Shown: piece after piece, positions 1 through 64,000 of the stretch
Position numbering within the stretch: the stretch's first letter is position 1
Layout of the letters: each line of letters opens with the position of its first letter
Source of the DNA: an uncultured Gammaproteobacteria bacterium
GTDB taxonomy: Bacteria > Patescibacteriota > Microgenomatia > UBA10105 > UBA927
Reading direction: 5' to 3'
Assembly: GCA_964394685.1 (NCBI GenBank)
Contig: CAYMYO010000001.1
Location: 64,040 to 128,039 of the forward strand
DNA: 64,000 nt
Notes under the pieces: model-generated
Seen by the model: only the letters and a program-made list of their open reading frames with translations
Told to the model about the DNA's origin: nothing
Databases searched by the model: none
Made by a program: the position numbers and the translations under genes

Positions 1-444
1 GCGTGGGTTTCCGGAGGAAGCGGAGCGTTTAGAAGAAGTATATGGAATCAACTTGGTGGTATGGATACTATCTACAACCCGTTTTATTGGGAAGATATTG
101 ATTTATCCTACCGCGCCAGAAAGGCCGGTTGGAAGATAATATTTGAATCAGAGAGCATGGTTGATCATTATCACGAAGAGGGGAAGATTAAACAGGAATT
201 TAGTCAGGTAGACGTGAAGAGAATTGTGTATAGAAATCAATTTATTTTTATCTGGAAGAATGTGACGGATACAAGAATTCTTTTGTCGCATGTATTCTGG
301 ACTCCAATTCGCCTCATGCAGGCTCTCTTAAGCAATAATATGGTAATGATACAAGGATTTCTATGGGCGTTAATGTATATTGGCTCTATTTTTCACAAGC
401 GGTGTAAACAGAAAATATTATATAAACGGACTGATAATGAATAA
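1..444 (+). CDS. Glycosyltransferase family 2, C-terminal fragment (5' end lies outside the window)
   Basis: The reading frame is open from base 1. The translation AWVSGGSGAFRRSIWNQLGGMDTIYNPFYWEDIDLSYRARKAGWKI matches the GT2 C-terminal motif (F.ED.DL..R....G). The ORF-track M at position 61 is internal. Confidence 0.7.
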   Translation, partial: AWVSGGSGAFRRSIWNQLGGMDTIYNPFYWEDIDLSYRARKAGWKIIFESESMVDHYHEEGKIKQEFSQVDVKRIVYRNQFIFIWKNVTDTRILLSHVFWTPIRLMQALLSNNMVMIQGFLWALMYIGSIFHKRCKQKILYKRTDNE

Positions 445-1909
445 AAAAACCTTTTTTATTATTCTTTTCTGTATTACGGCCTTGGGTTTTCTTCTTCGTT
501 TCTGGAACTATTCTGGTCGGTATGGACTTGCGTATGACCAGGCGCATGATGCAATTGTCGCTCGCGAAGCCGTAAGAGAAGGGAAAATACCACTTGTCGG
601 ACCTTTTTCTTCCGCCGGTCCATTTCAAACAGCAGGAACTTGGTATTGGCTTCTTATGGTGCCAACAGCTCTGTATCCGTATTCTGTGTTATCACCGTGG
701 ATATTTTTAACATTTTGCAGTGTGCTTTTTATTATTGGCATGGGGTTGTTTGGTAATTATCTTGAAGATAAATCGTTTGGATTAATTCTTGCAACTCTCA
801 CGGCTGTTTCAACGGCTCAAATAGATCAATCTATAAATTTAACGAATCAAACGCCGATTCCATTTTTTTCGTTTCTCACCATTGTATGCGCTGTTTTATA
901 TTTGAAACATAAAAAAATGTTCACTGCTTTTTTAATGGGATTTTTCGCAGCTTTTGCTGCATCTATTCATTTACAAGGAGTGTCATTGGGTATTATTGTT
1001 TTTATTGCACTGCTTTGTAGTGGGAAATCTGCTTTACAATCTATCATTGCTGCTTTTATAGGTGCTGTAATCCCAATGATCCCACTGTTTTTATGGGATA
1101 CATCTAATGATTTTGTTAACAGCAAAAATATGTTGTACTACTATCGATATGATCAGTTTAATATATCTCTTGATGTACTTGGACGCCGATGGCTTACCTA
1201 TATTAATGATTTTTGGCCTCGTGAATGGTCGCATATAGTGGGTGGTGTGCCAAATATTGCCATAGGAATTGCACTAATCGTTATTCTCTTTTTTCTCTAT
1301 TATGTATGGAAACGAAAATTACCTTTACATTGGATAGTAATATTTATTTCTTTCTTCTGCATGGTTGTTTTGGTTCGCTATACGCGAGTTCCCATTTTTG
1401 CGAGTTTCATAACTTTTATGCATCCATTTGTGATTCTGATTACTGGATGGGGAATATATAAATTAATACAGCACTATCGATATATTGGATACCTGTTTTT
1501 ATTATGTGTTGTTATTGGAAGTTTTTGGAAAACTTCAATTGTAGCGTTTACACCCAAAGTTAACTGGACCGAAAAAGCTGCAAAAGATATACGAAATATG
1601 TTGATAACAAAATATCCAAATGAGAAATTTGCTATTTATGATTATAAGTATAATGAAACACGCAGGTCAGTACCATATGTATTATTCTTAGACGAGGTAA
1701 ATTTACTTTCAGATACGGGAAGAAGAATCGGATTTATCCCCTCGAAAGCCCAGGAAATTCTACAAACAGATATTATTTCAACGGATGGCGGGCTTATTTC
1801 AGACCTTACATCGTCCTCAAGTGCAACACTCTTAACTGATGGTTGGGCTTTTGTAAATCCATCAAAAATATATTCATCTACAGAAGAATGGCGTTCAATA
1901 TCTAAATGA
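437..1909 (+). CDS. Polytopic membrane protein, GT-C-fold glycosyltransferase-like (YDQ / GPF-GP-YY motif family)
   Basis: Start MNKKTFF at 437 overlaps the upstream stop in ATGA fashion. There are ten or more predicted TM segments. The N-terminal loop AYDQAHDAIVAREAVREGKIPLVGPF..G.WYW is shared with paralogs at 12921, 14410 and 19740. Confidence 0.6.
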   Translation: MNKKTFFIILFCITALGFLLRFWNYSGRYGLAYDQAHDAIVAREAVREGKIPLVGPFSSAGPFQTAGTWYWLLMVPTALYPYSVLSPWIFLTFCSVLFIIGMGLFGNYLEDKSFGLILATLTAVSTAQIDQSINLTNQTPIPFFSFLTIVCAVLYLKHKKMFTAFLMGFFAAFAASIHLQGVSLGIIVFIALLCSGKSALQSIIAAFIGAVIPMIPLFLWDTSNDFVNSKNMLYYYRYDQFNISLDVLGRRWLTYINDFWPREWSHIVGGVPNIAIGIALIVILFFLYYVWKRKLPLHWIVIFISFFCMVVLVRYTRVPIFASFITFMHPFVILITGWGIYKLIQHYRYIGYLFLLCVVIGSFWKTSIVAFTPKVNWTEKAAKDIRNMLITKYPNEKFAIYDYKYNETRRSVPYVLFLDEVNLLSDTGRRIGFIPSKAQEILQTDIISTDGGLISDLTSSSSATLLTDGWAFVNPSKIYSSTEEWRSISK

Positions 1910-3237
1910 GTATTCGACACAGTTTAATTATAATAATAGTTATTGCGTTTATTACTAGAATTATTGCATCCATATGGTCTTTTGGGTATCGGGATAATAC
2001 GGACGTACTGCGATACAAGGATTGGGCAAGAATTAGTTATGTATATGGATTAAGTGAAACATATCGGAAAGAACATATTACCTTCGGAACGCTCCCAAAT
2101 AATCAGCCGCCGGGACTTCTTTATATATTATCTACTTCTTATAGACTTCATATTCAATTATCAAAAGTATTACTTCGATTCATGCCTCATTCAGAAGAGG
2201 TGACAGGGTGGTTAAACGGTCCGGTAATGAGTTTTATGCTGCGTTTGCCTTCGATAGTGTCTGATTGTATTATCGGAATATTAATTTTTCTTTTTGTTAT
2301 GAGATATAACAAAAAACGAGGAGGATTTATTGCATCAGCGCTCTATTTATTTAATCCGGTTGTTATTTATAATAGCGCTGTTTGGGGTCAAGTTGATTCG
2401 ATTATTAATATGTTTTTTCTTCTTTCTCTTTGGATGTTATATAAAAAACACATGTTTATTAGCATGACCCTATTATGTTTTTCTATTCTGACAAAATTTT
2501 CTCTTTTATTTATAGTCCCTTTTTATTTTCTTCTTTGGTATAAAGAAGTGAAAAGCAGATGGGATTATCTGTATGCTGCAGGATTAGCTTGTGTGACCGG
2601 TATTCTATTTACTTTTCCAATTTCAACAAAACCTATTCATTGGCTGATAGGTTTTATACAGCAAAACGCTACAGGAGAAATGACGAATATTACGGCATTT
2701 GCAATGAATATATGGTGGGTTATATTCCGTCCATTCATTACAATAGGAAACCCGAATAATTTATTTTCATTTAGTGAAGTGCGTCTTATTAATTCACCTG
2801 AATCATCTTTACTGTGGTTTGGTATACCGCTTTTTGTATGGGCCGTCGCTCTATTTATCGCCTGTAGTATTCCGTTATATTTTGCTATCTACAAAAACAA
2901 AAAGAGCAACACGCAACATATATTTATAGCTCTCGCATGTTATTCGCTTTTAGCTTTTACATTTTTACCTCAAATGCATGAACGCTATATGTATCCAGCT
3001 TTTGTCTTACTTGCAATTTCTTTGGGATTTGCAGGAAATCTTGTTATTCCATACGTCATAGTAACCGTATTGAATATGATTAATGTGTATATTGTTTGGC
3101 ACCCAATGCCAGTGAGTTTTTTCCCATATCAAATCTGGACAGAAGTTTGGTTTCAATGGACAGTCAGTCTCTGCACTGTAATTGTTGCGTGTGTTGTATA
3201 TATTCAAACGCTCCGATTTTTATATGAAAAAAGATAA
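1906..3237 (+). CDS. Polytopic membrane protein, probable GT-C-type glycosyltransferase
   Basis: 443 aa, highly hydrophobic, and its start overlaps the upstream stop by 4 bp. Its context among GT-C genes supports the call. The family is not confidently recognised. Confidence 0.5.
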   Translation: MSIRHSLIIIIVIAFITRIIASIWSFGYRDNTDVLRYKDWARISYVYGLSETYRKEHITFGTLPNNQPPGLLYILSTSYRLHIQLSKVLLRFMPHSEEVTGWLNGPVMSFMLRLPSIVSDCIIGILIFLFVMRYNKKRGGFIASALYLFNPVVIYNSAVWGQVDSIINMFFLLSLWMLYKKHMFISMTLLCFSILTKFSLLFIVPFYFLLWYKEVKSRWDYLYAAGLACVTGILFTFPISTKPIHWLIGFIQQNATGEMTNITAFAMNIWWVIFRPFITIGNPNNLFSFSEVRLINSPESSLLWFGIPLFVWAVALFIACSIPLYFAIYKNKKSNTQHIFIALACYSLLAFTFLPQMHERYMYPAFVLLAISLGFAGNLVIPYVIVTVLNMINVYIVWHPMPVSFFPYQIWTEVWFQWTVSLCTVIVACVVYIQTLRFLYEKR

Positions 3238-5530
3238 TCTCATTATTGTAATTATCGCTTGTGTTATCGGTATATCTATATTTTGGAAAAGTAATATATT
3301 AGGCCTTGTTCCGTTTCCCGGTGACTATCTCTTAAGCTGGTACGAACCGTGGAAAACATATTTTACTTCTAACGGTGTACCAATACTTATTCATAAAGCG
3401 ATACTTGATGATGTATTCCGGCAATTATACCAATACAAAATGATTGCAGCAGATGACATTCGTCATGGGTATTTACCGCTTTGGAATTCATATAACGGGT
3501 CGGGAATGCCTCTTATGGCAGTTATGCACGCGGGATTTCTTACTCCGCTTATGGTATTGTTCGTAACACTCCCTGGTTGGCTAGCATGGACAATATATAT
3601 TGCCATTCAACCCATATTGTTATCCATCGGAATACTTTGGTATGTAAGAAAAATTGGTCTCTCATGGATGCCATCGATAGTTGTAGCGATTATTTACGCT
3701 ACATCCGGTTTTGTTACCGTTCGCTATCTCTATGGAGAGTATCTTTATGTTGCAGCCTGTCTGCCGTTTTTATTAGGGATTATTGAAACGTATCGTGAGA
3801 ATAAGAAATCGAAAAGTATATGGAGTATCCCGCTTATCATCTTGTTTATGATGATTTCAGGTCAACCACAAATGATTTTGTATGTTCTTTTCATGTTCGT
3901 TCTTTACGCACTAATTCGATTAAAGGAGACAAAGAAAGCATATATAACAGTAGGTATTTTATGTTTGACGGGATTATTGTTGTCAGCAATTCAACTTGTT
4001 CCGACTATAGAGCTCTACAAACAAGCAAATATGAATCCCCAGGCTTCAACATCTATTATTGAAAAGTTCTTGCTTCCCATTTCTCAATTAATTTCAATTA
4101 TCATTCCCAACTATTTCGGCAACTCTGCCACCTATAACTATTGGGGGATTGGAGATTATGTTGAAACAGTGGCCAGTGTCGGCAGTGTGGCAATAGTATT
4201 ATTCGGTTTTAGTTTACTATCAGGTAAAAGAAATGAGATTCGGACTTTTTTTCTTACGATTGTCGGACTGACAGTGTTATTAGTAGTGCGTTCTCCCTTG
4301 ACAGAATGGCTGTATACACTTCCCATTCCGATTATTTCAACAGGAGTACCAACAAGAATATTTTTCTTAACGACGTTTTCAATCTGTATTCTTTCAGGTT
4401 TAGGTTTGGATTATTATCTGCGAAACGTGCATGTACGCAGGGAACGAATTTGGATGGGAGCAGTGTGTATCATAGTTTTGCTATCTGCTTTAATTGGCCG
4501 CTTTATTGTTGAAACAAAAGGGCAAATGACTGCGTTTCGAAATTCTTTATTCGAAATAGCGATCTTACTTGTCGCTATATTTGTATTATTATTTATTCGA
4601 AAAATTAAGTCATTAAAACGTATACAAGTTTTGATATATGTTGTAATTCTTTTGCAGTTTGCTGTGGGATTATATAACAGTAACAAATTCTTACCTTTCT
4701 CCTCTCGTAATACCATATTTCCATATTCACAAGTCATTGATAAGCTACGAACAATAGCTTCTTTTGATAGGGTGACGGGACTTGGTTCTGCGGTAGTTCA
4801 ACCAAATATTGCTACAGCACTTCATCTCTATGATCCGAATTATTATGATCCGTTATATATTAAAAGGTACGGTGAACTAGTGGCATACGCGAATTCAGGG
4901 AGCGTACCGGATATTCTTCCGAGAAGTGATGTGATGATAAATAGTGAAGTAACACCGAAACAGGAAGTAAATCAAAGAAGAGAGAGATTGTTTCAATTGC
5001 TAAGTGTTCGGTACCTATTGCTTCATGCTAAAGAAAATAATTTTACCATTCAGGAAAACTCTCAAGCGCTTCCTAGAGCATATATAGTAAAGAATTATGA
5101 AAATATTAGTAATACTAATCAATTATTAAATCGATTGTTCGACCCGCTATTCGATCCAACAAATTCTGTCATAGTAGAAAAGGATATTCCTTTCGCAAAG
5201 ACAATAAATACCCAGAGGAATGATAGCAGTAAAATCATTTCTTATCAGTCGAATCATGTCGAAATTCAGGTTTCTGCATCAACTCCCGCCATTCTTGTTC
5301 TTACAGACACCTATTATCGAGGATGGAAAGCATACGTAGATAATGTTGAAACTCCGATATATCGAGCGAACTATTCACTTCGAGCTATTATTATTCCCCA
5401 GGGGAATCATGTGGTTCAATTTATTTATAGACCGTTATCAGTTACGATCGGATTATATATTACTTTAGGGAGTGGAATACTGTATATTAGTATTTTGATA
5501 TATATGTTTCGCAAAAAACCTGCTCATTAA
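3224..5530 (+). CDS. YfhO-family membrane protein (GT-C-like glycosyltransferase)
   Basis: The N-terminal motif LVPFPGDYLLSWYEPWK is typical of YfhO. The protein is large and polytopic, with a C-terminal YRGWKAYVDN beta-rich domain. The MKKDNLII start is preferred over the upstream M. Confidence 0.65.
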   Translation: MKKDNLIIVIIACVIGISIFWKSNILGLVPFPGDYLLSWYEPWKTYFTSNGVPILIHKAILDDVFRQLYQYKMIAADDIRHGYLPLWNSYNGSGMPLMAVMHAGFLTPLMVLFVTLPGWLAWTIYIAIQPILLSIGILWYVRKIGLSWMPSIVVAIIYATSGFVTVRYLYGEYLYVAACLPFLLGIIETYRENKKSKSIWSIPLIILFMMISGQPQMILYVLFMFVLYALIRLKETKKAYITVGILCLTGLLLSAIQLVPTIELYKQANMNPQASTSIIEKFLLPISQLISIIIPNYFGNSATYNYWGIGDYVETVASVGSVAIVLFGFSLLSGKRNEIRTFFLTIVGLTVLLVVRSPLTEWLYTLPIPIISTGVPTRIFFLTTFSICILSGLGLDYYLRNVHVRRERIWMGAVCIIVLLSALIGRFIVETKGQMTAFRNSLFEIAILLVAIFVLLFIRKIKSLKRIQVLIYVVILLQFAVGLYNSNKFLPFSSRNTIFPYSQVIDKLRTIASFDRVTGLGSAVVQPNIATALHLYDPNYYDPLYIKRYGELVAYANSGSVPDILPRSDVMINSEVTPKQEVNQRRERLFQLLSVRYLLLHAKENNFTIQENSQALPRAYIVKNYENISNTNQLLNRLFDPLFDPTNSVIVEKDIPFAKTINTQRNDSSKIISYQSNHVEIQVSASTPAILVLTDTYYRGWKAYVDNVETPIYRANYSLRAIIIPQGNHVVQFIYRPLSVTIGLYITLGSGILYISILIYMFRKKPAH

Positions 5531-7208
5531 TTGTATCTATTGCCAACTGAGCAGTGGTAAGCTTATTTGGGTATTGTTTTAAATTATACTTCTGACAAAT
5601 AACATCATTTTTTATGTTGTAAACTTGCCCTCCGTCTTTGAGTCGGGAAATACTAAGATATAAATTCATATCTGACGGGGTGCATACGGCATCCATAATT
5701 ATTGTTTGATTATTATCGGCTTTATATATTAATTCGCATCCTCGGAAACTGACCCCATCCAAATCAAAGGAGGCATTGATATTTGATTGGGACAATGAGC
5801 GAATGGTCTTTTTTGAAAGACTATTGGTATAGAAAAGATATTTACTTAAATAATCACGGTTTGATGGAGAGTAGAGTGTGATTGGTATATCTTTTTGTTT
5901 GGCGAGGATTATATACCGTGAAAGTACGCGCATATGAAAGCTTCCGAATTCCTGCAGCGGGTGTTCATAAAAGTATATATATCCAAATTGAAACACACTG
6001 TATAAATACAGCATCGTAATTATTCCGCCGATAATATAAGACCATCGTTTTTTGAAACTAGAAATGGATTCCTTAATACCAATGCCGACAAATAGAATAA
6101 GAAACGGGAACATAAACGCAAGGTGTCCGGAGAAATCTCCTGATAATTTAAAAAATAACTGTGGAAATGTTCCAATAAGGACAAACAGACTCAAATAAAG
6201 AAAATAGATTTTTCTTTTTGCAAATAGAAATAGTCCTCCGAGAATAATACTTATGCAGTCGATCATATAGAAGAAACCATGAGTACGAATAGGGAAAAAT
6301 AGATCTCCTTCAATAAACAAATAAGGAAGAGAAAAAATTCGAATAAGTTTTTCTGCTAATAATTTTATATATATGGTGTATTTGTTAACAAGTTGGTTTG
6401 TAAATGGAAATACAAGGGAATCTTTTCTAATCTCATTTACTTGACTTACGACTTTGGGATCATTCGGAAGGAAAATGTCAGTCACCCGTAATCTCGTTGC
6501 AGAAGTTTTAATCAGAAATGCGTATATAGCAATAATGACAATGCATATACCCAAAAGAACAAAATACGCTTTTAAGGACTTTGGTTTGTTTTTAATATAT
6601 GCAAACGCTATAGCAATAAGTACAAATGGAAGCAGTATTATTTTTGTTCCTATGTATGAATAAAAGGCAAGAAGTAGAGGAATGACTGCCCATAATATTT
6701 TCCAACCTCGTTTTTTTAATATAACGACAAATGCAAGAAGGTAAAAAAACGTTGCCGGTGTTGATTCATACCCGGTACGTCCCATAACAACAAGCCAGGG
6801 GTTAATAGCAGCGACAAGACCGGTTGCAATTGCTATTGGCGTTCCGAAAAGATGTTGTGCTATGAAGTAAAGAATAATTACGATGCCGACTGAAAGAATT
6901 GCAAATGGTAGATGTGCCATAAATAGTGAAAAAGGGAAAATACCACTAAACGGAAGGTGGAGAAAATACGGCAGTTCTGCTTGTTGCTGATTCGGAGGAT
7001 ATCGGAAAATAAGAGCGTTGAATATGTTCCAGGTTCCTGTCATATCATGACCTGTGAGTGTAACTGATTTTGCAGTGAGCGGGTAGATAAGTTCATCGCC
7101 GCTGATTGCATTTGGAATACGATCAAGATACAAAAAACGAAATAACGCTGCCAAAACAATAATGATCGCCAGCGGTATAAATGTAAGAAGTTTTTTATTT
7201 TTTTTCAT
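5487..7208 (-). CDS. ArnT/PMT-like (GT39/GT83-type) membrane glycosyltransferase
   Basis: The N-terminus MKKNKKLLTFIPLAIIIVLAALFRFLYLDRIPNAISGDELIY carries the first-loop DE motif characteristic of polyprenyl-phosphate-sugar-dependent GT-C enzymes. The protein is polytopic. Confidence 0.65.
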   Translation of the reverse strand: MKKNKKLLTFIPLAIIIVLAALFRFLYLDRIPNAISGDELIYPLTAKSVTLTGHDMTGTWNIFNALIFRYPPNQQQAELPYFLHLPFSGIFPFSLFMAHLPFAILSVGIVIILYFIAQHLFGTPIAIATGLVAAINPWLVVMGRTGYESTPATFFYLLAFVVILKKRGWKILWAVIPLLLAFYSYIGTKIILLPFVLIAIAFAYIKNKPKSLKAYFVLLGICIVIIAIYAFLIKTSATRLRVTDIFLPNDPKVVSQVNEIRKDSLVFPFTNQLVNKYTIYIKLLAEKLIRIFSLPYLFIEGDLFFPIRTHGFFYMIDCISIILGGLFLFAKRKIYFLYLSLFVLIGTFPQLFFKLSGDFSGHLAFMFPFLILFVGIGIKESISSFKKRWSYIIGGIITMLYLYSVFQFGYIYFYEHPLQEFGSFHMRVLSRYIILAKQKDIPITLYSPSNRDYLSKYLFYTNSLSKKTIRSLSQSNINASFDLDGVSFRGCELIYKADNNQTIIMDAVCTPSDMNLYLSISRLKDGGQVYNIKNDVICQKYNLKQYPNKLTTAQLAIDTINEQVFCETYISKY

Positions 7209-9606
7209 ATCTATAAAGAATCAATAAACAAACAGCTCCGATTAAACTTATATATACCCCAATGTTAAACGATTTCGGGAAATAGGTGAATGTCACTGTA
7301 TGTTTCCCTTCGGGAACAACTATCGCGCGAAATGCCCAGTTGGCTTTATAAATATTCGTTGTATTCTCATCGACTGTTGCCTTCCATCCCTCATTATACG
7401 TATCGCTCATAAATAGCATCTGTTGTCCATCTGTATGTGTAGAAAAAGTAATTTCAGTTGGAGTATATGATTTCAGGGACACGGTATGATTTTCTCCAAA
7501 TAACTTTGGAAGACGTGCTATGTCATTATCATGAAGATAAACTGTGTTATTGGTATTAGTTATGTTATAAAATTGCCGTTCAAAATCGTTTGTGTCAATA
7601 TAACCCTTGACATCTGTTGTGAGGAAAAATCTCGGAGCAGCCTTCATGTTTTCGAATATCGTCCATGTATCTTTTTGCCATACCGGTTTGAACCTGTCTG
7701 TTGGAAAAGTGTTGTCGGACATTGGATTTTCGGAGCGATTTAAAATGTATTTCACTCCCAGAAGATCCATTATGCGAAGTCTATACGTATTTGACGGAAG
7801 ATCATCAGCTCCATAACCAGGAGCAAGTTGTGCGTCGGAGCGGGTTGTTCTATTAAATATGTTTGCGATATTTCCATCACGACTGCTTTGAATAAATTCG
7901 TTATACCATTTGAGATTTAACGGATCTGTTCCGTCTGGAGAATAGGTGCGTGTTTGCGTAGCAAAGTTTGCCTCAATTGCCGCAGTGCCATATCCCCAAT
8001 ACCGATATATTCCGGAATTCGTTTTCATAAATTGCATGATTGCATTTTCCGGAAATGCGAACGAAGACGGTACAAAAGGATTAAACTTAATAAACGAATA
8101 AAATAGTTCGATTACGGAAAGGGCGATAAGTGCATAGAGAGCAAGTGATGAATATTTTTTTGCAATAAGAAGCGCTATGATTGCACCAAGAATGACAGAG
8201 GAAAATATCATCGCCCGTTTCATTACAGCAAACGATTGAGCTGTATAGGTAAGTCCGGGAATTGAAGGATGAATAAGAGCAAAAAGCCAAAGTAAAACAA
8301 AGATACCAATAAGTAGTGATATAAACGGAATAATTGATTTTTTTTGATTTTTTAATGCATCTATTCCAAAACCCGCAAGGATAGATAACGCAAACAGAAG
8401 AATAAAAAGAATTCTAGTTGGTGTTCCTGTTGACATGATGGGCATTGGATATCGGTATAAAAGTTGTGTTATTGGGGTATTGACGGTAATCAAAAGAATA
8501 GCTACAGCTGTCCAAAGAAAGAATACTTTATGAAAAGATTTTTTTGGGTCAATGAGTGTTGCGATGACCAGGGAAAAACCAACCACTCCGATGGACAACG
8601 TTTTCCCGACATAATCTCCGGTAAAATTAGTTTTTGTTGCAGGATTTCCAAAAAAGTCCTGAATAACAAGAAGTGGTAATTGCCACCACTGAATAAGCAT
8701 GTTTGAAACAATTTGTTGGTAATCATGAGCCACACGTGCGGAATTTTTGAATAATTCTATTGTCGGGAGGAGTTGGGGAGCGGCAAGAAGAAAGGGAATA
8801 ACAATGATAAATGCTAATCCGCCAGCTGGCGGATAAATAATAAATTCTATTTTTTCTTTGTTTGTCCACGATCGGAGTATTAATAAACGAATAGTTATAT
8901 AAATAACTAAAAATAAGAAGCAGTTTAGAAAATCTTGTGGATGTCCCGCAGTAATTGCTGAGAAAAAAGCAAAAATAAATAGAATTTTTTGAGCGAGAGT
9001 AAGTAATCTTTGTTTAATTCCGCGTTCAATAATAAAAAGTAGGAGAGGAAGCCAAAGGATGGTATACAAAATAGTAATAAATTCCATCCAAATAGAAGCA
9101 AAACTGGAAAAATTAAATAGAATTGCTGATGCAACAGCTGCAGTTGCGCTCAGTCCAATTTCTGTAGCAAATAGATAAGTAAATACAGAGCCAAGAAGCG
9201 GTTGTAAAATAATAAGAATTGTCCAAGCGATAATTTGAGGGAATATGTAATAGAAAATTGTTAACGGATAAAATACTTGTGATTGATAATTAGCAAGTAG
9301 TGGACTACCGGAAAAATTATACGGGTTCCATAAAGGCATTTTTCCTTTCTTTATTTCTTGTATAACGAGTGTTTTCCAGGGGTATAATTCCCTAATGACG
9401 TCAAAATATTGATCTTTCGATGGAATAGCACCTGCCACATACCCGTTATATGATTGGTGTCGCCAGGGGCCGTATCCTGATAAAAGTAAATCCCCCGGAA
9501 AAGGGATAAGTCCCCGAAACAGTGTTTTATAGAAGAAAAGACAGACAACCAGAAGAATAATTGCTATAGGTATAACGCGTTTAGGCATCAAGAGTATTTT
9601 TTTCAT
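7195..9606 (-). CDS. YfhO-family membrane protein (paralog of 3224-5530)
   Basis: The motif LIPFPGDLLLSGYGPWRHQSY is present. The 803-aa protein has many TM segments and a C-terminal YNEGWKATVD domain parallel to the + strand paralog. Confidence 0.65.
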   Translation of the reverse strand: MKKILLMPKRVIPIAIILLVVCLFFYKTLFRGLIPFPGDLLLSGYGPWRHQSYNGYVAGAIPSKDQYFDVIRELYPWKTLVIQEIKKGKMPLWNPYNFSGSPLLANYQSQVFYPLTIFYYIFPQIIAWTILIILQPLLGSVFTYLFATEIGLSATAAVASAILFNFSSFASIWMEFITILYTILWLPLLLFIIERGIKQRLLTLAQKILFIFAFFSAITAGHPQDFLNCFLFLVIYITIRLLILRSWTNKEKIEFIIYPPAGGLAFIIVIPFLLAAPQLLPTIELFKNSARVAHDYQQIVSNMLIQWWQLPLLVIQDFFGNPATKTNFTGDYVGKTLSIGVVGFSLVIATLIDPKKSFHKVFFLWTAVAILLITVNTPITQLLYRYPMPIMSTGTPTRILFILLFALSILAGFGIDALKNQKKSIIPFISLLIGIFVLLWLFALIHPSIPGLTYTAQSFAVMKRAMIFSSVILGAIIALLIAKKYSSLALYALIALSVIELFYSFIKFNPFVPSSFAFPENAIMQFMKTNSGIYRYWGYGTAAIEANFATQTRTYSPDGTDPLNLKWYNEFIQSSRDGNIANIFNRTTRSDAQLAPGYGADDLPSNTYRLRIMDLLGVKYILNRSENPMSDNTFPTDRFKPVWQKDTWTIFENMKAAPRFFLTTDVKGYIDTNDFERQFYNITNTNNTVYLHDNDIARLPKLFGENHTVSLKSYTPTEITFSTHTDGQQMLFMSDTYNEGWKATVDENTTNIYKANWAFRAIVVPEGKHTVTFTYFPKSFNIGVYISLIGAVCLLILYRYEKK

Positions 9607-9664
9607 ACGGATGCTATTCGTATTATATCAATATTCTGATATACTTTTGTTAAAGCAAAGTGAT

Positions 9665-11287
9665 ATGAAAAAAATAGTTTTAGCTGCATTGATTTTTTTT
9701 GCGTTTTTACTTCGAACATATAACATATCGCATGTTCCGCCGGCTCTTTCCTGGGACGAGGTATCTATCGGATATAACGCATATAGTATTTTAAAAACTG
9801 GGAAAGATGAGCACGGGAAGTTTTTCCCCTTAGATGCATTTGTCGCCTACGGTGATTATAAACCACCGCTTGCAATATATCTCACAGTTCCAAGTGTTGC
9901 TATTTTTGGATTAAACGAATTTTCCGTACGCTTACCTTCAGCGTTATTTGGAACACTGACTATAGTATTGACCTATTTTTTGGTCAAGGAATTATTCAAG
10001 AAAAATCAATCATTGGCGCTATTATCCTCCGCGTTATTGGCAGTTTCACCGTGGCATATCAATTTGTCACGGGCTGGATTTGAGGCAACTATTGCATTAT
10101 TTTTTGTTGTTTTTGGAACATGGTTGATATTGAAAGCTCAAAATCAACCTCGTCTGTGGCCTTTTGCATTTATTCCGTATGTATTATCCATGTATACATT
10201 TAATAGTTCCAGGTATTTTGTTTTGATATTTATCGTTGGTTTAAGTATTTATTGCTGGGAACATATACGAAAGTCTTGGAAACAAGTTATTTTAGGTGTT
10301 TGCATTGCAGGTATTATTCTATTGCCATTACTTCCGCATCTCGTATCAAAAGAAGCAAGACTGCGATTTGTTGAAGTAAATATTTTTTCCGATCCCCAGA
10401 CAGTGATAATAGCAAATGAGAGAATTAATCGGGAAGGTAATTCCATTATCGGAAAGATAGTAAACAATCGAAGAGTCGGGTATGCAAGAAGTTATCTCAT
10501 TCATTTTTTTGATAATTTGCAACCTGATTTTCTGTTTATCAAAGGAGATGGAAACCCAAAATTCTCTATTCAGGATATTGGACAGCTGTATTGGGTAGAA
10601 GCACCACTTTTAATTATTGGTATATTTGCACTTCTTATAGTAAATGCCCCGATCGCACTTCTTCTTATATTTTGGATTATTGCGGCCATTATGCCGGCTG
10701 CTGTTGCTCGGGAGACACCGCACGCGCTTCGTATATTAAATTCTCTTCCCACCTGGCACATTTTTATTGCTTTTGGGATGCTTTCATCAATACAATACGC
10801 TAAAAAAATACACGTCTTATTATCTACTGTTATTATATTATTACTTTCCGTGATATATGCACTTAATGGTATGTATTACCTTCATAAATATTATCGTCAT
10901 TATCCGATAGAATTTTCTGGTGAATGGCAGTACGGATATAAAGACGCGCTATCAAGTATTATTCCTATTGAGTCAAAGTACGCTTCCGTTGCATTGACGG
11001 GACTTATTGGTCGGCCGTATATGTATACGTTATTTTATAAGCAAATTGATCCAACAGAGTTACAAAGAACAAAAGACGTCCGATTTGATGCAGCGGGGTT
11101 TTATCACGTGTATGGATTTGGGAAGTATCGGTTTATAGATGAATTACCAGCACAACTGAATCCTCAAACACTCTATATATGGGATGCTACAACGGTTCCA
11201 AAGGGAGTACGTATTATTAGTACAATTAGACTATTAAATGGAATTCCAGTACTGGTGATATTTGATTTGGGAGCAGTCGAGTTATGA
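9665..11287 (+). CDS. ArnT/PMT-like (GT39/GT83-type) membrane glycosyltransferase
   Basis: The segment PPALSWDEVSIGYNAYSILKTGKDEHGKFFPLDAFVAYGDYKPPL contains the WDE loop motif. The MKKIV start lies 54 nt inside the track ORF. It forms a tandem paralog with the next gene. Confidence 0.7.
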   Translation: MKKIVLAALIFFAFLLRTYNISHVPPALSWDEVSIGYNAYSILKTGKDEHGKFFPLDAFVAYGDYKPPLAIYLTVPSVAIFGLNEFSVRLPSALFGTLTIVLTYFLVKELFKKNQSLALLSSALLAVSPWHINLSRAGFEATIALFFVVFGTWLILKAQNQPRLWPFAFIPYVLSMYTFNSSRYFVLIFIVGLSIYCWEHIRKSWKQVILGVCIAGIILLPLLPHLVSKEARLRFVEVNIFSDPQTVIIANERINREGNSIIGKIVNNRRVGYARSYLIHFFDNLQPDFLFIKGDGNPKFSIQDIGQLYWVEAPLLIIGIFALLIVNAPIALLLIFWIIAAIMPAAVARETPHALRILNSLPTWHIFIAFGMLSSIQYAKKIHVLLSTVIILLLSVIYALNGMYYLHKYYRHYPIEFSGEWQYGYKDALSSIIPIESKYASVALTGLIGRPYMYTLFYKQIDPTELQRTKDVRFDAAGFYHVYGFGKYRFIDELPAQLNPQTLYIWDATTVPKGVRIISTIRLLNGIPVLVIFDLGAVEL

Positions 11288-12924
11288 AACAGATACTATT
11301 AGTTATCGGAGTAGTTATTATTGCAGGAGTACTTCGATTGTATCAATTAGGGCAGGTACCAGTAAGTCCTGATTGGGATGAAGTGGCGCTTGGGTATAAC
11401 GCGTATTCAATTTTAAAAACCGGACGTGATGAATATGGTACATTCCTCCCTTTAACGTTTCGTTCATTTGATGATTATAAACCGCCACTTTATACTTATT
11501 TAACAGTGCCGTCTGTTGCGTTATTTGATCTGACGGTTTGGGCAGTTCGATTGCCCTCTGCGATCATGGGAATTTTAGCAGTATTAGGGACATATTTTCT
11601 TGTTAAAGAACTATTCAAAAAGAATCTAAACTTGCCAATAATAGCTTCGCTATTGTTGGCTATCTCTCCCTGGCATATTCAATTCTCACGTATTGCATTT
11701 GAAGCTAATACAGGAATAACGATAAATATCTGGGCAGTGGCAACGTTTTTTATGGGTTTGCGGAAGAAAGTATTTTTTTCAATATCAGCTCTCTTATTTG
11801 GACTTGGTATGTATGCATACCATAGTGAACGAATATTTCTTCCGCTTCTGGTTTTACTTTTAGGAGTGATCTATAGGAAAGAAATTTTTCAAAAGGACAA
11901 AATCCGCAGTATCGCTTCAGCGATTATTGTCGGCCTACTCGTGGTTGCCCCACTCATAACTGTGTTTGCGAATAAGTCTTCGATGTCTCGGGTGTATGGC
12001 ACGAGTATTTTTTCTAATCCTACCAATTTACTCGCCAGGTCAATTGCCAGCATTGAATACGATCAGAAATTAGGTGACAATATCGGAAAACTGTTTGATA
12101 ACCGACGCTTTGTTTGGGTGCAAACATTATTGTTCGGATACTTGTCTCATTTTTCATTTAAATGGTTGTTTTTAACCGGAGATAACCCAAGACATCACGC
12201 TCCCGATATGGGGCTATTATATTTATGGGAATTGCCATTTATTCTGTATGGTTTATATTCCATTATTAAAAGCAAAGAACAAAAAACAAAATACCTAATT
12301 ATTGGTTGGTTATTACTGTCCCCCATAGCAGCATCTCCTACAACAGGACTTCCACATGCGATACGAACGTTAGTATTTTTACCCATGTATCAAATCATTT
12401 GCGCAATTGGAATCAGTTCATTGTGGCAGGCATCAAACCGATGGAACATGTATAAAGTTTTTAAGAGAGTTTTATATAGTGTGGTTGTTTTATTTGCTTT
12501 AGGAAATTTTATTTACTATCTCGATATGTATTTCGTTCAACAAAATCCTGAATTTTCTGAATATTGGCAATATGGGTATAAACAAGCCGTTGAATACACG
12601 GAAAAGGTGAAACAAAAATATAAAAAAGTAGTTGTTTCAACCAATCTTGAGCAGTCCTATATGTTTTTCTTGTTTTATACGAAATATGATCCCAATAAAT
12701 ATTTAGCGTTAGGAGGAACAAAATCAGGAGGTTTTAGAGAGGATAGAAATGCGTTCGATGGTTATGAATTCCGGACAATTAAATGGCCCAGTGAGCAAAG
12801 AAACGGATCGATTCTTTATGTTGGGACGCTATTGGATATGCCGCACGGGAATGTTGCAAATATAACATTTTTAAATGGAAAACCGGCAATAGAAATGGCT
12901 GATATGCCAAGTGGAGCACCATGA
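11284..12924 (+). CDS. ArnT/PMT-like membrane glycosyltransferase (tandem paralog)
   Basis: The segment PVSPDWDEVALGYNAYSILKTGRDEYGTFLPLTFRSFDDYKPPL is near-identical to the motif block of 9665-11287. Its start overlaps the upstream stop in ATGA fashion. Confidence 0.7.
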   Translation: MKQILLVIGVVIIAGVLRLYQLGQVPVSPDWDEVALGYNAYSILKTGRDEYGTFLPLTFRSFDDYKPPLYTYLTVPSVALFDLTVWAVRLPSAIMGILAVLGTYFLVKELFKKNLNLPIIASLLLAISPWHIQFSRIAFEANTGITINIWAVATFFMGLRKKVFFSISALLFGLGMYAYHSERIFLPLLVLLLGVIYRKEIFQKDKIRSIASAIIVGLLVVAPLITVFANKSSMSRVYGTSIFSNPTNLLARSIASIEYDQKLGDNIGKLFDNRRFVWVQTLLFGYLSHFSFKWLFLTGDNPRHHAPDMGLLYLWELPFILYGLYSIIKSKEQKTKYLIIGWLLLSPIAASPTTGLPHAIRTLVFLPMYQIICAIGISSLWQASNRWNMYKVFKRVLYSVVVLFALGNFIYYLDMYFVQQNPEFSEYWQYGYKQAVEYTEKVKQKYKKVVVSTNLEQSYMFFLFYTKYDPNKYLALGGTKSGGFREDRNAFDGYEFRTIKWPSEQRNGSILYVGTLLDMPHGNVANITFLNGKPAIEMADMPSGAP

Positions 12925-14408
12925 AAAAGATTCCAACTTATTTTATTGTATGCGTATTTATTATTATCCTCGCATGCATCCCAAGAGCGATAGAGCTTGT
13001 GTGTGGTAATTACGTCTTTGGGTTTGACCAAGGGAAACATTGGCTTGGGGCAAAAGCTCTTGTTATTGATCATAGAATTTCACTTATTGGCGATGAGGTG
13101 GGTGGTGCACGTGGATTTTTTCAAGGTCCGGGATGGATTTATACGTTAAGTATTTTTTATTTGCTATTTCAGGGAAATCCATATGGGGGGATTGTACTCA
13201 TGTTCATAAGTGGAATTGCAACAGTGGCGTTAGCATTATGGTTATTTGGAAAAACACTTGGAAAACTAGAAGCCGGATGCATTGGACTTCTTCTTGCGAT
13301 ATCGCCAATTCTGATTGAATCTTCAAGAATGACTTGGCCGCCGCACATGATTCCTCCCCTTACTGTTATTAGTCTATACGCACTATGGAAAATGATTACT
13401 GGAACTTATGTATATATGCCTATGCTATTTTTTGTTGTTGGTTCTATGGCGCATTTTGAAATAGCGACAGCTGGAACAATGGCCATAGTACTAACGTTGT
13501 ATACAATTCCATTTATTATTGTAAAAAGAATTTCATGGAAGATAATTGTTCTATCAGTCCTTGCTTGGATTCTTCCATTTCTTCCTCTTATAGTTTTTGA
13601 TATACGCCACCAGTTTTTAAATGTAAAAGGTATTATTGAAACATTCGGTGGAGACAGACAAATTCAATCATCACTGCCTCTTTTAATTGCAAATCATCGA
13701 ATGATTTTTAATACAAATATATTTCATGCGTTTCAAACGATGTTTACCTCAAATATTGCTGTTATTGCACTTCTTATTATTGGGATGTTTCAATTTGTTG
13801 ATAAAACGGTTGCTCGGACAAGACGACAATTTCTTTTTTTCTTGTACGGATTTCCTCTAGTTCTGTTTGGAGTTCTTTTATTTTACAAAAATGATTTATG
13901 GCCCTGGTGGCTGTATGAATTGTCAGTTATCATGGTGGTTCTGATTGGAATGACTGTCTCTTGGATGATAAGAAGAAAAGGAATTTTGAGAATTACTGCA
14001 ATTGCTATCCTTATTTTTATGTTTGCCGGATACGCAAAAGAAAGTATTCGTTTTTGGAAAAACGACTATCCTAATTACGGGGGAACGGCAAAAATCCGTG
14101 GTAAAACGGATGCCATTGATTTTATTTTTCAGGAAGCAAAAACTAAAGATTTTGGTTTATTTTTCTTTACACCTCCTATTTATACATATTCCTATGACTT
14201 TTTAAATTGGTGGTATGGAAAGAAAAAGTATGGATATATCCCCCCACAAGAAATGAAGGCTACATTTTATCTTCTTGCCGAGCCTGATGCGGAAAAGCCA
14301 TGGACGTACAAAGGTTGGATGGAGACGGCTATTGTAGGGGGTGTTGTGGTTAATACATGGACATTGCCATCCGGATTTATTGTGCAAAAAAGAGTGATGA
14401 TGAAATAA
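12921..14408 (+). CDS. Polytopic membrane protein, GT-C-like (FDQ-motif family paralog)
   Basis: It carries GFDQGKHWLGAKALVIDHRISLIGDEVGGARGFFQGPGWIY, the same loop architecture as the genes at 437, 14410 and 19740. Start and stop overlap in ATGA fashion. Confidence 0.55.
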   Translation: MKKIPTYFIVCVFIIILACIPRAIELVCGNYVFGFDQGKHWLGAKALVIDHRISLIGDEVGGARGFFQGPGWIYTLSIFYLLFQGNPYGGIVLMFISGIATVALALWLFGKTLGKLEAGCIGLLLAISPILIESSRMTWPPHMIPPLTVISLYALWKMITGTYVYMPMLFFVVGSMAHFEIATAGTMAIVLTLYTIPFIIVKRISWKIIVLSVLAWILPFLPLIVFDIRHQFLNVKGIIETFGGDRQIQSSLPLLIANHRMIFNTNIFHAFQTMFTSNIAVIALLIIGMFQFVDKTVARTRRQFLFFLYGFPLVLFGVLLFYKNDLWPWWLYELSVIMVVLIGMTVSWMIRRKGILRITAIAILIFMFAGYAKESIRFWKNDYPNYGGTAKIRGKTDAIDFIFQEAKTKDFGLFFFTPPIYTYSYDFLNWWYGKKKYGYIPPQEMKATFYLLAEPDAEKPWTYKGWMETAIVGGVVVNTWTLPSGFIVQKRVMMK

Positions 14409-14409
14409 T

Positions 14410-15648
14410 ATGCGTTGGCGCACATGTATCGCCGTAGTATTTTTAGTTTTTATTTTTTTTCGCTTCTTTCAGCTTGAAGAGCGGCTTGTTTTAGGTTGGG
14501 ATCAGACAATGAATGCATGGGTAGTGAAAGATCTTTTGATTGATCATAAATTTCCACTTCTTGGAATGGCAGCAAAAGGAAACAGCGGAGTATTCATCGG
14601 TCCGGCATTTTACTATATTTTAGCTGCGTTTTATGCAGTTACGAAGTTACACCCAATCGCAGCCGGATATTACGCAGGAGTTATGAGTGTTGTTGCCGGA
14701 ATAGTACTTTTTTTTGTTGTTCGTCGTATATTTTCAGAGCGGGTAGCACTTATCGCTCTTGCTGTTGCGGCTATATCTTTTAAAGTAGTTTTTTCTGACC
14801 GCCTTGCTGGACCAATTCATTTACTTCCGTTTGTATCTATTGCAATTTTTTATCTCTGGTACACAGTGCTTATGGGAAATTCGAAAGCGCTTCCATTATT
14901 AGCTACTGTTATCGGATTTTCTTTCCACCTGCACATGACAGCTATATATTATGTATTTATTTCTCTTTTGTGTTTCCCTTTTATTCTTCGTCAAAAAATA
15001 CCGGTAAAGATATATATAGTATCCATCCTGGCGTTATTTGTTTGGTTTATACCAAACATCGTAGTGAATATTCAACAGAATTACACCCTGACAACAACAA
15101 CGGGTAACTTTTTTACTACCTTTTATCATGGTCTACATCTGCGGCGGGTTTTGCAGCTGTTACCCGATGCGTTTATAGAATTTGAGAAAATTATATTGTT
15201 GGGGCCGTTTTCTTTTATCCGCTATATCATGGTGCCGATATTTATTGTTCTTATCTGGTTACGGGAAAAAAGAAAAAAAGCACTGGTCATCATCTATCTG
15301 ACGTTGCTGTGGTATATCGTTCCCTGGATTGTGCTGTCAACGTTTCGGGGAGAGATAAGTGATTATTATTTTGTTATTACACGTTTTCCATCTCTTTTTA
15401 TTATTGGGTACTGCATAAATAGCGTTCTATCAACACGTAGATGGTATCTTATTGGAGGTGTAAGCATATTGTTTTTATGGTTTTCTTACAATAACATTGC
15501 TTTATTTAGTAGATCAAATGATCGAAACTTCATCAAACAACAAGACCGCGCAATGTCATTTATTCAATCCGGCAAGAGAATGGATTTTCAGGAAGGCATT
15601 GCTGAATCGTATCTTTATTTTTACTATCGCAACTTCGATATGCGGTAA
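14410..15648 (+). CDS. Polytopic membrane protein, GT-C-like (WDQ-motif family paralog)
   Basis: It carries GWDQTMNAWVVKDLLIDHKFPLLGMAAKGNSGVFIGPAFYY and is a tandem paralog of the gene at 12921. Confidence 0.55.
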   Translation: MRWRTCIAVVFLVFIFFRFFQLEERLVLGWDQTMNAWVVKDLLIDHKFPLLGMAAKGNSGVFIGPAFYYILAAFYAVTKLHPIAAGYYAGVMSVVAGIVLFFVVRRIFSERVALIALAVAAISFKVVFSDRLAGPIHLLPFVSIAIFYLWYTVLMGNSKALPLLATVIGFSFHLHMTAIYYVFISLLCFPFILRQKIPVKIYIVSILALFVWFIPNIVVNIQQNYTLTTTTGNFFTTFYHGLHLRRVLQLLPDAFIEFEKIILLGPFSFIRYIMVPIFIVLIWLREKRKKALVIIYLTLLWYIVPWIVLSTFRGEISDYYFVITRFPSLFIIGYCINSVLSTRRWYLIGGVSILFLWFSYNNIALFSRSNDRNFIKQQDRAMSFIQSGKRMDFQEGIAESYLYFYYRNFDMR

Positions 15649-15677
15649 ATAATCTCGGTATTCGATATAATACGATT

Positions 15678-17308
<1,631 letters not shown>

Positions 17309-17324
<16 letters not shown>

Positions 17325-18085
17325 TCCTGTCTGTCGCAATCGTAACTTTTAACGAAGAACAGAACATTGATGCTTGCTTATTATCAATCAGCCAACTGGC
17401 TGATGAAATAATCGTCGTTGATGGCGGATCGAGTGATACAACGTGTGAAATAGCAAAGAAATATAACGCAACAATTATCCACACAGATAATCCACAAATA
17501 TTTCATATTAATAAACAGAAGGCACTTGATGCGTGTCATGGGGAGTGGATTTTGCAGCTTGATGCAGATGAGGTGGTGACAGAAGAATTGAAGAAAGAGA
17601 TCCTGAATCCGCCAACTGGCGGACAGGATGACAAACATTATAACGGATACTATATTCCGCGGAAAAATTATTTTTGGGGTCATGTTATGAAGAAGGGCGG
17701 CCAATATCCCGATTATGTCATACGACTTATTCGTAACGGCAAAGCCCATTTCCCCTGTAAAAGTGTTCATGAACAAATTGAAGTTGATGGGACTGTTGGA
17801 TATTTGAAAGAACCAATGCTTCACTATTCATACAGAACAAAAGAAGACTATTGGAAAAAAGCAGATACCTATACGACGCTGAGGGCTCTATCTATGCAGG
17901 AAAATAACATCAAAAAAACGCTTGGTACATGGGTACGTTATAACATTATTCTTCCCATAAAAACTTTTTTTCTTTTATTTATCAGACATAAGGGGTTTAT
18001 TGATGGATGGTATGGACTGGTCTTTGCCTATTGGTCTGCGCTCCACTTCCCAATATCATATAAAAAATATCGTAAAATGCTATGA
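17309..18085 (+). CDS. Glycosyltransferase family 2
   Basis: The N-terminus is GT2-like (LSVAIVTFNEEQNIDACLLSI...VVDGGSSDTT), and the DADE motif appears in ILQLDADEVV. The gene overlaps the 3' end of 15678-17324. Confidence 0.8.
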
Positions 18086-18600
18086 AAAAAATAACTTCGG
18101 TTGTGATTTTATACATAATACTTTATACGTTATACCTTATACTTCCGCTTGCTGTACAAGCGGAATATGTTCTTCCCTATCCATCATCTATGCCGGGGAA
18201 TAAAATATATAAAATAACAAGATTAGTCGATTGGCTTAAGAATTATTGGTATTGGGGAGATATTGCGCAGGCGAAGTACCATCTCATGTTGTCGGATAAA
18301 TATCTTGTTGAAGCGAAAATACTTTTTGAATATAAACAATATTTATTGGGAGACGAAGCGCTTGTACGGTCTTCAAATGAGTGGCAGCAGATACAGCCGC
18401 ATCTCAATTTTGCAAAAAATCATAATAAAGATATTACGAAATTATTTATCCTCTATAAAGAAGCTGCACAGGTTCATGAAATAGTGTTGCGTTCATTTAT
18501 TGTTCCCGAATCAATACTGTGGAATCCTGAGAAAGGAACATCTACAAATTTATATTTAAAAGAAGATATCACGAAAGCGATTGAAATTCGTAAACAATAA
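18082..18600 (+). CDS. Hypothetical secreted protein (signal peptide)
   Basis: The start overlaps the upstream stop in ATGA fashion. The N-terminal hydrophobic stretch ITSVVILYIILYTLYLILPLAVQA has an AQA cleavage-like site. The mature part is hydrophilic and Tyr/Trp-rich. Confidence 0.5.
   Translation: MKKITSVVILYIILYTLYLILPLAVQAEYVLPYPSSMPGNKIYKITRLVDWLKNYWYWGDIAQAKYHLMLSDKYLVEAKILFEYKQYLLGDEALVRSSNEWQQIQPHLNFAKNHNKDITKLFILYKEAAQVHEIVLRSFIVPESILWNPEKGTSTNLYLKEDITKAIEIRKQ
18111..18145 (+). repeat. Heptad array R2: ATACATA ATACTTT ATACGTT ATACCTT ATACTTC (within signal-peptide coding region)
   Basis: Direct reading shows ATAC at a 7-nt period five times. The terminal ATACTTC unit is the same as in R1. 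Confidence 0.8.
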
Positions 18601-19753
18601 TATGAGGAGAATTGCATATCTGTATTACATTTTTATACTCGTATGTATCGTTGTTTTTTCTTATGGGTTTAAAGATCCGAATTTAACGTTAACAACCTCA
18701 CCGTTTCTTATTTCCATCACTCACCAACTCACGTACGTTGTGTATGTACTTCGCCCGTTAGCAACGCTCATTTTTTTAGGTATTCTTTTGAGTCTTTGGA
18801 GTTTTTATGCCATTGTATGTAGGTATGGAGAGAAATTATTTTCTAATTTAAAACATCTTGCGTTTATTATTATCGCATCAGCATTCATTCTTTCATTTTC
18901 TTATCCCGCGTTGACACATGATCTATTTAACTATATGACCACAGCCAAGGTAGCATTCACCCATGGAGAAAATCCATATGTTGTCATGCCGATTGAAATT
19001 CCAAATGAACCTTACCTAGCATTTACCAGGGCAGCTAATAAATATGCATTGTACGGGCCAATATAGATTGCCATAACTGCACTACCACACTACCTTGGTA
19101 ATAATAATATTTGGCAAACAATTATCATGTTTAAGTTATTAAATACATTTTTTTATCTTGTGTTTGTATATATGGTGTATCAGATAACAAAATCCTTGAA
19201 AAATACACTATTTTTCGCATTCAATCCGCTTATTCTTATCGAAACACTCGTTTCAGGTCATAACGATATTGTCATGATGGTATTAGCAGTGGCTGGACTT
19301 TATCTGTTTGAGCAAAAGAAAATATCGGAAAAAATAATTAGCATAATATTGTTATTTGCTAGTGTTTTGATAAAAGGAGCAACAATTGTCCTTTTACCGC
19401 TTCTGTTTGTAAGAAAATTTGACCGTGATCGCTTACTGCTTACTGCTTACTGCTTACTGTCCATCGTCTTTTTCATCGCAGCCCCCATTCGGGAAGAACT
19501 CTATCCTTGGTATGCAGTATGGCTTGTATGTATTGTGTCGTTTCTTCCAATCAAAAAGCATATGTGGCTGTACGGTTTTACAACAGTTCTAACTTTTGCA
19601 TTAGAGCTGCGGCATTTGCCATATATGTGGATGGGGTATTATGAAGGGCCGGGACCAGTACTTCGCACCATACTTACCGTTGTACCAGTTGGTATATATA
19701 TTGTTTATACCGGAATGCAATACCTATCAAAAAGACAAAATGAAAAAATTTAA
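18581..19753 (+). pseudogene. DUF2029/GPI-mannosyltransferase-like polytopic membrane protein interrupted by a single in-frame TAG (19064-19066)
   Basis: ORFs 18581-19066 and 19127-19753 are in the same frame, with 18581 = 19127 mod 3. They are separated only by TAG and read GPI*IAITALPHYLGNNNIWQTIIMFKLL across it. Both halves are hydrophobic, and their combined length of about 390 aa is typical for the family. Confidence 0.55.
19432..19459 (+). repeat. (CTTACTG)x4 perfect heptanucleotide tandem repeat inside CDS (encodes LLLTAYCLL)
   Basis: Direct reading shows four perfect copies. The TACT core relates it to the ATACTNN heptad family. Confidence 0.85.
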
Positions 19754-21218
19754 GACGCTGTTTATATTACTTGGATTATTTTGTATTGCAGTTGCACTCC
19801 GCTGGTATTTGTTGCCAAGTCATCTTTTTTTTGGACCGGAACAGGGAAGAGATTTCCTTGTAGTACGAGATATTGTAGTTAATCACAAATTGACCCTCAT
19901 CGGGTCAAAAACAGACATTTCCGGAATATTCCACGGACCAATATTCTATTATCTTGCAGCAATCCCGTTTGCTGTAACAAAGGGAAATCCTCTTGGTGTA
20001 TCGCTGTTCATGATCATCATTCAGGCCATTGGTGTTTTCTTTATTTATCTTCTTGGTAAAGATATAACAAAAAGTAAGCGGGTAGGACTGATGACAGCTG
20101 GTTTGTATGCAATATCATTTCTTGGAATTGTATATGGACGGTGGTTATCAAATCCACCGCTTTCTATTCCATTTTCAATTATTTTTATATGGAGTTTCGT
20201 TCGTATGTTGCAGGGAGATAGACGGTATCTTTTTCTTACGGCAATATCATTTGCATGTTTAGGTCAGGCAGAATTTATTAACTTTTTACTTTTCGCTGGT
20301 ATTGTATTTGTGCTGATTGTACGATTTTGGAAGAAAGTTTTGGCTATACCCATGTCATACATAGGAATGGCATTGATTGTAGCTTTTGCATTGTCTTTTG
20401 GAAGCTATCTGTTGTTTGATCTGCGTCATGAGTTTTTGATTTCAAAAAGCGTCATGGGGCTTGTAACTGGTACCTCTGGGTATGGGGTTTCATTTCTTGA
20501 GTCAATGAAAAATGCATCACTCATGTTCGTCTCACAGTTTGGAATGATATTTGGAATTCATATGTGGCAAATAGGTGCTATTTGTTTCGCGATCACACTT
20601 TTTGTATTAGGAGTTGAACGGAAACGACATGAATATATTGATTTAGTTATCATTTGGCTGTTAGTACCGATTCTTATCCTTATGGGACTGCGACATAGCG
20701 TACTGGAACAACTGTATGTTGGACTTGTTCCAGGTATGATTCTTGCAATTGCCATCTTTATTGAGTGGTTAATTCGAAAAATATCAATACTTGGGATTGT
20801 CGTGGGATTAAGTGTGATCGCGATGAGTATATACGCATGCGTGAGTTATCTTCCAAGTAATTCCTTCGTGTTTTTCCAAAGCCCGCAACCGAACGTCAGA
20901 TATCGCGACCAACAAAAGGTCGTGACGAGGATTTATCAATTGGCAAACGGCGACAATTTCTATTTTCAGTCATATACAATTCCATATTTTTGGCAGGATG
21001 CATGGACGTATCTATTTTGGTATCAGGGGATAGAAAAGTATGGATATATTCCGAAGGAAGAGGATAAATCCGTAGTCTATGTTATTGTTCAAAAAGATCG
21101 ATCTAATCCAACATTTCAAGCAAATTGGTATGAAAAAACTGTTTCAGCGTGGGGGAAAAGAACAGAAGGGTTTACAATTGGAGAATATACTGTTGAAATA
21201 CGAGAGCGAGAACAGTAA
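19740..21218 (+). CDS. Polytopic membrane protein, GT-C-like (EQ-motif family paralog)
   Basis: It carries FFGPEQGRDFLVVRDIVVNHKLTLIGSKTDISGIFHGPIFYY. The MKKFKTLF start at 19740 overlaps the upstream stop. The C-terminal soluble domain is about 100 aa. Confidence 0.55.
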   Translation: MKKFKTLFILLGLFCIAVALRWYLLPSHLFFGPEQGRDFLVVRDIVVNHKLTLIGSKTDISGIFHGPIFYYLAAIPFAVTKGNPLGVSLFMIIIQAIGVFFIYLLGKDITKSKRVGLMTAGLYAISFLGIVYGRWLSNPPLSIPFSIIFIWSFVRMLQGDRRYLFLTAISFACLGQAEFINFLLFAGIVFVLIVRFWKKVLAIPMSYIGMALIVAFALSFGSYLLFDLRHEFLISKSVMGLVTGTSGYGVSFLESMKNASLMFVSQFGMIFGIHMWQIGAICFAITLFVLGVERKRHEYIDLVIIWLLVPILILMGLRHSVLEQLYVGLVPGMILAIAIFIEWLIRKISILGIVVGLSVIAMSIYACVSYLPSNSFVFFQSPQPNVRYRDQQKVVTRIYQLANGDNFYFQSYTIPYFWQDAWTYLFWYQGIEKYGYIPKEEDKSVVYVIVQKDRSNPTFQANWYEKTVSAWGKRTEGFTIGEYTVEIREREQ

Positions 21219-21220
21219 CT

Positions 21221-22813
21221 ATGAAAAAGTCGATTATCATGTTCGTTATACTGGCGATGATCATCGGTTTTGCAGCTCTACCTCTATTTAATTCATCATA
21301 CCTACCAACTCATGACGGAGAATACCATATTATCCGGATTGTAGAATTTTCAAAAATGCTTGCCTCTGGTTATGTATTTCCCCGTTGGGCGCCAACGTTA
21401 AATAGCGGATATGGAATACCGATTTTTGAGTTTCATTATCCGCTCCCTAACTATATCGGTTCATTTGTTCGACTATTCACGCATGACGCAGTCTATGCGT
21501 ATCAAATATCCATGGGACTTGGGTATATCATTGCAGCTCTTGGGTCATTTTTATGGCTTACAAGCCTGTATGGACCGTTTGCAGCAGCTCTTGGAACTGT
21601 CGTGGGAGCATATGTACCCTATTGGTTTGTAGATATATACGTTAGAGGATCTATAGGAGAAGTGTGGGCGATAGCAATACTTTTTTTCATTCTTTGGGCA
21701 ATTGAAAAGAAGCAACATATTTACACTGCAATTATGTATGGATTATTGCTTCTTAGCCACAACATTCTTGGAATGGTGTTTACTCCATTTTTATTCATAT
21801 ATATGATAATTCGAAATAAAAAAGCTATTGGAAGTCTTGTTTGGGGAATTGGCTTATCGGCCTATTTTTGGCTCCCAGCGCTACTAGAAGGGAAATATGT
21901 TGTTGGGCTAAACACTGTTAATTTTAGAGAGCATTTTGTTGCCTTGTACGAATTATTGATTCCGTCCTGGGGGACGGAATTCTCAGGGAGGGGTTTTTCA
22001 GGCAGTAAAATATCATTCCAATTAGGCGTTATTCCAATACTGATTATTATTGCATCACTTATAACGATAATTTTGGAGAAACAGAAAACCAAAAATATAT
22101 TAGTGAAATGGTTCTTGGTATTAGTTGGATTACTTCTCGTTTTTGTGCTGCCTTGGTCAAAGGGGATTTGGGAGGTAACGAGACCACTACAGTTTGTTCA
22201 ATATCCTTGGAGATTATTGTCGTTTATGATTCCAATAACAGCGGTACTGACTGCCTATTTGGCCAAAAAATCAAAAAAACCTTACGTTATGGTTATGCTG
22301 GCTATTTTGGCTGTCATTGCCACGTTTCCCTATACCAGAAAAGTTCACTATGCACCACGAAATGAAGCATATTATATGACTCGAAGTAATTTTACAGATG
22401 GAACATCATCTATGGGAAATAGCTTTTCAACGATTTGGACAGGTTGGAAAAAGGAGCGGCCGGAATCAGAATTAGTTCTTCAAAATGGGAAAATGACAAA
22501 AAAGGGAACATGGCAATATTTGAAAAAAGAATTCAACGTTCGTATGGATGCTGAGGGAATAGTGACACTCAATACGCTCTATTTTCCCGGTTGGATCGTC
22601 GTTGTTGATGGGAAAAAAGTGCCAATACTCTACCAATCTGACGGGATTATTCGTGCCTCAATTCCAGCTGGCATTCATGCTATCAAAATTCAATTTACTG
22701 ATACAGCTCCAAGAACTATTGGAAATATCATATCAATAGCCAGTTTGGTTGGGATCATTGGATGGGGTATACTGACTGTATATGAGAGTCGCAATCGACA
22801 CAACACCACTTAG
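21221..22813 (+). CDS. Membrane protein with PTPS-related domain (paralog of 15678-17324)
   Basis: The sequence LPTHDGEYHIIRIVEFSKMLASGYVFPRWAPTLNSGYGIPIFEFHYPL...YWFVDIYVRGSIGE matches the paralog. The C-terminal LYFPGWIVVVDGKKV motif is present. The gene ends with TAG. Confidence 0.6.
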   Translation: MKKSIIMFVILAMIIGFAALPLFNSSYLPTHDGEYHIIRIVEFSKMLASGYVFPRWAPTLNSGYGIPIFEFHYPLPNYIGSFVRLFTHDAVYAYQISMGLGYIIAALGSFLWLTSLYGPFAAALGTVVGAYVPYWFVDIYVRGSIGEVWAIAILFFILWAIEKKQHIYTAIMYGLLLLSHNILGMVFTPFLFIYMIIRNKKAIGSLVWGIGLSAYFWLPALLEGKYVVGLNTVNFREHFVALYELLIPSWGTEFSGRGFSGSKISFQLGVIPILIIIASLITIILEKQKTKNILVKWFLVLVGLLLVFVLPWSKGIWEVTRPLQFVQYPWRLLSFMIPITAVLTAYLAKKSKKPYVMVMLAILAVIATFPYTRKVHYAPRNEAYYMTRSNFTDGTSSMGNSFSTIWTGWKKERPESELVLQNGKMTKKGTWQYLKKEFNVRMDAEGIVTLNTLYFPGWIVVVDGKKVPILYQSDGIIRASIPAGIHAIKIQFTDTAPRTIGNIISIASLVGIIGWGILTVYESRNRHNTT

Positions 22814-23816
22814 TTCAGGACATAGTAATCGAGGGATTGGTGTATACACAAAAGAGCTTATTAGAGCGCTCCAAACATATGAAAAAGGCCATGAATATGT
22901 CGTTATTAATGGAATAACGAAACAGACCGCTCTTGTAGATGTGGTTCATTATCCTTTTTTTGATCCTTTCTTTCTCACTCTTCCACTTTCTAAACCACAT
23001 CCGACAGTCGTAACGGTCCATGACCTCATTCCTCTCGTATTTCCGGAACATTTTCCTATAGGACTTCGTGGAAATATTAAATGGCAAATACAGAAACAAT
23101 CGTTAAAAGGAGCAAAGCACATTATTACTGACTCAATTGCGTCTAAGTATGATATTCATCGGATTCTCGGACGGTCTGAAGAGAATATCCATTCAATTCA
23201 TCTTGCCCCATCTTCGTTATATGACCGGATCCCGACAAAAGAAGTTATTGTTGCGGTTCGGAAAAAATACAACCTGCCCGAAGATTTTCTTTTATATGTT
23301 GGCGATGTAAATTGGAACAAAAATGTTCCCGGACTTATCAAAGCTACTGCTTCCATCTCTACTCCACTCGTATTGGTAGGGCGTGCATTTCTTGACACAT
23401 CACTTGCAGAAACAAGAGAAATTAACGGCCTTATTTCGAGTCTGGGAAGAGAAAAGTTTATTATCCGTCCGGGGTTTGTGACAGATAGCGATCTCGTATG
23501 CCTGTATGAGATGGCGACGTGTCTTATTCAGCCTTCACTTTACGAAGGATTTGGTTTACCTGTTTTGGAGGCATTTATGAGTGGCTGTCCAGTTGTCGTA
23601 GCAGATAACTCTTCACTATCCGAAATTGCCGGTCCCGGCATCCGAGTGGATGCGCAGTCCTGTGAGTCGATGAGCAAAGGAATACAAACAGTGTTAGAAT
23701 TCTCAAAAGAAAAGCGCGCGCAACTTATAGAATGTGGACACGCGTGGGTGAAACAATTTTCATGGAAGAAAGTTGCTCATGAAACAGTCGCTGTATATGA
23801 AAAGGCTTTGGGATAA
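22782..23816 (+). CDS. Glycosyltransferase family 4 (GT-B)
   Basis: The motif [30 protein letters not shown] is the GT4 signature E-x7-E region. The N-terminal RVAIDTTPL..GIGVYTKEL is also GT4-like. Confidence 0.85.
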   Translation: MRVAIDTTPLSSGHSNRGIGVYTKELIRALQTYEKGHEYVVINGITKQTALVDVVHYPFFDPFFLTLPLSKPHPTVVTVHDLIPLVFPEHFPIGLRGNIKWQIQKQSLKGAKHIITDSIASKYDIHRILGRSEENIHSIHLAPSSLYDRIPTKEVIVAVRKKYNLPEDFLLYVGDVNWNKNVPGLIKATASISTPLVLVGRAFLDTSLAETREINGLISSLGREKFIIRPGFVTDSDLVCLYEMATCLIQPSLYEGFGLPVLEAFMSGCPVVVADNSSLSEIAGPGIRVDAQSCESMSKGIQTVLEFSKEKRAQLIECGHAWVKQFSWKKVAHETVAVYEKALG

Positions 23817-24894
23817 ATATCGTTTTGTTATTGTCGCGTTTATTATTTGGAGAACTGTACTTTATTTTGGAGAACTGATATCAATAACTGTTCCCATATA
23901 TTCAAAAACATATATGGGACTTATTCCATGGGCGAATACGGACGGACTAAATTACATAAGAATTGCCCAGTGGGGATACGGACACTTAAACGAAGCATTT
24001 TTTCCCTTGTACCCACTCATCCTTCGGGGTATTCACTCTATTATTCCGTTGTCGTTTGAAACTATCGGTGTCGTTGTTTCTACTGCCTGTTTTTTCATTG
24101 GGCTTACTGTGTTGTATGGGATAGTAGCACAATTGTCAATTAAGAAAGCAAGATGGGTAGTTGTATGTATTCTTTCTTTTCCTACCGCATTTTTCTTCAC
24201 CGCTGTGTATACGGAGGCACTATTTTTTTTGTTAACAGTGCTGGTACTCTATTTTTCACACAAAAAGAACTGGTTATTGGCAGGCGTGTGCGTGAGTCTG
24301 GCAAGTGCCACTCGTATGATTGGCATATGCACCGCAATATTTGTTCTTTATGAACTATGGAAGGCGAAATACAAGCTCAAACTTTTTGATATTGTCGGAC
24401 TCCTCGTTATGCCTATGGGGCTTCTTTCCTATATGTATTATTTATTTATTCAGTATGGAGATCCACTACGGTTTGTCCATATTCAGGCATTGTATGAGAT
24501 AAATAGAAGCGTAGGACGCTTCATCTTTCTTCCACAAGTAGTATGGAGATATTTAAAAATTCTGGTTCTCGCTGTCGGAAAACCGACCATTGTGGCATAT
24601 GGCGTTTCGATTGTTGAATTTGTGTTGACAATGGGCGCTTTTTTTCTGCTTTATTACGGGTGGAAAAAGAAGGTGAAATTAAGTTATGTGCTTTATAGCT
24701 TAGTTGTGTTAATTATTCCAACGCTCACAGGTACGTTTGCGTCAATGCCCCGATATATTCTTACGATTATTCCGTTATCTATCATTCTTACGCATATTCC
24801 AAGGAATTCTATTAAATACGTTCTTATTAGTATATTTTCTATTCTCCAACTAGTATCGGTAATGTTATACTTGCGAGGTTGGTTTATTGCATGA
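23797..24894 (+). CDS. PIG-V-like (GT76-type) mannosyltransferase family membrane protein
   Basis: The sequence WANTDGLNYIRIAQWGYGHLNEAFFPLYPLILR matches the Mannosyl_trans2 N-terminal signature (W.sDg.hYl.IA..GY...laFFPlyPll.R). The protein is polytopic. The start is uncertain, and the track ORF begins at 23773. Confidence 0.65.
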   Translation: MKRLWDKYRFVIVAFIIWRTVLYFGELISITVPIYSKTYMGLIPWANTDGLNYIRIAQWGYGHLNEAFFPLYPLILRGIHSIIPLSFETIGVVVSTACFFIGLTVLYGIVAQLSIKKARWVVVCILSFPTAFFFTAVYTEALFFLLTVLVLYFSHKKNWLLAGVCVSLASATRMIGICTAIFVLYELWKAKYKLKLFDIVGLLVMPMGLLSYMYYLFIQYGDPLRFVHIQALYEINRSVGRFIFLPQVVWRYLKILVLAVGKPTIVAYGVSIVEFVLTMGAFFLLYYGWKKKVKLSYVLYSLVVLIIPTLTGTFASMPRYILTIIPLSIILTHIPRNSIKYVLISIFSILQLVSVMLYLRGWFIA

Positions 24895-25577
24895 AAACAG
24901 TATCTATTATCATACCGGTATACAACGAAGAACAAACGATTCAAGAAATACTTATGCGCGTTGAATCGGTTGATCTTCCAAATTGGAAAAAGGAAATCAT
25001 CGTTATTGACGATGGTTCTACTGATAAAACAAAAACTATACTGCGAAAATGGGAAAAGAAAGTTGAAGTGATATACAAAGCGAAAAATGAAGGAAAGGGA
25101 AGTGCGGTGAGTATCGGATTATCAAGGGTAACAGGAGATATTATTCTCATTCAGGATGCTGATTTGGAATATAGTCCAAAGGACTACCTAACACTTTTTG
25201 CGCCATTTGATAATCCTCAGGTACATGTTGTCTATGGTTCTCGTTTCTTAGGATCGCATTTATCTACCATGTATCTGTATGCGCAAGGAAATAAGTTTGT
25301 TACATTTATAACAAATATCCTTTTTAACACCAATATTACGGATATGGAAACAGGGTATAAAGCGGTAAAAAGAGAGGTGATTGATGGATTAACGTTGAAA
25401 TCGAAACGCTTTGATATGGAACCGGAACTAACCGCGAAAATATTAAAAAAAGGATATCAAATATATGAAGTGCCAATATCCTATTTTGGTCGTAAATTTT
25501 CCGAAGGGAAAAAACTAACGTGGCGGGATGGAATCGTTGCATTTTGGACTCTTATTAAATACAGGTTTACAGATTGA
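24891..25577 (+). CDS. GT2 polyprenyl-phosphate sugar synthase (DPM1/GtrB-like)
   Basis: The N-terminus VSIIIPVYNEEQTIQEIL...IIVIDDGSTDKT...IILIQDADLEYSP is GT2 DPM1-like. The 232-aa soluble domain has the DAD motif. Confidence 0.8.
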   Translation: MKTVSIIIPVYNEEQTIQEILMRVESVDLPNWKKEIIVIDDGSTDKTKTILRKWEKKVEVIYKAKNEGKGSAVSIGLSRVTGDIILIQDADLEYSPKDYLTLFAPFDNPQVHVVYGSRFLGSHLSTMYLYAQGNKFVTFITNILFNTNITDMETGYKAVKREVIDGLTLKSKRFDMEPELTAKILKKGYQIYEVPISYFGRKFSEGKKLTWRDGIVAFWTLIKYRFTD

Positions 25578-25578
25578 T

Positions 25579-26838
25579 ATGAACATCAGGAACGTACTGA
25601 AACGAATTAGCTCTCACTCGCTTGCAAAAGACAGTGTCATTGTTTTGGCTGGATCTATGGGGGCAAACGTTGGCTCCTACCTTTACCATCTGGTGATGGG
25701 GCGATTGCTTGGACCAATTGGATATGGTGAATTGTCATCACTTTTATCCATTTTTTACATTTTTACTGTTCCTCTTAATGTTGGCGCAATAGTACTCGTT
25801 AAATTTATTTCTTCAATGAAAGCGCGAAGCCAACTCGGACAAGTGCAGACGCTTTTCGTTAAAGTGACAAAAGCTTGTCTTATCGGATGCATGGTTGTTT
25901 TTCCTATTATTATTTTAACGTCACCGTTTATTAGTACGTTTTTGCACATAGATTCAACCATATTATTTATCCTTGTCTATATTATCTTTGTTTTTTCATT
26001 ATTAACAGTCATTGCAGGAAGCGCGCTTCAAGGATACCAGAAATTTTTATGGGTAAGTATTTTAGGAGCCGGATCGATACTCGTGAAGCTTGTTTTGAGT
26101 ATTCCCGTGGTTACGTGGGGGGTATACGGAGTGCTTCTTGCGACGGTCGGATCAACAATGGTCATGTATCTTCTCTATTTCCTTCCTCTGCGGTTTATTT
26201 TTCAAATAAAAGCATCACCGCTTACCCTCACTGTTCGAGAGGCAATGCGTTATGCGGTACCAACGCTTCTAATTATTCTTGGTATGACCTCATTATATTC
26301 AACAGATATGATATTAGTTCGTCACTTTCTCCCCGCTCATGAAGCGGGGTTATATGCATCCTTAACGGTTCTTGGAAAGATTATTTTTTATGCCTCTTCA
26401 GCAATATCGATTGTTATATTCCCGGTGTTATCTGAACGTACGACAAAAGGGGAAAAAGGAACAAAGCTTATATTTATTGGCTTGGGGACTGTTACAGCCG
26501 TATCAGCAGGGATTACACTTCTCTATTTTGCATTTCCTGAGTTTATTATCCGTACGTTTTTTGGAAGTTCCTATATTCAGGGAGCACCGCTTTTGGGTTT
26601 GTTTGGAGTATTTTTAGTGTTGTATTCGATTGGAAACATGTTTACGACCATATGTATGGCCTTAAGCAAACTGACTATGTGGTTTGTTCCGGTTGTTTGT
26701 GCCGTTATTCAAATTATTGGCATAACCCTCTATCATAATTCCGTAACAAGCGTCATTTGGGTGAATATCGTTTCCTGTCTTCTATTAGTTGTAAGCCTTT
26801 TAGGGTATTATAGGAAACAAATCTATGAAAAAGTTTAG
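25579..26838 (+). CDS. Polysaccharide flippase, Wzx/MOP-superfamily
   Basis: The protein has about 12 TM segments. The N-terminal block NVLKRISSHSLAKDSVIVLAGSMGANVGSYLYHLVMGRLLGPIGYGE is typical of O-unit flippases. The ATG lies immediately after the upstream TGA. Confidence 0.7.
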   Translation: MNIRNVLKRISSHSLAKDSVIVLAGSMGANVGSYLYHLVMGRLLGPIGYGELSSLLSIFYIFTVPLNVGAIVLVKFISSMKARSQLGQVQTLFVKVTKACLIGCMVVFPIIILTSPFISTFLHIDSTILFILVYIIFVFSLLTVIAGSALQGYQKFLWVSILGAGSILVKLVLSIPVVTWGVYGVLLATVGSTMVMYLLYFLPLRFIFQIKASPLTLTVREAMRYAVPTLLIILGMTSLYSTDMILVRHFLPAHEAGLYASLTVLGKIIFYASSAISIVIFPVLSERTTKGEKGTKLIFIGLGTVTAVSAGITLLYFAFPEFIIRTFFGSSYIQGAPLLGLFGVFLVLYSIGNMFTTICMALSKLTMWFVPVVCAVIQIIGITLYHNSVTSVIWVNIVSCLLLVVSLLGYYRKQIYEKV

Positions 26839-27616
26839 TTTGATTGTTCCGGTTTATAAACAGGAAAAGACAATTAAGGAAAATATCCTTTCCATTCTTG
26901 ATACGCTGTCAAAAGTTGCGATTCCGTTTGAAATCATTCCGGTTATTGATGGGAAACTAGATAACAGTGAACGGGAAATAAGAAAGATTAAAGATTTACG
27001 TGTTCAGGTTGTTGGGTATAAGAATAATCATGGAAAGGGATATGCGGTCAGATACGGGTTTGCCCATGCCGATGGAGATGTTGTCGGGTTTATGGACGCA
27101 GGCGGAGACTTAAAACCGGAAGCGCTTCCAGTCATGCTTGCTCAGTTTGAGTTTCAAGATGCGGATGTAGTACTGGGCAGTAAACGGCACCCTGATTCAA
27201 AAGTCGACTACCCAACGTATAGGATAATTCTTTCCTGGGTCTACCAAAAGTTTGTGAAACTGTTGTTTGGTCTTGAGGTTCGCGATACGCAAGTTGGTAT
27301 GAAATTATACAAACGAAAGTTACTTGAAGATGTGCTTCCGCGACTTCTGGTAAAACAGTTTGCGTTTGATATTGAGATTCTTGCTGTGGCGTACCATTTG
27401 GGGTACAGAAAAATATATGAATCACCTGTAGAGATAAACTTTTTCTTTTCAAAAACAAGTATTGTTTGGTCAAAATTGTCTCGAGTTATCTATAATGTGA
27501 TAGCTGATACGTTGGCCGTGTTTTATAGGTTGAAGATTAGGCGATATTACGATAATGCTTCAAAACGGAAATGGCGGTTTGATCCGGAATTGAACTTTCG
27601 AATTAATATAGGTTAG
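26825..27616 (+). CDS. GT2 polyprenyl-phosphate sugar synthase (DPM1-like), second copy
   Basis: The sequence FSLIVPVYKQEKTIKENI...VIDGKLDNS...FMDAGGD...LGSKRHP is GT2 DPM1-like. The C-terminus is amphipathic. Confidence 0.75.
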   Translation: MKKFSLIVPVYKQEKTIKENILSILDTLSKVAIPFEIIPVIDGKLDNSEREIRKIKDLRVQVVGYKNNHGKGYAVRYGFAHADGDVVGFMDAGGDLKPEALPVMLAQFEFQDADVVLGSKRHPDSKVDYPTYRIILSWVYQKFVKLLFGLEVRDTQVGMKLYKRKLLEDVLPRLLVKQFAFDIEILAVAYHLGYRKIYESPVEINFFFSKTSIVWSKLSRVIYNVIADTLAVFYRLKIRRYYDNASKRKWRFDPELNFRINIG

Positions 27617-27646
27617 GGATATGGACAATAAGCATAAAGTAATATC

Positions 27647-28756
27647 ATGAGAATTTTAATATTAAATTGGCGAGATTTAACTCATCCGCGAGCGGGTGGA
27701 GCGGAGCTTGTGACCATGGAACATGCAAAAGGATGGGTAAAGGCTGGCCACAGCGTTACATGGCTGACCGGTTGGTACGGAGGAAAAAAAGAAGAACTTG
27801 TTGATGGTGTTCATATGGTCCGGAGAGCCGGATCGCTTACCATTTATTTGTACGCAATGGTATACCTTCTTATCAACAGTAGATTAATTGATGTTATTGT
27901 TGACGAAGCGCATGGATTTCCATTTTTTTCTCCTTTATTTACGAAAAAACCGGTTGTATTGTTTATTCATGAAATAGCTGGAGAAATATGGGACTATATG
28001 TTCCCATTTCCCAAAAATATCATCGGAAAATTTTTGGAATCGACATATTTCAGGTTGTATAAAAAGTGTTATGTTTGGACAGATGCACCGTCAACAGTTG
28101 ATGAACTCGTTGGGCGGGGAATCCCACGGAATCGCTGCTTTGCAATACCGTGCCCAATTGTGTATGTAAATCCAACAAGAACAGTATTTCACAAAGAAAT
28201 GAACCCAACGTTTATTTTTGTTTCGCGGGTGGTACGCATGAAAGGTATTGAAGAGGTGATTAAAGCATTTTCTTTTATCTGTCGCGAGAAACCTAAATCA
28301 AAACTATGGATTGTCGGAGGGGGAGAAGATGCGTATGTGCAGGAGCTTAAAGAAATGATATCTGAATATGGTATTGAAAAAAATCTGATGTGGTATGGCA
28401 TACTAACAGAGGCGAAAAAATATGAACTGATGTCGCGAGCCCATTTGCTTCTTCACGCATCCGTGAAAGAAGGATGGGGGCTCGTCGTACTTGAAGCTGC
28501 TTCTGTGGGTACGCCAGCTGTTGTTTATAATGTGGGAGGATTGAAAGATGTGGTAAAGAATGGGACAACAGGTATTGTCATATCCGATAATTCACCTTTG
28601 ACCATGGCTTCGAATGCGCTTACATTAATGAGCGACAAAAAACGATACGAATTATATCAAGAAAATGGAAAAAAATGGGTTATGTCTCTTTCCTGGAAGC
28701 AAAGTATTGATCAAAGTGAGGAATTGTTAAGGAAAGCGGTTGAGAGTATACTTTGA
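27647..28756 (+). CDS. Glycosyltransferase family 4
   Basis: The N-terminus ILILNWRDLTHPRAGGAELVTMEHAKGWVKAGHSVTWLT is GT4-like. The motif EGWGLVVLEAASVGTPAVVYNVGGLKDVV is also present. Confidence 0.85.
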   Translation: MRILILNWRDLTHPRAGGAELVTMEHAKGWVKAGHSVTWLTGWYGGKKEELVDGVHMVRRAGSLTIYLYAMVYLLINSRLIDVIVDEAHGFPFFSPLFTKKPVVLFIHEIAGEIWDYMFPFPKNIIGKFLESTYFRLYKKCYVWTDAPSTVDELVGRGIPRNRCFAIPCPIVYVNPTRTVFHKEMNPTFIFVSRVVRMKGIEEVIKAFSFICREKPKSKLWIVGGGEDAYVQELKEMISEYGIEKNLMWYGILTEAKKYELMSRAHLLLHASVKEGWGLVVLEAASVGTPAVVYNVGGLKDVVKNGTTGIVISDNSPLTMASNALTLMSDKKRYELYQENGKKWVMSLSWKQSIDQSEELLRKAVESIL

Positions 28757-28765
28757 TGTATTGCT

Positions 28766-29878
28766 ATGACTATTCCATTTGTCGACTTGAAAATTCAGTA
28801 TCAAAGTATAAAAAAGCAAATAGATGCCGCAATTTCCGAAGTGATCACCAACACCCGATTTATCCAGGGAAAGGAAGTGGCTCTTTTTGAACAGGAATTT
28901 GCTACGTTTCTTGGAGCTACGTATTGTATTGGAGTCAATTCAGGAACTGATGCACTCATATTGGGAATTCGTGCTTTAGAATTACATCCGGGAGATGAAG
29001 TTATTGTTCCAGTGAATACGTTTATCGCAACGGCTCTTGGTGTATCTGAAAATAAATTAAAACCAGTATTTGTTGATATGGATCCGGAAGACTACGGTAT
29101 GGATCTAAGGGATCTGGAAAAGAAAATGACATCCAAAACCGGGGCTATTCTTCCTGTTCATTTATTCGGCCAGCCGGAAAAAGTTGATGAGATCAAAGAA
29201 ATCATAAAAAAATCTGGTAATAAGATGTATCTTATTGAAGATGCGTGTCAGGCACACGGAGCAATATATAAAGGGAAAAAGGTCGGTACGATGGGAGTAT
29301 TCAGCGCCTTTTCGTTTTATCCGGGAAAGAATCTAGGTGCATATGGAGACGGTGGAGCAATTGTAACAAATGATGCGAAACTTGCACAAATGTATCATAT
29401 GCTTCGGGAGTATGGTTCCAAAGTTAAGTATATTCACGAAACAGTTGGAACAAATACGCGTCTTGACACGATTCAAGCAGCTGTTCTTCGGGTAAAACTC
29501 CAGCATCTTGAGAAGTGGAACAAACAAAGGCAGCAAAACGCAAGATTTTATACAACGTTACTGCATAAAGAACTGCCGAATATTAAAACTCCACTAAGTA
29601 TTTCCAGTCGGGAGTCTGTGTTTCATTTATATGTTATAGAAGTGGATAAACGTGATGAACTACTTGCATATCTTAATGACCACGGTGTACAAGCACTCAT
29701 TCATTATCCTATTCCACTCCATATGCAAAAAGCATTTAAAGAGCTAGGGTACAAAAAAGGAGATTTTCCAAACGCAGAAAAGAGCGCCAAACGCATGGTG
29801 TCGCTTCCGATGTTTCCTGAACTCACCAAACAACAGATGGAATATGTAGTTGGTACAATAAAAGATTTTTATGAATGA
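28766..29878 (+). CDS. DegT/DnrJ/EryC1/StrS-family PLP-dependent sugar aminotransferase (WbpE/GnnB-like)
   Basis: The sequence IPFVDLKIQYQSIKKQIDAAI...FIQGKEVALFEQEFATFLG...GVNSGTDAL is DegT-like, and the AFSFYPGKNLGAYGDGGAIVTND block is present. Confidence 0.85.
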   Translation: MTIPFVDLKIQYQSIKKQIDAAISEVITNTRFIQGKEVALFEQEFATFLGATYCIGVNSGTDALILGIRALELHPGDEVIVPVNTFIATALGVSENKLKPVFVDMDPEDYGMDLRDLEKKMTSKTGAILPVHLFGQPEKVDEIKEIIKKSGNKMYLIEDACQAHGAIYKGKKVGTMGVFSAFSFYPGKNLGAYGDGGAIVTNDAKLAQMYHMLREYGSKVKYIHETVGTNTRLDTIQAAVLRVKLQHLEKWNKQRQQNARFYTTLLHKELPNIKTPLSISSRESVFHLYVIEVDKRDELLAYLNDHGVQALIHYPIPLHMQKAFKELGYKKGDFPNAEKSAKRMVSLPMFPELTKQQMEYVVGTIKDFYE

Positions 29879-30326
29879 TAATTTATATCAATCCATTGTA
29901 AACGTAAAAATTGGCAAGCGCACAAAACTGTGGAGATACGTCAATCTTTATGGGTGCACCATTGGTGATGACTCAATGATCGGCACGTATGTTGAGATTC
30001 AAAGCGGGGTGACGGTTGGAAATAAGGTTCGTATTCAATCACATACGTTTATTTGTGAGGGAGTTACCATCGAAGATAATGTTTTTATCGGACACGGTGT
30101 GATGTTTATCAACGATAAATATCCGCGCGCAGAAGGAGATTGGAAGCTTCTTAAAACAGTTATCAAAAAAGGAGCATCTATCGGTTCAAACGCGACAATT
30201 CTTGGAGGAGTTACAATTGGAGAGGGTGCGCTTGTGGGTGCAGGGAGTGTTGTCACAAAAGATGTTTCTGCGTATACGGTCGTTGTGGGTAATCCAGCAA
30301 AATTTCTTAAAACAATAAATATATGA
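29871..30326 (+). CDS. Hexapeptide-repeat sugar N-acetyltransferase (WbpD/PglD-like, LbH fold)
   Basis: Repeated [LIV]G-x4 hexapeptides are present (IGDDSMIGTYVEIQSGVTVGNKVRIQSHTFICEGVTIEDNVFIGHGVMF...IGSNATILGGVTIGEGALVGAGSVV). The protein is 151 aa. Confidence 0.8.
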   Translation: MNDNLYQSIVNVKIGKRTKLWRYVNLYGCTIGDDSMIGTYVEIQSGVTVGNKVRIQSHTFICEGVTIEDNVFIGHGVMFINDKYPRAEGDWKLLKTVIKKGASIGSNATILGGVTIGEGALVGAGSVVTKDVSAYTVVVGNPAKFLKTINI

Positions 30327-31345
30327 AAAAAATTGCACTGATTGGTTGGGGGTATTGGGGTAGAAATTACGCAAAGTATTTCGATGTTAAATTGGATGCA
30401 GAGCTTTCCTATGTGTGTGATTTGCGGGAGGACATGTTGATGGATGCAAAGCGTCTGTATCCGCATATTACTGTTACAAAAAATATTCAAGATTGTATTA
30501 CAAATAAAGTTGACGGTGTTATTCTCGCATCTCCCGCCAGTATCCACTTCAAACTTGCGTCGATCCTTCTAAACGCACGCATTCCAGTTCTTATTGAAAA
30601 GCCATTAACAGATTCTTTAAAAACTTCACAAGAATTAGCAGTACTTGCAAAAAAAACGAATACAAAGATACTTGTTGGACACACGTTCTTATATAATCAG
30701 TCGGTTCGATACCTGAAATCAGAAATAGATAAAGGAAATTTCGGAAAGCTCTATTATCTCGAGTTTAAACGGCAGAGTTATGGTCCCATACGGGATGACG
30801 TGAACATTGCGTGGGATTTCGCTCCGCATGATGTCGCAATTTCACGATATCTTCTTGGCAACATTGACCCAATATCCATTTACGCGACCGCTGGGAAATT
30901 TTCAAAAAATGATAAAGAGGATATCGCTATCATAGTCATGAAATTTCCGGGTAATGTGATGGTGAACATCAATGTTGCGTGGTTGTATCCGATCAAGATT
31001 AGAAATCTTACCGTGCTGGGAAATAAAAAAATGGCGATGTTTGAGGATATTAATAGTTCTGAGCCGGTTAAAATATTTGATACGACACTCCATTATCCAA
31101 AAGAAAACGATCCAGCGGGTGCATCATTTCGATTAGGAGATATTCATATCCCGCGAATTCCAGCAATTGACCCCTTAGCGACGCAACTTCGGCATTTCGT
31201 CTCCTATCTCAAAGGAGAAGAGCAGCCGCTGACGCCAATTGAAGATGGAGTATCGGTAGTTGCGATCCTTGAAGCAATCAACCAGTCAATTCAAACAGGA
31301 AAAGAAATTATATTTCGTACTTGGCTGACCTCACATGAAAAATGA
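30323..31345 (+). CDS. Gfo/Idh/MocA-family NAD-dependent sugar oxidoreductase (WbpB/GnnA-like)
   Basis: The Rossmann N-terminus KIALIGWGYWGRNYAKYF and the sequence ILASPASIHFKLASILLNARIPVLIEKPL (EKP motif) are present. Confidence 0.85.
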   Translation: MKKIALIGWGYWGRNYAKYFDVKLDAELSYVCDLREDMLMDAKRLYPHITVTKNIQDCITNKVDGVILASPASIHFKLASILLNARIPVLIEKPLTDSLKTSQELAVLAKKTNTKILVGHTFLYNQSVRYLKSEIDKGNFGKLYYLEFKRQSYGPIRDDVNIAWDFAPHDVAISRYLLGNIDPISIYATAGKFSKNDKEDIAIIVMKFPGNVMVNINVAWLYPIKIRNLTVLGNKKMAMFEDINSSEPVKIFDTTLHYPKENDPAGASFRLGDIHIPRIPAIDPLATQLRHFVSYLKGEEQPLTPIEDGVSVVAILEAINQSIQTGKEIIFRTWLTSHEK

Positions 31346-32328
31346 AACACCCAACTCTTTCAATAGTTGTTCCTGTATATAACGTAGAAGCGCTACTGGA
31401 TCGTTTTTTAACGTCACTTGCTAAGCAAACGATGTCAAAAGATCAGATAGAGGTTCTTATTCTTGACGGTGGATCTACAGATCGGACTCTGGAAATAGCA
31501 AAATCATACAACGTAACAGTTATTCATAATCCCCAAAAGTTAGCTGAGCCGGGAGTGGTATTGGGATTTCAGAAAGCAAATGGAGAGCTGGTGATGGTGC
31601 TTGCGGTAGACAATATTTTCCCTAAAACAACTGCTATTCAGGATTTGATTGATGTATTTAAGGATAAAAAGATCGCGGGAGCGTTTCCCAAACACGATAC
31701 TGCGAAAGACGATTCAATCTATTCTTTATATATAAATACCTTTACGGATCCATTTACGCATTTTGTCTATGGAAATGCCGCAAATGCCCGTACGTTCAAT
31801 CGAGTGTACAAAACCATACAACATACGGATTCGTATGATATATATAATTTTCAGTCTGCTTCAGGTTATCCGCTTATCGCTCTTGCACAAGGCTTTACTG
31901 TAAGAAAAAAATATATTCGGGATAGAATTCACGATGCGTTTGATGACGTGCTTGTTATCTATGACCTTATCAAGAAAAACAAATCGATTGCATACGTCCA
32001 TAGCGTATCGCTCTACCATTATACAATTCAGAATTTTCAAGATTTTGTACGAAAACAGCGTCGTGCAGTAGAAAACGCGTTTGTTCGAAATAATGCAGGT
32101 ATTACAAAGCGGACACAGTTCTTAACGCAAGGTCAAAAATTACGAAGATATCTTTTTTTTCCGTATAGCTTTACAATAATTTCGCCTCTGATACAATCCG
32201 TGATACAGACAGTTGAAACAGGAAATAGCATATGGCTGCTGCATCCGTATATGGTATTTCTATCGGCGGCAACATTGTTAACAGAAACTGTGATATTAAA
32301 ATTTAAAAAGTTAAAATTATTCAAATGA
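31342..32328 (+). CDS. Glycosyltransferase family 2
   Basis: The N-terminus LSIVVPVYNVEALLDRFLTSLAKQT...ILDGGSTDRTLEIAK is GT2-like. It is a paralog of 45107-46165, sharing the architecture and C-terminal FLPYSF motif. Confidence 0.8.
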   Translation: MKHPTLSIVVPVYNVEALLDRFLTSLAKQTMSKDQIEVLILDGGSTDRTLEIAKSYNVTVIHNPQKLAEPGVVLGFQKANGELVMVLAVDNIFPKTTAIQDLIDVFKDKKIAGAFPKHDTAKDDSIYSLYINTFTDPFTHFVYGNAANARTFNRVYKTIQHTDSYDIYNFQSASGYPLIALAQGFTVRKKYIRDRIHDAFDDVLVIYDLIKKNKSIAYVHSVSLYHYTIQNFQDFVRKQRRAVENAFVRNNAGITKRTQFLTQGQKLRRYLFFPYSFTIISPLIQSVIQTVETGNSIWLLHPYMVFLSAATLLTETVILKFKKLKLFK

Positions 32329-33500
32329 TTAAACTCATCAAATCGACATTTTTAAAAGAAAAAGAAACAAAAACGAAACTTTGTGCGTTTATCAAAAAAG
32401 CAGAAATGCTCAGTATTGGTTCTGAGTGTCGAAAATTTGAACATAATTTTTCTGCATATCAGGGGCGAAAGCATTGTGTGTTTGTGAATAGTGGTAGTAG
32501 CGCTAATCTTGCCGTCATTCAGGTACTTCTAAATCTCGGAAAAATCAAAAAAGGCGATGAGGTAGGATTTTCAGCGTTGACCTGGTCGACCAATGTCATG
32601 CCGCTTATTCAGTTGGGTCTTAAACCTATTCCTATCGATTGCGAACTTGATACGCTCAATGTTTCATCAAGAACATTACAAGATGTCTTAAAGAAACATC
32701 ATATTAAAATGTTATTCCTTACAAATCTTCTTGGATTTTGTGATGATATAGATAAAATTACACAAATATGTAAGAAAAATCACATTTTATTAATTGAGGA
32801 TAATTGTGAATCTTTGGGAACGGTGTACAAAGGAAAAAAATTAGGAAATTTTGGTTTGGCAAGTACATTTTCTTTTTATGTCGGTCACCATATGTCGACG
32901 ATTGAAGGTGGAGCAGTGTTGACAAATGATACGGAGTTTGAAACCATGCTTCAGTTTGTACGTGCGCACGGGTGGGATAGAAATCTTACTGAGGATAAAC
33001 AATTAAAAATTCGCATAAAACACAATGTCAACGAAACTTTTTATAACCGGTATACCTTTTATGATTTGGGATATAACCTTCGTACTACGGAAATTCAAGG
33101 ATTCATTGGAAATACGCAGATACCGTATTTACCTGAAATAATCAGAAAAAGGGAGAAAAATTTTAAGCGGCTTGCAAAATCTATTTATGTCAATACGAAC
33201 AAATATTACCCGATCCGATACGACCATATTGATATCGTGTCAAATTTTGCAGTTCCTATTATTTGTCGTAGGCAAACAATTCGTGATGAACTTGTAAAAA
33301 AATGTGACGGAATTGTTGAAATCCGACCAATTGTTGGCGGTGATATGACCAAACAGCCGTTTTATGCAAAATATGTCAATGGAACTCACGAGCACAGCGT
33401 GACCAACGCAAGTATAGCTCACGATCAGGGTCTATATTTCGGCAATAATCCAGAACTCACAGAAAAAGAAATCCAGAAATTAATTTCAATATTTTCATGA
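32325..33500 (+). CDS. DegT/DnrJ/EryC1-family PLP-dependent enzyme (aminotransferase or dehydratase)
   Basis: The sequence VNSGSSANLAVIQVLL...GDEVGFSALTWSTNVMP...FSFYVGHHMSTIEGGAVLTND is DegT-like. The H-rich active-site region leaves an E1-type dehydratase possible. Confidence 0.7.
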   Translation: MIKLIKSTFLKEKETKTKLCAFIKKAEMLSIGSECRKFEHNFSAYQGRKHCVFVNSGSSANLAVIQVLLNLGKIKKGDEVGFSALTWSTNVMPLIQLGLKPIPIDCELDTLNVSSRTLQDVLKKHHIKMLFLTNLLGFCDDIDKITQICKKNHILLIEDNCESLGTVYKGKKLGNFGLASTFSFYVGHHMSTIEGGAVLTNDTEFETMLQFVRAHGWDRNLTEDKQLKIRIKHNVNETFYNRYTFYDLGYNLRTTEIQGFIGNTQIPYLPEIIRKREKNFKRLAKSIYVNTNKYYPIRYDHIDIVSNFAVPIICRRQTIRDELVKKCDGIVEIRPIVGGDMTKQPFYAKYVNGTHEHSVTNASIAHDQGLYFGNNPELTEKEIQKLISIFS

Positions 33501-34513
33501 AGCTTATTTCGATTATAATTGTTAATTGGAACGGTCTAAAATGGCTTTCTGATTGTTTTAGAACTATCTACGAGCAGGATCACGGCAGGTTTGAAATCAT
33601 TTTTGTTGATAATGCCTCTAAAGATAAATCTGTAGCGTGGGTGAAAGAACATTATCCAAAAACGAAAATATTAGTGAACAAGAAAAATCTTGGATTTGCT
33701 GATGCGAATAACGTTGGATATAGAAAAGCAAAGGGGAAGTATGTGCTGTTTCTAAATAACGATACAAGAGTAACGAAAACATTTCTGTCCGAGTTAGTTG
33801 ATGTTTTAGAACGTGATAAAACAATTGGAGGAGTTCAGAGTAAAATGTTGCTTATGGATCATCCGGATACGCACGATAGCGTCGGCGCGTTTCTTACGCC
33901 AACCGGATTTTTGTATCATTATGGGTTTGGTAGAAAAGATATTTCAAAATACAACAAAGAAATTGAACTATTCACAGCAAAAGGCGCGTGTATGATGTTT
34001 CGAAAAGATGTATTAGATGCGGTTGCAATATGTGGTGATATTTTCGATCCTGATTATTTTGCCTATTTTGAGGAATCTGATTTATGTCATCGGGTATGGC
34101 TTACAGGATACAGAATTGTATATGCCTATAGGTCGGTTATATATCACAAAATGGGTGCCACAAGCAGCAGCATGAATAATGCTTTTATTCAGTATCATTC
34201 ATTCAAAAATAGAATTCGGACATATATAAAGAATTTTGGAATTGTCCATCTCATGTTGATTTTGCCCGTTCATTTGTTGCTCTGTGAAGGCTTTTCAGCG
34301 TACTCTTTAATAAAAGGTCAATTTCAATTATTCTTTGCTATACAAAAGGCATTTTGGTGGAATATAGTGCATTTGGGAAAAACGATACAATTAAGACATA
34401 TTGTTCAAACGAAAATACGGAAAACGAGCGATAACGATTTGGCAAGAAAAATTGTATATAAGCCGTCACTATCGTATTATGTAGGTTTAGTGCGAGGTCG
34501 GATATATGAATAA
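33497..34513 (+). CDS. Glycosyltransferase family 2 (rhamnosyltransferase-like)
   Basis: The sequence ISIIIVNWNGLKWLSDCF...IFVDNASKDKS...NLGFADANNVG...FLNNDT is present, and a DxD lies in FEESDLCHR. Confidence 0.85.
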   Translation: MKLISIIIVNWNGLKWLSDCFRTIYEQDHGRFEIIFVDNASKDKSVAWVKEHYPKTKILVNKKNLGFADANNVGYRKAKGKYVLFLNNDTRVTKTFLSELVDVLERDKTIGGVQSKMLLMDHPDTHDSVGAFLTPTGFLYHYGFGRKDISKYNKEIELFTAKGACMMFRKDVLDAVAICGDIFDPDYFAYFEESDLCHRVWLTGYRIVYAYRSVIYHKMGATSSSMNNAFIQYHSFKNRIRTYIKNFGIVHLMLILPVHLLLCEGFSAYSLIKGQFQLFFAIQKAFWWNIVHLGKTIQLRHIVQTKIRKTSDNDLARKIVYKPSLSYYVGLVRGRIYE

Positions 34514-35300
34514 AACTAATAAATCAAATGACCTATCAATTCTTTTTCTTTCCTGCGACAAATATCAGGATTTATGGAAACCACTTTTTTATTGTGTCAA
34601 TAAATATTTTAATCAGAAAAAATATCCAATGTATCTCGGAAGCAATACAAAATCATATAAAGATAAAAACGTGACAACTTTACTTTCAGGACCGGATAAA
34701 GATTGGTCAACGAGTCTTCTTAATATTTTAGATCAAATACATACCCCATATATTTTTTTATGGCTTGACGATATGTTTCCGATAAAAAAGATCAACGTAA
34801 GTCGTTTTACGGACACGCTTGAATTTATGAAAAGTAAAAGGGCGGTGCATATTCATGCAGAGGCAACACCTGCACCGGATAAGATTCTTTCAAACGGTAC
34901 ATTCGGAGAATACAAAAAGGGCGCTCCATATCGAGCAACAGCGATGGGTTTTTGGAATGTACCAGCATTAAAAAAACTTCTTATTCCCGGCGAAAACCCG
35001 TGGAATTTTGAAATTATGGGATCATACAGAACTTCATATATGGACGGATTTTATTGTGCTATGAAGCCTGTTTTTTTGAAGATGAATGTCGTTGAGAAAG
35101 GAAAAATATTTAACGATGCCTATAGATATTGCAAAAAGCATAACATACCGCTTAATACGTCAAAACGTGAAGTCATTAGAAATACGCATTTTGTCAAAAG
35201 TGAACTGCAAAAATTGATGTTTAACACAGTGAAAAAAATTCCTTGGAAATTCAGAGTGTCAGTTATGAATGTGTTGCGAAAGATCGTGATAAGTTATTAG
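34506..35300 (+). CDS. Hypothetical protein, possible nucleotide-sugar transferase-like
   Basis: Its 264 aa are soluble. It carries LSILFLSCDKYQDLWKPLF and LWLDDMFP DxD-like segments. Its placement in the operon supports the call. The family is not recognised. Confidence 0.35.
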   Translation: MNKTNKSNDLSILFLSCDKYQDLWKPLFYCVNKYFNQKKYPMYLGSNTKSYKDKNVTTLLSGPDKDWSTSLLNILDQIHTPYIFLWLDDMFPIKKINVSRFTDTLEFMKSKRAVHIHAEATPAPDKILSNGTFGEYKKGAPYRATAMGFWNVPALKKLLIPGENPWNFEIMGSYRTSYMDGFYCAMKPVFLKMNVVEKGKIFNDAYRYCKKHNIPLNTSKREVIRNTHFVKSELQKLMFNTVKKIPWKFRVSVMNVLRKIVISY

Positions 35301-35314
35301 ATACGATATACTAT

Positions 35315-36313
35315 ATGAATATGAATTCATTTTGGAAAAATAAAAAAGTGCTTGTCACCGGCGGATCCGGATTTATCGGAAGCCATGTTGTAGAAAAGCT
35401 TGTAAGAATGGGAGCCAAGGTTAAGATATTGGATAGAATTTCAAATGGAAAATTGAAATATATTGAATATTTGAAAAGGGATATTGAAATAATCCATGGG
35501 GAATGCGTGGATCCGGATGCTTCTGTAAAAGCCTGTAATTCAATGGATGTCGTTATGAATTTGGCTGCTCATGTCGGAGGGATTGAATACAACAGGACAC
35601 ACCAGGCAACCATGCTGCATGACAATATAGTGATAGCAACATCGATGATAGAAGCTGCAAGAAAAGCAAAAGTCGAGCGATTTTTGGTTGTTTCATCAGC
35701 GTGTGTGTATCCGCATGATGCAATTGTGCCAACACCTGAATCGGAAGGAGTACGCGGTGAACCAGAACCAACAAACAGCGGGTATGGTTGGGCAAAACGG
35801 TATGCGGAACTCCTCGGTAAATTATATTCGGAAGAGTATGGTATGAAAGTTGGAATTGTGAGACCGTATAACGCCTACGGACCACGTGATCATTTTTCTC
35901 CAGAATCATCCCATGTTATACCGGCCCTCATTAAGCGGGTGATGGACGGAGAAAATCCGATTACAGTTTGGGGAAGCGGGAAACAAACGCGTGCGTTTCT
36001 TTATGTGGAAGATTTTACTGATGGTTTGATACAGGCTATCGAAGAATATCCTGTCCCGGATCCGATAAATATCGGAACCGATGAGGAGATATCAATTGGT
36101 GATTTAATAAAAATGATTATTAAAATCAGTGGAAAAAATTCTGATATACAATTCGATATAACCAAGCCTGATGGAAGTCCCAGACGAAATAGTGATAACA
36201 CAAAGGCAAAAGAAAAAACCGGATTTACTGCAAAGACGTCTCTTGCTGAAGGGTTACATAAAACAATCGAGTGGTATGCAAAAGAATATTTAGCTAATAG
36301 AAACACTACTTAA
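35315..36313 (+). CDS. GDP-L-fucose synthase (Fcl/WcaG)-like NAD(P)-dependent 3,5-epimerase/4-reductase
   Basis: The sequences VLVTGGSGFIGSH, SSACVYP, EPTNSGYGWAK and NAYGPRDHFSPESSHVIPALIKRV closely parallel the Fcl blocks SSCIYP, EPTNEPYAIAK and [23 protein letters not shown]. Confidence 0.7.
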   Translation: MNMNSFWKNKKVLVTGGSGFIGSHVVEKLVRMGAKVKILDRISNGKLKYIEYLKRDIEIIHGECVDPDASVKACNSMDVVMNLAAHVGGIEYNRTHQATMLHDNIVIATSMIEAARKAKVERFLVVSSACVYPHDAIVPTPESEGVRGEPEPTNSGYGWAKRYAELLGKLYSEEYGMKVGIVRPYNAYGPRDHFSPESSHVIPALIKRVMDGENPITVWGSGKQTRAFLYVEDFTDGLIQAIEEYPVPDPINIGTDEEISIGDLIKMIIKISGKNSDIQFDITKPDGSPRRNSDNTKAKEKTGFTAKTSLAEGLHKTIEWYAKEYLANRNTT

Positions 36314-38105
36314 TCTTTTTGTGAAGTAGATATGGGCCAAGGGCTAAATATTGTAACCCTGAATGTTCAAAAGCATAGAGAGCTTCTTTCGGGCCGAGGA
36401 CTACCGGATATCCATGTAGATTAAAAGATGTATTTAATACACCTCCTATACCTGTAATATTTTCAAATTCTTTAATAATTTTATAGTAAGTAGGATTCCA
36501 TGATTTTTCAATAAATTGTGGTCGCAACGTAAAGTCATATGGGTGCATAGCTGCGCGTAATTCTTTTATTGCCAGCTCAGTCGGGTCAAAACAGATGATC
36601 ATATATGGAGCTTCAATATGTTTTGGAATAATACAATAATCACGTGCTCTTTCACGTAATATCGAAGGTGCAAAAGGCATCCAGAAGTCCCTTTGCTTCA
36701 TTTGATCATTAATGATTTTAACAATATCTGTGTTTTGAGGATTGGCCAGGATGGATCTATTACCTAATGCTCTTGCCCCCCACTCCATTCGTCCAGAACA
36801 TCTTGCTACAACTTGACCTTTTGCCAGAAGTTTGGCGATTTGTTTTTCGATATTATTCGATTTTGTTATGGTGTATTTTTTCTTAATTTGTGCATCCGAA
36901 AGGTTATTAAATATTTCTTTATCTGAATATGCTGGGCCTAAATAAAGATTTTGTAGAGGTTTTACATATGGATAACCATATTTTGACTTAGTTACTTGTA
37001 AGTATGTAAGATAACACGATCCTATAACTAATGATTCATCTCCTGCACTAGGCATAAAAAATGCTTTTGATACACTCTTTAAATGCAAAATTTTATAATT
37101 GGCTTTCACGTTCATGAAAACTCCACCAGAGAAAATGAGTGTATGTAATCGTGTCTGTTTAGTGACATATGATACCCACTCGAGAATTCTTTCCTCAACT
37201 AATTTTTGAAAAGCTCCTGCCAATATATCAAATCGTACAAACGTCATTGATCGTTTTAAAAAGTAGAGAGTGTCTTGAGTATTGAATTTTGCATAAAAAC
37301 GGTATTTATTTTTTGGATCTAACGTAAGGATATCTTTTATTTTGTCATATAGTTTATCTACATCCTTCTCTTTAGCATACGGAGCAAGTCCCATAACCTT
37401 ATATTCATGCTCACCCGGTTTCATACCTAAAAATCTTGTGACATCATGATATATCCATCCAAGTGAGTTTTCTCTTGAAGTGGAAGCTATTCTCTGAAAG
37501 TGGTCTTTGTGAAATATGCTTACCGTGGAACATACGTTATCACCTTCTGCATCGAGCGTTAGCACAACTGACTTTTCTTGATTAAAAGGTGAACTATAAT
37601 AAGAGGCGGCAGCGTGAGATAGATGGTGTCCCGTGGTTACAATTTTATTAATTGGAACATGAAGATAGGAAGCGATATATTGTCTCTCTTTTTTTAGAAG
37701 ATATGCTCCGTACGTTTTGGTGGCAAGGTAGTAAAAAAAGGTACCTACCGGTCTTATTTTGGGAAATTTGTAGACCAGTCGACCCCACGAAGTTCTTATA
37801 CTGCTAACAAAGTTATAAAAGATATTCAGAATATGTACAGTAATTTCTTTTTTTGTTCCCTCAGAAAGACCTATAGGTGAACCAAATGATGAGGGTAGAG
37901 TGATAAAGTCCAAATCCTCAGTTGTAATTTTTGCATATTCAAGACACCACGCAATACTTTTTTGTGGTAGTCCCATATGGTTCTTTATTCCTGAGAAGCG
38001 TTCCTCACTAACACATGCAATTATCTCACCATTTTTAAGAATACAGGCCGTGGCATTATGACCGGTATGAATTCCTAAAATATGTATGTTTTTTGTTGTC
38101 AACAT
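36306..38105 (-). CDS. NodU/CmcH-family carbamoyltransferase
   Basis: The sequence ILGIHTGHNATACILKNGEIIACVSEERFSGIKNHMGLP is the Carbam_trans_N signature. The C-terminal domain NTSFNLHGYPVV is present and the length is about 600 aa. The track ORF extends to 38141, so the start is uncertain. Confidence 0.8.
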   Translation of the reverse strand: MLTTKNIHILGIHTGHNATACILKNGEIIACVSEERFSGIKNHMGLPQKSIAWCLEYAKITTEDLDFITLPSSFGSPIGLSEGTKKEITVHILNIFYNFVSSIRTSWGRLVYKFPKIRPVGTFFYYLATKTYGAYLLKKERQYIASYLHVPINKIVTTGHHLSHAAASYYSSPFNQEKSVVLTLDAEGDNVCSTVSIFHKDHFQRIASTSRENSLGWIYHDVTRFLGMKPGEHEYKVMGLAPYAKEKDVDKLYDKIKDILTLDPKNKYRFYAKFNTQDTLYFLKRSMTFVRFDILAGAFQKLVEERILEWVSYVTKQTRLHTLIFSGGVFMNVKANYKILHLKSVSKAFFMPSAGDESLVIGSCYLTYLQVTKSKYGYPYVKPLQNLYLGPAYSDKEIFNNLSDAQIKKKYTITKSNNIEKQIAKLLAKGQVVARCSGRMEWGARALGNRSILANPQNTDIVKIINDQMKQRDFWMPFAPSILRERARDYCIIPKHIEAPYMIICFDPTELAIKELRAAMHPYDFTLRPQFIEKSWNPTYYKIIKEFENITGIGGVLNTSFNLHGYPVVLGPKEALYAFEHSGLQYLALGPYLLHKKIK

Positions 38106-38967
38106 AGTGCGCATTATCCCGAAAGTTAAAGGGTTTGTCAATTTTTTATCAAATTGTGATAAGATAAAATTTACTGTGTTTACAAAAGAAACAAAAGTAA
38201 TTCGAATAGGCTCATCAAGCCTGTGTTATGCGATAATACCGTGGGATAGCGAATATTTACATAACACAACAATTGAAATTGAAAATTTTTCTGTCTCTTC
38301 TTTGGCAACTCTCAAAAAACTTGTTATTCAACTCAAACATTCACACAAACTAAAAAAAGGCGATCTATTGGTTAGTAAAATTCCACTTGCAGATTATGAG
38401 AAAATTAACACGCTTGATAATGTTGGGTTTTATTACATAGAACAAACAACTACTCTAGATATAGATTTATCAGCATGGAATGCAAGTTCGTTTATTTTTT
38501 CAAACAGTGACGAATACAAATTAATTCCAGCGGACCTATCTGATAAAAAGGAGATACGAGATATTGCAAAATCTATATTTACTGCTGACCGTTTTCATTT
38601 AGATGCACATATTCCAAAAGCAAGAGCGGATTATCGGTTTGAGATGTGGATAGAGAACTCTTTTCATAATTCAGACATTGTATATAAGTTTATTGATAAA
38701 AGAGGAATTATTATTGGATTTTTTATTGTCAATGAACAGAAGGAGTACGCTGAATTCCGTTTGGCCGGGTTACATTCTTTATACAAAGGTAAAGGCTTAG
38801 GGAAAATACTATATCATCATATGTATCAAATACTGAAAGTAAAAAAATTTAAATCGATAACTTCTGTTATTTCACTAAATAATATTCAAGTGCTTAATGT
38901 ATATATGTATTTAACTCACGCAAAATTTACACAGCCTTTAATTGTTATGCATAATGTGCTGTTATAA
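38086..38967 (+). CDS. Hypothetical protein with C-terminal GNAT-like acyl-CoA N-acyltransferase motif
   Basis: The C-terminal FRLAGLHSLYKGKGLGKILYHHMYQ fits GNAT motif A (Q/R-x-x-G-x-G/A). The start is uncertain, with an in-frame GTG near 38176. The gene is divergent from the carbamoyltransferase. Confidence 0.45.
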   Translation: MFFVVNIVRIIPKVKGFVNFLSNCDKIKFTVFTKETKVIRIGSSSLCYAIIPWDSEYLHNTTIEIENFSVSSLATLKKLVIQLKHSHKLKKGDLLVSKIPLADYEKINTLDNVGFYYIEQTTTLDIDLSAWNASSFIFSNSDEYKLIPADLSDKKEIRDIAKSIFTADRFHLDAHIPKARADYRFEMWIENSFHNSDIVYKFIDKRGIIIGFFIVNEQKEYAEFRLAGLHSLYKGKGLGKILYHHMYQILKVKKFKSITSVISLNNIQVLNVYMYLTHAKFTQPLIVMHNVLL

Positions 38968-38973
38968 CCAGTG

Positions 38974-39948
38974 TTATTTTTGAGCCTGAACATATACCCA
39001 TTCCGTAGTAAATGAGGTGTTATCTGCAAGCGGATTTTTTTCTTTTAACTCATCAAAAAGCATATGTGAGGCCTGTATAATTATTTTATCTCTATCGCGT
39101 TCTTCTTCTGTAGTTGGATCTTTTCCCCCAATTTCCGGTAATATACCTGCCTGCAAACGTCTGACTCTTAAAAAGGATAGCCAATCTATATATAAAACTT
39201 TTATTTGTTTATAACTACTCTGTATATTTCTAAAACCGTTATCTTTTAGCGCATCTAGATAGTATCCGATTGGTCTTGGATCAGGAAAGACAAATTTTCT
39301 TTGTGAAAGTCCTTCCTGTAATCTTATAGTAATCCCTTTTTTATATTGTCTGTATTTTTTATCTGTTTTGATTATGGATATGCCAAAATCATGTACCCGA
39401 TGGACCGAATCATCAATCATTAAGAGATCTTTCTTTCTGTCTTTTCGTTTAATATTTCCGCTTTGAAATGTAAATATCCCTTCAGGTTTGAGTGCGCGAT
39501 AGATGCCCGCGAATGTCTCTGATATATTTGGAATGAGGTGTACTGTATTGGCGGCAATAACATGATGTGCTGTTTGTTCCCCAATGATTTCATCAAGTGT
39601 TTTATATCGTCCCTGATTTTTTTCTAATAACAAACAGGTAACTTGAGGATTTGTATGAAACAAGCCGTAAGCGTTACCTAGCCAAGATGGAGAATTATCA
39701 ACAAGAAATAGCGAAAATTTTTGAGTCATGTGCTGAAGAAGATATTCTGCTGAACTTCCTGTTCCTGCACCAAAATCAACAACGACATCATCAACCTTGA
39801 CCATTTTTTTAATCAGTCGGATTATTTCATAAATATTATCTATGTGCCAAGACGCTTTGATAACTGCGGCGTGGTACGCTAACGCACCTGAAGACGTTGG
39901 TTTACTTGGCTTCCAAGATGTGTATAAATGCGGTGATTGCTTTCTCAT
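38974..39948 (-). CDS. Class I SAM-dependent methyltransferase
   Basis: Motif I VVVDFGAGTGSSAEYL is present. The post-I acidic residue is in FLVDNS. The protein is 324 aa. Confidence 0.75.
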   Translation of the reverse strand: MRKQSPHLYTSWKPSKPTSSGALAYHAAVIKASWHIDNIYEIIRLIKKMVKVDDVVVDFGAGTGSSAEYLLQHMTQKFSLFLVDNSPSWLGNAYGLFHTNPQVTCLLLEKNQGRYKTLDEIIGEQTAHHVIAANTVHLIPNISETFAGIYRALKPEGIFTFQSGNIKRKDRKKDLLMIDDSVHRVHDFGISIIKTDKKYRQYKKGITIRLQEGLSQRKFVFPDPRPIGYYLDALKDNGFRNIQSSYKQIKVLYIDWLSFLRVRRLQAGILPEIGGKDPTTEEERDRDKIIIQASHMLFDELKEKNPLADNTSFTTEWVYVQAQK

Positions 39949-39972
39949 GGTATCTATACTATATTTTACACA

Positions 39973-41154
39973 ATGAAAGACCCCGTGTACATCATTGATG
40001 CAAAACGAACTCCGATAGGAAAATATGGTGGTAGCCTTATTGATGTGTCTGCAACAGAATTGGCGTCGATTATTATTAAAGCATTATTAACAACAAATCC
40101 ATCTGTAACCAATTATGTAAATGAGGTGATTTTGGGAAATGTGCTTTCAGCGGGACTTGGACAAAACCCAGCCAGAATAGCTGCGTATACAAGCGGAATT
40201 GACAAGAAAGTCCCTTCGTGTACGGTTAATAAAATTTGCGGTTCTTCACTAAAAAGTATCATTATGGGTTTGCAATCCATATTAATAGATGATTCGCAAG
40301 TAATTATTGCAGGTGGTATGGAAAATATGAGTCGTTGTCCGTATCTATTAGATAATTACCGTTTCGGAGCAAAAATTGGGCATCAAACAGTGCGGGATGC
40401 GATGATCTATGATGGATTATTTTGCAGTCTTATCGGAGAACCTATGGGATTAACTGCTGAACATATTGCTAAAAAATATAAAATTACTAGAAAAGAACAA
40501 GATACGTATGCAGTGAATAGTCATTCAAAAGCACTAAAGGCCATTACTGATAATTCATTTTCAAAACAAATTATTCCGGTTCCCATAACAAAAGGAAAAA
40601 CCACCTTGATGTTTTCTGTCGATGAACAACCGAGGAAAGAGACAAGCTTGGAAAAACTTTCTCAACTCCGACCAGGATTCCTTGTTAAAGGTACCATCAC
40701 CGCAGGAAATGCGTGTTCACTGAATGATGGCGCAGCAGCAGTTGTTTTAACCTCTGCAGATTTTGCACACAAACATCGTATTAAACCAATGGCAAAAATA
40801 GTTCAATATGCCTCTATTGGGCTTGATCCCAAATTTATGGGACTTGGGGGATATTATGCGGCAAAACTGTGCTTGGCTAAAGCAAAATTGACAACAAAAA
40901 ATATAGATCTTTGGGAAATAAATGAGGCGTTTGCATGTCAAAGCATTGCAGTTCAACAATTGCTTGATATTGATGAACGGATCATTAATGTTAATGGCGG
41001 AGCAATTGCATTAGGTCATCCAATTGGAGCAAGTGGAGCACGAATTTTAACAACGCTTCTTTATGAATTAAAAAAACAATCGAAACAATTTGGTATGGCA
41101 AGTTTGTGTATTGGTGGTGGCCAAGGAATTGCAATGTTGGTTGAGAACCTATGA
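39973..41154 (+). CDS. Acetyl-CoA C-acetyltransferase (thiolase II)
   Basis: The N-terminus VYIIDAKRTPIGKYGGSL, the active-site-Cys region NKICGSSLKSI, the C-terminal GGAIALGHPIGASGARIL, and CIGGGQG are all present. Confidence 0.85.
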   Translation: MKDPVYIIDAKRTPIGKYGGSLIDVSATELASIIIKALLTTNPSVTNYVNEVILGNVLSAGLGQNPARIAAYTSGIDKKVPSCTVNKICGSSLKSIIMGLQSILIDDSQVIIAGGMENMSRCPYLLDNYRFGAKIGHQTVRDAMIYDGLFCSLIGEPMGLTAEHIAKKYKITRKEQDTYAVNSHSKALKAITDNSFSKQIIPVPITKGKTTLMFSVDEQPRKETSLEKLSQLRPGFLVKGTITAGNACSLNDGAAAVVLTSADFAHKHRIKPMAKIVQYASIGLDPKFMGLGGYYAAKLCLAKAKLTTKNIDLWEINEAFACQSIAVQQLLDIDERIINVNGGAIALGHPIGASGARILTTLLYELKKQSKQFGMASLCIGGGQGIAMLVENL

Positions 41155-41894
41155 AACGCTTTGAGGGTAAGATAGCATTGGTAACTGGCTCATCCCGAGG
41201 GCTTGGTAAAGCGATAGCCTTTGAGCTTGCGTCGTCAGGCGCAACGCTTATTCTTCATGCTACAAAAAAATCTTCAGTCGCGATAAGCACGTTTCATGAA
41301 ATACGGAAAATTTCCCCAAAAAGCAAATTATATTATGCAAATTTCATGCACCCTAAAAAAATTGTTGATATGGCTCGTAGTGTTCAAAAAGATTTTACAC
41401 ATATCGATATGTTAATAAATAACGCCGGTGTAATAAAAAGAAGCACGTTTCTCAATCTAACTGATAAAGATTGGGAGACTGTTATGAAAGTAAATATTTA
41501 TGGAATGTATCATATAACAAAGCAATTGTTACCAGCCATCATCCAACGTGGCAAAGGAAGAATAATAAATATGTCTTCCATATGCGGTCTGGTGGGTGAA
41601 TATGGATTGACGAGTTATTGTGCGTCAAAAGCAGCAATCATTGGTTTTACAAAGTCTCTTTCTAAAGAAGTAGCAAAATACGCCATAACAGTTAATGCGA
41701 TATGTCCGGGATTTACCGATGAAGGGATGTCAAATACTATGTCTAATAAAATATTAGAGCAAAGTATTCAATCCATACCTCTTCGTAGGATCGGAACAAA
41801 GGAAGAAGTCGCAAAACTTGTTGCTTTCCTATGTTCTGAAGATGCTGGATATATCACGGGTCAAGCGATTAATATAAATGGAGGTTTAATATGA
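41151..41894 (+). CDS. SDR-family 3-oxoacyl reductase (FabG / acetoacetyl-CoA reductase-like)
   Basis: The sequence KIALVTGSSRGLGKAIA is present, the NNAG motif is in NNAGVIKRS, and the catalytic Y-x3-K is in YCASKAA. The start overlaps the upstream stop in ATGA fashion. Confidence 0.85.
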   Translation: MKRFEGKIALVTGSSRGLGKAIAFELASSGATLILHATKKSSVAISTFHEIRKISPKSKLYYANFMHPKKIVDMARSVQKDFTHIDMLINNAGVIKRSTFLNLTDKDWETVMKVNIYGMYHITKQLLPAIIQRGKGRIINMSSICGLVGEYGLTSYCASKAAIIGFTKSLSKEVAKYAITVNAICPGFTDEGMSNTMSNKILEQSIQSIPLRRIGTKEEVAKLVAFLCSEDAGYITGQAININGGLI

Positions 41895-42829
41895 AAATTC
41901 GTAATAGTTTTCCTCATCACTTACGATACGACTTTGATCGCACCGCTGAAGAAATTTGGGATATTTTTACTTTAACGAAACGTTTAAAAAAGAAACTTCA
42001 AGAAGGTAAACCACATGAATTGTTAAAAGGAAAATCACTCGCCATGATTTTTGCAAAACCATCAACTCGAACGCGTGTGAGTTTTGAGGTTGGAATGACG
42101 CAGTTAGGTGGTCACGCGCTATTTCTTGGCCCCAATGATCTCCAACTATCTCGAGGTGAAACCATCGGTGACACTGCTCGAGTACTCTCCCGATATGTTG
42201 ACGGTATTATGGCGCGTGTATTTGCTCAAAAGGAAATTGAAGAATTAGCAGCAAATGCAATAGTGCCAATAATAAACGGTTTATCCGATATGTATCACCC
42301 ATGCCAAGCATTGACGGATATTTTTACTGTTTTTGAAAAACGAGAAATATTAAAAAAACTTACCATGTGTTTTATTGGAGATGGAGATAATAATGTCACA
42401 AATTCTCTCATGCTCCTTTCCGCAAGACTTGGTATACATTTAACTGTGGCTGCTCCGAAACAATATACACCATCAAAATTTATTCTAGACATGGCGTATA
42501 CAGAGGCAAAAAAAACAGGAGCACGTATAAGCGTAACGAATGATCCAGTAGCAGCGGTCAAGTACGCTGATATCATTCATACTGATGTTTGGGTAAGTAT
42601 GGGAAGAACAGATGGCGAGATGCGCAAAAAAATACTTTTTCCCTATCAGATAAATAGATCTTTGTTAAAAAAGGCACCAGCACACGCATTGGTGATGCAT
42701 TGTTTACCGGCTCATCGGGGTGAGGAAATAACTGACGATGTTATTGATGGACCACAGTCAATTGTTTTTGATCAAGCTGAAAATCGGCTTCATGTACAAA
42801 AGGCCATAATGGCTTTATGTATGAAATGA
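41891..42829 (+). CDS. Ornithine carbamoyltransferase (OTCase-family)
   Basis: The STRTR carbamoyl-phosphate motif, HPCQ, the ornithine-type DVWVSMG (DxxxSMG) loop, and HCLPA are all present. The start overlaps the SDR stop by 4 bp. Confidence 0.85.
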   Translation: MKIRNSFPHHLRYDFDRTAEEIWDIFTLTKRLKKKLQEGKPHELLKGKSLAMIFAKPSTRTRVSFEVGMTQLGGHALFLGPNDLQLSRGETIGDTARVLSRYVDGIMARVFAQKEIEELAANAIVPIINGLSDMYHPCQALTDIFTVFEKREILKKLTMCFIGDGDNNVTNSLMLLSARLGIHLTVAAPKQYTPSKFILDMAYTEAKKTGARISVTNDPVAAVKYADIIHTDVWVSMGRTDGEMRKKILFPYQINRSLLKKAPAHALVMHCLPAHRGEEITDDVIDGPQSIVFDQAENRLHVQKAIMALCMK

Positions 42830-42848
42830 ATGGATTACCAATGAAATT

Positions 42849-43964
42849 ATGCAAAAAAGACGAGTGTTTATTTTTATCGGTACCACTGCTGAACTAATTA
42901 AATTGGCACCGGTTATTCAGCAGTTAAATAAACGGAAAGTCAAATTTACGGTAATTGCTTCGCGACAAAACGATATTCGTTTTGATGAATTCCTTTCTAC
43001 CATCGGTAAGTTAGATATTATCTATGCAGTTACTCCAAAAAGCGCAGATTCTTCTATATTGCAATTTATTTCATGGGGAATACGAACATTCTTTTCGTTG
43101 TTGATAGGGTTGAAGCATCAGTTTAAAGGTTTGAATAAATTGAATTCATATTTCATTGTTCACGGAGATACTGTTTCCTCGCTTATGGGGTCTTTAGTTG
43201 CCAAAACATACGGATTGACTCTTGTTCACATTGAATCTGGTTTACGATCGTTTAATTTTTGGGAACCGTTTCCTGAAGAGATATGCAGATATATAGTGTC
43301 AAAACTTGCTGATATTCATTTTTGCCCTAATGAATGGTGTGTAAATAATTTGAAACATGTAAACGGAGAAAAAATAGATACAAAACAAAATACCCTAATA
43401 GAAACATTTTTGAGTGCTGTCAAAAACGAAAGTCATAATCCGGTGGTAGATAATATACAGAAACAACATAAAAAATATTATGTGCTTGTTGTACATAGAC
43501 AAGAACATATTTTTTTTGTAATTAAACAGATGCAACAAATTCTCTCATATATTTTTCGCTCTATCCCAAAAAATCTACAATGCATTTTTTTAGTTCATGA
43601 TCAATCAACGCAATTTATTACAGCATTAGATTTGATTATCCCTAAAGAAACTAAAGACAATATGATAAAAATTGGACGTTTACCGTATGGAGATTTTATT
43701 AAATTATTGCAAGGATCAGAGTTTGTCATTACAGATGGAGGAAGCAATCAAGAAGAATTATATTATATGGGAAAACCGTGCCTCATTCTTCGGAATTACA
43801 CAGAACGTATCGAAGGATTACAACGAAATGTTGTTTTAAGCAAATTACATATGCCTGTAATAAGACATTTTTTACATAATTATGTACAATATAAGAAACC
43901 TCCCATCAAGTTCACAAAGAAACCATCATCGATAATAGTAGATTATCTATATAAACAAATATGA
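42849..43964 (+). CDS. UDP-N-acetylglucosamine 2-epimerase (WecB/NeuC-family)
   Basis: The sequence IGTTAELIKLAPV corresponds to GTRPEAIKMAP. The sequence HGDTVSSLMGSLVAKTYGLTLVHIESGLRSFN...PFPEEICRYIVSKLADIHFCPNE parallels the WecB catalytic blocks. Confidence 0.8.
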   Translation: MQKRRVFIFIGTTAELIKLAPVIQQLNKRKVKFTVIASRQNDIRFDEFLSTIGKLDIIYAVTPKSADSSILQFISWGIRTFFSLLIGLKHQFKGLNKLNSYFIVHGDTVSSLMGSLVAKTYGLTLVHIESGLRSFNFWEPFPEEICRYIVSKLADIHFCPNEWCVNNLKHVNGEKIDTKQNTLIETFLSAVKNESHNPVVDNIQKQHKKYYVLVVHRQEHIFFVIKQMQQILSYIFRSIPKNLQCIFLVHDQSTQFITALDLIIPKETKDNMIKIGRLPYGDFIKLLQGSEFVITDGGSNQEELYYMGKPCLILRNYTERIEGLQRNVVLSKLHMPVIRHFLHNYVQYKKPPIKFTKKPSSIIVDYLYKQI

Positions 43965-45097
43965 ACATTCCTTTTAATAAACCACATCTTGCTGGAAAAG
44001 AAATGTCGTATATTCGAGATGCTCATAGGCGCAGACAACTAGCTGGGGATGGATTTTATACAAAAAAATGTCAACGATGGATGCAAGATAAGTTTGGATG
44101 TAAACAGAGCCTATTAACACATTCTGCAACAGCAGCTTTGGAGATGATAGCTATACTTTCTCAAATAAAACCCGGAGATGAAGTAATTATGCCTTCATAT
44201 ACATTCGTGAGCACCGCGAACGCATTCGTTCTTCGCGGTGGTGTTCCAGTATTTGTTGATATTCGCTATGACACAATAAATATTAATGAACAGATTATTG
44301 AACAAGCAATTACAAAAAAGACTAAAGCTATAGTTGTTGTTCATTATGCAGGAGTTGGTTGTGAAATGGATAGCATACGATCGATTGCTAAAAAACATAA
44401 TTTACTTGTACTTGAAGACGCAGCTCATGCGTTTTTAGCCAAATACAAGAATGAATTTTTGGGCACAGTAAGTGATTTGGCTGCTTTTAGTTTTCATGAG
44501 ACAAAGAACATTATATCGGGTGAAGGCGGGACTATATTTATTAATAATCCAAAATTTATTGAACGAGCAACAATAATTAGAGAAAAAGGTACAAATAGAA
44601 GTAAATTTTTTTTAGGTCTTGTAGATAAATATACGTGGGTAGATATCGGCTCTTCTTATTTACCGGGTGAAATAATTGCTTCATTTTTGATGGCTCAGCT
44701 GGAAAAAGCAACAAGCATTACAAAAAAAAGAGTTTTATTATGGAATAGGTATCATAAAGAATTGAAAGATTTAGAAGATCGCGAATTAATCCGCAGACCC
44801 ATCATGCCGAAATATATCGATCACAATGCTCATTTGTATTATATTTTGACAAAAAACAAAATACAGAGAATAGAACTTGCTCAACATCTTAAAGATAATG
44901 GTATTCTTGCGGTAACGCATTATGTTCCATTACATTCTTCTCCAGCTGGAAAAAAATTTGGCAGATATGTTGGAAGCATGAATGTTACTGATTTAGTTGC
45001 CGATACTTTGCTCCGACTACCTCTTTTTTACGACTTGCGCAGCGATGAGCAGGCAAAGGTACTTCATTGTATTCATGATTATTATAAACATATATAA
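43961..45097 (+). CDS. dTDP-4-amino-4,6-dideoxy-sugar transaminase (WecE/ArnB-like, DegT family)
   Basis: The sequence FNKPHLAGKEMSYIRDAH...GDGFYTKKCQRWMQDKFG...THSATAALEMIA...GDEVIMPSYTFVSTANAFVLRGGVPVFVDIR is almost block-for-block WecE. Confidence 0.85.
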   Translation: MNIPFNKPHLAGKEMSYIRDAHRRRQLAGDGFYTKKCQRWMQDKFGCKQSLLTHSATAALEMIAILSQIKPGDEVIMPSYTFVSTANAFVLRGGVPVFVDIRYDTININEQIIEQAITKKTKAIVVVHYAGVGCEMDSIRSIAKKHNLLVLEDAAHAFLAKYKNEFLGTVSDLAAFSFHETKNIISGEGGTIFINNPKFIERATIIREKGTNRSKFFLGLVDKYTWVDIGSSYLPGEIIASFLMAQLEKATSITKKRVLLWNRYHKELKDLEDRELIRRPIMPKYIDHNAHLYYILTKNKIQRIELAQHLKDNGILAVTHYVPLHSSPAGKKFGRYVGSMNVTDLVADTLLRLPLFYDLRSDEQAKVLHCIHDYYKHI

Positions 45098-45106
45098 TGC
45101 ATAACA

Positions 45107-46165
45107 ATGGCTTTAGTCAGCATTATTATCGCAACGTTCAATTCCGCCCGTACTCTTCCTAAAGTGCTAGAGGCAATTAACAAGCAAACATACCCGAAAA
45201 AAAATATCGAAATATTAATTATTGATGGAGGATCTACAGATAGCACTGTATCTATTGCAAAACGATATGATTGTAAAATAATTATGAATCCCAAAGTCGA
45301 GCCTAATTATGCTAAATATTTAGGACTTCAAAATGCAAAAGGGCTATATGTTCTTTATATTGATCATGATGAAGTTTTTACAAATATCGATAGTATCAAA
45401 ACAAGAGTTGATATTTTTAAAAAGCATCACAACGTTAAAGCAATAACAGGAAATGGATATAGTAATCCGCCCGGACTCCACATCATTAATCGTTATATTA
45501 ACGAATTTGGAGATCCTTTTTCTTTCTTTATCTATCGATTATCAAAGAATTCAAATTTTTTCCTACCAACTATGTACAAACGGTTTAAAGTAACATTTGA
45601 TACAGAATTATATTCTATTTTTGATCTTTCCACTTCTTCCGAAATAGCACTTATAGAATTGGGTGCCGGAGGAGGGATGATTGATAGATCATATGTAAAA
45701 AAGAGTTTTGACAACACTGTTACTCAATATCAATTAGTTCCTCATTTGTTACATCTTTTATGTCCTAAATATCCGTTTCTTGGGATTGTTAAAAACGATT
45801 CGTTATATCATTATTCATCTGACAATTTTGGAGGTTACATGCAAAAGATTATTTGGCGAATAAAAAATAATATTTTTCATACCGATACCCTAGGTGCATC
45901 TGGATTTACCGGAAGAGAAGAATTCCAGACGCCAATTTCTCGTTTAAAAAAACTTTTATTTCTTCCCTATGCATTTTCTATTTTATTTCCTTGTATAGAT
46001 GCTGCATATCTCATGGTTACTCGAAAGGATGCATCATATTGCATTCACGTTCCATTGACTGTCATAACCGCAAGTATTATCGTATATTATTATTTTTTGA
46101 AAACATTGGGAATTAAGTCGACAATGATGAGTTACGATGGATCTACAAAAGCATATGAAAAGTAA
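45107..46165 (+). CDS. Glycosyltransferase family 2
   Basis: The sequence VSIIIATFNSARTLPKVLEAINKQTYPKKNIEILIIDGGSTDSTVSIAKRY is GT2-like. It is a paralog of 31342-32328. Confidence 0.8.
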   Translation: MALVSIIIATFNSARTLPKVLEAINKQTYPKKNIEILIIDGGSTDSTVSIAKRYDCKIIMNPKVEPNYAKYLGLQNAKGLYVLYIDHDEVFTNIDSIKTRVDIFKKHHNVKAITGNGYSNPPGLHIINRYINEFGDPFSFFIYRLSKNSNFFLPTMYKRFKVTFDTELYSIFDLSTSSEIALIELGAGGGMIDRSYVKKSFDNTVTQYQLVPHLLHLLCPKYPFLGIVKNDSLYHYSSDNFGGYMQKIIWRIKNNIFHTDTLGASGFTGREEFQTPISRLKKLLFLPYAFSILFPCIDAAYLMVTRKDASYCIHVPLTVITASIIVYYYFLKTLGIKSTMMSYDGSTKAYEK

Positions 46166-48293
46166 TAAAACAATCAATTTTTCTATCTTGATTGCTTTAG
46201 GTATCGCATTAGTATTATTTGTTATACCATTTTTTTGGTTAAAGCCGGGATTTGTTGATATAGGAGGAGATAGCGGAAGGCTATACTTTATCGATCCGCT
46301 TTCATTGGTGCAAAACTTGTTTCAAAGAAGAAATTTTGATGGAGCGACAGCATATGCTATTCTTCCGTACTACATATTCTGCTATTTGATATTACGAGTA
46401 ACAGGCTTTTCAACTCTAACCATTGGAGTGGACAGAGGTATATTGCTATCTCTTGCTTTTGTATCAATATATTTGATAGTTAAACAATTATTGACAGTGA
46501 ACGAAAAAAATAAAATTCGCATTGTACTTGCTGCTATTACCAGCGGAATAGTTTATATAACATTGATAACAAAATTGGGATGGTTAGCTCAACTAGACAC
46601 ACATAATCAGATATTTCTCAATCCGTTGATTTTTTATCTATTATTACGATTTTGTACAACATCAAACCCATTATATGGATTGGGTATCATTATAATTTCT
46701 TTTATATATTCAGTGAACTTTAGTTTTACCGGAATGCCACAGGTTGCATCGTTTTACCCGCTTGCTATACTTTTTCTATTTATTATTCTTCGAATTATCT
46801 ATAAAGTAGCCATACCGTGGAAGAAATTATTTATTTTACTAATAGTACTTATTGGTGTCCATTCGTATCATCTTATACCTATTGCCGCGTCCATTTTTGA
46901 TAAAAGTAGTGTTACACATTCATATATATTTAATGAAGAAACGATTCTAGCTTCCGGTGTAAAATATTTTGAAGCAAACCATAAAGATCTTGGAAAAATA
47001 AGTTTAGAACTATTTCAACCATCAGAATGGTCTAGGAAAACTATATTTATTTTAATAATTCCAATAATTGTTCTACTCGGGTTTTTGAGAAAGCCTTCAC
47101 GATTGTTAGCTATTTTAAGCGTTTTTTTTGCAATTACCTTTTATTTAGTATCCGCAAATATCACTCACATTGGAATTTATATATATAAACACCTTTTTTA
47201 TATTCCCGGGTTTATGATGTTTCGATCGTTTCAGGAGAAATGGTATTACGTCTATTCCTTCTTTTTTGCATTATTATTTGCATGTTCCTTCTATTTATTA
47301 ATAAAACCCTTGAAGCGATTCGTTGCCATCGGTATTACTATTTTTGTTATTTGTCTATCGTTGTATCGGATATATCCATTTCTGCGGGGAGATGCTATTA
47401 AAGCTCCTTTATATCAATCAAATAATGTAACTTCAGTACTAAAGTTAGATCCGGACTTAATTTCAACACTTTCATTTATTAAAACCTTACCTCAAGATGG
47501 CAAAGTAACTATATTTCCTTTGACGTTTCCGTATTTTCAGTTGTTTTATGGTAAAGAGGGTGGTGCATATATGGGAATACCAACAGTATTTCCTATAACC
47601 GGCAGAACTGATTATGCTGGTTTTTGGACGTTTGGTCCATATAAAAAGCAAATCACCGATGCATTTATTAATAGAGATATTGATCGTTTGATTCAATATT
47701 TTTCGCGACTTAACATCCGATATATTTTTTATAACTCAGATGACCGTATTTATACAAACTTTCCGTCTTTTCCCTATGAATATCCCAAAGAAGGGATTCC
47801 ATCAATTAAAGACAAAGCATCGTACGATGCTCTTCTTGAATCCCTTCCTATTCATAAAATTTACGAAAAAGGATTTTATTCCCTGTATGAAATCGATAAA
47901 GACCTCATTCAACCGCTCATATATATCGAGGGTGATGAAACCGGATCATTAACATACAAAAAAATATCACCCGTTATTTATGATATATGGGTTCAAATGA
48001 ATGAGCGAAAAACGCCATTTGTTATTGTATTTTCTGAGCCGTATCAGAAAAGTTGGACAATAGATTTCCAAAACAACAAGGAGATAATAAAAGAGCATAT
48101 CATGATAAATAATTACGCTAACGGATGGGTTATCGATCCCACAAAAGCAAAAAGTTCTGTAATCCAAGGACGTATATATTTAAAGTTTCAAAACTATTTT
48201 TATATTGGAAGTTTGATTTCAGGGGTAGCGTTTATTGTTATTGCTGTTCTTTTTATTTTATATCTAATTAAAAAACGATATGCAAAGACCTAA
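46137..48293 (+). CDS. Giant polytopic membrane protein (GGD-SRLY family), putative GT-C glycosyltransferase
   Basis: The 718-aa protein has N-terminal GFVDIGGDSGRLYFIDPLSL and many TM helices, followed by a C-terminal extracytoplasmic domain and a terminal TM anchor. Paralogs lie at 50210 and 53459. Confidence 0.5.
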   Translation: MDLQKHMKSNKTINFSILIALGIALVLFVIPFFWLKPGFVDIGGDSGRLYFIDPLSLVQNLFQRRNFDGATAYAILPYYIFCYLILRVTGFSTLTIGVDRGILLSLAFVSIYLIVKQLLTVNEKNKIRIVLAAITSGIVYITLITKLGWLAQLDTHNQIFLNPLIFYLLLRFCTTSNPLYGLGIIIISFIYSVNFSFTGMPQVASFYPLAILFLFIILRIIYKVAIPWKKLFILLIVLIGVHSYHLIPIAASIFDKSSVTHSYIFNEETILASGVKYFEANHKDLGKISLELFQPSEWSRKTIFILIIPIIVLLGFLRKPSRLLAILSVFFAITFYLVSANITHIGIYIYKHLFYIPGFMMFRSFQEKWYYVYSFFFALLFACSFYLLIKPLKRFVAIGITIFVICLSLYRIYPFLRGDAIKAPLYQSNNVTSVLKLDPDLISTLSFIKTLPQDGKVTIFPLTFPYFQLFYGKEGGAYMGIPTVFPITGRTDYAGFWTFGPYKKQITDAFINRDIDRLIQYFSRLNIRYIFYNSDDRIYTNFPSFPYEYPKEGIPSIKDKASYDALLESLPIHKIYEKGFYSLYEIDKDLIQPLIYIEGDETGSLTYKKISPVIYDIWVQMNERKTPFVIVFSEPYQKSWTIDFQNNKEIIKEHIMINNYANGWVIDPTKAKSSVIQGRIYLKFQNYFYIGSLISGVAFIVIAVLFILYLIKKRYAKT

Positions 48294-49287
48294 ATTATTA
48301 ATAATCGGTTCCTTGTGTCTGATTTTTATCATGGCAGGAATTGTGCTGCTTGATCTTGCGGGTACATTTTCTTATTCTGATATCTCCTTTGGTTTAGCAT
48401 TTTTGATATTTTTTGTATTTATGATTATACAAAAAGGAACGAGTAAGGTTTCTTTTGTTATAGCGTTATATTTTCTTATAACCATGGGCTTATCATACAT
48501 ACAGACTGGAACGAGTGTAATAACTGAAAGGTTAGGAGAATGGTTTTATTTATTTTTTCTTGTTGGAATACTCGAGTACCTAAAAGAAGCATGGAGCATC
48601 AATGATTCTAAAAAACAAGATAGTCGTACTGATTGGAATTTTTATTATACAAATAGAATAGGAAGCAATAAGAAGATATCGTTACACACGCAACTTGATT
48701 TACATGCTAGGTGGTACAGTAATTGGCTTGCATATATACAAAAACACATTGATATTTATAGCAATTCACTTCATATGTTTGAAATAGGAAGCGGGATGGG
48801 AGGAGTGCTTACACAACTATCAACACGCGGAGTACCTATTACCGGAAGTGATATATCAAAGAAAGCAATTGAAACATATGTAGAAAAACATCCCCATGCG
48901 CCATATATATTCTATGACATTGAAAAAAAACAAATTCTCAAGAAACAATATGATAGAGTAGTATCCTTTGAGGTATTAGAACATGTTCACACTCCGTCTT
49001 TTGCAATTCGTAACATAAAAAAACTATTAAAAAAGGGAGGATATTTTGTCGGCACGACACAATATCCGTATGAACATATATGTAGCATGCCAACTCATAT
49101 TCATGTTCATGAACCAGAATATTGGAAGAATGCATTTTTAAAACAAGGATTTGTTACCGTAGAAACATATCCCATGTCTCTTCCTCCATACCTTTGGAGA
49201 ATTCATCCAAAATTAAATATTGTACTGCCTTGCTATATTCCTTTTTGGGGTTGGATATCGACGACCCTTATTATTGCACGCGTATGA
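48280..49287 (+). CDS. Membrane-anchored class I SAM-dependent methyltransferase
   Basis: An N-terminal stretch of about 110 aa carries 3-4 TM helices. It is followed by the MTase fold MFEIGSGMGGVLTQLSTRGVPITGSDIS...VVSFEVLEHVHTP...LLKKGGYFV. Confidence 0.7.
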   Translation: MQRPKLLIIGSLCLIFIMAGIVLLDLAGTFSYSDISFGLAFLIFFVFMIIQKGTSKVSFVIALYFLITMGLSYIQTGTSVITERLGEWFYLFFLVGILEYLKEAWSINDSKKQDSRTDWNFYYTNRIGSNKKISLHTQLDLHARWYSNWLAYIQKHIDIYSNSLHMFEIGSGMGGVLTQLSTRGVPITGSDISKKAIETYVEKHPHAPYIFYDIEKKQILKKQYDRVVSFEVLEHVHTPSFAIRNIKKLLKKGGYFVGTTQYPYEHICSMPTHIHVHEPEYWKNAFLKQGFVTVETYPMSLPPYLWRIHPKLNIVLPCYIPFWGWISTTLIIARV

Positions 49288-50213
49288 AATGTCCGGTTTG
49301 TTTTAGTACTACATGGGAAAATCTTTTTCCATCAAAGGATAGGTTATACTATTTCCCAGGTTTATTTCATACTATTTGTTGCAACAGATGTGGTATATGG
49401 AGTCTTGACCCATTTTTAGACGAACGTGAAGTACGTAAATACTATCCAAAAACGTATTATTCGTACCAAAAAAATACAAAGCCCGGTATTTTTTGGCGCT
49501 TACGCTCCTATATGATAAAAACAAGTATTTCTATGAAACTCGTTCATCGCTGTTTGAGGTCAATTATTAAAATTCCGGCGATCCCTTCATATGTAGAATA
49601 CGGTAAAATTCTTGATATCGGATGTGGTTCAGGTGATACATTATTCCAACTAAAGAATATTGGCTGGGATGTATACGGATTAGATATCGATAAGTCTGCT
49701 ATACAAGTAGCTCGTAAACGGGGATTAAAAAAGGTAACGTTTGGATCATATAAAACAATGGGTTTGTATCAGGATAACTATTTTGATGTTATTCGACTGT
49801 ATCACGTGATAGAACATTTAGATAATCCGGACGCGTTACTTGTACTTGCGTATCAAAAACTCAAAAAGGGAGGAGAATTAATTATCGGCACTCCGAATGC
49901 AAAGAGCTTCGCAGCAAAGATTTTTAAACAATATTGGTATAATCTTGATTGCCCGAGACACCTGTATGTCTTTAATCCTAAACAACTGATATCGCTTCTT
50001 AAAAGAACAGGGTTTACAAATATAAAAATATCGTTTTTTTCTGCAGGAGGGATATTGGGGTCAATTCAGTATTTTTTACATGACACGTTACGAATCAATA
50101 TTGATTTAATAAATCGACCAATGCTGCTATTTCTACTCTATCCTCTTGAGAGGATTTTAGATATATTTGGAATGGGGGATGTATTTGTAATTAGTGCAAA
50201 AAAAAGCATATGA
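49284..50213 (+). CDS. SAM-dependent methyltransferase with N-terminal Cys4 zinc-ribbon
   Basis: The start MKCPVCF at 49284 overlaps the upstream TGA in ATGA fashion. The zinc-ribbon is CPVCF...CCNRCG. The MTase fold is ILDIGCGSGDTLFQL...GLDIDKSAI...LYHVIEHLDNP...LKKGGELIIGTPN. Confidence 0.7.
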   Translation: MKCPVCFSTTWENLFPSKDRLYYFPGLFHTICCNRCGIWSLDPFLDEREVRKYYPKTYYSYQKNTKPGIFWRLRSYMIKTSISMKLVHRCLRSIIKIPAIPSYVEYGKILDIGCGSGDTLFQLKNIGWDVYGLDIDKSAIQVARKRGLKKVTFGSYKTMGLYQDNYFDVIRLYHVIEHLDNPDALLVLAYQKLKKGGELIIGTPNAKSFAAKIFKQYWYNLDCPRHLYVFNPKQLISLLKRTGFTNIKISFFSAGGILGSIQYFLHDTLRINIDLINRPMLLFLLYPLERILDIFGMGDVFVISAKKSI

Positions 50214-52408
50214 AATGGAGACATGCATTACTGCTGTTTGTCCTGACAGCTTTATTTTTATTGCCTCAACTTTTCTGGGGGAAACTGTATATGGTTGGTG
50301 GAGATGACTCCAGGCTCTATTATTTATTCCCAAAACAATATCTGGAAAATTTCTCTTTAAAGGTTATTGCAAATAATACGCTTGGCGGAAATATGGGATA
50401 TTTCCCCGTCAGCTATTCAGCACCAATACTAGCGATAGCGACGGTATTTCAGTATATATTTCCATGGTTAAATATACAGTTTTTTATGTACGGAATAATT
50501 CTCATGTTTGGTTTTTTATTCATGCATCTTCTCTTGCAAGAGCTCATACCAAGTTTTTCAGTCATTGGGTATGTCTCTTCTATCATTGCAGCTTTATATT
50601 ACGTCTTTTCCCCCTTTATCCTTAAAACGTTTATGCAACATCAATTGATAGCTATCTTTATGCTCATGGTGTTGCCTGGATGCTTATATCTTTTTGTGAA
50701 AGGAATGAAAAAAAGAAGCTATAAATATATTCTCTTGTCCTCTTTGTTGTATTCAGTATTTAGCGCAACGTTATTAAGTGCACCTTGGTTTCTTGCAACG
50801 GTATTTATTCTTTTTCCATTACTGCTTTTTATCGTTTTTCAGTATAGAGATTTCTTCTGGAAAGCAAGTATTGTTCTTTTCATATCGTTTTTTTTTCTTA
50901 ATTTTTATTGGATCATTCATCAAGTAATCCCAATTGTATATCCAACAGGAGAGGTGAGTGTGACGTCAACGAATTCGACTCTTCAGGTAAAAGCGGCGAA
51001 TAACTACCTCATTGAAGCATTGACTCATTTGAATAGTCCTGTTTATCAAATGATAGGAACTGTAAGAACGTCGTGGTCTGATCGGGAAGGTCCGACGCTT
51101 GCTCAGTCAATAGGGGTTATTTATCTGTTTGTCATTCTACTGGCTGGAACCAGAATACATTTGGTAAGTAGAAGTCTTTATAAATATTATTGTGTCGGTT
51201 TGTCCGGATTATTATTCGCGATGCTATTTTTTACTCCGAATTTTGGGGAATGGAATTTACGTCTTTTTCAATTCTTAAATAATTATGTACCGTTGTTCGG
51301 AATGTTTCGCAATACGTACGATAAATTCGCTTTAGCAATGTCATTTCATTATTCGTTTGTTCTTTATGTCTCATTATGCGTATTAGAAAGAACGAAAACG
51401 AAAGTACTGTTTAAATATATCGGTCTTGTCATTATTGTTGGCGCCATGTTTTTTACTGCTTACCCGTACCTATTTCCAAAATTTAATGATAAAGAGTATT
51501 CGAATAGAATAACCGGTTCTTTGAATAAAGAGTTTTTTCAGCTAATTGGGTATTTAAAAAGTAATCCCACTTCCTCTCGTTATGTTTGGTTGCCTATGAC
51601 GTACCCTGGATATGTATTTATTAAAGAAGAAGGCGAAGGCAATCATTACTATGCAGGATTATCGCCCTTACAGGTTTTAGCGCAATCTAGCGATATTGCA
51701 GGTTATTATGGAATTCAAACGTCAACAAACCCAGATCTTAATTCTAAAGTTAGGATGCTGCTTCGAATAAAGGATTATGATGCTATCGGGCGAATATTTC
51801 AAAAACAGAATATAGGTTATGTTATCGTAAATAATGAAAAGCTGCCAAAAAAGGCATTAGAATTCTTAGATTCATATCCGTTTATGAGTGATCAGAACGA
51901 CGAATATAAAAATGTTATTTTAGGTGACAAGCTCCAAGATTTTGGTACTCGTTATGTTTTATATCGAATCAATCAAAAATATTATACAAACACGGTTTTT
52001 TTTACAAAAGACATCGGAGACTATCCAATAGCAGATGAAACTATTTCTTATACATACAAAAAAGTACGTTCTGGTTTATATAAAGTGACAATTGTGGGAA
52101 TAACAAAACCCTTAAAGTTAGTTTTAGCGGAGCCATATAACCGTCTTTGGAAACTACAGCTTGCTAATTCCAACAATTTGGTTAAGCTACCAATAGAAAA
52201 TGTTAAAGCTTATGATTTTGGTAACGGCTGGGAAATCGATCCTTATACATTAAAGACCAAATATCCAGAATATGTTATCGGGGAAGCTGATGGTTCAATT
52301 AGCTTAAAACTACACATACAATTTTTACCGGATTTGGTTACAAAACCAGCGCTTATTATAAGCCTTGGTTGTCTTATTTTTATATTAGTTTTATTATTTT
52401 TACCATGA
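50210..52408 (+). CDS. Giant polytopic membrane protein (paralog of 46137-48293)
   Basis: The 732-aa protein has N-terminal LYMVGGDDSRLYYLFPKQYL and the same TM, extracytoplasmic domain and terminal TM architecture as its paralogs. Confidence 0.5.
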   Translation: MKWRHALLLFVLTALFLLPQLFWGKLYMVGGDDSRLYYLFPKQYLENFSLKVIANNTLGGNMGYFPVSYSAPILAIATVFQYIFPWLNIQFFMYGIILMFGFLFMHLLLQELIPSFSVIGYVSSIIAALYYVFSPFILKTFMQHQLIAIFMLMVLPGCLYLFVKGMKKRSYKYILLSSLLYSVFSATLLSAPWFLATVFILFPLLLFIVFQYRDFFWKASIVLFISFFFLNFYWIIHQVIPIVYPTGEVSVTSTNSTLQVKAANNYLIEALTHLNSPVYQMIGTVRTSWSDREGPTLAQSIGVIYLFVILLAGTRIHLVSRSLYKYYCVGLSGLLFAMLFFTPNFGEWNLRLFQFLNNYVPLFGMFRNTYDKFALAMSFHYSFVLYVSLCVLERTKTKVLFKYIGLVIIVGAMFFTAYPYLFPKFNDKEYSNRITGSLNKEFFQLIGYLKSNPTSSRYVWLPMTYPGYVFIKEEGEGNHYYAGLSPLQVLAQSSDIAGYYGIQTSTNPDLNSKVRMLLRIKDYDAIGRIFQKQNIGYVIVNNEKLPKKALEFLDSYPFMSDQNDEYKNVILGDKLQDFGTRYVLYRINQKYYTNTVFFTKDIGDYPIADETISYTYKKVRSGLYKVTIVGITKPLKLVLAEPYNRLWKLQLANSNNLVKLPIENVKAYDFGNGWEIDPYTLKTKYPEYVIGEADGSISLKLHIQFLPDLVTKPALIISLGCLIFILVLLFLP

Positions 52409-53454
52409 TGAAATCTTTGAAGAAAATAGTGACAATAATGGTACTATTTATTTCCAGTATATTGCTTTCTCTGTTTTGGTATCGAGACGTTTATATTACG
52501 GCTATTCAAGAATTACATAAAGAAACACTTACGACTGAATTTACAGAAAAGCCACTTCTAAAAGAAGATACACTTCACTTTGAAATTACGGCAAAACATG
52601 ATAACTTTGGCATTCTAAAATTACGACCAAAAACATTTAATCGATTTAATTACGACATAATTCATTTTCGATTACGTGAAAAGGAAACCGAAACCTGGAG
52701 CGTTAACAACGCATACGTTGTTGACGTATTTAAAGATAAATTATTCTATCCCTTGGGTTTTCCGGTCATTCCAAATTCGAAGGGAAAAACATATGAAATC
52801 GAGATAACTTCTGAAAAAGGGAGCATTATAGATTCAATCGGTTTTTATGGTGGGCATAATTCGATAGCTACGCAATATGTTTATTTAAGGGAAAATATTA
52901 TTTTTAATAACTCATTGCTAACTTCATTTGTAATAGCAAAGAGTATTAGTTTAATGAAAGACCCATATTTTGTTTTGTTCTATTTATTATTCCTGCTACC
53001 CATTTTGTATTTTTTTACAAAAAGCCCTAGAACGAGAAAGCATAGATATTTTATTATTGAAATATGTATTATTTTATATTTGTATTTTGTATATATTTTT
53101 CTTCCCGTGGATTTTGATTCAAACGTTATTATTTATGTTGTTTCTGTTACATTTCTAATTGCTATCAATTATTATTATCCAGTTTTAAAAAATTTATTTG
53201 TGGGACATAAGTTCTATCCAGTTTCAAAAAATTTATTTGTTGGACATAAGTTCTATCCAGTTTCAAAAAATTTATTTGTTGGACATAAGTTCTCTTCATC
53301 ATATGTTTATCTATTCGCAATCATATTATTATTATATCTTTTAATAAATATCGCCTTAAACAGAGTACTTGAATCAACTAGGCTAGCCTTAGCGGTATTC
53401 TATACAATTGTATTAGCCTTGGGTGTTTCCTATGTAGAATTTAAAAATAAATAA
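52405..53454 (+). CDS. Membrane protein with internal 13-aa x3 tandem repeat
   Basis: It has an N-terminal TM segment, a soluble domain, C-terminal TM helices, and the repeat PV(L/S)KNLFVGHKFY x3. The MMKSLKK start at 52405 overlaps the upstream TGA. Confidence 0.5.
   Translation: MMKSLKKIVTIMVLFISSILLSLFWYRDVYITAIQELHKETLTTEFTEKPLLKEDTLHFEITAKHDNFGILKLRPKTFNRFNYDIIHFRLREKETETWSVNNAYVVDVFKDKLFYPLGFPVIPNSKGKTYEIEITSEKGSIIDSIGFYGGHNSIATQYVYLRENIIFNNSLLTSFVIAKSISLMKDPYFVLFYLLFLLPILYFFTKSPRTRKHRYFIIEICIILYLYFVYIFLPVDFDSNVIIYVVSVTFLIAINYYYPVLKNLFVGHKFYPVSKNLFVGHKFYPVSKNLFVGHKFSSSYVYLFAIILLLYLLINIALNRVLESTRLALAVFYTIVLALGVSYVEFKNK
53179..53295 (+). repeat. 39-bp x3 near-perfect coding tandem repeat (CCAGTTTCAAAAAATTTATTTGTTGGACATAAGTTCTAT)
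   Basis: Direct reading shows that copies 2 and 3 differ at 1 nt and copy 1 at 3 nt. The unit is in frame at 13 aa. Confidence 0.85.
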
Positions 53455-53458
53455 GTAT

Positions 53459-55090
53459 ATGAATTGGTATTTATCATCAGGAGATTTAGATTTTTTTTGG
53501 AAAGAACAAATTCAGCATCTCTCGTGGATTCCGAACGTCTTTAGAACAGATGTCGGATTCGGATGGTCAGGTATTATGAGTTTGTGGCTCGATTATCCGT
53601 TCCGTCTCGTTTTGAAACTGCTGTCAGCAATAGGATTATCATGGTTCTTTATCGAAAAACTTTTGTGGATGGCGGTATTTATTATCGCTGCATATTCGTC
53701 TTATTGTTTAGCTAAATATATATTGAAATCACGTCTATCTTCTTGGCTAGCAAGTTTCATCTATATAGCAAATACGTATTTTTTACTTCTGTTTAGCGGG
53801 GGGCAACTCGGGGTCGCGCTTGCGTACGCATTTGCACCGTTTGTGTTATTTCGCTTTATCGAATCTCTCGATACAAAAAAGCCAACAATAAAAAAAGCGA
53901 TTACCAATGGATTATGGTTGACTCTTCTTATTATTTTTGATCTGCGCCTTGCGTATTTGGCGTTTGGAGTAATTTTCCTTTATCAAATAATTTCAAGAAG
54001 GTTTCATATACGCTCAACGAGCATTTCCGTACTTGTGGCGATGGCAGTTCATGCATTTTGGATATTGCCGACTATTATGACGCAGACCGGTCCTTCAGTT
54101 ATGGGAGAGGATTTTACAAATCCCGGTATGCTTCGGTTTTTAAGTTTTGCGGACTTTTCCCATACTATTTCACTTCTTCACCCCAATTGGCCGGAGAATC
54201 TTTTTGGAAAGGTATATTTTTTGCAGCCGGAATTTCTTCTTATTCCGCTCGTAGCATTTTGTTCTCTACTATTTATTACACAAGCAAAAAATAAAAAGCA
54301 CATACTATTTTTGGGACTATTAGTTCTTATCGGAGCGTTTTTTGCAAAAGGAACGCAGCCTCCGTTTGGAGGAATATTTACTTGGTGTTTTCAACATATT
54401 CCCGGGTTTATAATGTTCCGCGATCCAACAAAATTCTACATGTTGACTGCTATTGGATATTCTGTTCTTATTCCATTTACTCTTTCGAAGATAAATAAAT
54501 ATTTTGTATATGCGTTATTTGGGGTATTTTGGCTTATTTTACTTCGAGCAGTTGCTACTGGCGAGGTTAAAGGAAATTTTCAACCAATACAACTTCCGCA
54601 GGAATATGTTCAGTTAAAAGATCAATTAGTTCAAGATACAAAATCATCCCGAACGCTCTGGATACCGAACAAAGAAAATTTCGCATATTATTCCGATATT
54701 CATCCAGTGTTGCAAATGAATCAGTTGTTTAAAGATATGTCACTGTCAGAACTGGCGACTGTCGCAACAAGTTCTGCATTTCTTGAAACGCTAAATAACG
54801 CCGGAGTGAAATATGTGATTGTTCCGATGAATATCGAAGGAAAAATATTCATGCGGGATTACAAATATAATAACGATTTACGAATGTCAATTGTTAATGC
54901 ATTAAAAAGTACTCCATTAAAACAAAACGCTAATTATGTAGATATCGCTGTTTTTGAAAATCCGCAATTTCAGGATATGAAAATTACGGTTCCTGACATA
55001 GTCCAAACGCAACAGTATTATGCAAATGTTGGCGTACTTATCAGTGTTGTTGTTTTTATTGTGATAGTTATTTTTATTGTATGGTTTTGA
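53459..55090 (+). CDS. Large polytopic membrane protein (shorter paralog of 46137/50210 family)
   Basis: The 543-aa protein has the N-terminus MNWYLSSGDLDFFWKEQIQHLSW. Its TM topology and C-terminal soluble domain plus terminal TM anchor match the paralogs. Confidence 0.45.
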   Translation: MNWYLSSGDLDFFWKEQIQHLSWIPNVFRTDVGFGWSGIMSLWLDYPFRLVLKLLSAIGLSWFFIEKLLWMAVFIIAAYSSYCLAKYILKSRLSSWLASFIYIANTYFLLLFSGGQLGVALAYAFAPFVLFRFIESLDTKKPTIKKAITNGLWLTLLIIFDLRLAYLAFGVIFLYQIISRRFHIRSTSISVLVAMAVHAFWILPTIMTQTGPSVMGEDFTNPGMLRFLSFADFSHTISLLHPNWPENLFGKVYFLQPEFLLIPLVAFCSLLFITQAKNKKHILFLGLLVLIGAFFAKGTQPPFGGIFTWCFQHIPGFIMFRDPTKFYMLTAIGYSVLIPFTLSKINKYFVYALFGVFWLILLRAVATGEVKGNFQPIQLPQEYVQLKDQLVQDTKSSRTLWIPNKENFAYYSDIHPVLQMNQLFKDMSLSELATVATSSAFLETLNNAGVKYVIVPMNIEGKIFMRDYKYNNDLRMSIVNALKSTPLKQNANYVDIAVFENPQFQDMKITVPDIVQTQQYYANVGVLISVVVFIVIVIFIVWF

Positions 55091-56937
55091 TACTTATTAT
55101 TTTTATTCTTCTTTCGTGGTACGCCGGGTACATTGTATTAGAACGAATTGTTCCAAAATTTCCAAAACTTTTTCTGTTGGCAGGCGCTTTCCTTGTCGGA
55201 ACCGCAATTATTGTGCCCATCACGTATATCTTCTCTTGTGCATTGGCAACAACTCATCAACCATTGTTGTGGGGGACTATAGCAACAACTGCGCTTCTTG
55301 CCATTGTGAGCATTCGGTATAGACGACGCATCAAGTTATCGTTTTCGTTTTCTGAGGTAGCTTTCTTGCTCTTTGCATTTGGTTTCAGTTATTGGCTCAT
55401 GTTTAAGACATTTCATGGCAGCACATCGGGACTGCTATTTGTCGGAAGCAATAACATTTTTGATTTTGGGTTGTCGATTGGACTTATCCGATCCATTTCA
55501 CACGGAGCAAATATACCCTTCGGTTCTCCATTTTTTGCCGGGTTTCCAATGTTTTACCATTTTTTCTTTCCGTTTTACTGTGCATTGTGGGAATATTTTG
55601 GCGTTCCGATTATATGGGCAGTGAATGGCCCAAGCATCCTTTCTTTTGCAGCACTTCTTATTGTTATTTTCTCTCTCCCTTCGATATTTGGAGTAAAAGG
55701 GAAACTTGTTGGTTGGATTGGAGTACTTTTGACAATAACACACCCGACCTTAACGTTTTGGAAATACATTGCAGACAAGGGGATATCGATAGAGACGCTT
55801 AAATATTTGTGGCAAATTCCTACGTATCCGTTTGCAGGTCCATTTGACGGTTCAATCATAAGTATCTTTATGACCCTCAATAACTACATAAACCAACGAC
55901 ATTTGGCATTTGCTGTTGTACTTGGATTAGTACTTTATGCCGTTGTTTGGAAAATAATCGCACAAACAAAAAAGACACGATGGTATATGTCTGTCATCAT
56001 CGGATGTTTCGTCGGCGGAATGTTTTACTGGAATGTAGTGATATGTGGTGCTATCATACTCTCTATTATTTTTTTATTTGCTGTATATAAACAACTTAAG
56101 GCAGGAATTGTATTTGCATGTTCTGTTGGTATAGTTGTTATTCTTTCACTTATTCTGTATATACCAACATTGATTGAATTATTCCGCTTTGCACAATATA
56201 TGACTTCTGATTCTTTCGCATCTTCTCAACGCACATGGTCGCTCTGGACATATCTTTGGGAAAATCTTGGAGTATTGCCGTTTGTGGCTGCCATTGGGTA
56301 CGTGGTTCTCGGAAAAAGGGTAAAGCCATTTCTTCCAATGGTCGTGATGTTTATTCTTTTAAGTTTATTCGCTGGGTATCACAACCGGGGATTTGATCAG
56401 AAGTTATTGTCTATTTTTATTATTCCCATAAATCTTCTTGCAGCCACAGGGTTAATATGGTTATGGAATAAAAAATTACTGATTGTAAGGGTTCTGTCAT
56501 GTTTTCTTTTTTTTGCACTCACAATTTCTGGAGTAATTGATTTATTGGTTGTGAAAAATGAATTCGCATTTCCGATAATTGGCAGTGAGTCATTGCCGGT
56601 TATTTCCTGGATACGCCGGAATACTCCCAAGGATGCTGTTTTTGTATCGTATAAAGACATGATCGATCCGGTCGTCCTTGCCGGGAGGAAAAATTATTAC
56701 GGTTTTTACGGCAATATCGGAGAATTTACACGATCATCTGAAACAGTTTCGAAAATATATGCGGGTGATATAAAAACTGCAAATAAATTGGGTATCTCCT
56801 ATATACTTATGCCTAAATGGAATAAAAGTGATTTTACATATGTTGTTGATGAGATAAAATTACGACAACTCTACCCAGTTGCCTATCAAGATGAACGGTT
56901 CCTTATCTTCGGCACGCGTTTGTCTGTGATACAATAA
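55081..56937 (+). CDS. Polytopic membrane protein, putative glycosyltransferase/polymerase-like
   Basis: The 618-aa protein has more than 12 TM helices and a C-terminal soluble domain. No confident family was assigned. It overlaps the upstream gene by 10 bp. Confidence 0.4.
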   Translation: MVLILIIFILLSWYAGYIVLERIVPKFPKLFLLAGAFLVGTAIIVPITYIFSCALATTHQPLLWGTIATTALLAIVSIRYRRRIKLSFSFSEVAFLLFAFGFSYWLMFKTFHGSTSGLLFVGSNNIFDFGLSIGLIRSISHGANIPFGSPFFAGFPMFYHFFFPFYCALWEYFGVPIIWAVNGPSILSFAALLIVIFSLPSIFGVKGKLVGWIGVLLTITHPTLTFWKYIADKGISIETLKYLWQIPTYPFAGPFDGSIISIFMTLNNYINQRHLAFAVVLGLVLYAVVWKIIAQTKKTRWYMSVIIGCFVGGMFYWNVVICGAIILSIIFLFAVYKQLKAGIVFACSVGIVVILSLILYIPTLIELFRFAQYMTSDSFASSQRTWSLWTYLWENLGVLPFVAAIGYVVLGKRVKPFLPMVVMFILLSLFAGYHNRGFDQKLLSIFIIPINLLAATGLIWLWNKKLLIVRVLSCFLFFALTISGVIDLLVVKNEFAFPIIGSESLPVISWIRRNTPKDAVFVSYKDMIDPVVLAGRKNYYGFYGNIGEFTRSSETVSKIYAGDIKTANKLGISYILMPKWNKSDFTYVVDEIKLRQLYPVAYQDERFLIFGTRLSVIQ

Positions 56938-56942
56938 CTAAT

Positions 56943-57890
56943 ATGGATACATCCAAACTCGTGAGTGTTGTTACGGGTGGTGCTGGGTTTATTGGTTCTA
57001 ACCTCTGTGAAGCGCTCCTTGGAAAAGGCCATAAAGTTTATTGTATAGACAACCTTCTTACAGGAACTGAAAAGAATATAGATCCTTTAAAAACCAATCC
57101 TGATTTTACCTTCATTAAATGGGATGTAACAAATGATATGCCAGTACTTCCTAATGTTGACTATGTGTTTCATCTCGCATCTCCAGCTTCCGTTCCTGAC
57201 TATCAAAAATATGATGAAGAAACAGCACTGGTTAATTCAATTGGGACCAGAAATTTACTGAAATTTGCAAAAGCATATAACGCAAAGTTTTTATTTACTT
57301 CAACAAGTGAAGTATACGGAGACCCGAAAGAACATCCGCAAAAAGAAACATACTGGGGCAATGTGAATCCGAATGGAGTACGTGCGTGTTACGACGAATC
57401 CAAACGTTTTGGTGAAATGATAACAATGTTATATATCCGAAATAAAGGTGTTGACGGTCGGATTGCGAGAATTTTTAACACCTATGGACCAAAGATGAGA
57501 AAAGATGACGGGAGAGTCATATCAAATTTTATTAATCAGGCATTAGAGGGTAAACCAATCACCATATATGGTGAGGGGAAACAGACACGATCGTTTTGTT
57601 ATATTTTTGATCAAGTGGCAGGACTTATGGCGATGATGTTTGGGGATAATACAAAAGGAGAAGTAGTAAATATCGGTAATCCTGAAGAATATACCGTGTT
57701 AGATTTGGCAAACAAAATTAAAGCAATGACCGGATCAAAATCAGAAATCGTGTATGCAGAGCTTCCAAAGGATGATCCAACACAAAGAAAACCAGATATT
57801 TCAAAAGCGCAAACACTTCTTGGCTGGAAACCAATTGTGTCAGTTGACGAAGGTTTGAAAAAAACGATCGAATATTACAAATCGTTGTAA
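56943..57890 (+). CDS. UDP-glucuronate decarboxylase (UDP-xylose synthase, UXS-like SDR)
   Basis: The sequences VTGGAGFIGSNL and FTSTSEVYGDPKEHPQKETYWGNVNPNGVRACYDESKRFGEMI are nearly identical to the UXS signature block. Confidence 0.85.
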   Translation: MDTSKLVSVVTGGAGFIGSNLCEALLGKGHKVYCIDNLLTGTEKNIDPLKTNPDFTFIKWDVTNDMPVLPNVDYVFHLASPASVPDYQKYDEETALVNSIGTRNLLKFAKAYNAKFLFTSTSEVYGDPKEHPQKETYWGNVNPNGVRACYDESKRFGEMITMLYIRNKGVDGRIARIFNTYGPKMRKDDGRVISNFINQALEGKPITIYGEGKQTRSFCYIFDQVAGLMAMMFGDNTKGEVVNIGNPEEYTVLDLANKIKAMTGSKSEIVYAELPKDDPTQRKPDISKAQTLLGWKPIVSVDEGLKKTIEYYKSL

Positions 57891-57900
57891 GAAAAACTTT

Positions 57901-58245
57901 ATGATTCGTATTATTACATCCTCAATATCACTGAAAGAATTGAAAGAATCGGCTAAAAATGGTTTAGGAACACTCGTTAAAGCGGTAGTAGATATCGAAC
58001 GAAAACTCATGGCAATAGAAGGAGCCATGCATGCTGATGAAGAACAAATACTTCTTACTGATGGATCGAAACAACAGAATCTTTGGGGTATAAATATTTA
58101 TCCTGATCTTCCGATTGCTGATCGTATTGAATTTGATTCAATGATAAATATTCGTCCTTCACAAGGGAATCCAAGCAGATCAGTAGAAAATCCTAACATT
58201 CAAAAGGAAATTCAAAGAATTGTAAACAGCATAATTACTGAATAA
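57901..58245 (+). CDS. Hypothetical protein (114 aa)
   Basis: Its presence as a complete ORF, its tight spacing with the next ORF, and its coding-like composition support the call. No family was recognised. Confidence 0.4.
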   Translation: MIRIITSSISLKELKESAKNGLGTLVKAVVDIERKLMAIEGAMHADEEQILLTDGSKQQNLWGINIYPDLPIADRIEFDSMINIRPSQGNPSRSVENPNIQKEIQRIVNSIITE

Positions 58246-58247
58246 GT

Positions 58248-58571
58248 ATGTATCATCCGTCACTTACACAAGAGAAATGGAATTCCCTCTCAACCTTTGA
58301 ACAGCTTGGAAATATTGGAAGTGAAGTGTCACGCGCCATCATTTGGCGTTCAAAAAATGCTGAGTATATGAAACTTGCAGTTTTTCGGGCTTTAGAATTA
58401 TTGGATTTGTCTGTTGGTGACAAGAAAAATATTCTTAATTTAAAAGAAATTCTTCGTGTCAGGGAGTGCATCGCTGATTATTTTTTAGGAGATAACGTAT
58501 ATAAGTTTACCGATGAGTGGTGGAATAAGTACTTTATGGAGTATGCAATGGCCGCAAGGAGACATACGTGA
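58248..58571 (+). CDS. Hypothetical protein (107 aa)
   Basis: It starts 3 nt after the previous stop. It is soluble and Trp/Tyr-rich. Confidence 0.4.
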   Translation: MYHPSLTQEKWNSLSTFEQLGNIGSEVSRAIIWRSKNAEYMKLAVFRALELLDLSVGDKKNILNLKEILRVRECIADYFLGDNVYKFTDEWWNKYFMEYAMAARRHT

Positions 58572-58780
58572 AACTTCAGGATGTCGGATTTTTTATTGTG
58601 TTAGCTATACTTCTTATTGTTCGTAAGCCAATCTGGTTTGTGTACACGGGGCTTTTATGTTTTGCACTCGCAATTCCATTATTTGCCCAGTGGGTATTTT
58701 TCACCGGAGAGCGGCTTGTTTGGTATGGAGCAGGATTTATATTTGTGAGTATAATACTATATATAGTCAAAAAGGAATAA
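58568..58780 (+). CDS. Small 2-TM membrane protein (70 aa)
   Basis: The start overlaps the upstream stop in ATGA fashion. Two clear hydrophobic helices are present. Confidence 0.45.
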   Translation: MKLQDVGFFIVLAILLIVRKPIWFVYTGLLCFALAIPLFAQWVFFTGERLVWYGAGFIFVSIILYIVKKE

Positions 58781-58784
58781 ATAT

Positions 58785-59765
58785 ATGAAATTCTTAATTA
58801 CCGGTGGTGTTGGATATATCGGGTCACTAACAAATGCATTCATTCAATCTCAAGGACACGAGACAGTTGTTTTTGACAGCCTAGTCAATGGTCATCGGGA
58901 ATCTGTTGGAAAAACACCGCTTATTGTTGGAGATTTATGTAATAAAGATGAAATAGATGCAGTGTTTCAGGATGAACGATTTGATGCGGTGATCCACTTT
59001 GCTGCGTTTGCTCTTGCCGGCGAATCCATGGAACGGCCATATGACTATTTAAGAAATAATATCAATGGAACGTTAAATCTTCTGGATTCAATGCATAAAT
59101 ATGATTGCAAAACACTCATATTTTCCTCAACATGTGCAATTTATGGATTCCCAAAATCACTTCCTGTGACCGAAGAGTCACCTATCAGTCCAATGTCTAT
59201 TTATGCTCAGTCCAAACGGTCGTGTGAAGAAATAATAGATTGGTATGAGGAGTTATATGGTATTAAGAACGCAAAACTTCGGTATTTTAATGCTTGTGGA
59301 GACATGCCGGATGGATCTTTGGGTGAAGATCATGCACCGGAAACACACATTATTCCTGTTGCGCTTCAAGCAGCGATTACTGGAAAGCCGTTTTTTGTGT
59401 TTGGAAAAGACTACAAAACATCGGATGGAACATGTATTCGAGATTATATTCACGTACTTGATCTTGCTGATGCGCATTTAAAAGCAGTGTCTTCAATACT
59501 TAAAACTAAAGAATCATTGACAGTTAATTTAGGGGTAGGGAAAGGGTATTCAAATTTGGAAGTACTAAAAGCTGTTGAGAAGGTCACAGGAAAAACGCTT
59601 GATATTCAATATAAAGAGAGACGTGCTGGTGATCCGGATGCCATATATGCAGATAACGCGAAGGCAAAGACAATACTCGGATGGGAACCACAGTATACAA
59701 CCATTGAATCGATCATCGAAACCGCGTGGGCGTGGCACTCAAAGCACCCAAACGGGTATAAATAG
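58785..59765 (+). CDS. galE: UDP-glucose 4-epimerase
   Basis: The sequence KFLITGGVGYIGS is present, and the catalytic YAQSK (Y-x3-K) is in SIYAQSKRS. The C-terminal PDGSLGEDHAPETHIIPV and GTCIRDYIHVLDLADAH blocks are typical of GalE. Confidence 0.85.
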   Translation: MKFLITGGVGYIGSLTNAFIQSQGHETVVFDSLVNGHRESVGKTPLIVGDLCNKDEIDAVFQDERFDAVIHFAAFALAGESMERPYDYLRNNINGTLNLLDSMHKYDCKTLIFSSTCAIYGFPKSLPVTEESPISPMSIYAQSKRSCEEIIDWYEELYGIKNAKLRYFNACGDMPDGSLGEDHAPETHIIPVALQAAITGKPFFVFGKDYKTSDGTCIRDYIHVLDLADAHLKAVSSILKTKESLTVNLGVGKGYSNLEVLKAVEKVTGKTLDIQYKERRAGDPDAIYADNAKAKTILGWEPQYTTIESIIETAWAWHSKHPNGYK

Positions 59766-59800
59766 TATCAAGTATAAAGTATTAAGTATTACGTATAAAA
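59763..59800 (-). repeat. Heptad array R4 (GTAT every 7 nt on + strand; reverse-complement = ATACGTA ATACTTA ATACTTT ATACTTG ATACTAT)
   Basis: Direct reading shows AGTATCAAGTATAAAGTATTAAGTATTACGTATAAA immediately after the galE stop. It is inverted relative to R3. Confidence 0.8.
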
Positions 59801-59807
59801 AACGAAT

Positions 59808-60185
59808 TCAACCGTGGGATGCTGCACTTTTAATTAATCCGTTGATAAGTTTATGAACCTGAACGGTTTGTTGAGCAATAGATTGAAAAAGTTCACTTTT
59901 GAGATATCCCAAGTCTCTTGCTATAACAAGTTGATTTTGTATTTCTGTTGTTGATCCAAGCGCCATGTAATAAAATTGAACCTTATCTTTTCTTGTTCTT
60001 CTGGAAAATCCTTCTGCAATATTACTCGTTATTGATACCGAAGCACGCTGCATTTGGTTAGTAAGAGAATATGTTTGATGATGAGGAAATTCAAAAGTTA
60101 TTTTATAAATGTTAAGAACAAGTGCGTGCCCTTCTTTCCATGCGGTAAGATCTGTAAACGATTGAATTTTTGTTACATTACTCAT
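59808..60185 (-). CDS. Four-helix-bundle protein (23S rRNA intervening-sequence protein family, PF05635-like)
   Basis: The sequence FTDLTAWKEGHALVLNIYKITFEFPHHQTYSLTNQMQRASVSITSNIAEGFSRRTRKDKVQFYYMALGSTTEIQNQLVIARDLGYL matches the family consensus (W..a..l.l.iY.....FP..E.ygL.sQ.rRaavSI..NIAEG..R....). The ATG at 60185 is preferred over the track's upstream TTG. Confidence 0.8.
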   Translation of the reverse strand: MSNVTKIQSFTDLTAWKEGHALVLNIYKITFEFPHHQTYSLTNQMQRASVSITSNIAEGFSRRTRKDKVQFYYMALGSTTEIQNQLVIARDLGYLKSELFQSIAQQTVQVHKLINGLIKSAASHG

Positions 60186-60747
60186 TGTAGCCAGGATAGA
60201 TAACAATACATTTATCTTTTGAAATGTGAAGTTTTTCAACAACGTCCTTTTTTGTTGCTTCGGAATCGCACAAAAATAAAGAACACTCCTTTTTTGCGTA
60301 ATTCAGTCGTCTTTCTTGAACTGATTTTATGATTTCAGGAAAACTATCTGGATGGATAAGAAAGCTGACGTCGTGAATAGTTGTCATTCCAATGGTTTTT
60401 TTTGGGATAGGCGGTTGTGTCCAGTCGCTTGACCAAAAAATATCAAGCGGACCAGTAAACCAAGTAATTGGAATAATGTGGAGTGTATTCCAAAGAATAT
60501 CTAAGATCGTTGGTGGAATTGGTGTGTAGACCAATCGCACATTTTTACTTATTTTTTTGAGTTTTTCGCTAAATTCTTGTAATTTTTTCTGTTGTCGTAG
60601 AGTTGCGCCAAAAAGAACATACGTGTTGCCCGGGGCAAATTTGATCATTGCTTCTGTCATCTGTTCGACATACCGGGAAACACCGGTTCCGGTGAAAACT
60701 ATTTGGCTGATGTCAATGCCGATGGTCATATCTGTAGTATATCTCAT
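60178..60747 (-). pseudogene. GT4 glycosyltransferase, N-terminal (Glyco_trans_4) domain only, truncated before the donor-binding domain
   Basis: It is GT4 N-domain-like (IGIDISQIVFTGTGVSRYVEQ...TIHDVSFLIHPDSFP...ATKKDVVEKLHI...VIYPGYNE) and then stops. The downstream sequence encodes an unrelated four-helix-bundle protein, so no EX7E C-domain is present. Confidence 0.6.
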
Positions 60748-60749
60748 CC

Positions 60750-60784
60750 ATACTTTATACTTAATACCTAATACATTATACTCA
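60750..60784 (+). repeat. Heptad array R3: ATACTTT ATACTTA ATACCTA ATACATT ATACTCA, filling the 41-bp divergent gap
   Basis: Direct reading shows ATAC at 60750, 60757, 60764, 60771 and 60778. The minus-strand reading contains a perfect TATAAT. Confidence 0.85.
60750..60784. promoter_or_regulatory. Candidate bidirectional promoter formed by heptad array (-10-like TATACT on +; TATAAT on -)
   Basis: This is the only non-coding sequence between divergent start codons at 60747(-) and 60789(+). The hexamers arise at heptad junctions. This is inference only. Confidence 0.3.
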
Positions 60785-60788
60785 AGCT

Positions 60789-61970
60789 ATGGTTATTGCT
60801 ATTGATGGCTATGAAGCAAATGTTGAAAATCGAGTAGGTATCGGCCGGTATGCGTATGAAATACTAAAGCATATATACAAAATACGATATACAAAATACG
60901 ATATACAAAATACCAATTTCCGTATTTACCTCCCGGAGAAGCCACTGCCGGATATGCCCAAAGAAACAGCGTGGTGGACATACCATATTGTGAAACCAAA
61001 GAAATTATGGACCTTTATTGGATTTCCATTAGCTCTTTTCAGGGATACGCCCAAAGCTGACGTAGTGTTTTCTCCCACGCACTATATTCCTCGGTTTGTC
61101 ACTACTCCTCGTGTTATGTCCATCATGGATTTGTCGTATTTATCGTTTCCAGAGTTATTTAAAGCGAAAGATCTTCACCAATTAGTTCATTGGACACGAT
61201 ATGCAGCTAGTCATGCAAAACTTATCTTCACAATCAGCGAATTTAGTAGAAATGCTATAATTAAGGCATACCGGGTGAACCCGAAACATGTCGTTGTGAC
61301 CTACCCGGGACTGACGGAAAAAGTATCAAGTATCAAGTATCCCCGCCTGCCGGACGGGCAGGAAGTATCAAGTATGGAAATTACAAAAAAATACGCAATT
61401 GCAAAGCATTATATCCTCTCAGTAGGCACAATTCAGCCACGAAAAAATTATGAACGCTTAATTGAAGCATTTGCACTGTTTTTGCAAAAAAACAAGCAGA
61501 AATTTGGAACGATTGACCTCGTGATTGTAGGCAAAAAAGGGTGGCTGTATGATGAAATTCTTCATGCTCCAAAGCGATATGGCGTGGAAAAGCTGGTAAA
61601 ATTCTTGGATTTTGTGCCTGATAATGATTTACCGGCTCTTTACAAGAATGCATTGTGTTTTGCACTTCCCAGCCTCTATGAAGGGTTCGGATTACCGGTT
61701 CTTGAGGCTATGGCACAAGGATGTCCTGTCGTTGTCAGCAATAGCTCTAGTCTTCCTGAGATAGCAGGCGACGCTGGAGTTTATGTAAATCCAGCTAGTG
61801 TTGAAAGTATTGCGAGCGGGCTTTTAACAGCAGTTCGACAAAGAAACCTGATGCAAGGGAAAATTCGTGTAAAAAAAGGACTTGAGCAAGTTTCGAAATT
61901 CTCATGGGATAAAGCAGCGAAAGAGACAATAGATCTTCTCGAACGTGTAGGGAAAGGAACATTGATATGA
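60789..61970 (+). CDS. Glycosyltransferase family 4 (contains two in-frame heptad arrays)
   Basis: The N-terminus [25 protein letters not shown] is GT4-like, and the EX7E block [30 protein letters not shown] is present. Confidence 0.85.
60875..60916 (+). repeat. Heptad array R6: (ATACAAA ATACGAT)x2 ATACAAA ATACCAA, 42 bp in-frame within GT4 (encodes [14 protein letters not shown])
   Basis: Direct reading shows ATAC at a 7-nt period six times. Confidence 0.8.
61323..61378 (+). repeat. Heptad array R5 (GTATCAA GTATCAA GTATCCC | GC-rich hairpin | GTATCAA GTATGGA), 56 bp in-frame within GT4
   Basis: Direct reading shows the 7-nt phase conserved across the GC-rich insert CCCGCCTGCCGGACGGGCAGG. 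That insert has a 6-bp stem CCTGCC/GGCAGG and a 5-nt loop. The array encodes [18 protein letters not shown]. Confidence 0.8.
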
Positions 61971-62566
61971 GAATACTTATTGATTTTTGGGTGTATCTAG
62001 CAACCCTGACGGGATATATACCAAGTCATACAATACGACTATTTTTGTATAGACATCTGTTTCGGATGCATATAGGAAAAGATTCATCAATTCATTGGAG
62101 AGCCGAGTTTAATCAGCCGTCGGGAATTGAAATTGGTCACAACACTATTATCGGCAACGACGCTTTTCTAGATGGACGATATGTTCGTGACTGGAAAGGA
62201 AAGAAAAAATCAATCCTATCCTATAGCCGTGAATTTATTAGTCCTATAACACGACCACTTCGAATTGGAAATAATGTTTCAATTGCCGGAGAAGTGCGTA
62301 TTTATACGATGGAACACGATATTGATACACCTGATTTTAAGGAAATTGGTGCTCCCGTTGTCATTGAAGATTACGTTGTTATTGGATCACGAGTAACGAT
62401 CCTTCCAGGAGTCACCATTGGAAAAGGAGCAGTTATCGCCTCGGGGGCAGTCGTCATCAAAGATGTGGAGCCGTACGCGGTTGTAGGAGGAGTCCCTGCT
62501 AAATTTATTAAAGAGCGATCCAAAAATCTTACTTATACCTTAAAATTTGCCCGTTTGTTTCAATAA
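61967..62566 (+). CDS. Hexapeptide-repeat O-acetyltransferase (WcaF/maltose-acetyltransferase-like)
   Basis: The sequence [15 protein letters not shown]...[15 protein letters not shown]...[31 protein letters not shown] is an LbH-fold hexapeptide repeat. The start overlaps the upstream stop in ATGA fashion. Confidence 0.8.
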
Positions 62567-62575
62567 AATCATTCT

Positions 62576-63442
62576 ATGAATCTTTCTATAGTCATCGTTA
62601 GTTTTAATACAGTGAAATTGACCGATGATTGTTTGTCATCGGTTATCAAAAGTTTAAAGGGGTCAGATATTTCCTATGAAATTATTGTTGTTGATAATGT
62701 CTCTACAGATGGGACGAGAGAGATGCTCGCAAAAAAATATCCAAAAGTCATAACAATACTAAATAGTGATAACGTTGGTTTTGGACGAGCAAATAATCAA
62801 GGAATACGAAAGGCCAAAGGGGAATATATCTTGCTTCTTAACTCTGATACCTTAATTCCAAATCACGCAATTAATAAATTGTATGAATTTACAAGAAAAC
62901 ACCCAAGATCGTTTGTCGGACCAAAGCTACTTAATATGAATAGGACTCCTCAAACATCTTGTGGACCATTCTTTAGTTTGCCAGTTGTAATAGCATCACT
63001 TTTTTTAAGAGGGGATGTCATTGGACTTACACGCTGGTCACCGAGAATTTCGAAACGTGTTGATTGGGTATCAGGAGCGTGTATCATGGCAGCAAAGAAA
63101 CTTTTTATGGATAACCTTCTCTTCGATGAGAAGATTTTTATGTATATGGAAGAGATAGATCTACTTATGAGAGCAAAGATGAAAGGGTATGGAACGTACT
63201 TCTATGCAGGAAGCCCCATTATCCATCTGGGTGGAGGAAGTTCAGTAAATAAGCGGACAGGACCAGTGCTAAATATATATAAAGGTCTTATGTATGTGTA
63301 TAACAAGCACAATTCTAAACGGGCGTTGTCTATGTTGAAGTTTCTCCTTCGACTAAAAGCACTAGTATTAATTGGACTTGGGATTGTTATCGGAAGCAGG
63401 TATTTAAAAACAACATATGCAGAAGCTCTTAAACTGGTGTAA
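62576..63442 (+). CDS. Glycosyltransferase family 2
   Basis: The N-terminus LSIVIVSFNTVKLTDDCLSSV...IIVVDNVSTDGT...NVGFGRANNQG...LLNSDT is GT2-like. The DxD is in MEEIDLLMR. Confidence 0.85.
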   Translation: MNLSIVIVSFNTVKLTDDCLSSVIKSLKGSDISYEIIVVDNVSTDGTREMLAKKYPKVITILNSDNVGFGRANNQGIRKAKGEYILLLNSDTLIPNHAINKLYEFTRKHPRSFVGPKLLNMNRTPQTSCGPFFSLPVVIASLFLRGDVIGLTRWSPRISKRVDWVSGACIMAAKKLFMDNLLFDEKIFMYMEEIDLLMRAKMKGYGTYFYAGSPIIHLGGGSSVNKRTGPVLNIYKGLMYVYNKHNSKRALSMLKFLLRLKALVLIGLGIVIGSRYLKTTYAEALKLV

Positions 63443-63461
63443 GGATAATCTATTGTACGTA

Positions 63462-64000
63462 ATGACGCTCTTTCTACTCGCGTTTATTCCCTTGTACCCA
63501 AAATTACCGCTTATTAATATTATTCGAACGTGGGTATATATCAGATTAGAAGATTTTTTGATTGCTATTGCAGCCATTATTTTAGGAATAATTTTTTTCC
63601 GTGAGAAACGGATATCTAAATCACCACTTACGATTCCCATTGTTGTATATTGGATCGTCGGAGGAATATCTCTTGTCAATGCGCTTATTTTTATATTTCC
63701 CCATGTAACTAGTTTATTCCCACACTTAGGGATTCTTCATTTTGCCAGGCGTATTGAATATATGATTGTTTGTTTTTTGGCCTATGAAGCATTTCGGAAA
63801 AAACCAGCATTACTTCCGCTTTTATACACCCTTGTAGGTTCTTTTATCCTTGTAGTTTTGTACGGATTTGGACAGAAGTTTTTGGGGTTCCCGGCGTTTC
63901 TTACCATGAATGAAGAGTTTGCAAAAGGAGTGCCATTGAGGCTTCCTTCAACAGCGCGGTTTCCTTCGACATTCGGAGGACATTATGATTTGGCAGCGTA
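63462..64000 (+). CDS. O-antigen ligase/polymerase-like polytopic membrane protein (Wzy_C-like), 3' end outside window
   Basis: The frame is open from ATG 63462 to the window end. The translation MTLFLLAFIPLYPKLPLINIIRTWVYIRLEDFLIAIAAIILGI...RRIEYMIVCFLAYEAF shows a TM pattern typical of the WaaL/Wzy family. It is not in the ORF track because it runs off the window. Confidence 0.55.
   Translation, partial: MTLFLLAFIPLYPKLPLINIIRTWVYIRLEDFLIAIAAIILGIIFFREKRISKSPLTIPIVVYWIVGGISLVNALIFIFPHVTSLFPHLGILHFARRIEYMIVCFLAYEAFRKKPALLPLLYTLVGSFILVVLYGFGQKFLGFPAFLTMNEEFAKGVPLRLPSTARFPSTFGGHYDLAA

Follow-up and report, generated by a model that had tools for sequence, protein, structure and literature searches.

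The DNA analysed here, henceforth referred to as the window, is a 64,000-nt stretch of the forward strand (contig CAYMYO010000001.1 of assembly GCA_964394685.1, positions 64,040–128,039) from a small-genome uncultured member of the Patescibacteria (Microgenomates, Gottesmanbacteria-like). Its first 27,616 nt contain 14 GT-C-type polytopic membrane genes, with strong support for 13 and weak support for 380–1909, which together occupy 22,240 of the 27,616 bases (80.5%). The same region also carries a GT4 gene, three GT2 genes (two of them DPM1/ArnC-type) and a MOP (Wzx-like) flippase. The dense GT-C array in 27 kb reported in a preliminary description was recovered, with its open reading frames at the coordinates given there, although the fifteenth polytopic protein counted there is the flippase. 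The GT-C genes are tightly packed, with stops overlapping starts, and all but two lie on the same strand. Hydropathy scanning gave 6–14 TM segments per gene in the 14 candidates and 11 in the flippase. An acidic residue, read from the sequence, follows the first hydrophobic segment early in every candidate; in the three families that were aligned (D33, D57 and D45/D36) it varies little or not at all. Pfam matches above the gathering score comprised YfhO (two), PMT_2 (five), PF10131 (two), GT2 (three), GT4 and Polysacc_synt, so that nine genes clear the thresholds for GT-C families. The features of this region are as follows.

380–1909, +: polytopic membrane protein, 509 aa, ~10 TM, distantly DQ-loop PMT_2-like (YDQ after TM1; BLASTP)
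1906–3237, +: lineage-specific GT-C glycosyltransferase, 443 aa (family profile and AF2 model)
3182–5530, +: YfhO-family GT-C, 782 aa, 14 TM, large external domain preceding the last TM (PF09586, 4e-18)
5487–7208, −: DE-loop PMT_2 (GT39/GT83-like) GT-C, 573 aa (PF13231, 7.7e-6, 26.6 bits against a gathering score of 26.1)
7195–9606, −: YfhO-family GT-C, 803 aa (PF09586, 6e-22)
9611–11287, +: PMT/PMT_2 GT-C, 558 aa (PF13231, 1.7e-14; PF02366 PMT, 1.2e-12)
11284–12924, +: PMT_2 GT-C, 546 aa (PF13231, 5.3e-12; 34% identity to 9611–11287)
12921–14408, +: DQ-loop PMT_2-subfamily GT-C, 495 aa (BLASTP 9e-31 and 4e-17 to PMT_2-passing paralogs)
14410–15648, +: DQ-loop PMT_2 GT-C, 412 aa (PF13231, 3.1e-8)
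15678–17324, +: PF10131 (PTPS_related) GT-C-clan membrane protein, 548 aa, NDGQDH loop (PF10131, 1.4e-10)
17303–18085, +: cytoplasmic GT2, 260 aa, DAD at 87–89 (PF00535, 3.9e-21)
18082–18600, +: conserved 172-aa protein, predicted TM at residues 7–25 (weak DUF5667 match only)
18581–19753, +: GT87/MptA_B-like (DUF2029-like) GT-C gene with an in-frame TAG (GT87, 0.0046 on the C-terminal half)
19641–21218, +: DQ-group PMT_2 GT-C (PF13231, 1.2e-11; BLASTP 9e-31 to 12921–14408)
21221–22813, +: PF10131 GT-C-clan membrane protein, 530 aa, YfhO-like C-terminal module (PF10131, 1.7e-11; YfhO C-terminus, 4.6e-5)
22782–23816, +: cytoplasmic GT4 glycosyltransferase (PF00534, 8.6e-23)
23773–24894, +: PIG-V/Gpi18-like (COG5542) GT-C, 365 aa in the database gene call (transitive homology)
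24879–25577, +: DPM1/DPMS/ArnC-type polyprenyl-phosphate sugar synthase, GT2, DDG and DAD (PF00535, 2e-34)
25528–26838, +: MOP-superfamily (Wzx-like) flippase, ~11 TM (PF01943 Polysacc_synt, 1e-8; TM scan)
26825–27616, +: second DPM1/ArnC-type GT2, 263 aa, MDAGGDL replacing DAD (PF00535, 2e-25)

The PMT_2-like proteins were grouped by BLASTP into a DE-loop trio and a DQ-loop quartet. The trio consists of 5487–7208, 9611–11287 and 11284–12924, with first-loop motifs GDE, WDE and WDE, and all three carry PF13231, in agreement with the three DE-loop ArnT/PMT-like proteins described previously. The first member matched the second at 5e-21 and the third at 5e-17, and its L003 ortholog is placed elsewhere in the block (16898–18673). 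The quartet comprises 12921–14408 (FDQ), 14410–15648 (WDQ), 19641–21218 (PEQ) and, weakly, 380–1909 (YDQ). It had been described as an unnamed [FWY][DE]Q family; three members fit that motif while PEQ departs from it, and the family is, judged by its sequence relationships, a predicted PMT_2 subfamily. For 12921–14408 the protein's own Pfam match was only 2.2, and PF13231 is present in many of its 194 homologs, one of which is labelled ‘ArnT-like’ by JGI. The least secure GT-C assignment of the set is 380–1909, which has no Pfam or NCBIfam match and is tied to the 12921, 14410 and 19641 genes by weak BLASTP matches (1.8e-4 to 3.9e-5); translation probably begins at the ATG at 437. The likely starts of 9611–11287 and 19641–21218 are at 9665 and 19740. 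Two further pairs, likewise recognized previously, are above the Pfam threshold throughout: the YfhO paralogs (30% identity, 2e-105 by BLASTP) and the PF10131 paralogs at 15678–17324 and 21221–22813 (6e-56).

These PMT-like and YfhO-like genes bear on a dedicated protein O-mannosylation system modelled on Pmt of actinobacteria and on Pgf of S. mutans (PgfS, PgfM1, PgfE, PgfM2), the latter likewise combining a GT2 with YfhO-type membrane glycosyltransferases. The DPM1-like enzymes would supply polyprenyl-P-mannose, from which DE-loop enzymes, perhaps with the YfhO/Pgf-like ones, would mannosylate Ser/Thr residues in secreted, pilin or S-layer proteins. Such a system is considered unlikely, even though 9611–11287 matches PF02366 besides PMT_2 and also NCBIfam Pmt, the first loop carries a DE motif, and the YfhO C-termini and 26825–27616 resemble PgfM1/M2 and PgfS, respectively. 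All NCBIfam scores are far under the equivalog cut-offs: 9611–11287 matched Agl23 (5.6e-10), Pmt (1e-5; 24.6 bits against an 800-bit cut-off) and ArnT (1.4e-3), and the weak Pgf matches (PgfS, 6e-13; PgfM1/M2, 8e-10 and 7e-9) fall far below cut-offs of 500–1500 bits, those to PgfM, as at the C-terminus of 7195–9606, covering only the C-terminal ~90 residues. PMT_2 also takes in transferases of the ArnT type that act on lipids and glycans. Neither a Ser/Thr-rich target nor an S-layer gene, which the preliminary description proposed to look for nearby, was found by Pfam in the 64-kb window; GDP-mannose pathway genes were not identified, and at least 14 GT-C enzymes of eight groups are not needed for O-mannosylation alone. 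The earlier term ‘mannosylation’ was not upheld, as nothing in the window identifies the sugar. The best NCBIfam score of some PMT_2-like proteins was to Agl23 (‘flippase activity-associated’ protein), under cut-off; some paralogs need not be transferases.

The protein encoded by 1906–3237, formerly listed as unknown, has no Pfam match. Its 204 homologs, of which the named ones are Patescibacteria/Microgenomates, define a family with an invariant D33 in the first external loop, and the family profile matched GPI mannosyltransferase 1 (GPI-MT-I, 3e-11) and ALG6 (5e-4) in the PDB. Foldseek comparison of its AF2 model (pLDDT 91.7, pTM 0.91) with the PDB returned GT-C enzymes for all of the best 25 matches, with transporters only at probability ~0.1; the top matches were ALG6, PimE, PIG-U, GPI-MT-I, STT3, ALG9, PglB, ArnT and Pmt4, and the modelled fold resembles the first four. 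The PIG-V-like identity proposed for 23773–24894 holds through its homologs, the gene itself having no direct Pfam match: the first-loop D57 is invariant, PF04188 was found in 14 of 34 sampled from 2795 homologs (GT87 in 5, PMT_2 in 3), and several are labelled ‘Gpi18-like mannosyltransferase’ by JGI. The single DUF2029-like protein reported previously is GT87/MptA_B-like, but corresponds to two ORFs in one frame (18581–19066 and 19127–19753) broken by a TAG at 19064–19066. This TAG aligns with an invariant W in L003:15711–16901 and L007:6268–7389. Unbroken orthologs are 373–396 aa long, and the L007 ortholog carries PF26314 (MptA_B_family).

The two DPM1-like paralogs (30% identity, 1e-20 by BLASTP) are assigned by sequence to the DPMS/ArnC/GtrB/PpgS branch, consistent with their original description. 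Like TM-less DPM1, 24879–25577 has no TM helix; it matched AglJ (6e-35), Dol-P-hexose transferase (4e-19), ArnC (1e-18) and PpgS (3e-16) in NCBIfam, and its best PDB match was P. furiosus DPMS (5mlz; 2.3e-19, 206 residues aligned, DAD included). The best PDB matches of 26825–27616 were ArnC (2.7e-10) and DPMS (8e-9), and its NCBIfam matches were ArnC, PgfS and PpgS. The expected DxD is present as DAD in the former, but reads DAG in the latter, which may be inactive or atypical; the non-canonical DAG(GD) is kept in the 70%-identical L007 ortholog. NCBIfam matches of the third GT2, 17303–18085, were mixed and its membership of the DPM1 branch is not clear; its syntenic position is kept in L003 and L007. 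The N-terminal hydrophobic segment of 18082–18600 is read as a signal anchor, and an ORF of comparable size occupies this position in L003, L005 and L007.

The MOP/Polysacc_synt assignment of 25528–26838 agrees with the Wzx-like flippase named earlier; the usual substrates of Wzx-type MOP flippases are polyprenyl-PP-oligosaccharides. No GtrA/SMR-type polyprenyl-P-sugar flippase was found in the 64-kb window, which also holds no priming phosphoglycosyltransferase and no recognizable acceptor. The ‘complete logic’ previously proposed is sound for polyprenyl-phosphate-sugar donors but lacks these three components.

GT-C genes continue past 27.6 kb, with at least two more and a probable third, beyond a long cytoplasmic block.

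27647–46165: nucleotide-sugar modification and cytoplasmic glycosyltransferase block (Pfam)
46137–48293, +: AftD-like GT-C, 718 aa
48280–50213, +: two SAM-dependent methyltransferases between both AftD-like genes (Pfam)
50210–52408, +: second AftD-like GT-C paralog, 732 aa, GGDDSRLY (BLASTP 4.6e-18 to 46137–48293)
53459–55090, +: polytopic membrane protein, probably a distant PF10131-like GT-C (BLASTP 4e-6 to 15678–17324 over 281 residues; partial NCBIfam MmpA family match, 7e-15, under cut-off)

The block contains GT4, three DegT aminotransferases, a hexapeptide acyltransferase, a GFO/IDH oxidoreductase, GT2s, an epimerase/dehydratase, a carbamoyltransferase, a weak GNAT match, methyltransferases and a UDP-GlcNAc 2-epimerase, with a thiolase, an SDR and an OTCase embedded. 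The ‘GGD-SRLY’ family, left unnamed in the preliminary description, is AftD-like GT-C. In 46137–48293 a TM domain of ~11 helices precedes a beta-rich external domain, and a further TM helix lies at the C-terminus; G44, D45 and R48 are invariant in the family. One homolog, P0335, carries a methyltransferase domain at its C-terminus (a natural GT-C::methyltransferase fusion).

A conventional Wzx/Wzy locus, in which the polytopic proteins would be transporters, polymerases or ligases (Wzy/WaaL-type) serving as membrane accessories, could be argued from the flippase, the large nucleotide-sugar/GT4/GT2 block and the membrane ORFs at 52369–53454, 55081–56937 and 63417 to the window end, which have no family match. 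This is very improbable. Besides the nine genes above Pfam GT-C thresholds, both modelled ‘unknowns’ gave high-probability matches to GT-C enzymes only, with transporters at ~0.1, and not one Wzy_C/O-antigen ligase Pfam match occurs across the window. The Pfam matches and the Foldseek results of the two models largely rule this reading out, and a transporter identity with it.

The structural neighbours of the modelled proteins include PimE, AftD, AftA and GPI-MT-I. Together with PF26314 on the L007 ortholog, the AftD-like genes flanking two methyltransferases, the P0335 fusion and the many distinct GT-C groups, which suit a multi-step polymer, they could be taken to suggest a partly methylated glycan, either a lipoglycan or a heteropolysaccharide, resembling actinobacterial LM/LAM/arabinogalactan. 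In such an assembly line successive GT-C enzymes (MptA/B-like, PimE-like, PIG-V-like and AftD-like) would extend and branch a membrane-anchored or wall-linked glycan wholly outside the membrane. This is possible, if rather doubtful: the window genes show only 9–16% identity to the mycobacterial/corynebacterial set (Emb, AftA–D, PimE, MptA/B/C, Pmt), that is, similarity at the fold level only, and no phosphatidylinositol or PimA/PimB-type anchor genes or decaprenyl-P-arabinose pathway genes were recognized in the window. Actinobacterial envelope GT-C genes are mostly dispersed, whereas those of this patescibacterial host form one block. The assembly line is a special case of the broader explanation given below and does not contradict it.

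Eukaryotic ER lumenal GT-C enzymes (PMT1–7, ALG6/8, PIG-M, PIG-V, PIG-U), which act with DPM1, have the fold in common with the window proteins, and profile similarity was seen for some (the 1906–3237 family and homologs of 23773–24894). However, there was no sign of orthology or eukaryotic origin, no MIR domain and no GPI/N-glycan pathway context. The designation ‘eukaryote-type’ was overstated, since PMT_2, YfhO, PF10131, GT87, COG5542 and DPM1-like GT2 are ordinary families widespread in bacteria and every gene tested has its closest relatives in the Patescibacteria. Synteny of the GT-C block is largely kept in four related MAGs (on a 1.02-Mb contig in one case) at 45–77% identity with local rearrangement only, which indicates a lineage trait and argues against the ‘highly variable’ glycome suggested earlier.

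In sum, the initial observation was confirmed and its interpretation partly supported. Taken as a whole, the explanation we consider probable is that the 27.6-kb array forms the membrane-side half of a glycan island for the cell envelope that exceeds 64 kb, and whose GT-C set glycosylates envelope acceptors from lipid-linked sugars as cell-surface decoration. The nucleotide-sugar and GT4/GT2 genes that occupy the remainder of the window by Pfam count in its favour; the missing GtrA/SMR-type flippase and priming enzyme, the DAG of 26825–27616, the stop codon in the GT87-like gene, the weak tie of 380–1909 to its family and the Agl23 scores of some PMT_2-like proteins weaken it. A three-step GT2, flippase and GT-C model has been described for YfhO (PMC5836110). 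As in the window, a GT2 of the DPM1/GtrB/ArnC branch adjoins a polytopic GT-C in GtrA/GtrB/GtrX, ArnC/ArnEF/ArnT, CsbB/YfhO and GtlA/GtlB (PMC5836110), and the acidic first external loop and the YfhO and PMT_2/ArnT-type families are common to both. In each of those systems a single GT2 is coupled to a single GT-C, whereas the window has two or three GT2 and 14–17 GT-C genes of approximately eight groups, and its sole flippase is MOP/Wzx-type.

By this explanation, 24879–25577 and 26825–27616 would transfer single sugars from nucleotide sugars to polyprenyl phosphate at the cytoplasmic face. In parallel, the GT4/GT2 and downstream sugar-modifying enzymes would assemble a polyprenyl-diphosphate-linked oligosaccharide that the MOP flippase would carry outward. 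At the outer face, 14 to 17 GT-C enzymes (YfhO, PMT_2 DE-loop, PMT_2 DQ-loop, PF10131, PIG-V-like, GT87/MptA_B-like, ALG6/PimE-like and AftD-like) would each transfer a sugar from flipped lipid-phospho-sugar to an envelope acceptor. Surface proteins and glycopolymers of the wall or membrane are the possible acceptors, singly or together. Analogous roles are played by the GT-C sets for mycobacterial LM/LAM/arabinogalactan and by CsbB-YfhO or Gtr systems for teichoic acids and O-antigens. The divergent paralogs most likely serve different linkages or acceptors, and with such diversity glycans could be elongated, branched and decorated step by step outside the cytoplasm.

The 64-kb window, with a G+C content of ~36%, was found to be almost wholly coding, with nearly all genes on the plus strand and many stop codons overlapping the start of the next gene. 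A Pfam scan of every ORF of at least 150 aa showed a single continuous glycan-biosynthesis island across the window, and no tRNA was detected in the 64 kb. The dense array of GT-C-type membrane enzymes that the preliminary description had placed at 1-27616 was borne out by hydropathy, BLASTP grouping, Pfam matches and coverage, with 14 GT-C-type genes occupying 80.5% of these 27.6 kb. Each of the 14 genes displayed 6-14 TM segments in the hydropathy scan, and 11-12 were counted in the AftD-like pair at 46137-48293 and 50210-52408. Nine membrane genes scored above the Pfam gathering threshold (YfhO, two genes; PMT_2, five; PF10131, two). Further GT-C assignments were made through homologs for 12921-14408 and 23773-24894, by structure for 1906-3237 and 46137-48293 (both predicted by AF2 to be helical bundles), and through the PF26314 match of an ortholog for 18581-19753. 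Since the AftD-like pair and the weakly PF10131-like gene at 53459-55090 add to the array beyond 27.6 kb, the island in the window contains at least 16-17 GT-C genes.

The paralog groups described previously were reproduced by all-against-all BLASTP, with 380-1909 joining the DQ-loop group only weakly. These groups and two further cytoplasmic glycosyltransferase genes among them are as follows.

3182-5530 and 7195-9606 (minus strand): YfhO pair, BLASTP 2e-105
5487-7208 (minus strand), 9611-11287 and 11284-12924: DE-loop trio, by BLASTP
12921-14408, 14410-15648, 19641-21218 and, weakly, 380-1909: DQ-loop quartet, by BLASTP
15678-17324 and 21221-22813: PF10131 pair, BLASTP 6e-56
24879-25577 and 26825-27616: small GT2 pair, BLASTP 1e-20
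17303-18085: third GT2, with a mixed branch signal
22782-23816: GT4

An acidic motif follows the first TM segment, in a predicted loop, and reads GDE, WDE, WDE, YDQ, FDQ, WDQ, PEQ, NDGQD, HDGE, PGD, PGD, NTD, NTDG, GGD or HD. The DE form was observed as GDE in 5487-7208 (minus strand) and as WDE in both 9611-11287 and 11284-12924. The loop motifs were as originally described except in 19641-21218, which had been counted in a [FWY][DE]Q family and carries PEQ. The first-loop Asp was invariant or nearly so in alignments of the 1906-3237 family (D33), the PIG-V-like family (D57), the AftD-like family (D45) and the DQ family (D36). The YfhO pair matched PF09586 at 65.6 and 78.3 bits, against a gathering score of 28.5, and showed 14 TM segments with a gap of ~250 residues before the last. 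The only gene in the window matching PF02366 (PMT) was 9611-11287, at 48.4 bits; it also matched PMT_2, and its score of 24.6 bits against the NCBIfam model PrMnsylTfPmt was far under the cut-off of 800. Judged by sequence, the PMT-like genes appear to be PMT_2 in the broad sense, and none combined a PF02366 match with a trusted Pmt score, the combination taken to mark a protein O-mannosyltransferase. No equivalog-level match was obtained from NCBIfam for any GT-C gene.

Pfam searches of the unassigned membrane proteins at E values up to 10 gave nothing useful, single-sequence PDB searches with 12921-14408 and 9611-11287 returned nothing relevant, and profile PDB searches with the PIG-V-like, AftD-like and DQ families gave no match. 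The 1906-3237 protein, previously listed as unplaced, has only 204 homologs, the named ones from Microgenomates-type bacteria; its family profile matched GPI mannosyltransferase 1 (3e-11) and ALG6 (5e-4) in the PDB. An AlphaFold model built with 34 sequences (pLDDT 91.7, pTM 0.91) gave predicted structural matches of which the best 25 in the PDB were all GT-C (ALG6, PimE, PIG-U, GPI-MT-I, STT3, ALG9, PglB, AglB, ArnT and Pmt4). The possibility that the membrane proteins belong to unrelated transporter families was rejected, as HMM and structure matches were to GT-C proteins and transporters reached a probability of only ~0.1 in the model matches. The PIG-V-like label of 23773-24894 held through transitive homology only, with no direct PF04188 match. 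This protein has 2795 homologs, the source-named ones being Patescibacteria, and several are called 'Gpi18-like mannosyltransferase' by JGI; among 34 sampled homologs (36-83% identity), PF04188 was matched by 14 (best 5.3e-11), GT87 by five and PMT_2 by three. The 194 homologs of 12921-14408 include many with PF13231 and one named ArnT-like, which indicates that the [FWY][DE]Q family is a Patescibacteria-specific PMT_2 subfamily. The weakest GT-C case is 380-1909, with only BLAST matches at 1e-4 to 4e-5.

A single GT87/MptA_B-like gene was identified in two pieces, 18581-19066 and 19127-19753, which lie in one frame and are cut by a TAG at 19064-19066. At the aligned position, two intact orthologs have an invariant Trp (TGG), and one of them carries PF26314 (MptA_B_family); the halves are otherwise well conserved, and when joined they still gave no Pfam match. 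The TAG may reflect a recent nonsense mutation, a polymorphism among strains or an error in the assembly. An alternative genetic code was rejected, as the TAG stands alone in a window that is otherwise cleanly code-11. Upstream, 18082-18600 encodes a protein of 172 aa whose hydrophobic N-terminal segment was interpreted as a signal anchor; in three loci of related MAGs (L003, L005 and L007), the GT2 and the GT87-like gene likewise flank an ORF of similar size. The protein may serve as an accessory subunit or as an acceptor.

The giant 'GGD-SRLY' proteins at 46137-48293 and 50210-52408 proved to represent a family without a Pfam or NCBIfam model, with 742 representative homologs, many of ~1200 aa. 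No Pfam or NCBIfam match, including AftD/DUF3367, was obtained for the pair or for six of seven homologs, and in the seventh only methyltransferase domains were matched. In the predicted structure of 46137-48293, a GT-C membrane domain together with an external beta-rich domain superposes on AftD. Two SAM methyltransferase genes are bracketed by the AftD-like paralogs (window 46137-52408). A homolog of 1421 aa (P0335) is a natural fusion of a GT-C and a methyltransferase domain, which suggests that glycan transfer and methylation may be coupled.

Several further ORFs were noted in the window. Between 36306 and 42829, inside the glycan island, lie genes for a NodU/CmcH-type carbamoyltransferase, a weak GNAT match, a methyltransferase, a thiolase, an SDR and an ornithine/aspartate carbamoyltransferase, which hint at carbamoylated or acylated sugars. 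Polytopic membrane ORFs at 52369-53454 and 55081-56937 (7 and 10 predicted TM segments) are without family assignment, apart from a faint DUF6798 match in the latter. The polytopic 53459-55090 was partially matched in NCBIfam by 'MmpA family trehalose lipid delivery protein' at 7e-15, under the cut-off, and by BLAST it weakly resembled 15678-17324, one of the PF10131 paralogs. A 189-aa ORF at 60178-60747 (minus strand) covers no more than the N-terminal half of a GT4 and may therefore be a gene remnant; at 63417-64000 (plus strand), an ORF for a polytopic membrane protein (5 or more TM segments, no Pfam match) runs past the window end. At the other end, the window starts inside the C-terminal part of a glycosyltransferase-like ORF (61-444; WEDIDLSYRARKAGW), which has no Pfam match and is glycosyltransferase-like by sequence resemblance only. 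The island therefore probably extends upstream of position 1.

The two small GT2 proteins have a GT-A domain that along its whole length is most similar to DPMS/ArnC, with all NCBIfam equivalog scores under cut-off. The TM-less 24879-25577 gave its best matches to AglJ, Dol-P-hexose transferase, ArnC and PpgS; residues 6-211 aligned with P. furiosus DPMS (PDB 5mlz, 2.3e-19), placing its DAD on the DPMS DAD. The second, 26825-27616, matched ArnC, DPMS, PgfS and PpgS, with residues 2-202 aligned to ArnC (PDB 9hwj, 2.7e-10). Residues 90-96 of this protein read MDAGGDL where the DAD metal-binding motif is expected, and the first DDG is reduced to DG; both changes are kept in a 70%-identical ortholog (L007:13079-13870). 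Lack of the catalytic DxD in the DPM1-like genes, which the preliminary description had named as a ground for rejecting its interpretation, is thus seen in the second protein and not in the first. The flippase, 25528-26838, is of the MOP/Polysacc_synt type (PF01943, 35.4 bits against a gathering score of 28.2) with 11 TM segments.

The best-supported reading of the array is a three-step bacterial scheme of the kind proposed for CsbB/YfhO (PMC5836110). A DPM1/GtrB/ArnC-type GT2 would form a polyprenyl-phosphate-sugar, the lipid would be flipped across the membrane, and a GT-C enzyme would transfer the sugar outside it. In this array the scheme would be repeated across ~8 GT-C groups, with a link to a Wzx-type oligosaccharide pathway whose genes lie downstream. 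The analysis showed the family and fold of the proteins, their motifs and paralogy, and the synteny of the genes. From the scheme we infer a lipid-phospho-sugar donor, a topology, an acceptor and a division of labour among the enzymes. No GtrA/SMR-type flippase, priming phosphoglycosyltransferase or candidate acceptor was found in the 64-kb window.

Synteny was assessed by comparing ORF tables, translated sequences and precomputed gene calls. The closest genomic loci, with 45-77% identity, belong to Patescibacteria and Candidatus Gottesmanbacteria MAGs. The two closest MAGs (L002 and L003) bear the submitter title 'uncultured Gammaproteobacteria bacterium', at odds with every other match; this taxonomy is probably wrong, because all named protein-level relatives are Patescibacteria/Microgenomates. 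Gene order and sizes were the same in L003 and L005, and a 1.02-Mb Microgenomates contig (GCA_049287205.1) keeps the block GT4, PIG-V-like, DPM1-like, MOP flippase, GT2-263 and GT4-370, with PMT_2, GT2 and MptA_B-like genes upstream. Rearrangements were local, the ortholog of 5487-7208 lying elsewhere in L003 and an extra 685-aa membrane gene being present there; the 1906-type gene of a more distant lineage lies outside any cluster. Since synteny is kept in relatives with local rearrangements only, the GT-C array is a conserved lineage trait, and a chance pile-up or a hypervariable locus was rejected. A eukaryotic origin was likewise discarded, as all closest homologs are from Patescibacteria; the earlier 'eukaryote-type' wording is a product of family names.

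All GT-C families in the array are already known and common in bacteria. Unusual features are the scale, the single-block organization, the host lineage and three GT-C subfamilies without a Pfam or NCBIfam model, namely the ALG6/PimE-like 1906 family, the DQ-loop PMT_2 subfamily and the AftD-like 'GGD-RLY' family. A literature search found no account of GT-C arrays in Patescibacteria, only brief remarks that Peregrinibacteria and Saccharibacteria have multiple copies of dolichol-phosphate mannosyltransferase. Polyprenyl-P-sugar-dependent GT-C transfer, the biochemistry implied here, is well established; what is new is the scale, the organization and the lineage rather than the principle.

The Patescibacteria (CPR) are an abundant, largely uncultured group with envelopes that have hardly been characterized. 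At least 64 kb of this genome, ~80% of it in the first 27 kb, is devoted to glycosyltransferases that face outward. An elaborate coat of surface glycan or glycoprotein is thereby suggested as a core trait of the Gottesmanbacteria-like lineage. The compact syntenic cluster provides candidate genes for studies of envelope chemistry, host attachment and phage receptors. A tentative and rather unlikely extension is that Microgenomates-type Patescibacteria, with genomes of ~1 Mb, assemble a complex surface lipoglycan or heteropolysaccharide, methylated in part, with nearly every step taking place outside the membrane. The assembly would be carried out by an operon-like battery of at least 16 GT-C enzymes, the three subfamilies without a model among them, in parallel to the mycobacterial LM/LAM/arabinogalactan machinery. 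If so, attachment to host cells in these presumed episymbionts could depend mainly on this glycan.

Follow-up and report, generated by a model that had tools for sequence, protein, structure and literature searches.

Why does one stretch of a bacterial genome encode glycosyltransferases of the same families several times over, and do these copies reflect recent duplication in place or an old set that has been maintained? We examined this question in a window of 64,000 nt (contig CAYMYO010000001.1, positions 64,040–128,039, forward strand, assembly GCA_964394685.1), for which an earlier note had proposed in situ duplication of glycosyltransferase genes and diversifying selection on their substrate-determining loops. 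Our data favour a different answer. A large, conserved locus for the assembly of cell-surface glycan in Microgenomates (CPR/Patescibacteria), here Gottesmanbacteria-related, probably has its membrane-enzyme half at 0.4–28.8 kb of the window; its paralogs are ancient and kept separate, and its variation comes from swapping, gain or loss, and inactivation of genes. At least 10 GT-C-fold glycosyltransferases are encoded there, belonging to four old families (ArnT/PMT_2-like, a [D/E]-Q-loop subfamily of PMT_2, PF10131 and YfhO) plus one MptA_B-type gene, and they neighbour a flippase and GT2 genes that resemble polyprenyl-phosphate-sugar synthases (Table 1). The start of DQ3 at 19740 is backed by a database protein of 492 aa that is 100% identical, and no Pfam or NCBIfam family was assigned to the 46137 and 50210 proteins. 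A scan of the window with Rfam at the gathering threshold gave zero matches, and promoter and terminator scans of it gave counts no higher than chance.

Table 1. Genes and repeats of the glycan locus, in window positions (bits, Pfam scores against the cutoff where listed; identities, to orthologs in related loci unless stated otherwise)
Feature	Position	Strand	Family and evidence	Further features
DQ0	437..1909 (ORF from 380)	+	Distant [D/E]-Q GT-C member; no Pfam match; ~24% identity to DQ3 and DQ1	~11 TM-like segments; [D/E]-Q motif present
YfhO_a	3182..5530 (3224 in the earlier note)	+	GT-C membrane protein; YfhO 65.6 bits vs 28.5	
ArnT0	5487..7208	-	Outgroup PMT_2-family GT-C; PMT_2 26.6 bits vs 26.1 (borderline); 24% identity to ArnT1	L001 ortholog 76%
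YfhO_b	7195..9606	-	YfhO 78.3 bits	Orthologs L001 (76%), L025 (57%), L002 (52%)
ArnT1	9665..11287 (ORF from 9611)	+	PMT_2/PMT-family GT-C; PMT_2 54.8, PMT 48.4 bits	WDE motif in first loop; own ortholog clade, 10 genomes
ArnT2	11284..12924	+	Tandem paralog of ArnT1; PMT_2 46.7 bits	4-nt start/stop overlap; own ortholog clade
DQ1	12921..14408	+	[D/E]-Q GT-C; no Pfam match, but E 2e-30 to DQ3 (PMT_2-positive)	Orthologs 77% (L001/L021), 31–55% elsewhere
DQ2	14410..15648	+	Accessory [D/E]-Q GT-C; PMT_2 34.4 bits	Variably present; orthologs 37–40% in L004, L012, L029, L032
PTPS1	15678..17324	+	PF10131-family GT-C; 40.7 bits vs 26.4; AlphaFold model	Own ortholog clade
(ATACTTT)x4.9	16316..16349	+	Perfect heptanucleotide array	Encodes a stretch of a PTPS1 TM helix
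GT2a	17303..18085	+	Glycosyltransferase; Glycos_transf_2 76 bits	Kept immediately 3' of PTPS1 in relatives
Small protein	18082..18600	+	Weak DUF5667 similarity; DUF5667 recorded on orthologs	One N-terminal TM segment; conserved cluster member
MptA_B-family gene	18581..19753	+	GT87-like GT-C; PF26314 recorded on product	In-frame TAG at 19064–19066; (GCTTACT)x4.1 at 19431–19459
DQ3	19740..21218 (ORF from 19641)	+	GT-C; PMT_2 45.5 bits; AlphaFold model	Swapped variable slot
PTPS2	21221..22813	+	PF10131-family GT-C; 43.8 bits vs 26.4	Ancient PTPS1 paralog; own ortholog clade
Downstream cluster half	22782..28756	+	GT4a, 12-TM protein, GT2b, Wzx-like flippase, GT2c, GT4b; Pfam	Order kept in relatives
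Two ~720-aa polytopic paralogs	46137–48293 and 50210–52408	+		Each with a methyltransferase before or after; 13–14 TM-like segments

The GT-C architecture follows from Pfam matches and two AlphaFold models, to which the other paralogs are tied by Pfam or BLASTP. The PMT_2 (PF13231) cutoff of 26.1 bits was passed by ArnT1, ArnT2, DQ3, DQ2 and, borderline, ArnT0, while DQ1 and DQ0 gave no match to this family; the cutoffs of PF10131 (PTPS_related, 26.4 bits) and YfhO (PF09586, 28.5 bits) were passed by both copies of each. Because searches of PDB sequences with DQ1, ArnT1 and PTPS1 returned nothing meaningful, the AlphaFold models were used for fold searches. The DQ3 model (pLDDT 93.7) had ArnT (5F15) as its top match (E 5e-7, TM 0.59) and also matched ALG12, PglB, AglB, STT3 and AftA, and Foldseek matches of the PTPS1 model (pLDDT 86) were STT3, PglB, ArnT, AftA and AftD. 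The first loop carries D49/E50 in every member of the ArnT-like set, D30 in every member of the PF10131 set, and E34/Q35 with little or no variation across the DQ family, and these acidic residues are probably catalytic; the ‘DQ loop’ recognized earlier is thus a genuine feature, an invariant [D/E]-Q (Q35). With ArnT (the lipid A L-Ara4N transferase) and bacterial PMT (GT83/GT39), the locus shares Pfam PMT_2/PMT membership, this acidic motif and the best structural match of DQ3, but not the equivalog models: ArnT1 reached only 17.3 bits with the model of ArnT proper (NCBIfam PRK13279, cutoff 567 bits) and only 24.6 bits with that of protein O-mannosyltransferase (NF058602, cutoff 800 bits), and the other paralogs matched neither. 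The label ‘ArnT-like’ is therefore meant at the level of fold only, and no GT-C of the locus reached a curated NCBIfam cutoff.

All-versus-all BLASTP and global alignments recovered the ArnT-like, DQ-loop (with DQ0 as a fourth copy), PF10131-like and YfhO groups that had been read from the sequence. Identity was 35–37% for ArnT1/ArnT2 (E 6e-88), 29–33% for PTPS1/PTPS2 (E 1e-55), 24–28% for both DQ1/DQ3 (E 2e-30) and DQ1/DQ2 (E 7e-17), about 24% for DQ0/DQ3 (E 6e-5) and 30–34% for the two YfhO copies (E 4e-105). Three giant proteins had also been listed as copies, and here 46137 and 50210 are related in BLASTP (22–26%, E 8e-18), though phmmer found no cross-matches among the giant proteins, whereas the third (53459–55090) drops out, with no BLASTP similarity to either at E ≤ 1e-3 and one weak match to PTPS1. 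The ‘long identical motif blocks’ said to mark these pairs proved to be short, with longest identical runs of 12 aa between ArnT1 and ArnT2, 8 aa between PTPS1 and PTPS2 and ≤6 aa in the other pairs, and the longest exact nucleotide match in any paralog pair is 16 nt. Since the shared blocks are conserved family-wide, orthologs included, they represent motifs rather than recent copies. Gene conversion between paralogs was rejected as well, given the 16-nt ceiling on exact DNA matches and the nucleotide differences within the 12-aa block.

Ortholog order was examined across loci L001–L014, L021–L043, L052 and L053. For each paralog, a separate one-to-one ortholog was found, with order kept, in over 13 further Microgenomates contigs, those of Gottesmanbacteria and Levybacteria among them. 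Ortholog identity is 43–82%, versus 23–37% between paralogs, and both copies are present in many genomes, which is not the pattern of a recent lineage-specific tandem duplicate. In NJ trees (calculated without bootstrap), the ArnT1, ArnT2 and ArnT3 clades are separate, as are those of PTPS1 and PTPS2, and each spans many genomes, which places every duplication before the Gottesmanbacteria/Levybacteria split. Thus, the paralogs are ancient and of low identity with one-to-one syntenic orthologs, which is what the earlier note had said would undermine its proposal of lineage-specific expansion; for the ArnT-like copies, which are adjacent and form a single clade, tandem duplication does stand as the simplest explanation.

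To judge selection, dN/dS between paralogs had been suggested, and was dropped because at 23–37% identity synonymous sites have long been saturated; in its place we used the dN/dS of orthologs and counts of type-I and type-II sites. Compared with orthologs of the closest relative, dN/dS in the window was 0.08–0.14, values that are rough since dS is already 1.1–1.6, and in no 60-codon window did dN come near dS. By this comparison the orthologs appear to be under purifying selection and not under the diversifying selection proposed earlier, while episodic positive selection may still act on short loops. Between ArnT1 and ArnT2, 97 conserved sites are shared and 33 paralog-specific (type-II) positions are fixed within each ortholog group, which indicates putative fixed specificities.

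These data bear on three other accounts of the repeated genes. Recent lineage-specific duplication in place with subsequent diversifying selection on substrate loops would explain the adjacency of paralogs, their shared family motifs and the 12-aa identical run of the ArnT pair, but it is scarcely credible given the low paralog identities, the short DNA matches, the separate ortholog clades with synteny kept in many genomes, the low dN/dS and the occurrence of the same blocks in orthologs. Alternatively, the neighbouring families may have been gathered by independent horizontal acquisition of unrelated GT-C genes. The locus is demonstrably recombinogenic, with single cassettes that move between lineages (see below), and neither PTPS1/PTPS2 nor the DQ copies are strictly adjacent; however, ArnT1, ArnT2 and ArnT3 are in tandem and form a single clade against outgroup copies in L009, L013 and ArnT0, and PTPS1 and PTPS2 are sister clades, so that we regard this origin as quite improbable.

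Yeast Pmt1–Pmt2 and mycobacterial EmbA–EmbB are precedents for hetero-oligomers among such enzymes, and adjacent pairs (ArnT1–ArnT2, perhaps PTPS1–PTPS2) might likewise be kept as obligate hetero-oligomers, which would be compatible with ancient duplication. ArnT1 and ArnT2 are adjacent and co-occur in every genome that has them, their stop and start codons overlap by 4 nt, and both precedent complexes are among the PDB matches of the fold. On the other hand, both copies keep the putative catalytic acidic motif and conserved specific residues of their own, and four or five genes lie between PTPS1 and PTPS2; we therefore consider obligate pairing unlikely, though less so than independent acquisition. 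The reading that we prefer is an ancient set in which the paralogs would have been made by duplication, in tandem for the ArnT-like genes, before the Gottesmanbacteria/Levybacteria split, each then being retained as a distinct, non-redundant enzyme, presumably under purifying selection.

Diversification of surface-glycan genes at this locus, as the earlier note had supposed, is present, but by routes other than new duplication. Strain-level glycan variation would arise by homologous recombination that replaces single cassettes, with the DQ3 slot (19740–21218) foremost; an early impression that DQ3 lacks a positional ortholog was overturned by a wider set of loci. Compared with L041, this slot is an island of divergence, with nucleotide identity of 47–60% inside and 75–91% outside. 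In two strains, L021 and L041, the flanks are 97–100% identical and the DQ3 slot differs by 26%, and because dS is saturated within the slot (1.3–2.3) and near zero outside (0–0.07), the allele was replaced by recombination. The window's DQ3 is 75% identical to that of L053, though the L053 flanks are only 55–58% identical, and 46–49% identical to those of species whose flanks match at 75–86%. From this incongruence, which in the window itself is the only sign of an exchanged cassette since the flanks are saturated too and give no dS contrast, its own DQ3 was probably also replaced by recombination. Additional mosaic patches were found between L001 and L021 and between L028 and L034. The one-gene drop of identity between conserved flanks, the dS contrast and the incongruence of allele and flank are shared with mosaic surface-polysaccharide loci (O-antigen, capsule, archaeal agl); unlike in those, the swapped unit is just one GT-C membrane enzyme, rather than an entire serotype block, in a cluster whose synteny is otherwise strict, and the hosts are uncultured CPR.

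Strains would further vary in which accessory GT-C genes they carry. DQ2 is missing in the closest relative, DQ1 directly adjoining PTPS1 in L001/L021, and a third ArnT-like copy (ArnT3) is absent from the window genome and present in relatives. Inactivating mutations would contribute as well. Relatives carry a single MptA_B ORF of 366–386 aa that spans both window ORFs, and a conserved Trp codon is TAG in the window, identically so in an independent Logan assembly. Other loss-of-function variants were found in L041, with a deletion of 61 nt, and in one population that has two nonsense alleles of independent origin.

Perfect tandem repeats in these loci have a 7-nt unit in 33 of 36 cases and lie mostly within glycan-cluster genes (GT-C, GT2/GT4), a minority being intergenic; some of the loci are from Anaerolineae. 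The PTPS1 TM-helix site has retained DNA of period 7 across deep divergence, at a matching codon position in many orthologs, while the unit itself has changed (ATACTTT, ATACTAC, TTTCTGT, TTACTGT and others). Adding or removing one or two units of the ATACTTT array would cut the product to 234–253 aa, and the perfect tracts within ORFs in which a one-unit change truncates, with a unit not divisible by 3, are those at 16316–16349, 19431–19459 and 61321–61341. The statement that such arrays occur in some paralogs and not in their twins holds for ATACTTT, which is in PTPS1 and absent from PTPS2, but GCTTACT lies in the MptA_B-family gene, which was not among the listed paralogs. Otherwise identical PTPS1 proteins differ by 5 versus 8 heptads, which is in-frame, no out-of-frame alleles at the heptad tract were seen among assembled sequences, and two other assemblies have the GCTTACT tract just as it stands in the window. 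Truncated PTPS1 products (P0274, P0271/P0273) were rejected as frame-shifted OFF alleles, being point nonsense mutations in a species without a tract. That the arrays are a lineage-typical switching device, in which individual glycosyltransferases would go off and on as one or two units are gained or lost, is a tentative idea that we consider rather doubtful. ATAC-type arrays flank a 953-nt segment as inverted repeats and might also mediate inversion. Literature searches yielded no directly relevant account of heptanucleotide repeats or GT-C expansions in CPR, and the hypervariable 9-mer repeat of Gracilibacteria is a different phenomenon (PMC6851277).

GT-C enzymes are known from reference systems such as ArnT/ArnC, GtrB/GtrC, CsbB/YfhO and Emb/Aft/Mpt. 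By analogy, cytoplasmic GT2 enzymes would charge polyprenyl phosphate with sugars, the lipid-linked sugars would then be flipped across the membrane, and outside it each GT-C paralog would be responsible for its own sugar or linkage on a wall polymer or surface protein. A polyprenyl-phosphate-linked donor at the outer face of the membrane is suggested by the Wzx-like flippase and by GT2b and GT2c, which in NCBIfam come closest to polyprenyl-phosphate-sugar synthases (AglJ, Dol-P-hexose transferase, ArnC, PgfS, PpgS), with every score below cutoff; both the donor type and the logic of one enzyme for one linkage are presumed from known GT-C systems and this sub-threshold similarity. Mycobacterial and corynebacterial wall sets (tandem EmbC–EmbA–EmbB, AftA–D, MptA/MptB and PimE, with the polyprenyl-P-mannose synthase Ppm1) are similar in having several GT-C paralogs, some in tandem, each of which is taken to form a single extracytoplasmic linkage from lipid-phosphate sugars, in the MptA_B-family gene and in fold matches to AftA, AftB, AftD and Emb, but here there is no sequence-level Emb/Aft membership, the phylum is CPR and one slot has allele swapping. 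Three-component systems (GtrA/GtrB/GtrC; CsbB–GtcA–YfhO of teichoic acids; PgfS–PgfM1–PgfE–PgfM2 of Streptococcus mutans) likewise have a GT2 synthase-like gene beside a YfhO or PF10131-type GT-C, and the locus has YfhO Pfam membership and weak NCBIfam similarity to PgfS and PgfM1, with scores far below the cutoffs; however, it has far more GT-C genes, and a Wzx-like flippase where no small GtrA-type flippase was identified.

The appealing reading of a burst of duplication is thus corrected, the repeated glycosyltransferase genes being a stable, ancient toolkit with a gene order defined across Microgenomates: ArnT1–ArnT2–(ArnT3)–DQ1–PTPS1–GT2–small TM protein–MptA_B–(DQ3)–PTPS2–GT4–...–flippase. 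The heptad tracts provide a concrete phase-variation hypothesis for CPR bacteria that can be checked at the level of sequencing reads; if it is true, bacteria with reduced genomes and presumed exposure to phages and hosts would gain a surface-glycan repertoire that varies stochastically. Strain-level surface variation is localized to one exchangeable GT-C slot and recurrent knock-outs, a pattern that cultured pathogens show in their O-antigen and capsule loci, which suggests a similar phage or host pressure on CPR surfaces.

With a G+C content of ∼36% and nearly all coding sequence on the plus strand, the window is, by Pfam and NCBIfam assignments, a single very large surface-glycan locus, whose sugar-nucleotide modification set comprises aminotransferases, epimerases/dehydratases and acetyl-, carbamoyl- and methyltransferases. 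Within it, 36306-42829 carries genes for a carbamoyltransferase, a GNAT protein, a methyltransferase, a thiolase, a short-chain dehydrogenase and an OTCase-family carbamoyltransferase, a set that hints at unusual acyl or carbamoyl sugar decorations. Inside the membrane-protein ORF 52369-53454, at 53176-53293, lie 3.0 tandem copies of a 39-nt unit (97% identity; 13 amino acids × 3).

Features of the glycan locus and its paralogs (positions in the window, single numbers being ORF or array starts, unless a relative's contig is named)
Feature	Position	Remark
Densely packed polytopic membrane glycosyltransferases	0.4-22.8 kb	
GT4 and GT2 enzymes, Wzx-like flippase, sugar-nucleotide modification enzymes	after 22.8 kb	Pfam/NCBIfam
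Second group of large membrane proteins	46-57 kb	
ArnT1/ArnT2	9611 (9665)/11284	identity 35-37%
PTPS1/PTPS2 (PF10131 family)	15678/21221	identity 29-33%
DQ1/DQ3	12921/19641	identity 24-28%
DQ1/DQ2	12921/14410	identity 24-28%
DQ0 versus DQ family	380 (437)	identity about 24%
YfhO_a/YfhO_b	3182/7195	identity 30-34%
Large membrane protein pair	46137/50210	identity 22-26%
(ATACTTT)×4.9	16316-16349	in PTPS1
(GCTTACT)×4.1	19431-19459	in MptA_B-like gene
(AAGTATC)×3	61321-61341	in GT4 gene
Degenerate (ATACNNN)×5	18111, 59762 (minus strand), 60750, 60875	
ATACTAC unit at PTPS1 site	L004, 10566-10598	
TTTCTGT unit at PTPS1 site	L036, 391-423	
TTACTGT unit at PTPS1 site	L027	
ATCCTTT unit at PTPS1 site	L026	

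Pfam placed the ORFs at 5487 (ArnT0), 9611, 11284, 14410 and 19641 in PMT_2, those at 15678 and 21221 in PF10131 and those at 3182 and 7195 in YfhO; 12921 and 380 had no Pfam match, and both were tied to 19641 by BLASTP. No protein reached a curated NCBIfam cutoff (ArnT, 17 bits versus 567; PMT, 25 bits versus 800). The AlphaFold model of DQ3 (pLDDT 93.7) resembles ArnT 5F15, ALG12, PglB, AglB, STT3 and AftA, and that of PTPS1 (pLDDT 86) resembles STT3, PglB, ArnT, AftA and AftD. An acidic residue in the first loop is invariant in all four families, and the ‘DQ loop’ described in the earlier note is real, being an invariant [D/E]-Q in this loop; the start at 19740 is likewise supported by an identical 492-aa database protein. 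Because of the Pfam and BLASTP assignments together with the DQ3 and PTPS1 model matches, all four families count as GT-C-fold enzymes. For GT2b and GT2c the top NCBIfam matches, which lie below the cutoff, are polyprenyl-phosphate-sugar synthases (AglJ, Dol-P-hexose transferase, ArnC, PgfS and PpgS). By analogy with established GT-C systems, sugars would likely be attached in the cytoplasm to polyprenyl phosphate and, once lipid-linked, would probably be flipped across the membrane, after which individual GT-C paralogs would be likely to transfer them stepwise on the outside.

The earlier note read these paralogs as in-situ duplicates sharing long identical motif blocks, and suggested diversifying selection on glycan structure. 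All-versus-all BLASTP and global alignments recovered the listed pairs except for 53459, for which all-versus-all BLASTP detected no similarity to 46137 or 50210. The identical blocks turned out to be short: the longest run is 12 residues (TYFLVKELFKKN) in the ArnT pair, 8 residues (NTLYFPGW) in the PF10131 pair and at most 6 residues in the remaining pairs, and no exact DNA match >16 nt was found between paralogs in any pair. Since the blocks are also kept in orthologs of other genomes (ten-sequence alignment), they are motifs of the families, among them SPWH..SR..FE and the catalytic WDE loop, rather than remnants of a recent copying event.

With the 15678 protein as query, species-representative genomes yielded 14 Patescibacteria/Microgenomates loci, including MAGs named Gottesmanbacteria, Levybacteria and Woesebacteria; a metagenome scan gave 29 further loci, and context look-ups gave the contigs L052 and L053 as well. 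When the ORFs of these relatives were mapped onto window proteins, the kept gene order was ArnT1-ArnT2-(ArnT3)-DQ1-PTPS1-GT2a-small TM protein-MptA_B-like-(DQ3)-PTPS2-GT4a-12TM-GT2b-flippase-GT2c-GT4b. Each window paralog has its own ortholog at 43-82% identity, while the other paralog scores about 30%, and neighbor-joining trees gave distinct ArnT1, ArnT2 and ArnT3 clades and distinct PTPS1 and PTPS2 clades, with about ten genomes per clade; ArnT3 is missing in the window lineage and present or absent among relatives. The separate ortholog clades and the shared gene order argue that the duplications are older than the split of these candidate phyla or orders. The earlier note had itself named such conserved one-to-one orthologs as evidence to the contrary, and recent in-situ duplication is not supported.

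Diversifying selection on the paralogs fared no better. Between the window and its closest relative, L001 (75-81% amino acid identity), dN/dS was 0.08-0.14 and dS 1.1-1.6 over six orthologous pairs, and none of their 60-codon windows had dN approaching dS. Comparison of ten orthologs each of ArnT1 and ArnT2 gave 97 shared conserved positions, most of them in residues 41-160, and 33 positions conserved within each group yet different between groups, with clusters at 281-320 and 161-200. Together, the selection and site patterns are those of functional divergence that is old and fixed, not of ongoing diversification.

The DQ3 slot behaves differently from its flanks. In L001, L021 and L041, loci of one species, flanking genes are 75-86% identical to the window but the DQ3 slot just 46-49%; along the alignment with L041, nucleotide identity falls from 75-90% to 47-60% exactly over 19720-21220 and is 85-91% again at 21319. 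L021 and L041 are 97-100% identical in the flanks and only 74% in DQ3, where dS is 1.3-2.3 for codons 0-400 and 0.14-0.23 for the last 90 codons, versus 0-0.07 in the flanks, and omega is about 0.16. Saturated dS within DQ3 beside near-zero flanks marks allele replacement by homologous recombination in these loci, rather than positive selection in place. In the Gottesmanbacteria contig L053, DQ3 is 75% identical to the window and PTPS1, PTPS2 and DQ1 only 55-58%, whereas L052 is uniformly about 80% identical; the database matches of DQ3 divide into a small group at 70-82% and a large, diffuse one at ≤52%. In PTPS1, 34 of the 46 differences between L001 and L021 lie inside 280 nt (L001:10513-10790, L021:4081-4357), and a patch of clustered differences begins at about 11050 between the near-identical contigs L028 and L034; such short patches indicate frequent small recombination imports in the locus.

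Gene content varies as well. DQ2 is missing from the closest species, and L001 carries, between its YfhO_b and ArnT1 orthologs, an extra 659-aa membrane ORF (3179-5146) that is without homolog in the window, where YfhO_b and ArnT1 directly adjoin. Loss-of-function alleles in cluster genes recur: an in-frame TAG at a conserved Trp codon (19064-19066), also found in the independent Logan assembly L050, splits the MptA_B-family GT-C gene (18581-19753) into two ORFs; a 61-nt frame-breaking deletion interrupts GT2a in L041 (567-1279) compared with near-identical L021; and PTPS1 carries different nonsense mutations in 2 of 11 assemblies of one sampled population (L054:3001-4605 and L055:528-2132).

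Perfect tandem repeats of period 2-12 were scanned in the window and all distinct loci (704 kb), and 33 of the 36 arrays have period 7. Most lie inside glycan-cluster genes (GT-C, GT2, GT4), a minority being unannotated or intergenic, and the hosts are Microgenomates and also Anaerolineae loci (the window, L001, L004, L009, L015, L016, L024, L026, L036, L037, L048 and others). Matches to (ATACNNN)≥3 number six in the window versus none expected. The PTPS1 tract codes for part of a TM helix and leaves protein length unaltered. Period-7 DNA with different units occupies the same PTPS1 codon position in many orthologs, also in L024 (about 4480-4540) and L025 and as a decayed copy in L001, and i/i+7 peptide periodicity is found there in 16 of 61 orthologous proteins versus 1.6% of background windows.

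These arrays could act in phase variation, as tracts altered by one or two units are predicted to give truncated products. The proteins P0137 and P0243, otherwise identical, differ by exactly seven residues, i.e. 5 versus 8 heptads at the PTPS1 site. Four independently assembled contigs break off exactly at a heptad array (starts of L044, L040 and L048, end of L033), and the arrays are intact in identical longer contigs (L004/L044, L024/L040 and L009/L033); the breaks could reflect tract-length heterogeneity or an assembler artefact. Among the assembled sequences, no out-of-frame heptad-tract allele was observed and unit turnover can also be explained by in-frame three-unit steps; hence we regard phase variation as a hypothesis.

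Two ATAC-heptad arrays (59764-59796 and 60750-60782) make up an inverted repeat of 33 nt with 82% complementarity, flanking a 953-nt segment that may be invertible or once inverted; on the minus strand of this segment lies an apparently split GT4 gene (59808-60242, 60178-60747), immediately upstream of another GT4 gene on the plus strand (60789-61970). Short G+C-rich hairpins adjoin ATAC-heptad arrays at 18143-18165, 61341-61362 and 59745-59757, two of them inside ORFs: TTCCGCTTG-CTGTA-CAAGCGGAA follows the 18111 array, and CCTGCC-GGAC-GGGCAGG lies between two AAGTATC arrays in a GT4 gene.

The arrays of paralogs are thus real and ancient, and ordinary for a GT-C-rich glycan locus; what is most unusual here is the heptanucleotide tracts. 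Diversification of the locus proceeds through replacement of a cassette at one slot, turnover of accessory genes and knock-outs.

Follow-up and report, generated by a model that had tools for sequence, protein, structure and literature searches.

The stretch of DNA analysed here (64,000 nucleotides, hereafter the window) comes from an uncultured groundwater-type bacterium of the Gottesmanbacteria, and it carries a gene for a GT-C membrane glycosyltransferase whose reading frame is broken by one in-frame TAG. We put at roughly 80% the probability that this is a recent G>A loss-of-function allele of the gene (W155*), probably still segregating, and that it represents neither recoding nor a reversible switch. 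The interruption would then be a plain loss-of-function allele within a large surface-glycan cluster of a Gottesmanbacteria (Microgenomates/Patescibacteria) population, and a possible selective reason for the loss is, for instance, pressure from phages or a host on the surface glycans.

A glycosyltransferase gene interrupted at an invariant tryptophan

Translation of the region shows that the TAG at 19064-19066 (+ strand) is the sole break between two ORFs in the same frame, 18581-19066 and 19127-19753. The likely start of the gene is the ATG at 18602, which abuts the TAA of the upstream ORF and agrees with the N-termini of homologues, as the sequence MRRIAYLYY that begins there lines up with, for example, MRSIVYAYY. 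Counted from this start, the gene occupies 18602-19753 (+) and comprises 383 codons, and not the 390 aa that had been claimed from the sequence alone; translation, homologues and synteny all agree with this frame, which is broken at codon 155. The N-terminal fragment (18602-19063, +; 154 codons) is the portion that would be translated, and it includes the first transmembrane helices and, putatively, the first external loop with D107. The C-terminal remainder (19127-19753, +), with 208 codons from its first ATG, lacks residues 155-175 and is not an independent gene. When all six frames of the 64-kb window were scanned for single stops with 90 or more open codons on either side, four junctions came up, and TAG was found at 19064-19066 only; the other three (TGA at 28754, TAA at 45095 and TAA at 62564) fall between adjacent ORFs that each have their own ATG. 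The sequence-only reading of one gene split by a single in-frame TAG therefore stands, as the two parts share a frame and form the only TAG-split pair in the window.

A protein search against 5.8 billion sequences retrieved 774 homologues, the best of which are uninterrupted proteins of 360-390 aa that carry PF26314. In alignments of 27 and then 114 sequences, the column at the stop is occupied by tryptophan in every one of the 113 homologous proteins aligned, within the motif ALYGP-x-W. The aligned codon was also read in 64 homologous loci from species-representative genomes, which according to their record titles are MAGs of Gottesmanbacteria, Levybacteria, Shapirobacteria and other Patescibacteria; it is TGG in 62, TTT in two and TAG in none, and TGG is likewise found in the closest relatives (L067-L070, 77% nucleotide identity). 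Given the invariant tryptophan and the TGG of the homologous loci, the event is TGG>TAG, and a G>A transition at 19065 turned the codon of Trp-155 into a stop. Comparison with orthologues, proposed as a check in the sequence-only reading, thus found them unbroken and with TGG (Trp) at codon 155, which fits the first of the options offered there, a recent nonsense mutation.

The remainder of the gene is intact. With tryptophan restored, the protein departs from the consensus at one of the 108 columns with a conservation of 90% or more; the median for homologues is two. As there is no other decay in the gene, the mutation should be either very young or not fixed, and we consider the event very recent for this reason. 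Internal stops are absent from all 64 genome homologues, and the asterisks in the translations of shorter ones (L008 and others) are natural terminal stops. One locus of the 64 (L021) carries a frameshift within a CCCCGG run, for which a read error is possibly the likeliest cause if that MAG came from long reads.

The family to which the protein belongs is PF26314 (MptA_B_family), for which there are precomputed matches on all of the 120 homologues listed and also on the 208-aa C-terminal product of the window itself, encoded by gene 76-702 of the Logan contig L001. The earlier label, DUF2029, is only approximate: PF09594 (GT87, formerly DUF2029) gave no match at E<=10 for the window protein (with X or W restored) or for the homologues P0001 and P0022, and among the proteins tested, it was passed by P0100 only, with 31.6 bits against a cutoff of 25. 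What did hold was the assignment to GT-C enzymes of the GPI-mannosyltransferase/PimE-like family. A search of PDB sequences with the family profile found no solved structure, its only match being spurious (E=0.14), and the structure was taken from the AlphaFold model of P0001, a homologue with 77% identity, which has a polytopic membrane fold that can be superimposed on solved GT-C enzymes. In the alignment, D107 is invariant and D25 is conserved in at least 90% of sequences; the model of P0001 places D107 at the head of a short helix that lies between transmembrane segments. The same model puts W155, which is W162 in P0001, at the beginning of the helix that comes after the putative first external loop. 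If translation ends after 154 residues, the product would retain its N-terminal helices and the loop with D107, and truncation removes all later transmembrane helices together with K178, NPL 208-210, E214, HND 220-222, K258, REELYPWY 297-304 and R337. With these helices and invariant motifs lost, the enzyme would probably be inactive in cells carrying the TAG allele.

The gene belongs to a cluster that spans at least 50 kb, nearly all on the + strand, and contains GT-C genes (PMT_2, PTPS_related/YfhO), GT2 and GT4 genes, a flippase-like gene, a carbamoyltransferase and an epimerase. The order GT2, DUF5667-like gene, interrupted gene and GT-C gene is kept in five related loci (L067, L068, L070, L074 and L076). 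The last of these genes in the window is a PMT_2-type GT-C gene at 19740-21218 (+), identified from the gene call and a Pfam match. It shares its first 14 nt, ATG included, with the end of the interrupted gene, and a polar effect of the stop on this downstream gene is possible because of that overlap.

The NCBI source record, a contig of 193,165 bp, annotates two separate CDSs here, P0137 (154 aa) and P0141 (193 aa), as would be expected if the enzyme were naturally split into two subunits, with products of 154 and 193-208 aa encoded by separate functional genes. Initiation at ATG 19127 is not excluded by the missing Shine-Dalgarno sequence in front of it; given that only 7 of 40 genes in the window have such a sequence, its absence says nothing about restart. 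Nevertheless, we give this arrangement next to no probability. The full-length matches are single polypeptides, and the few shorter ones mostly lie on contigs of 1-5 kb or reflect the L021 frameshift; the 64 genome loci contain no internal stop at which such a division could occur. Residues 155-175, absent from both pieces, include five positions conserved in at least 90% of sequences (T159, P162, G166, W171 and T173) that a two-subunit enzyme would omit. Furthermore, the start of the second piece differs between gene callers, which give it 208 aa (Logan) or 193 aa (NCBI), and neither the homologue search nor the alignment contains a stand-alone C-terminal protein with a conserved start of its own. 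For annotation, this means that the two public CDSs are the halves of one nonsense-mutated gene and should not be taken as evidence of recoding in Patescibacteria.

Two alleles at position 19065 in assemblies of sister samples

Three sister runs yielded, through exact-product look-ups, Logan contigs of this strain. In SRR13723397, one contig (L001/L072) is identical to the window from 19052 to 24082 (5,031 nt), with A at 19065, and another (L071) is identical to 16337-19037, while a contig from SRR13723393 (L073) is identical to 19158-21589. The contig from SRR13723394 (L002) matches 16660-19064 exactly (2,405 nt), and its last base, at 19065, is G. Across roughly 12.5 kb of sequence from the same strain, this terminal G is the sole mismatch; it coincides with the nonsense base and gives back the initial TG of TGG. 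The contig ends at 19037, 19052 and 19065 cluster within 30 nt, and the same-strain Logan contigs are otherwise 2-5 kb long.

It is very unlikely that a chance terminal error would hit exactly 19065 with exactly G, and the best account of both the contig ends and the terminal G is a G/A polymorphism that helped to break low-coverage de Bruijn assemblies. A caveat on the G allele is that it comes from the last base of a single contig with low coverage, contig ends being the least reliable positions. In addition, the ends at 19037, 19052 and 19065 do not fit the ideal bubble that a single SNP would produce at k=31, which means that low coverage also contributes. The A allele, in turn, may have one independent source, since the MAG and the SRR13723397 contig possibly derive from the same reads. 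On the contig evidence, position 19065 is most likely polymorphic within one population.

A sequencing or consensus error, in which the organism truly has TGG and the assembly introduced the A at 19065, would explain why the gene is otherwise perfectly intact and why the same-strain contig L002 has G at this position, and the coverage was evidently low, as the strain's Logan contigs are only 2-5 kb long. Against such an error, the A is reproduced in the 5,031-nt Logan contig of SRR13723397, although that contig may derive from the same reads as the MAG, and Logan-type assemblies need k-mers that are seen more than once. Moreover, position 19065 lies in neither a homopolymer nor a repeat. We regard an error of this kind as unlikely. 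The sequence-only reading had named a sense codon at the site as the result that would overturn it, and this came out in part: a sister contig does show the G of the sense codon, but an independent assembly reproduces the A, and the two together favour a segregating polymorphism over an assembly error. The nonsense allele thus probably still segregates, as a same-strain sister sample shows the ancestral G.

A search of the genome collection and the JGI metagenome collection with an exact 41-nt pattern (N at the SNP) found no further same-strain copy, and a protein search with a 175-aa fragment carrying W returned no same-strain protein that spans the site, only the two split products at 100% identity. 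The locus is, in any case, a concrete instance of a possibly still segregating loss-of-function allele in the surface-glycosylation cluster of an uncultured population.

Readthrough, recoding and the heptanucleotide repeats

Stop codon usage in the window (G+C 36%) speaks to whether UAG could be read as sense. Among 56 ORFs, TAA is used 26 times, TGA 23 times and TAG seven times. Apart from the stop at 19064-19066, TAG terminates the ORFs at 21221-22813, 25528-26838, 26825-27616, 34506-35300, 36306-38141 (- strand) and 58785-59765, the last encoding a galE-like epimerase, and each of these six has a further stop 3-6 codons downstream. In an alignment, the product of 21221-22813 stops at the column where homologues with TAA or TGA as their terminator also stop. 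The view that TAG serves as a genuine terminator elsewhere, at 21221-22813 and in galE, was thus correct and extends to four further ORFs, and with six TAG terminators and a single internal TAG split in 64 kb, reassignment of UAG throughout the genome is, as had been supposed, unlikely.

Readthrough or suppression of this one UAG, whether by a suppressor tRNA, by pyrrolysine-type decoding or through a leaky context, would yield full-length enzyme at a reduced level, and the intact remaining frame is compatible with this. However, the homologous loci have TGG in 62 of 64 cases and TAG in none, so the stop is not conserved, and TAG truly ends six other ORFs of the window. The suppressor tRNA or readthrough context that the sequence-only reading suggested looking for did not appear: there is no tRNA gene within the 64-kb window, the predicted folding of the 121 nt that surround and follow the stop is no better than that of shuffled sequences (z = +0.35), and Rfam gave no match below E=0.9 around the stop. 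The G allele of the sister sample also fits a mutation and not a design. Programmed readthrough, one of the options first proposed, is therefore not supported, and we consider readthrough or suppression in any form extremely unlikely.

The gene also contains a perfect heptanucleotide tract, (GCTTACT)4.1 or, in another register, (CTTACTG)4, at 19431-19459 (+). The tract was noted in the earlier reading and is real, with 4.1 perfect copies according to TRF; it lies inside the ORF, encodes RLLLTAYCLL and has a unit length that is not divisible by three. Orthologous tracts in L067, L070, L074 and L076, which are about 60% identical overall, have exactly four units of CTTATTG or CTTACTG, and the number of CTTACTG units among the four is 0 in L070, 0 in L074, 1 in L076, 2 in L067 and 4 in the window, a pattern that suggests occasional homogenisation of the units.

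These features could be those of a contingency locus, in which slippage of the tract would turn the gene on and off and the TAG would be a second, independent "off" hit under fluctuating selection. The perfect 4.1-copy heptamer within an ORF would suit such a locus, as would the 7-nt periodicity kept in four diverged relatives, in which the unit variants look like concerted evolution, the specific enrichment at period 7 of perfect repeats of at least three copies, with 21 of 22 arrays inside long ORFs, and a same-strain contig that begins within another array, exactly three units in (16337). Yet all five lineages have four copies, and the same-strain assemblies of two samples (L072 from SRR13723397 and L073 from SRR13723393) show the tract unaltered. 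No length variation at the tract was seen in the protein alignment, nor was any frameshifted allele, and two samples of the same homologue (L074 and L075) are identical in heptamer copy number. In L013, a closely similar peptide (TLLIAYCLMSF) is encoded without DNA periodicity. Four units are also far below the 13-38 copies of phase-variable heptanucleotide tracts in H. influenzae (PMC2651432). We thus find a contingency locus highly improbable, and the most that can be said of the tract at 19431-19459 is that slippage could occur there; it is not a demonstrated switch.

The "weak heptad pair" that had been described immediately after the TAG is CACTACC-A-CACTACC, two copies at period 8, which TRF does not report even at a score of 30; it encodes a conserved A-L/I-P-H-Y-L motif and is a coincidence within that motif. 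The proposal that two mutational switches coincide in this gene is not supported either, since a point nonsense mutation is no switch and the number of units in the tract is four throughout the five lineages and both same-strain assemblies.

Heptanucleotide arrays are, nevertheless, not confined to this gene. Perfect tandem repeats of at least three copies at period 7 occur three times in the window and 19 times in 572 kb of related loci, whereas each of the periods 5, 6 and 8-12 yields 0-1 such repeats. Several of the period-7 arrays lie at a roughly equal distance into GT-C-sized ORFs (about 550 codons), and others lie in ORFs of 180-400 codons. Within the window, ATACTTT-like units are shared among 16316, 18108, 59764 (-), 60750 and 61321 (-), with 15 matches against 1.95 expected. 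Within each of L067, L070 and L074, CTTATTG/CTTACTG units make up the tract of the GT-C gene and also the signal peptide of the DUF5667-like gene upstream of it. Contig L071 (SRR13723397) begins at 16337, exactly three units into the array at 16316, which is what a variant of this array shorter by three units would yield in a k-mer graph; exact-product look-ups of the ORFs at 14410-15648 and 15678-17324 found no same-strain contigs across that array.

Arrays of this kind are found in many different glycosyltransferase and signal-peptide ORFs, with related units within a genome and concerted change between genomes. It may be, though we think it rather doubtful, that the arrays are a lineage-wide and specifically generated feature of Microgenomates surface-glycan genes, which could vary in length or be prone to frameshift in the manner of NeuO, with the TAG as a sign of fluctuating selection. 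If this were true, the TAG allele would be one more sign of such selection on the glycan of an episymbiotic or ultra-small bacterium. We found no paper that links bacteria of the Candidate Phyla Radiation to such heptanucleotide repeats. The enrichment is a more interesting lead than the TAG, as the presence of period-7 repeats inside glycosyltransferase genes would bear on surface variation in bacteria with small genomes.

Comparison with known systems

Among the closest known systems are MptA, MptB and PimE (GT87), the polyprenyl-phosphate-mannose-dependent GT-C mannosyltransferases of Corynebacterineae. In contrast to these, the host here belongs to the Patescibacteria/Microgenomates, and the window protein has no GT87 match at E<=10. 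MptA and MptB are also longer than the approximately 380 aa of the window protein, and, to our knowledge, neither lipomannan nor lipoarabinomannan has been described in Patescibacteria/Microgenomates. The GT-C enzymes of the eukaryotic ER lumen (ALG3, ALG6 and GPI mannosyltransferase I/PIG-M) resemble the protein in fold, although with 9-15% identity this is not family membership; the organism here is bacterial, and its lipid carrier is presumably of the undecaprenyl type.

With regard to the tract, the NeuO O-acetyltransferase of E. coli K1 undergoes phase variation through a heptanucleotide repeat. The likeness to NeuO and to hmw1A/hmw2A is that a 7-nt unit is repeated in or beside a surface-modification gene. 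The heptanucleotide tracts of hmw1A and hmw2A in Haemophilus influenzae are a further case, and in such tracts a change of one unit shifts the frame while a change of three units adds seven residues (PMC2651432; PMC13001214). Compared with H. influenzae, the gene studied here has 4 units against 13-38, with no copy-number variation in five lineages or two samples, and what its tract encodes is not an N-terminal extension but a conserved hydrophobic segment whose length is fixed in the alignment.

The W155* allele itself is like an ordinary nonsense polymorphism or nascent pseudogene, in that a single transition in a tryptophan codon interrupts a gene that is otherwise intact and both alleles are detectable in one population. 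In comparison with nonsense polymorphisms in general, the only unusual aspect is the uncultured lineage of its host.

Perfect heptanucleotide repeats around the glycosylation gene

When perfect tandem repeats of at least three copies were counted in the window and in related Microgenomates loci totalling 572 kb, nearly all of them proved to be heptanucleotide. Period 7 accounted for 3 repeats in the window and 19 in the related loci, whereas each of periods 5, 6 and 8 to 12 gave 0 or 1 in the same DNA. In these stretches, all of which are centred on the MptA_B-family glycosylation gene, 21 of the 22 heptanucleotide arrays fall inside long ORFs. Heptamer arrays of the window lie at 16316-16349, at 18108-18144, at 19431-19459 in the glycosylation gene, and at 60873-60913 and 61321-61341, and the related loci listed for such repeats are L013, L015, L033-L035, L041, L044, L045, L055, L061, L062, L068, L070 and L074. 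The strongest tandem repeat of the window according to TRF (score 222) has a 39-nt unit, present in 3.0 copies with 97% identity at 53176-53293, within the ORF at 52369-53454.

The first of these arrays is a perfect (ATACTTT)4.9 tract held by a GT-C gene (15678-17324). L071, a same-strain Logan contig from run SRR13723397, begins within it, its first base corresponding to window position 16337, exactly three units (21 nt) into the array. Such a start would be the signature of a coexisting in-frame variant with three units fewer, but it could also be a coincidence of low coverage.

Units common to neighbouring genes, and inverted arms

In three homologous loci, L067, L070 and L074, CTTATTG/CTTACTG units make up the signal peptide (CLLLIAYCLLFIV) of the upstream DUF5667-like protein (about 2470-2510 in L067; 2473-2510 in L070 and L074), and they also encode the hydrophobic segment RLLLIAYCLLS of the glycosyltransferase 1.3 kb downstream (about 3827-3855 in all three). 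The window differs in that its signal-peptide array consists of TTATACN units, resembling the array at 16316.

Elsewhere in the window lie two inverted arms of 33 nt (59764-59796 and 60750-60782), 82% complementary to each other, each of which is a heptamer array: AGTATNN x5 in one and the reverse complement of this in the other. The 953 nt between them (59797-60749) hold the only two minus-strand ORFs in that part of the cluster, one for a GT4 N-terminal domain lacking the C-terminal domain (60178-60747) and the other for a 23S_rRNA_IVP/bAvd-like four-helix protein (59808-60242). This segment may be inserted or invertible.

Related loci and their records

Among 64 genome loci, the only disrupted orthologue of the glycosylation gene is that of L021 (Gottesmanbacteria MAG MFD05942.bin.1.195), where the conserved SYPALTYD motif has a +1 frameshift at a CCCCGG run (4290-4310); if this MAG was built from long reads, a sequencing error is the most likely cause. 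The record title "uncultured Gammaproteobacteria bacterium" is borne by many third-party (TPA) MAGs with this Microgenomates-specific gene, including L005, L006, L010, L011 and others, some of which also have its neighbours in the same order; the title seems to be a placeholder or a labelling error.

Likeness to neuO

Another related locus, L061, contains a (CTCAAAA)4.3 array at 7240-7269 that encodes LKTQNSKLKT. Its unit is one base away from the AAGACTC unit (rotated, CTCAAGA) of the phase-variable neuO gene of E. coli K1, a likeness that is probably coincidental.

Follow-up and report, generated by a model that had tools for sequence, protein, structure and literature searches.

The window, the whole 64-kb stretch of DNA that was analysed, consists mostly of glycan genes, and the host of this envelope-glycan locus is a Microgenomates-type (CPR/Patescibacteria) bacterium. 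CPR bacteria are episymbionts with tiny genomes; their surfaces mediate host attachment, and their envelope glycans are essentially uncharacterised. Coordinates are positions within the window, forward strand, and the central genes are designated A, MT1, MT2, B, X, C and D. The features are as follows:

42849-43964, + strand: WecB-like 2-epimerase (Pfam Epimerase_2, E 1e-43)
43961-45097, + strand: WecE-type dTDP-4-amino-4,6-dideoxyhexose aminotransferase (NCBIfam PRK11706, 573.5 bits, cut-off 375)
45107..46165, + strand: GT2 glycosyltransferase, 352 aa (Pfam Glycos_transf_2, E 1.9e-20)
46137..48293, + strand: A, predicted GT-C-fold membrane glycosyltransferase paralogue, 718 aa (BLASTP to B, topology, synteny)
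46263-46289, 47202-47243 and 48120-48140, + strand: motifs of A, namely GGD, PGFMMFR..K and NGW
48280..49287, + strand: MT1, 335 aa, 4-TM module and class I SAM methyltransferase (Pfam Methyltransf_23/11/12)
49284..50213, + strand: MT2, 309 aa from ATG, Cys4 zinc-ribbon and class I SAM methyltransferase (Pfam Methyltransf_23)
50210..52408, + strand: B, predicted GT-C-fold membrane glycosyltransferase, 732 aa (AlphaFold2 model, Foldseek)
50297-50323, 51287-51328 and 52223-52243, + strand: motifs of B, namely GGDD, VPLFGMFRNTYDKF and NGWEIDP
52405..53454, + strand: X, 349 aa, membrane-anchored CBM-like protein (AlphaFold2, synteny, fusions)
53459..55090, + strand: C, predicted shorter GT-C paralogue, 543 aa (hhalign to the B/A family)
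53477-53497 and 54398-54436, + strand: motifs of C, namely G-D and IPGFIMFRDPTKF
55081..56937, + strand: D, polytopic membrane protein, 618 aa (synteny)
56943..57890, + strand: UDP-glucuronate decarboxylase (UDP-xylose synthase, UXS; phmmer against human UXS1)
58785..59765, + strand: GalE-type UDP-hexose 4-epimerase (NCBIfam TIGR01179)

Genes A to D form a single tightly coupled operon segment within the locus. The five reading frames described in the earlier note (A, MT1, MT2, B and C) are present with the positions and sizes given there, and the proposed translational coupling of the methyltransferases to their neighbours is borne out, with a 14-nt overlap between A and MT1 and ATGA junctions at MT1/MT2 and MT2/B. 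The B/X junction is also ATGA, the start ATG of X overlapping the stop codon of B; X and C are separated by a gap of 4 nt, and C and D overlap by 10 nt. At the upstream end, the GT2 gene overlaps the start of A, for which an alternative start at 46154 would give a protein of 712 aa. Two genes within this interval, X and D, had previously been missed.

Conservation of the gene cluster

Linkage was counted in loci of species-representative genomes. Downstream of the B-type gene, 31 of 35 loci have a C-type gene at a distance of at most 7 kb, and 30 of 45 have an X-like gene at a distance of at most 1 kb. B, X and C are the conserved core of the cluster, and a relative with a B protein of 42% identity has the genes in the same order. 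Orthologues of A (41-86% identity) occupy the same position in L001, L006 and L008-L011; the GT2 gene is directly upstream of A and overlaps it in L006, L008, L009 and L011, and WecB-like and WecE-type genes are found upstream of A in L001, L008 and L009 as well. D orthologues (35-46% identity) directly follow C in L001, L005, L007, L010, L013 and L050.

The sugar-nucleotide genes are part of the same pattern. UXS (E 5e-101 and 341 bits against human UXS1, the next family scoring 155 bits) has copies of 66-74% identity in L001, L005-L007, L009-L011, L013 and L019; these start at most about 1.7 kb after C or D and, except in L007 and L010, follow it directly. In most related loci a second SDR gene follows UXS, and the GalE-type epimerase (384.5 bits against a TIGR01179 cut-off of 262.3) is paired with UXS in such loci.

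X consists of an N-terminal TM anchor, an outside beta-sandwich (CBM-like, residues ~33-160) and about five TM helices. In the AlphaFold2 model, the beta domain has a pLDDT of ~80-90 and the TM part is poorly predicted. The gene contains an in-frame tandem repeat of three 39-nt units (53176-53293). X-like domains are fused to the N-terminus of a GT-C protein in two relatives, P0208 (E 3e-6) and P0223 (E 2e-8), and some long members of the GT-C family carry CBM-like domains themselves. From its fold and linkage, we infer that X is a partner subunit of the GT-C enzymes. D has about 12-13 TM helices and a C-terminal soluble domain of 125 aa; it matches no Pfam or NCBIfam model, and its profile match to the C family is weak (probability 50%, E 1.7e-4).

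Fold, motifs and topology of A, B and C

The earlier proposal that A, B and C are paralogous holds well beyond chance. BLASTP aligns A with B over their full length (E 3e-19, 22% identity, ~715 columns). In pairwise comparison, B and C reach only E 6e-4, and A and C show no significant similarity; the B/A family profile, however, aligns with the C family profile over 483 columns (hhalign probability 99.1%, E 7.5e-19). The GGD-SRLY motif ascribed to all three proteins is present in A (GGDSGRLYF) and B (GGDDSRLYY), whereas C keeps only the G-D (SSGDLDFF), which hhalign places in register with the B/A motif. A second motif, [IV]P.F.MFR...K[FW], absent from the earlier description, is also common to the paralogues.

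Each of the three proteins combines many TM helices with a soluble domain on the outside and a TM helix at the end, as had been claimed, but the first TM helix is missing in C. According to hydropathy and the model of B, A and B consist of TM1, an outside loop bearing the motif, about 10-11 further TM helices, the soluble domain and the terminal TM helix. The soluble domain comprises ~270-280 aa in A and B and ~150 aa in C. C begins 6 residues before the G-D, without a canonical TM1, as do all 25 aligned homologues. Its catalytic loop must therefore get to the outer face by another, as yet putative, route. The acidic residue sought for GT-C membership, conserved in the first extracytoplasmic loop directly after TM1, occurs in A, B and C, although C has the loop without TM1. 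In B this residue is D32, corresponding to D45 of A; G30, G31 and D32 are invariant in 26 sequences including A, D33 is nearly invariant, and all 17 invariant columns of alignment A1 are present in A. G8 and D9 of C are invariant in 25 C-family sequences, with ~70 further invariant columns that include the PGF.MFRDPTK loop.

The AlphaFold2 model of B is confident (pLDDT 86.5, pTM 0.84), and A and C are linked to B by sequence and profile homology. The best Foldseek match of the model is mycobacterial AftD (6w98_A, E 3.9e-8), aligned over 578 residues including the soluble domain, and the matches that come next are all GT-C enzymes, namely Pmt4, STT3B, PglB, ALG9, AftA, ArnT and AftB. The probability is 1.00 for AftD, OST and PglB. 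The suggestion of AftD- or YfhO-type glycosyltransferases is thereby supported at the level of fold and superfamily. Modelling and homology indicate that A, B and C belong as divergent paralogues to a large GT-C family, with AftD as the closest solved relative. AftD is also the best PDB sequence match of the C-family profile, positions 26-214 of which align to AftD 58-244, albeit marginally (E 0.13). Ungapped back-extrapolation of this marginal alignment would place the conserved Asp of C on D41 of AftD, which belongs to a set of five residues with demonstrated essential roles (bioRxiv 10.1101/2019.12.22.885152).

A transporter or peptidase fold had been named beforehand as the outcome that would exclude a glycosyltransferase. 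The many TM helices allow such a function a priori, and MFS proteins do appear in the Foldseek list, but only at E 0.09-1.8, with probabilities of at most 0.14 and a TM-score of ~0.1, against a probability of 1.00 for the GT-C matches. We consider a transporter or peptidase extremely improbable.

A different question is whether A, B and C glycosylate proteins, such as S-layer proteins, pilins or other surface proteins, in the manner of Pmt or PglB/STT3, rather than a polysaccharide or lipoglycan. The Foldseek list has OST subunits directly behind AftD, and the window contains many PMT_2-type genes among at least 10 further YfhO, PMT_2 and PTPS_related genes, which we take to be GT-C families. 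However, the Pmt and OST alignments cover 335-414 residues, mainly of the TM core, whereas that of AftD extends into the soluble domain. The CBM-like, presumably glycan-binding, domains of X and of some long family members also speak against protein acceptors, as do the polysaccharide-type surroundings: the window holds a Wzx-like flippase, and related loci contain Wzy_C and Bac_transf genes. Many GT2 and GT4 genes are also present in the window. We consider protein glycosylation unlikely, and a glycan acceptor is preferred. Glycan polymerases is a putative label; A, B and C may be side-chain or decorating transferases.

None of the three proteins passes a Pfam or NCBIfam model, including the Pfam models for AftD, YfhO and PMT_2. 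PF11847 (AftD, DUF3367) gives no match to A, B or C at E <= 0.1, a precomputed match existing in a single C homologue, P0167. PF09586 (YfhO) likewise matches none of them; two other proteins of the window score 65-78 bits with it. By these sequence models, A, B and C are not members of the AftD or YfhO Pfam families. The family itself is very large. The B/A profile matches 7,443 clusters at 50% identity, of which those informatively named are nearly all from CPR/Patescibacteria, and C has more than 859 homologues.

The only curated model matched by C is NCBIfam MmpA, NF053599, which does not match A or B. The score of 54.5 bits (E 7.3e-15) lies below the curated whole-protein cut-off of 210, and the match is co-linear (C 264-418 to profile positions 260-415 of 543). 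C, and possibly A and B, could then be a scaffold or lipid-delivery factor rather than an enzyme, organising a complex with a methyltransferase. In Corynebacterineae, MmpA organises such a membrane complex, with MtrP and TmaT as partners. MmpA is similar to the N-terminal portion of AftD and acts together with a putative methyltransferase (PMC8698533). The lack of TM1 in C would fit this role. Conversely, the score is far under the cut-off, and the invariance of the acidic loop residue in both families, together with the ~70 additional C-family columns, is the pattern expected of an active site. MmpA itself may also be an enzyme, and CPR bacteria are not known to make trehalose mycolates or to have the MmpA pathway. 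A non-enzymatic scaffold appears very unlikely, and we retain the glycosyltransferase reading.

Methyltransferases and proposed mechanism

Both methyltransferases have the architecture previously ascribed to them. MT1 is membrane-anchored, with four N-terminal TM helices (residues 1 to ~105, motif ITERLGEWFY at 48520-48549) followed by a class I SAM domain (Methyltransf_23, E 2.5e-15, 57 bits, cut-off 27). Loop charges in the 4-TM module obey the positive-inside rule, and their distribution predicts a cytoplasmic methyltransferase domain. MT2 begins with a zinc ribbon (CPVC at 49290-49301, CNRC at 49380-49391), continues into a Methyltransf_23 domain (E 6.9e-26, 91 bits) and has no TM segment. 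The Rossmann-type domain, motif I and the acidic residue after strand 2 that define class I enzymes are found in both proteins. A missing motif I, which would have pointed to inactive enzymes, is not observed: it is intact in MT1 (EIGSGMGG, 48781-48804, with the acidic loop GSDIS at 48844-48858) and in MT2 (DIGCGSGDT, 49614-49640, with GLDID at 49677-49691). The four Cys and the SAM motifs of MT2 show no variation across 8 orthologues. The 4-TM module of MT1 is a stand-alone gene of 105 aa in L006, and only this part is present at the MT1 position in L009 and L010. It matches no family, although it has the size of GtrA-, SMR- or MATE-type flippases.

The substrate of these enzymes was suggested to be the glycan or its lipid carrier. 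Conserved gene linkage and membrane tethering are consistent with this suggestion. Only generic class I models match, with none specific to sugar methyltransferases; the nearest solved structures of MT2 are generic, uncharacterised or small-molecule methyltransferases, and the best curated matches (UbiG, BioC, cyclopropane-fatty-acid synthase and phosphoethanolamine N-methyltransferases) are weak and all below cut-off. It could thus be argued that MT1 and MT2 are mere neighbours that methylate a membrane lipid, a quinone or a protein, the anchor of MT1 reflecting a lipid substrate. However, the methyltransferase genes overlap the GT-C genes by 4-14 nt. In 17 of 47 loci a methyltransferase homologue has its end no more than 400 nt before the B-type gene, and a methyltransferase is found within 5 kb of it in 32 of 49 related loci (absent from 17, L005 being a locus without one). 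This linkage spans distant CPR lineages and is kept where the other neighbours differ (L002, L003, L022 and L030). We regard a coincidental neighbourhood as unlikely, and a role in the glycan pathway is preferred.

The GT2 protein has two hydrophobic C-terminal segments, with a C-terminal TM helix at about residues 312-331. Its best PDB sequence matches are TarS-type GT2 enzymes, so that in sequence it is like the ordinary soluble-type GT2 proteins and unlike GtrB or ArnC; its architecture and position suggest a candidate cytoplasmic synthase of a polyprenyl-phosphate-sugar donor. Topology and this upstream GT2 with TM segments point indirectly to a polyprenyl-phosphate- or diphosphate-linked donor, which A, B and C would use on the outer face. 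Among the neighbours of the cluster, none was recognised as a donor flippase of the GtrA, SMR or MATE type, and the window yielded no UbiA-type or DprE-type genes of the decaprenyl-phospho-arabinose pathway.

We propose that the operon combines GT-C paralogues, a CBM-like partner, methyltransferases and precursor supply for a surface glycan, a reading that we consider moderately probable as a whole. As in other GT-C enzymes, the G-G-D loop and the soluble domain of A, B and C would most likely face outwards from the cytoplasmic membrane, and there the proteins would transfer sugar from the lipid-linked donor, loaded by the GT2 enzyme, to the growing surface glycan. The acceptor glycan of the B-type enzyme, the C-type enzyme or both is probably held by X; as a separate protein, or fused to the N-terminus of the enzyme in some relatives, X would take the part of the built-in CBMs of AftD and EmbC. 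MT1, tethered by its 4-TM module, and MT2 would face the cytoplasm and most likely methylate the sugar on the inner face, at the stage of a nucleotide- or lipid-linked precursor; the residues installed by the GT-C enzymes would then be methylated. UXS and the GalE-type epimerase could supply a pentose, and the WecE-type aminotransferase an amino sugar.

A more elaborate model, which we put forward as speculative and distinctly improbable, is that B, X and C, joined by D in some lineages, form a heteromeric glycosylation machine found almost only in CPR bacteria. X would feed the acceptor to two GT-C sites, the TM1-less C would rely on its partners to position the catalytic N-terminal loop, and the tethered methyltransferases would methylate a polyprenyl-linked pentose (xylose or arabinose, via UXS/GalE) before flipping. 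The product would be a methylated pentose-containing surface polymer new for bacteria.

The analysis attaches a fold and a probable chemistry to a family of 7,443 clusters in which no Pfam or NCBIfam model is passed. It also defines a conserved module of a B-type GT-C protein, a CBM-like membrane partner, a TM1-less C-type GT-C protein and methyltransferases.

Comparison with known systems

AftD (PF11847/DUF3367; PDB 6w98, 6wbx) is a protein of ~1,400 aa that has 16 TM helices, carries three CBMs of its own and ends in a helical bundle to which an acyl carrier protein binds. A and B do not share this architecture: each has ~12 TM helices, only one soluble domain and one TM helix at the end, and no ACP-binding bundle was identified. 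The identity of A, B and C to AftD is only 11-15%, and the conserved Asp of the first outside loop falls in register with D41 by extrapolation from a marginal alignment. AftD uses its carbohydrate-binding modules for the acceptor, whereas here the CBM-like module is a separate protein, X.

MmpA (Rv0226c/NCgl2761; NF053599) is similar in size to C, but has an N-terminal TM or signal segment that C lacks. It begins with an AftD-like TM domain, has a single outside domain that precedes the last TM helix, is genetically linked to the putative methyltransferase MtrP and a co-transcribed upstream membrane protein, and functions in acetylation and transport of trehalose corynomycolate, with no glycosyltransferase activity known (PMC8698533). 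The tie to AftD and MmpA offers an outgroup for understanding these essential mycobacterial proteins.

YfhO-type GT-C proteins follow the same plan as A, B and C, in which a TM core is followed by an outside domain and a last TM helix, and have a C-terminal beta-domain motif in common with A and B (...EPY..W..., ...NGW...). Against a YfhO-family protein of the window, the B/A profile gives an hhalign probability of 5%, and only the segment with this motif is aligned. Genuine YfhO genes are present in the same window. The likeness to the three-component systems GtrA/GtrB/GtrC and CsbB/GtcA/YfhO lies in the GT2, which has C-terminal TM segments and is encoded immediately before A, the place expected of a GtrB or CsbB; here, however, the GT2 sequence is not GtrB-like and a GtrA/GtcA-type flippase was not recognised.

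Among membrane-associated glycan methyltransferases, the chain terminator WbdD, which is mentioned in PMC11127046, offers a possible analogy, as an inner-face SAM methyltransferase acting on a lipid-linked glycan and encoded in a glycan locus. MT1 and MT2 differ from it in having no kinase or coiled-coil domain, MT1 carrying an integral 4-TM anchor and MT2 a Cys4 ribbon. The operon extends the known theme of GT-C enzymes and lipid-linked donors and is not a new kind of system.

The seven-gene operon and its three large membrane proteins

Seven co-directional genes, overlapping or nearly abutting, occupy 46137-56937. Five of them had been described in the earlier note, which left X and D unmentioned.

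Genes of the operon
46137-48293: A, large membrane protein, 718 aa
48280-49287: MT1, SAM methyltransferase, 335 aa
49284-50213: MT2, SAM methyltransferase, 309 aa
50210-52408: B, large membrane protein, 732 aa
52405-53454: X, gene between B and C, 349 aa
53459-55090: C, large membrane protein, 543 aa
55081-56937: D, gene after C, 618 aa

A and MT1 overlap by 14 nt, the MT1/MT2, MT2/B and B/X junctions are each an ATGA, a 4-nt gap separates X from C, and C and D overlap by 10 nt. The GT2 gene preceding A overlaps it as well. For X, the ATG overlapping the stop codon (TGA) of B is the true start, and the TTG further upstream is not. Scanning for promoter and terminator consensus sequences inside the operon gave no enrichment relative to shuffled sequence. 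The G+C content of the region is about 32-38%.

The three giants were proposed to be paralogues with a common N-terminal GGD-SRLY motif, and the paralogy holds: A and B can be aligned over their full lengths (22% identity, E 3e-19). In pairwise comparison C shows weak similarity to B (E 6e-4) and no significant similarity to A. When the profile of the B/A family (homologues of B and A) is aligned by hhalign to that of the C family (homologues of C), the probability is 99.1% (E 7.5e-19, 483 columns). This alignment begins exactly at the N-terminal motif and pairs VGGDDSRLYY with SSGDLDFF; A and B thus have the whole motif, and C retains G-D alone. Another signature, P-x-F-x-MFR-x(3,4)-K-[FW], is common to the giants, and a C-terminal ...NGW.IDP motif to A and B. 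The proposed topology, with many TM segments, a large extracytoplasmic domain and a terminal TM anchor, agrees with hydropathy and with the AlphaFold2 model.

Fold, active site and the N-terminus of C

Neither Pfam nor NCBIfam recognises A or B, and PDB sequence searches with A, B, C and the B/A profile found nothing. The AlphaFold2 model of B, built from 26 family sequences, is confident (pLDDT 86.5, pTM 0.84). Foldseek places AftD first (E 3.9e-8), followed by OST and PglB. The alternative that the giants are transporters is rejected, as MFS transporters appear only at E > 0.08; with AftD, OST and PglB leading the matches, the transporter or peptidase fold that the earlier note named as excluding a glycosyltransferase was not encountered. 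The giants are very probably GT-C enzymes. The earlier observation is confirmed, and its AftD/YfhO-type glycosyltransferase interpretation is supported at the level of the fold. With a GT-C fold and no curated model, A, B and C therefore represent un-curated sequence families of a well-known fold.

The Asp of G-G-D (D45 in A, D9 in C) is invariant in both the B/A and C families. For the C-family profile, AftD is the best PDB sequence match (marginal, E 0.13), with profile positions 26-214 aligned to AftD 58-244. When the register is extended back without gaps, the invariant Asp would correspond to AftD D41, by extrapolation and not by structural superposition. Alanine mutants of AftD K39, D41, E251, K361 and D474 fail to complement (bioRxiv 10.1101/2019.12.22.885152). 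For K361 and the FR...K motif, a C-family sub-profile gave no PDB match, which leaves D41 alone placeable. A rival reading takes C for a non-catalytic, MmpA-like scaffold. C matches the NCBIfam MmpA model at 54.5 bits, below the cut-off of 210, and its family shares the invariant Asp with A and B. C is also faintly similar to one PTPS_related GT-C within the window (E 1e-4).

C has no first TM helix, and its ORF cannot be extended upstream. The start point lies 2-6 residues before G-D in all 25 homologues aligned with C (alignment A2; identity down to 44%); one gene call carries a short upstream extension. With its start this close to the G-D that is conserved in the first outside loop, the C family as a whole lacks the canonical first TM helix of GT-C enzymes; it numbers more than 859 word-indexed homologues, and one of these has a PF11847 (AftD) match. 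The N-terminal loop of C, about 56 aa long, would have to reach the outer face without this helix. The last TM helix of X, considered as a first helix supplied in trans, is not supported: both ends of X are cytoplasmic by hydropathy and a low-confidence TM model. That C occurs without an upstream X in loci L005 and L007 also counts against X supplying it. The 986- and 993-aa genes preceding C in these two loci were considered as B-X fusions and rejected, as BLASTP found no X part; they are larger paralogues from the same superfamily with GHDSGFRL, PGFAIFR and NGWIID motifs and a terminal TM segment.

Gene X, the methyltransferases and gene D

By hydropathy and modelling, X starts with a TM helix and continues with a beta-rich soluble domain of about 130 aa (residues about 30-165, pLDDT ~80-90) and about five further TM helices, for which the model is poor. 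Searches against Pfam at E up to 10 gave nothing meaningful. In 30/45 loci with enough sequence, the B-type gene has an X-like gene no more than 1 kb downstream of it, a minimum figure given the fast evolution of X; in 31/35 loci, a C-type gene is found no more than 7 kb downstream. Among the 150 best B/A-family representatives, 11 (~7%) carry an N-terminal extension of about 265-350 aa before the GT-C part (P0206, P0208, P0210, P0216, P0220, P0223, P0224, P0229, P0231, P0234 and P0236). These proteins, about 1,000-1,100 aa long, combine an X-like module (TM, CBM-like domain, TM bundle) with a complete B-type GT-C. The extension aligns with X from residue 1 (BLASTP E 3e-6 and 2e-8 in the two tested), and conserved columns are common to all. 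Because of this gene fusion and the conserved adjacency, X appears to be a dedicated partner of the GT-C enzymes. The obvious analogy is with AftD and EmbC, whose built-in CBMs bind the acceptor glycan; here the domain is separate or fused. A rival explanation holds that the acceptors are protein rather than glycan; OST and PglB stand behind AftD among the structural matches, and the analogy of X with acceptor-binding CBMs points to a glycan.

Extra CBM_4_9-like inserts are present in other family members, about 1,230 aa in length. In seven loci (L015, L017, L020, L021, L023, L025 and L035) the order is B-type, X, second B-type paralogue, C-type, with MT1-like methyltransferases often further downstream; lineages therefore differ in how many GT-C paralogues the operon contains. 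X itself contains a 39-nt in-frame tandem repeat (x3.0, 53176-53293, 97% matches), which yields three copies of NLFVGHKFYPVSK in a loop that is rich in Lys and His, joins TM helices and is predicted to be cytoplasmic. It is missing from the X orthologues of L001 and L006 and thus represents a recent local expansion.

Both MT1 and MT2 are class I SAM methyltransferases with motif I and the following acidic residue intact, so that the missing motif I by which they might be judged inactive was not encountered. For MT2, eight orthologues show no variation in the SAM motifs or in the four Cys of its N-terminal ribbon. The N-terminus of MT1 forms four TM helices, and because their loops obey the positive-inside rule the catalytic domain is predicted to be cytoplasmic, where it must lie to use SAM. 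The 4-TM module (48280-48600, motif ITER.GEWFY) has a counterpart in L006, where a gene of its own (105 aa, 3555-3872) occupies the same position, and in L009 and L010 it also occurs without the catalytic domain; MT1 is therefore, judging from these arrangements, a conserved small membrane protein fused to a methyltransferase. The module found nothing meaningful in Pfam at E up to 10, and no GtrA match; its size is that of GtrA- or SMR-type lipid-sugar flippases.

A rival, less probable reading takes the methyltransferases for unrelated neighbours of the giants. Their best matches, below cut-offs, are generic or small-molecule enzymes. In 17/47 loci the end of a methyltransferase gene is no more than 400 nt upstream of the B-type gene, and in 32/49 a methyltransferase lies within 5 kb of it, an association frequent across distant lineages and not universal.

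D is a polytopic membrane protein that directly follows C in six related loci (35-46% identity). It gave nothing meaningful against Pfam at E up to 10. D was considered as a possible GT-C: its family profile matches that of C with a probability of 50%, and other GT-C genes of the window not at all.

Glycan context, distribution and proposed mechanism

The whole window is a glycan locus. Besides a Wzx-like flippase and many genes of the GT2 and GT4 types, it encodes acetyltransferases, a carbamoyltransferase and three aminotransferases of the DegT type. Ten or more additional genes are of the YfhO, PMT_2 or PTPS_related kind, all regarded here as GT-C families.

Neighbouring genes in the window
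380-1909: large membrane protein without Pfam match
1906-3237: large membrane protein without Pfam match
3182-5530: YfhO-type
5487-7208, minus strand: PMT_2-type
7195-9606, minus strand: YfhO-type
9611-11287: PMT_2-type
11284-12924: PMT_2-type
12921-14408: large membrane protein without Pfam match
14410-15648: PMT_2-type
15678-17324: PTPS_related
19641-21218: PMT_2-type
21221-22813: PTPS_related
36306-38141, minus strand: NodU/CmcH-type carbamoyltransferase
38974-39948, minus strand: class I methyltransferase
39937-41154: thiolase
41151-41894: SDR (adh_short / adh_short_C2)
41891-42829: ornithine carbamoyltransferase
56943-57890: UDP-glucuronate decarboxylase (UDP-xylose synthase, UXS), directly downstream of D
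57901-58245: DUF5674 gene
58248-58571: 107-aa ORF
58785-59765: GalE, after the two small genes

For a small genome, at least ten large membrane proteins in the upstream third of the window (380-22813) are unusually many. The mixed group of genes at 36306-42829, which immediately precedes the sugar genes, raises the possibility of glycan carbamoylation. A is directly preceded by a WecB-like epimerase, a WecE-type aminotransferase scoring above the equivalog cut-off, and the GT2 with C-terminal TM segments. Assignment of this GT2 (45107) as a GtrB/ArnC-type synthase was rejected, since a PDB sequence search returned TarS and other ordinary GT2 enzymes; a donor-synthase role is suggested by its architecture.

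The UXS of the window matches human UXS1 at E 5e-101, and nine related loci have a copy 66-74% identical to it close behind C or D. This conservation points to UDP-xylose, and possibly to UDP-arabinose via a GalE-type epimerase, as a precursor. UXS and GalE are close neighbours in related loci (gaps of ~0.2-0.3 kb), whereas in the window two small inserted genes set them apart. The window showed no UbiA- or DprE-type genes for the decaprenyl-phospho-arabinose route of mycobacteria.

An exhaustive search with the B/A profile retrieved 7,443 clusters (50% identity) at E <= 1e-3, 4,889 at E <= 1e-10 and 875 at E <= 1e-30. Pfam scans of family members gave nothing, or sub-threshold DUF6044 or CBM_4_9. 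The nearest named homologues of B and C come from metagenome bins of the Microgenomates group and other Patescibacteria. Among 51 related loci from species-representative genomes, informative titles are mostly CPR lineages (Levy-, Gottesman-, Ames-, Woese-, Moranii-, Staskawicz-, Berkel- and Saccharibacteria); the others are Limnocylindrales (1), 'uncultured Gammaproteobacteria' (~28), 'uncultured Pseudomonadales' (1) and 'bacterium' (1). L028 and L045, whose records bear Saccharibacteria or Saccharimonadia titles, have B-type genes. The gammaproteobacterial and pseudomonad titles, given to third-party assemblies with a CPR-typical operon, look like placeholder or erroneous taxonomy, because many such records among L008-L058 share contigs and synteny with Patescibacteria bins. 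Our literature search found no paper linking CPR with GT-C enzymes. In our verdict, the GT-C family is un-curated and centred on CPR; its B-X-C core is conserved, and it comes with a CBM partner in trans or fused, a paralogue lacking the first TM helix, and coupled methyltransferases.

From the folds shown and the gene linkage, we infer the following as the most likely mechanism. Flanking enzymes would make nucleotide sugars. At the inner face, a sugar would be transferred to polyprenyl phosphate, a step for which the GT2 at 45107 is the candidate enzyme. The cytoplasmic methyltransferases may then modify the lipid-bound sugar or a lipid-linked intermediate. After flipping, outward-facing A, B and C would each attach a residue to a surface glycan, which the CBM-like X would hold. 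Taken as a whole, this scheme seems to us somewhat more likely than not.

A, B and C would work like AftD- or YfhO-type GT-C enzymes but stand outside those families, whose Pfam models they do not match. Unlike the giants, AftD has 16 TM helices, three CBMs and an ACP-binding bundle. MmpA (Rv0226c) resembles C in size and co-linearity, with a match far below threshold. In Corynebacterineae, the AftD-like MmpA depends on MtrP, a putative methyltransferase, and shares a transcript with a membrane protein encoded upstream (PMC8698533). This pairing of an AftD-like protein with a putative methyltransferase is a parallel to the giants and methyltransferases here that is worth recording.
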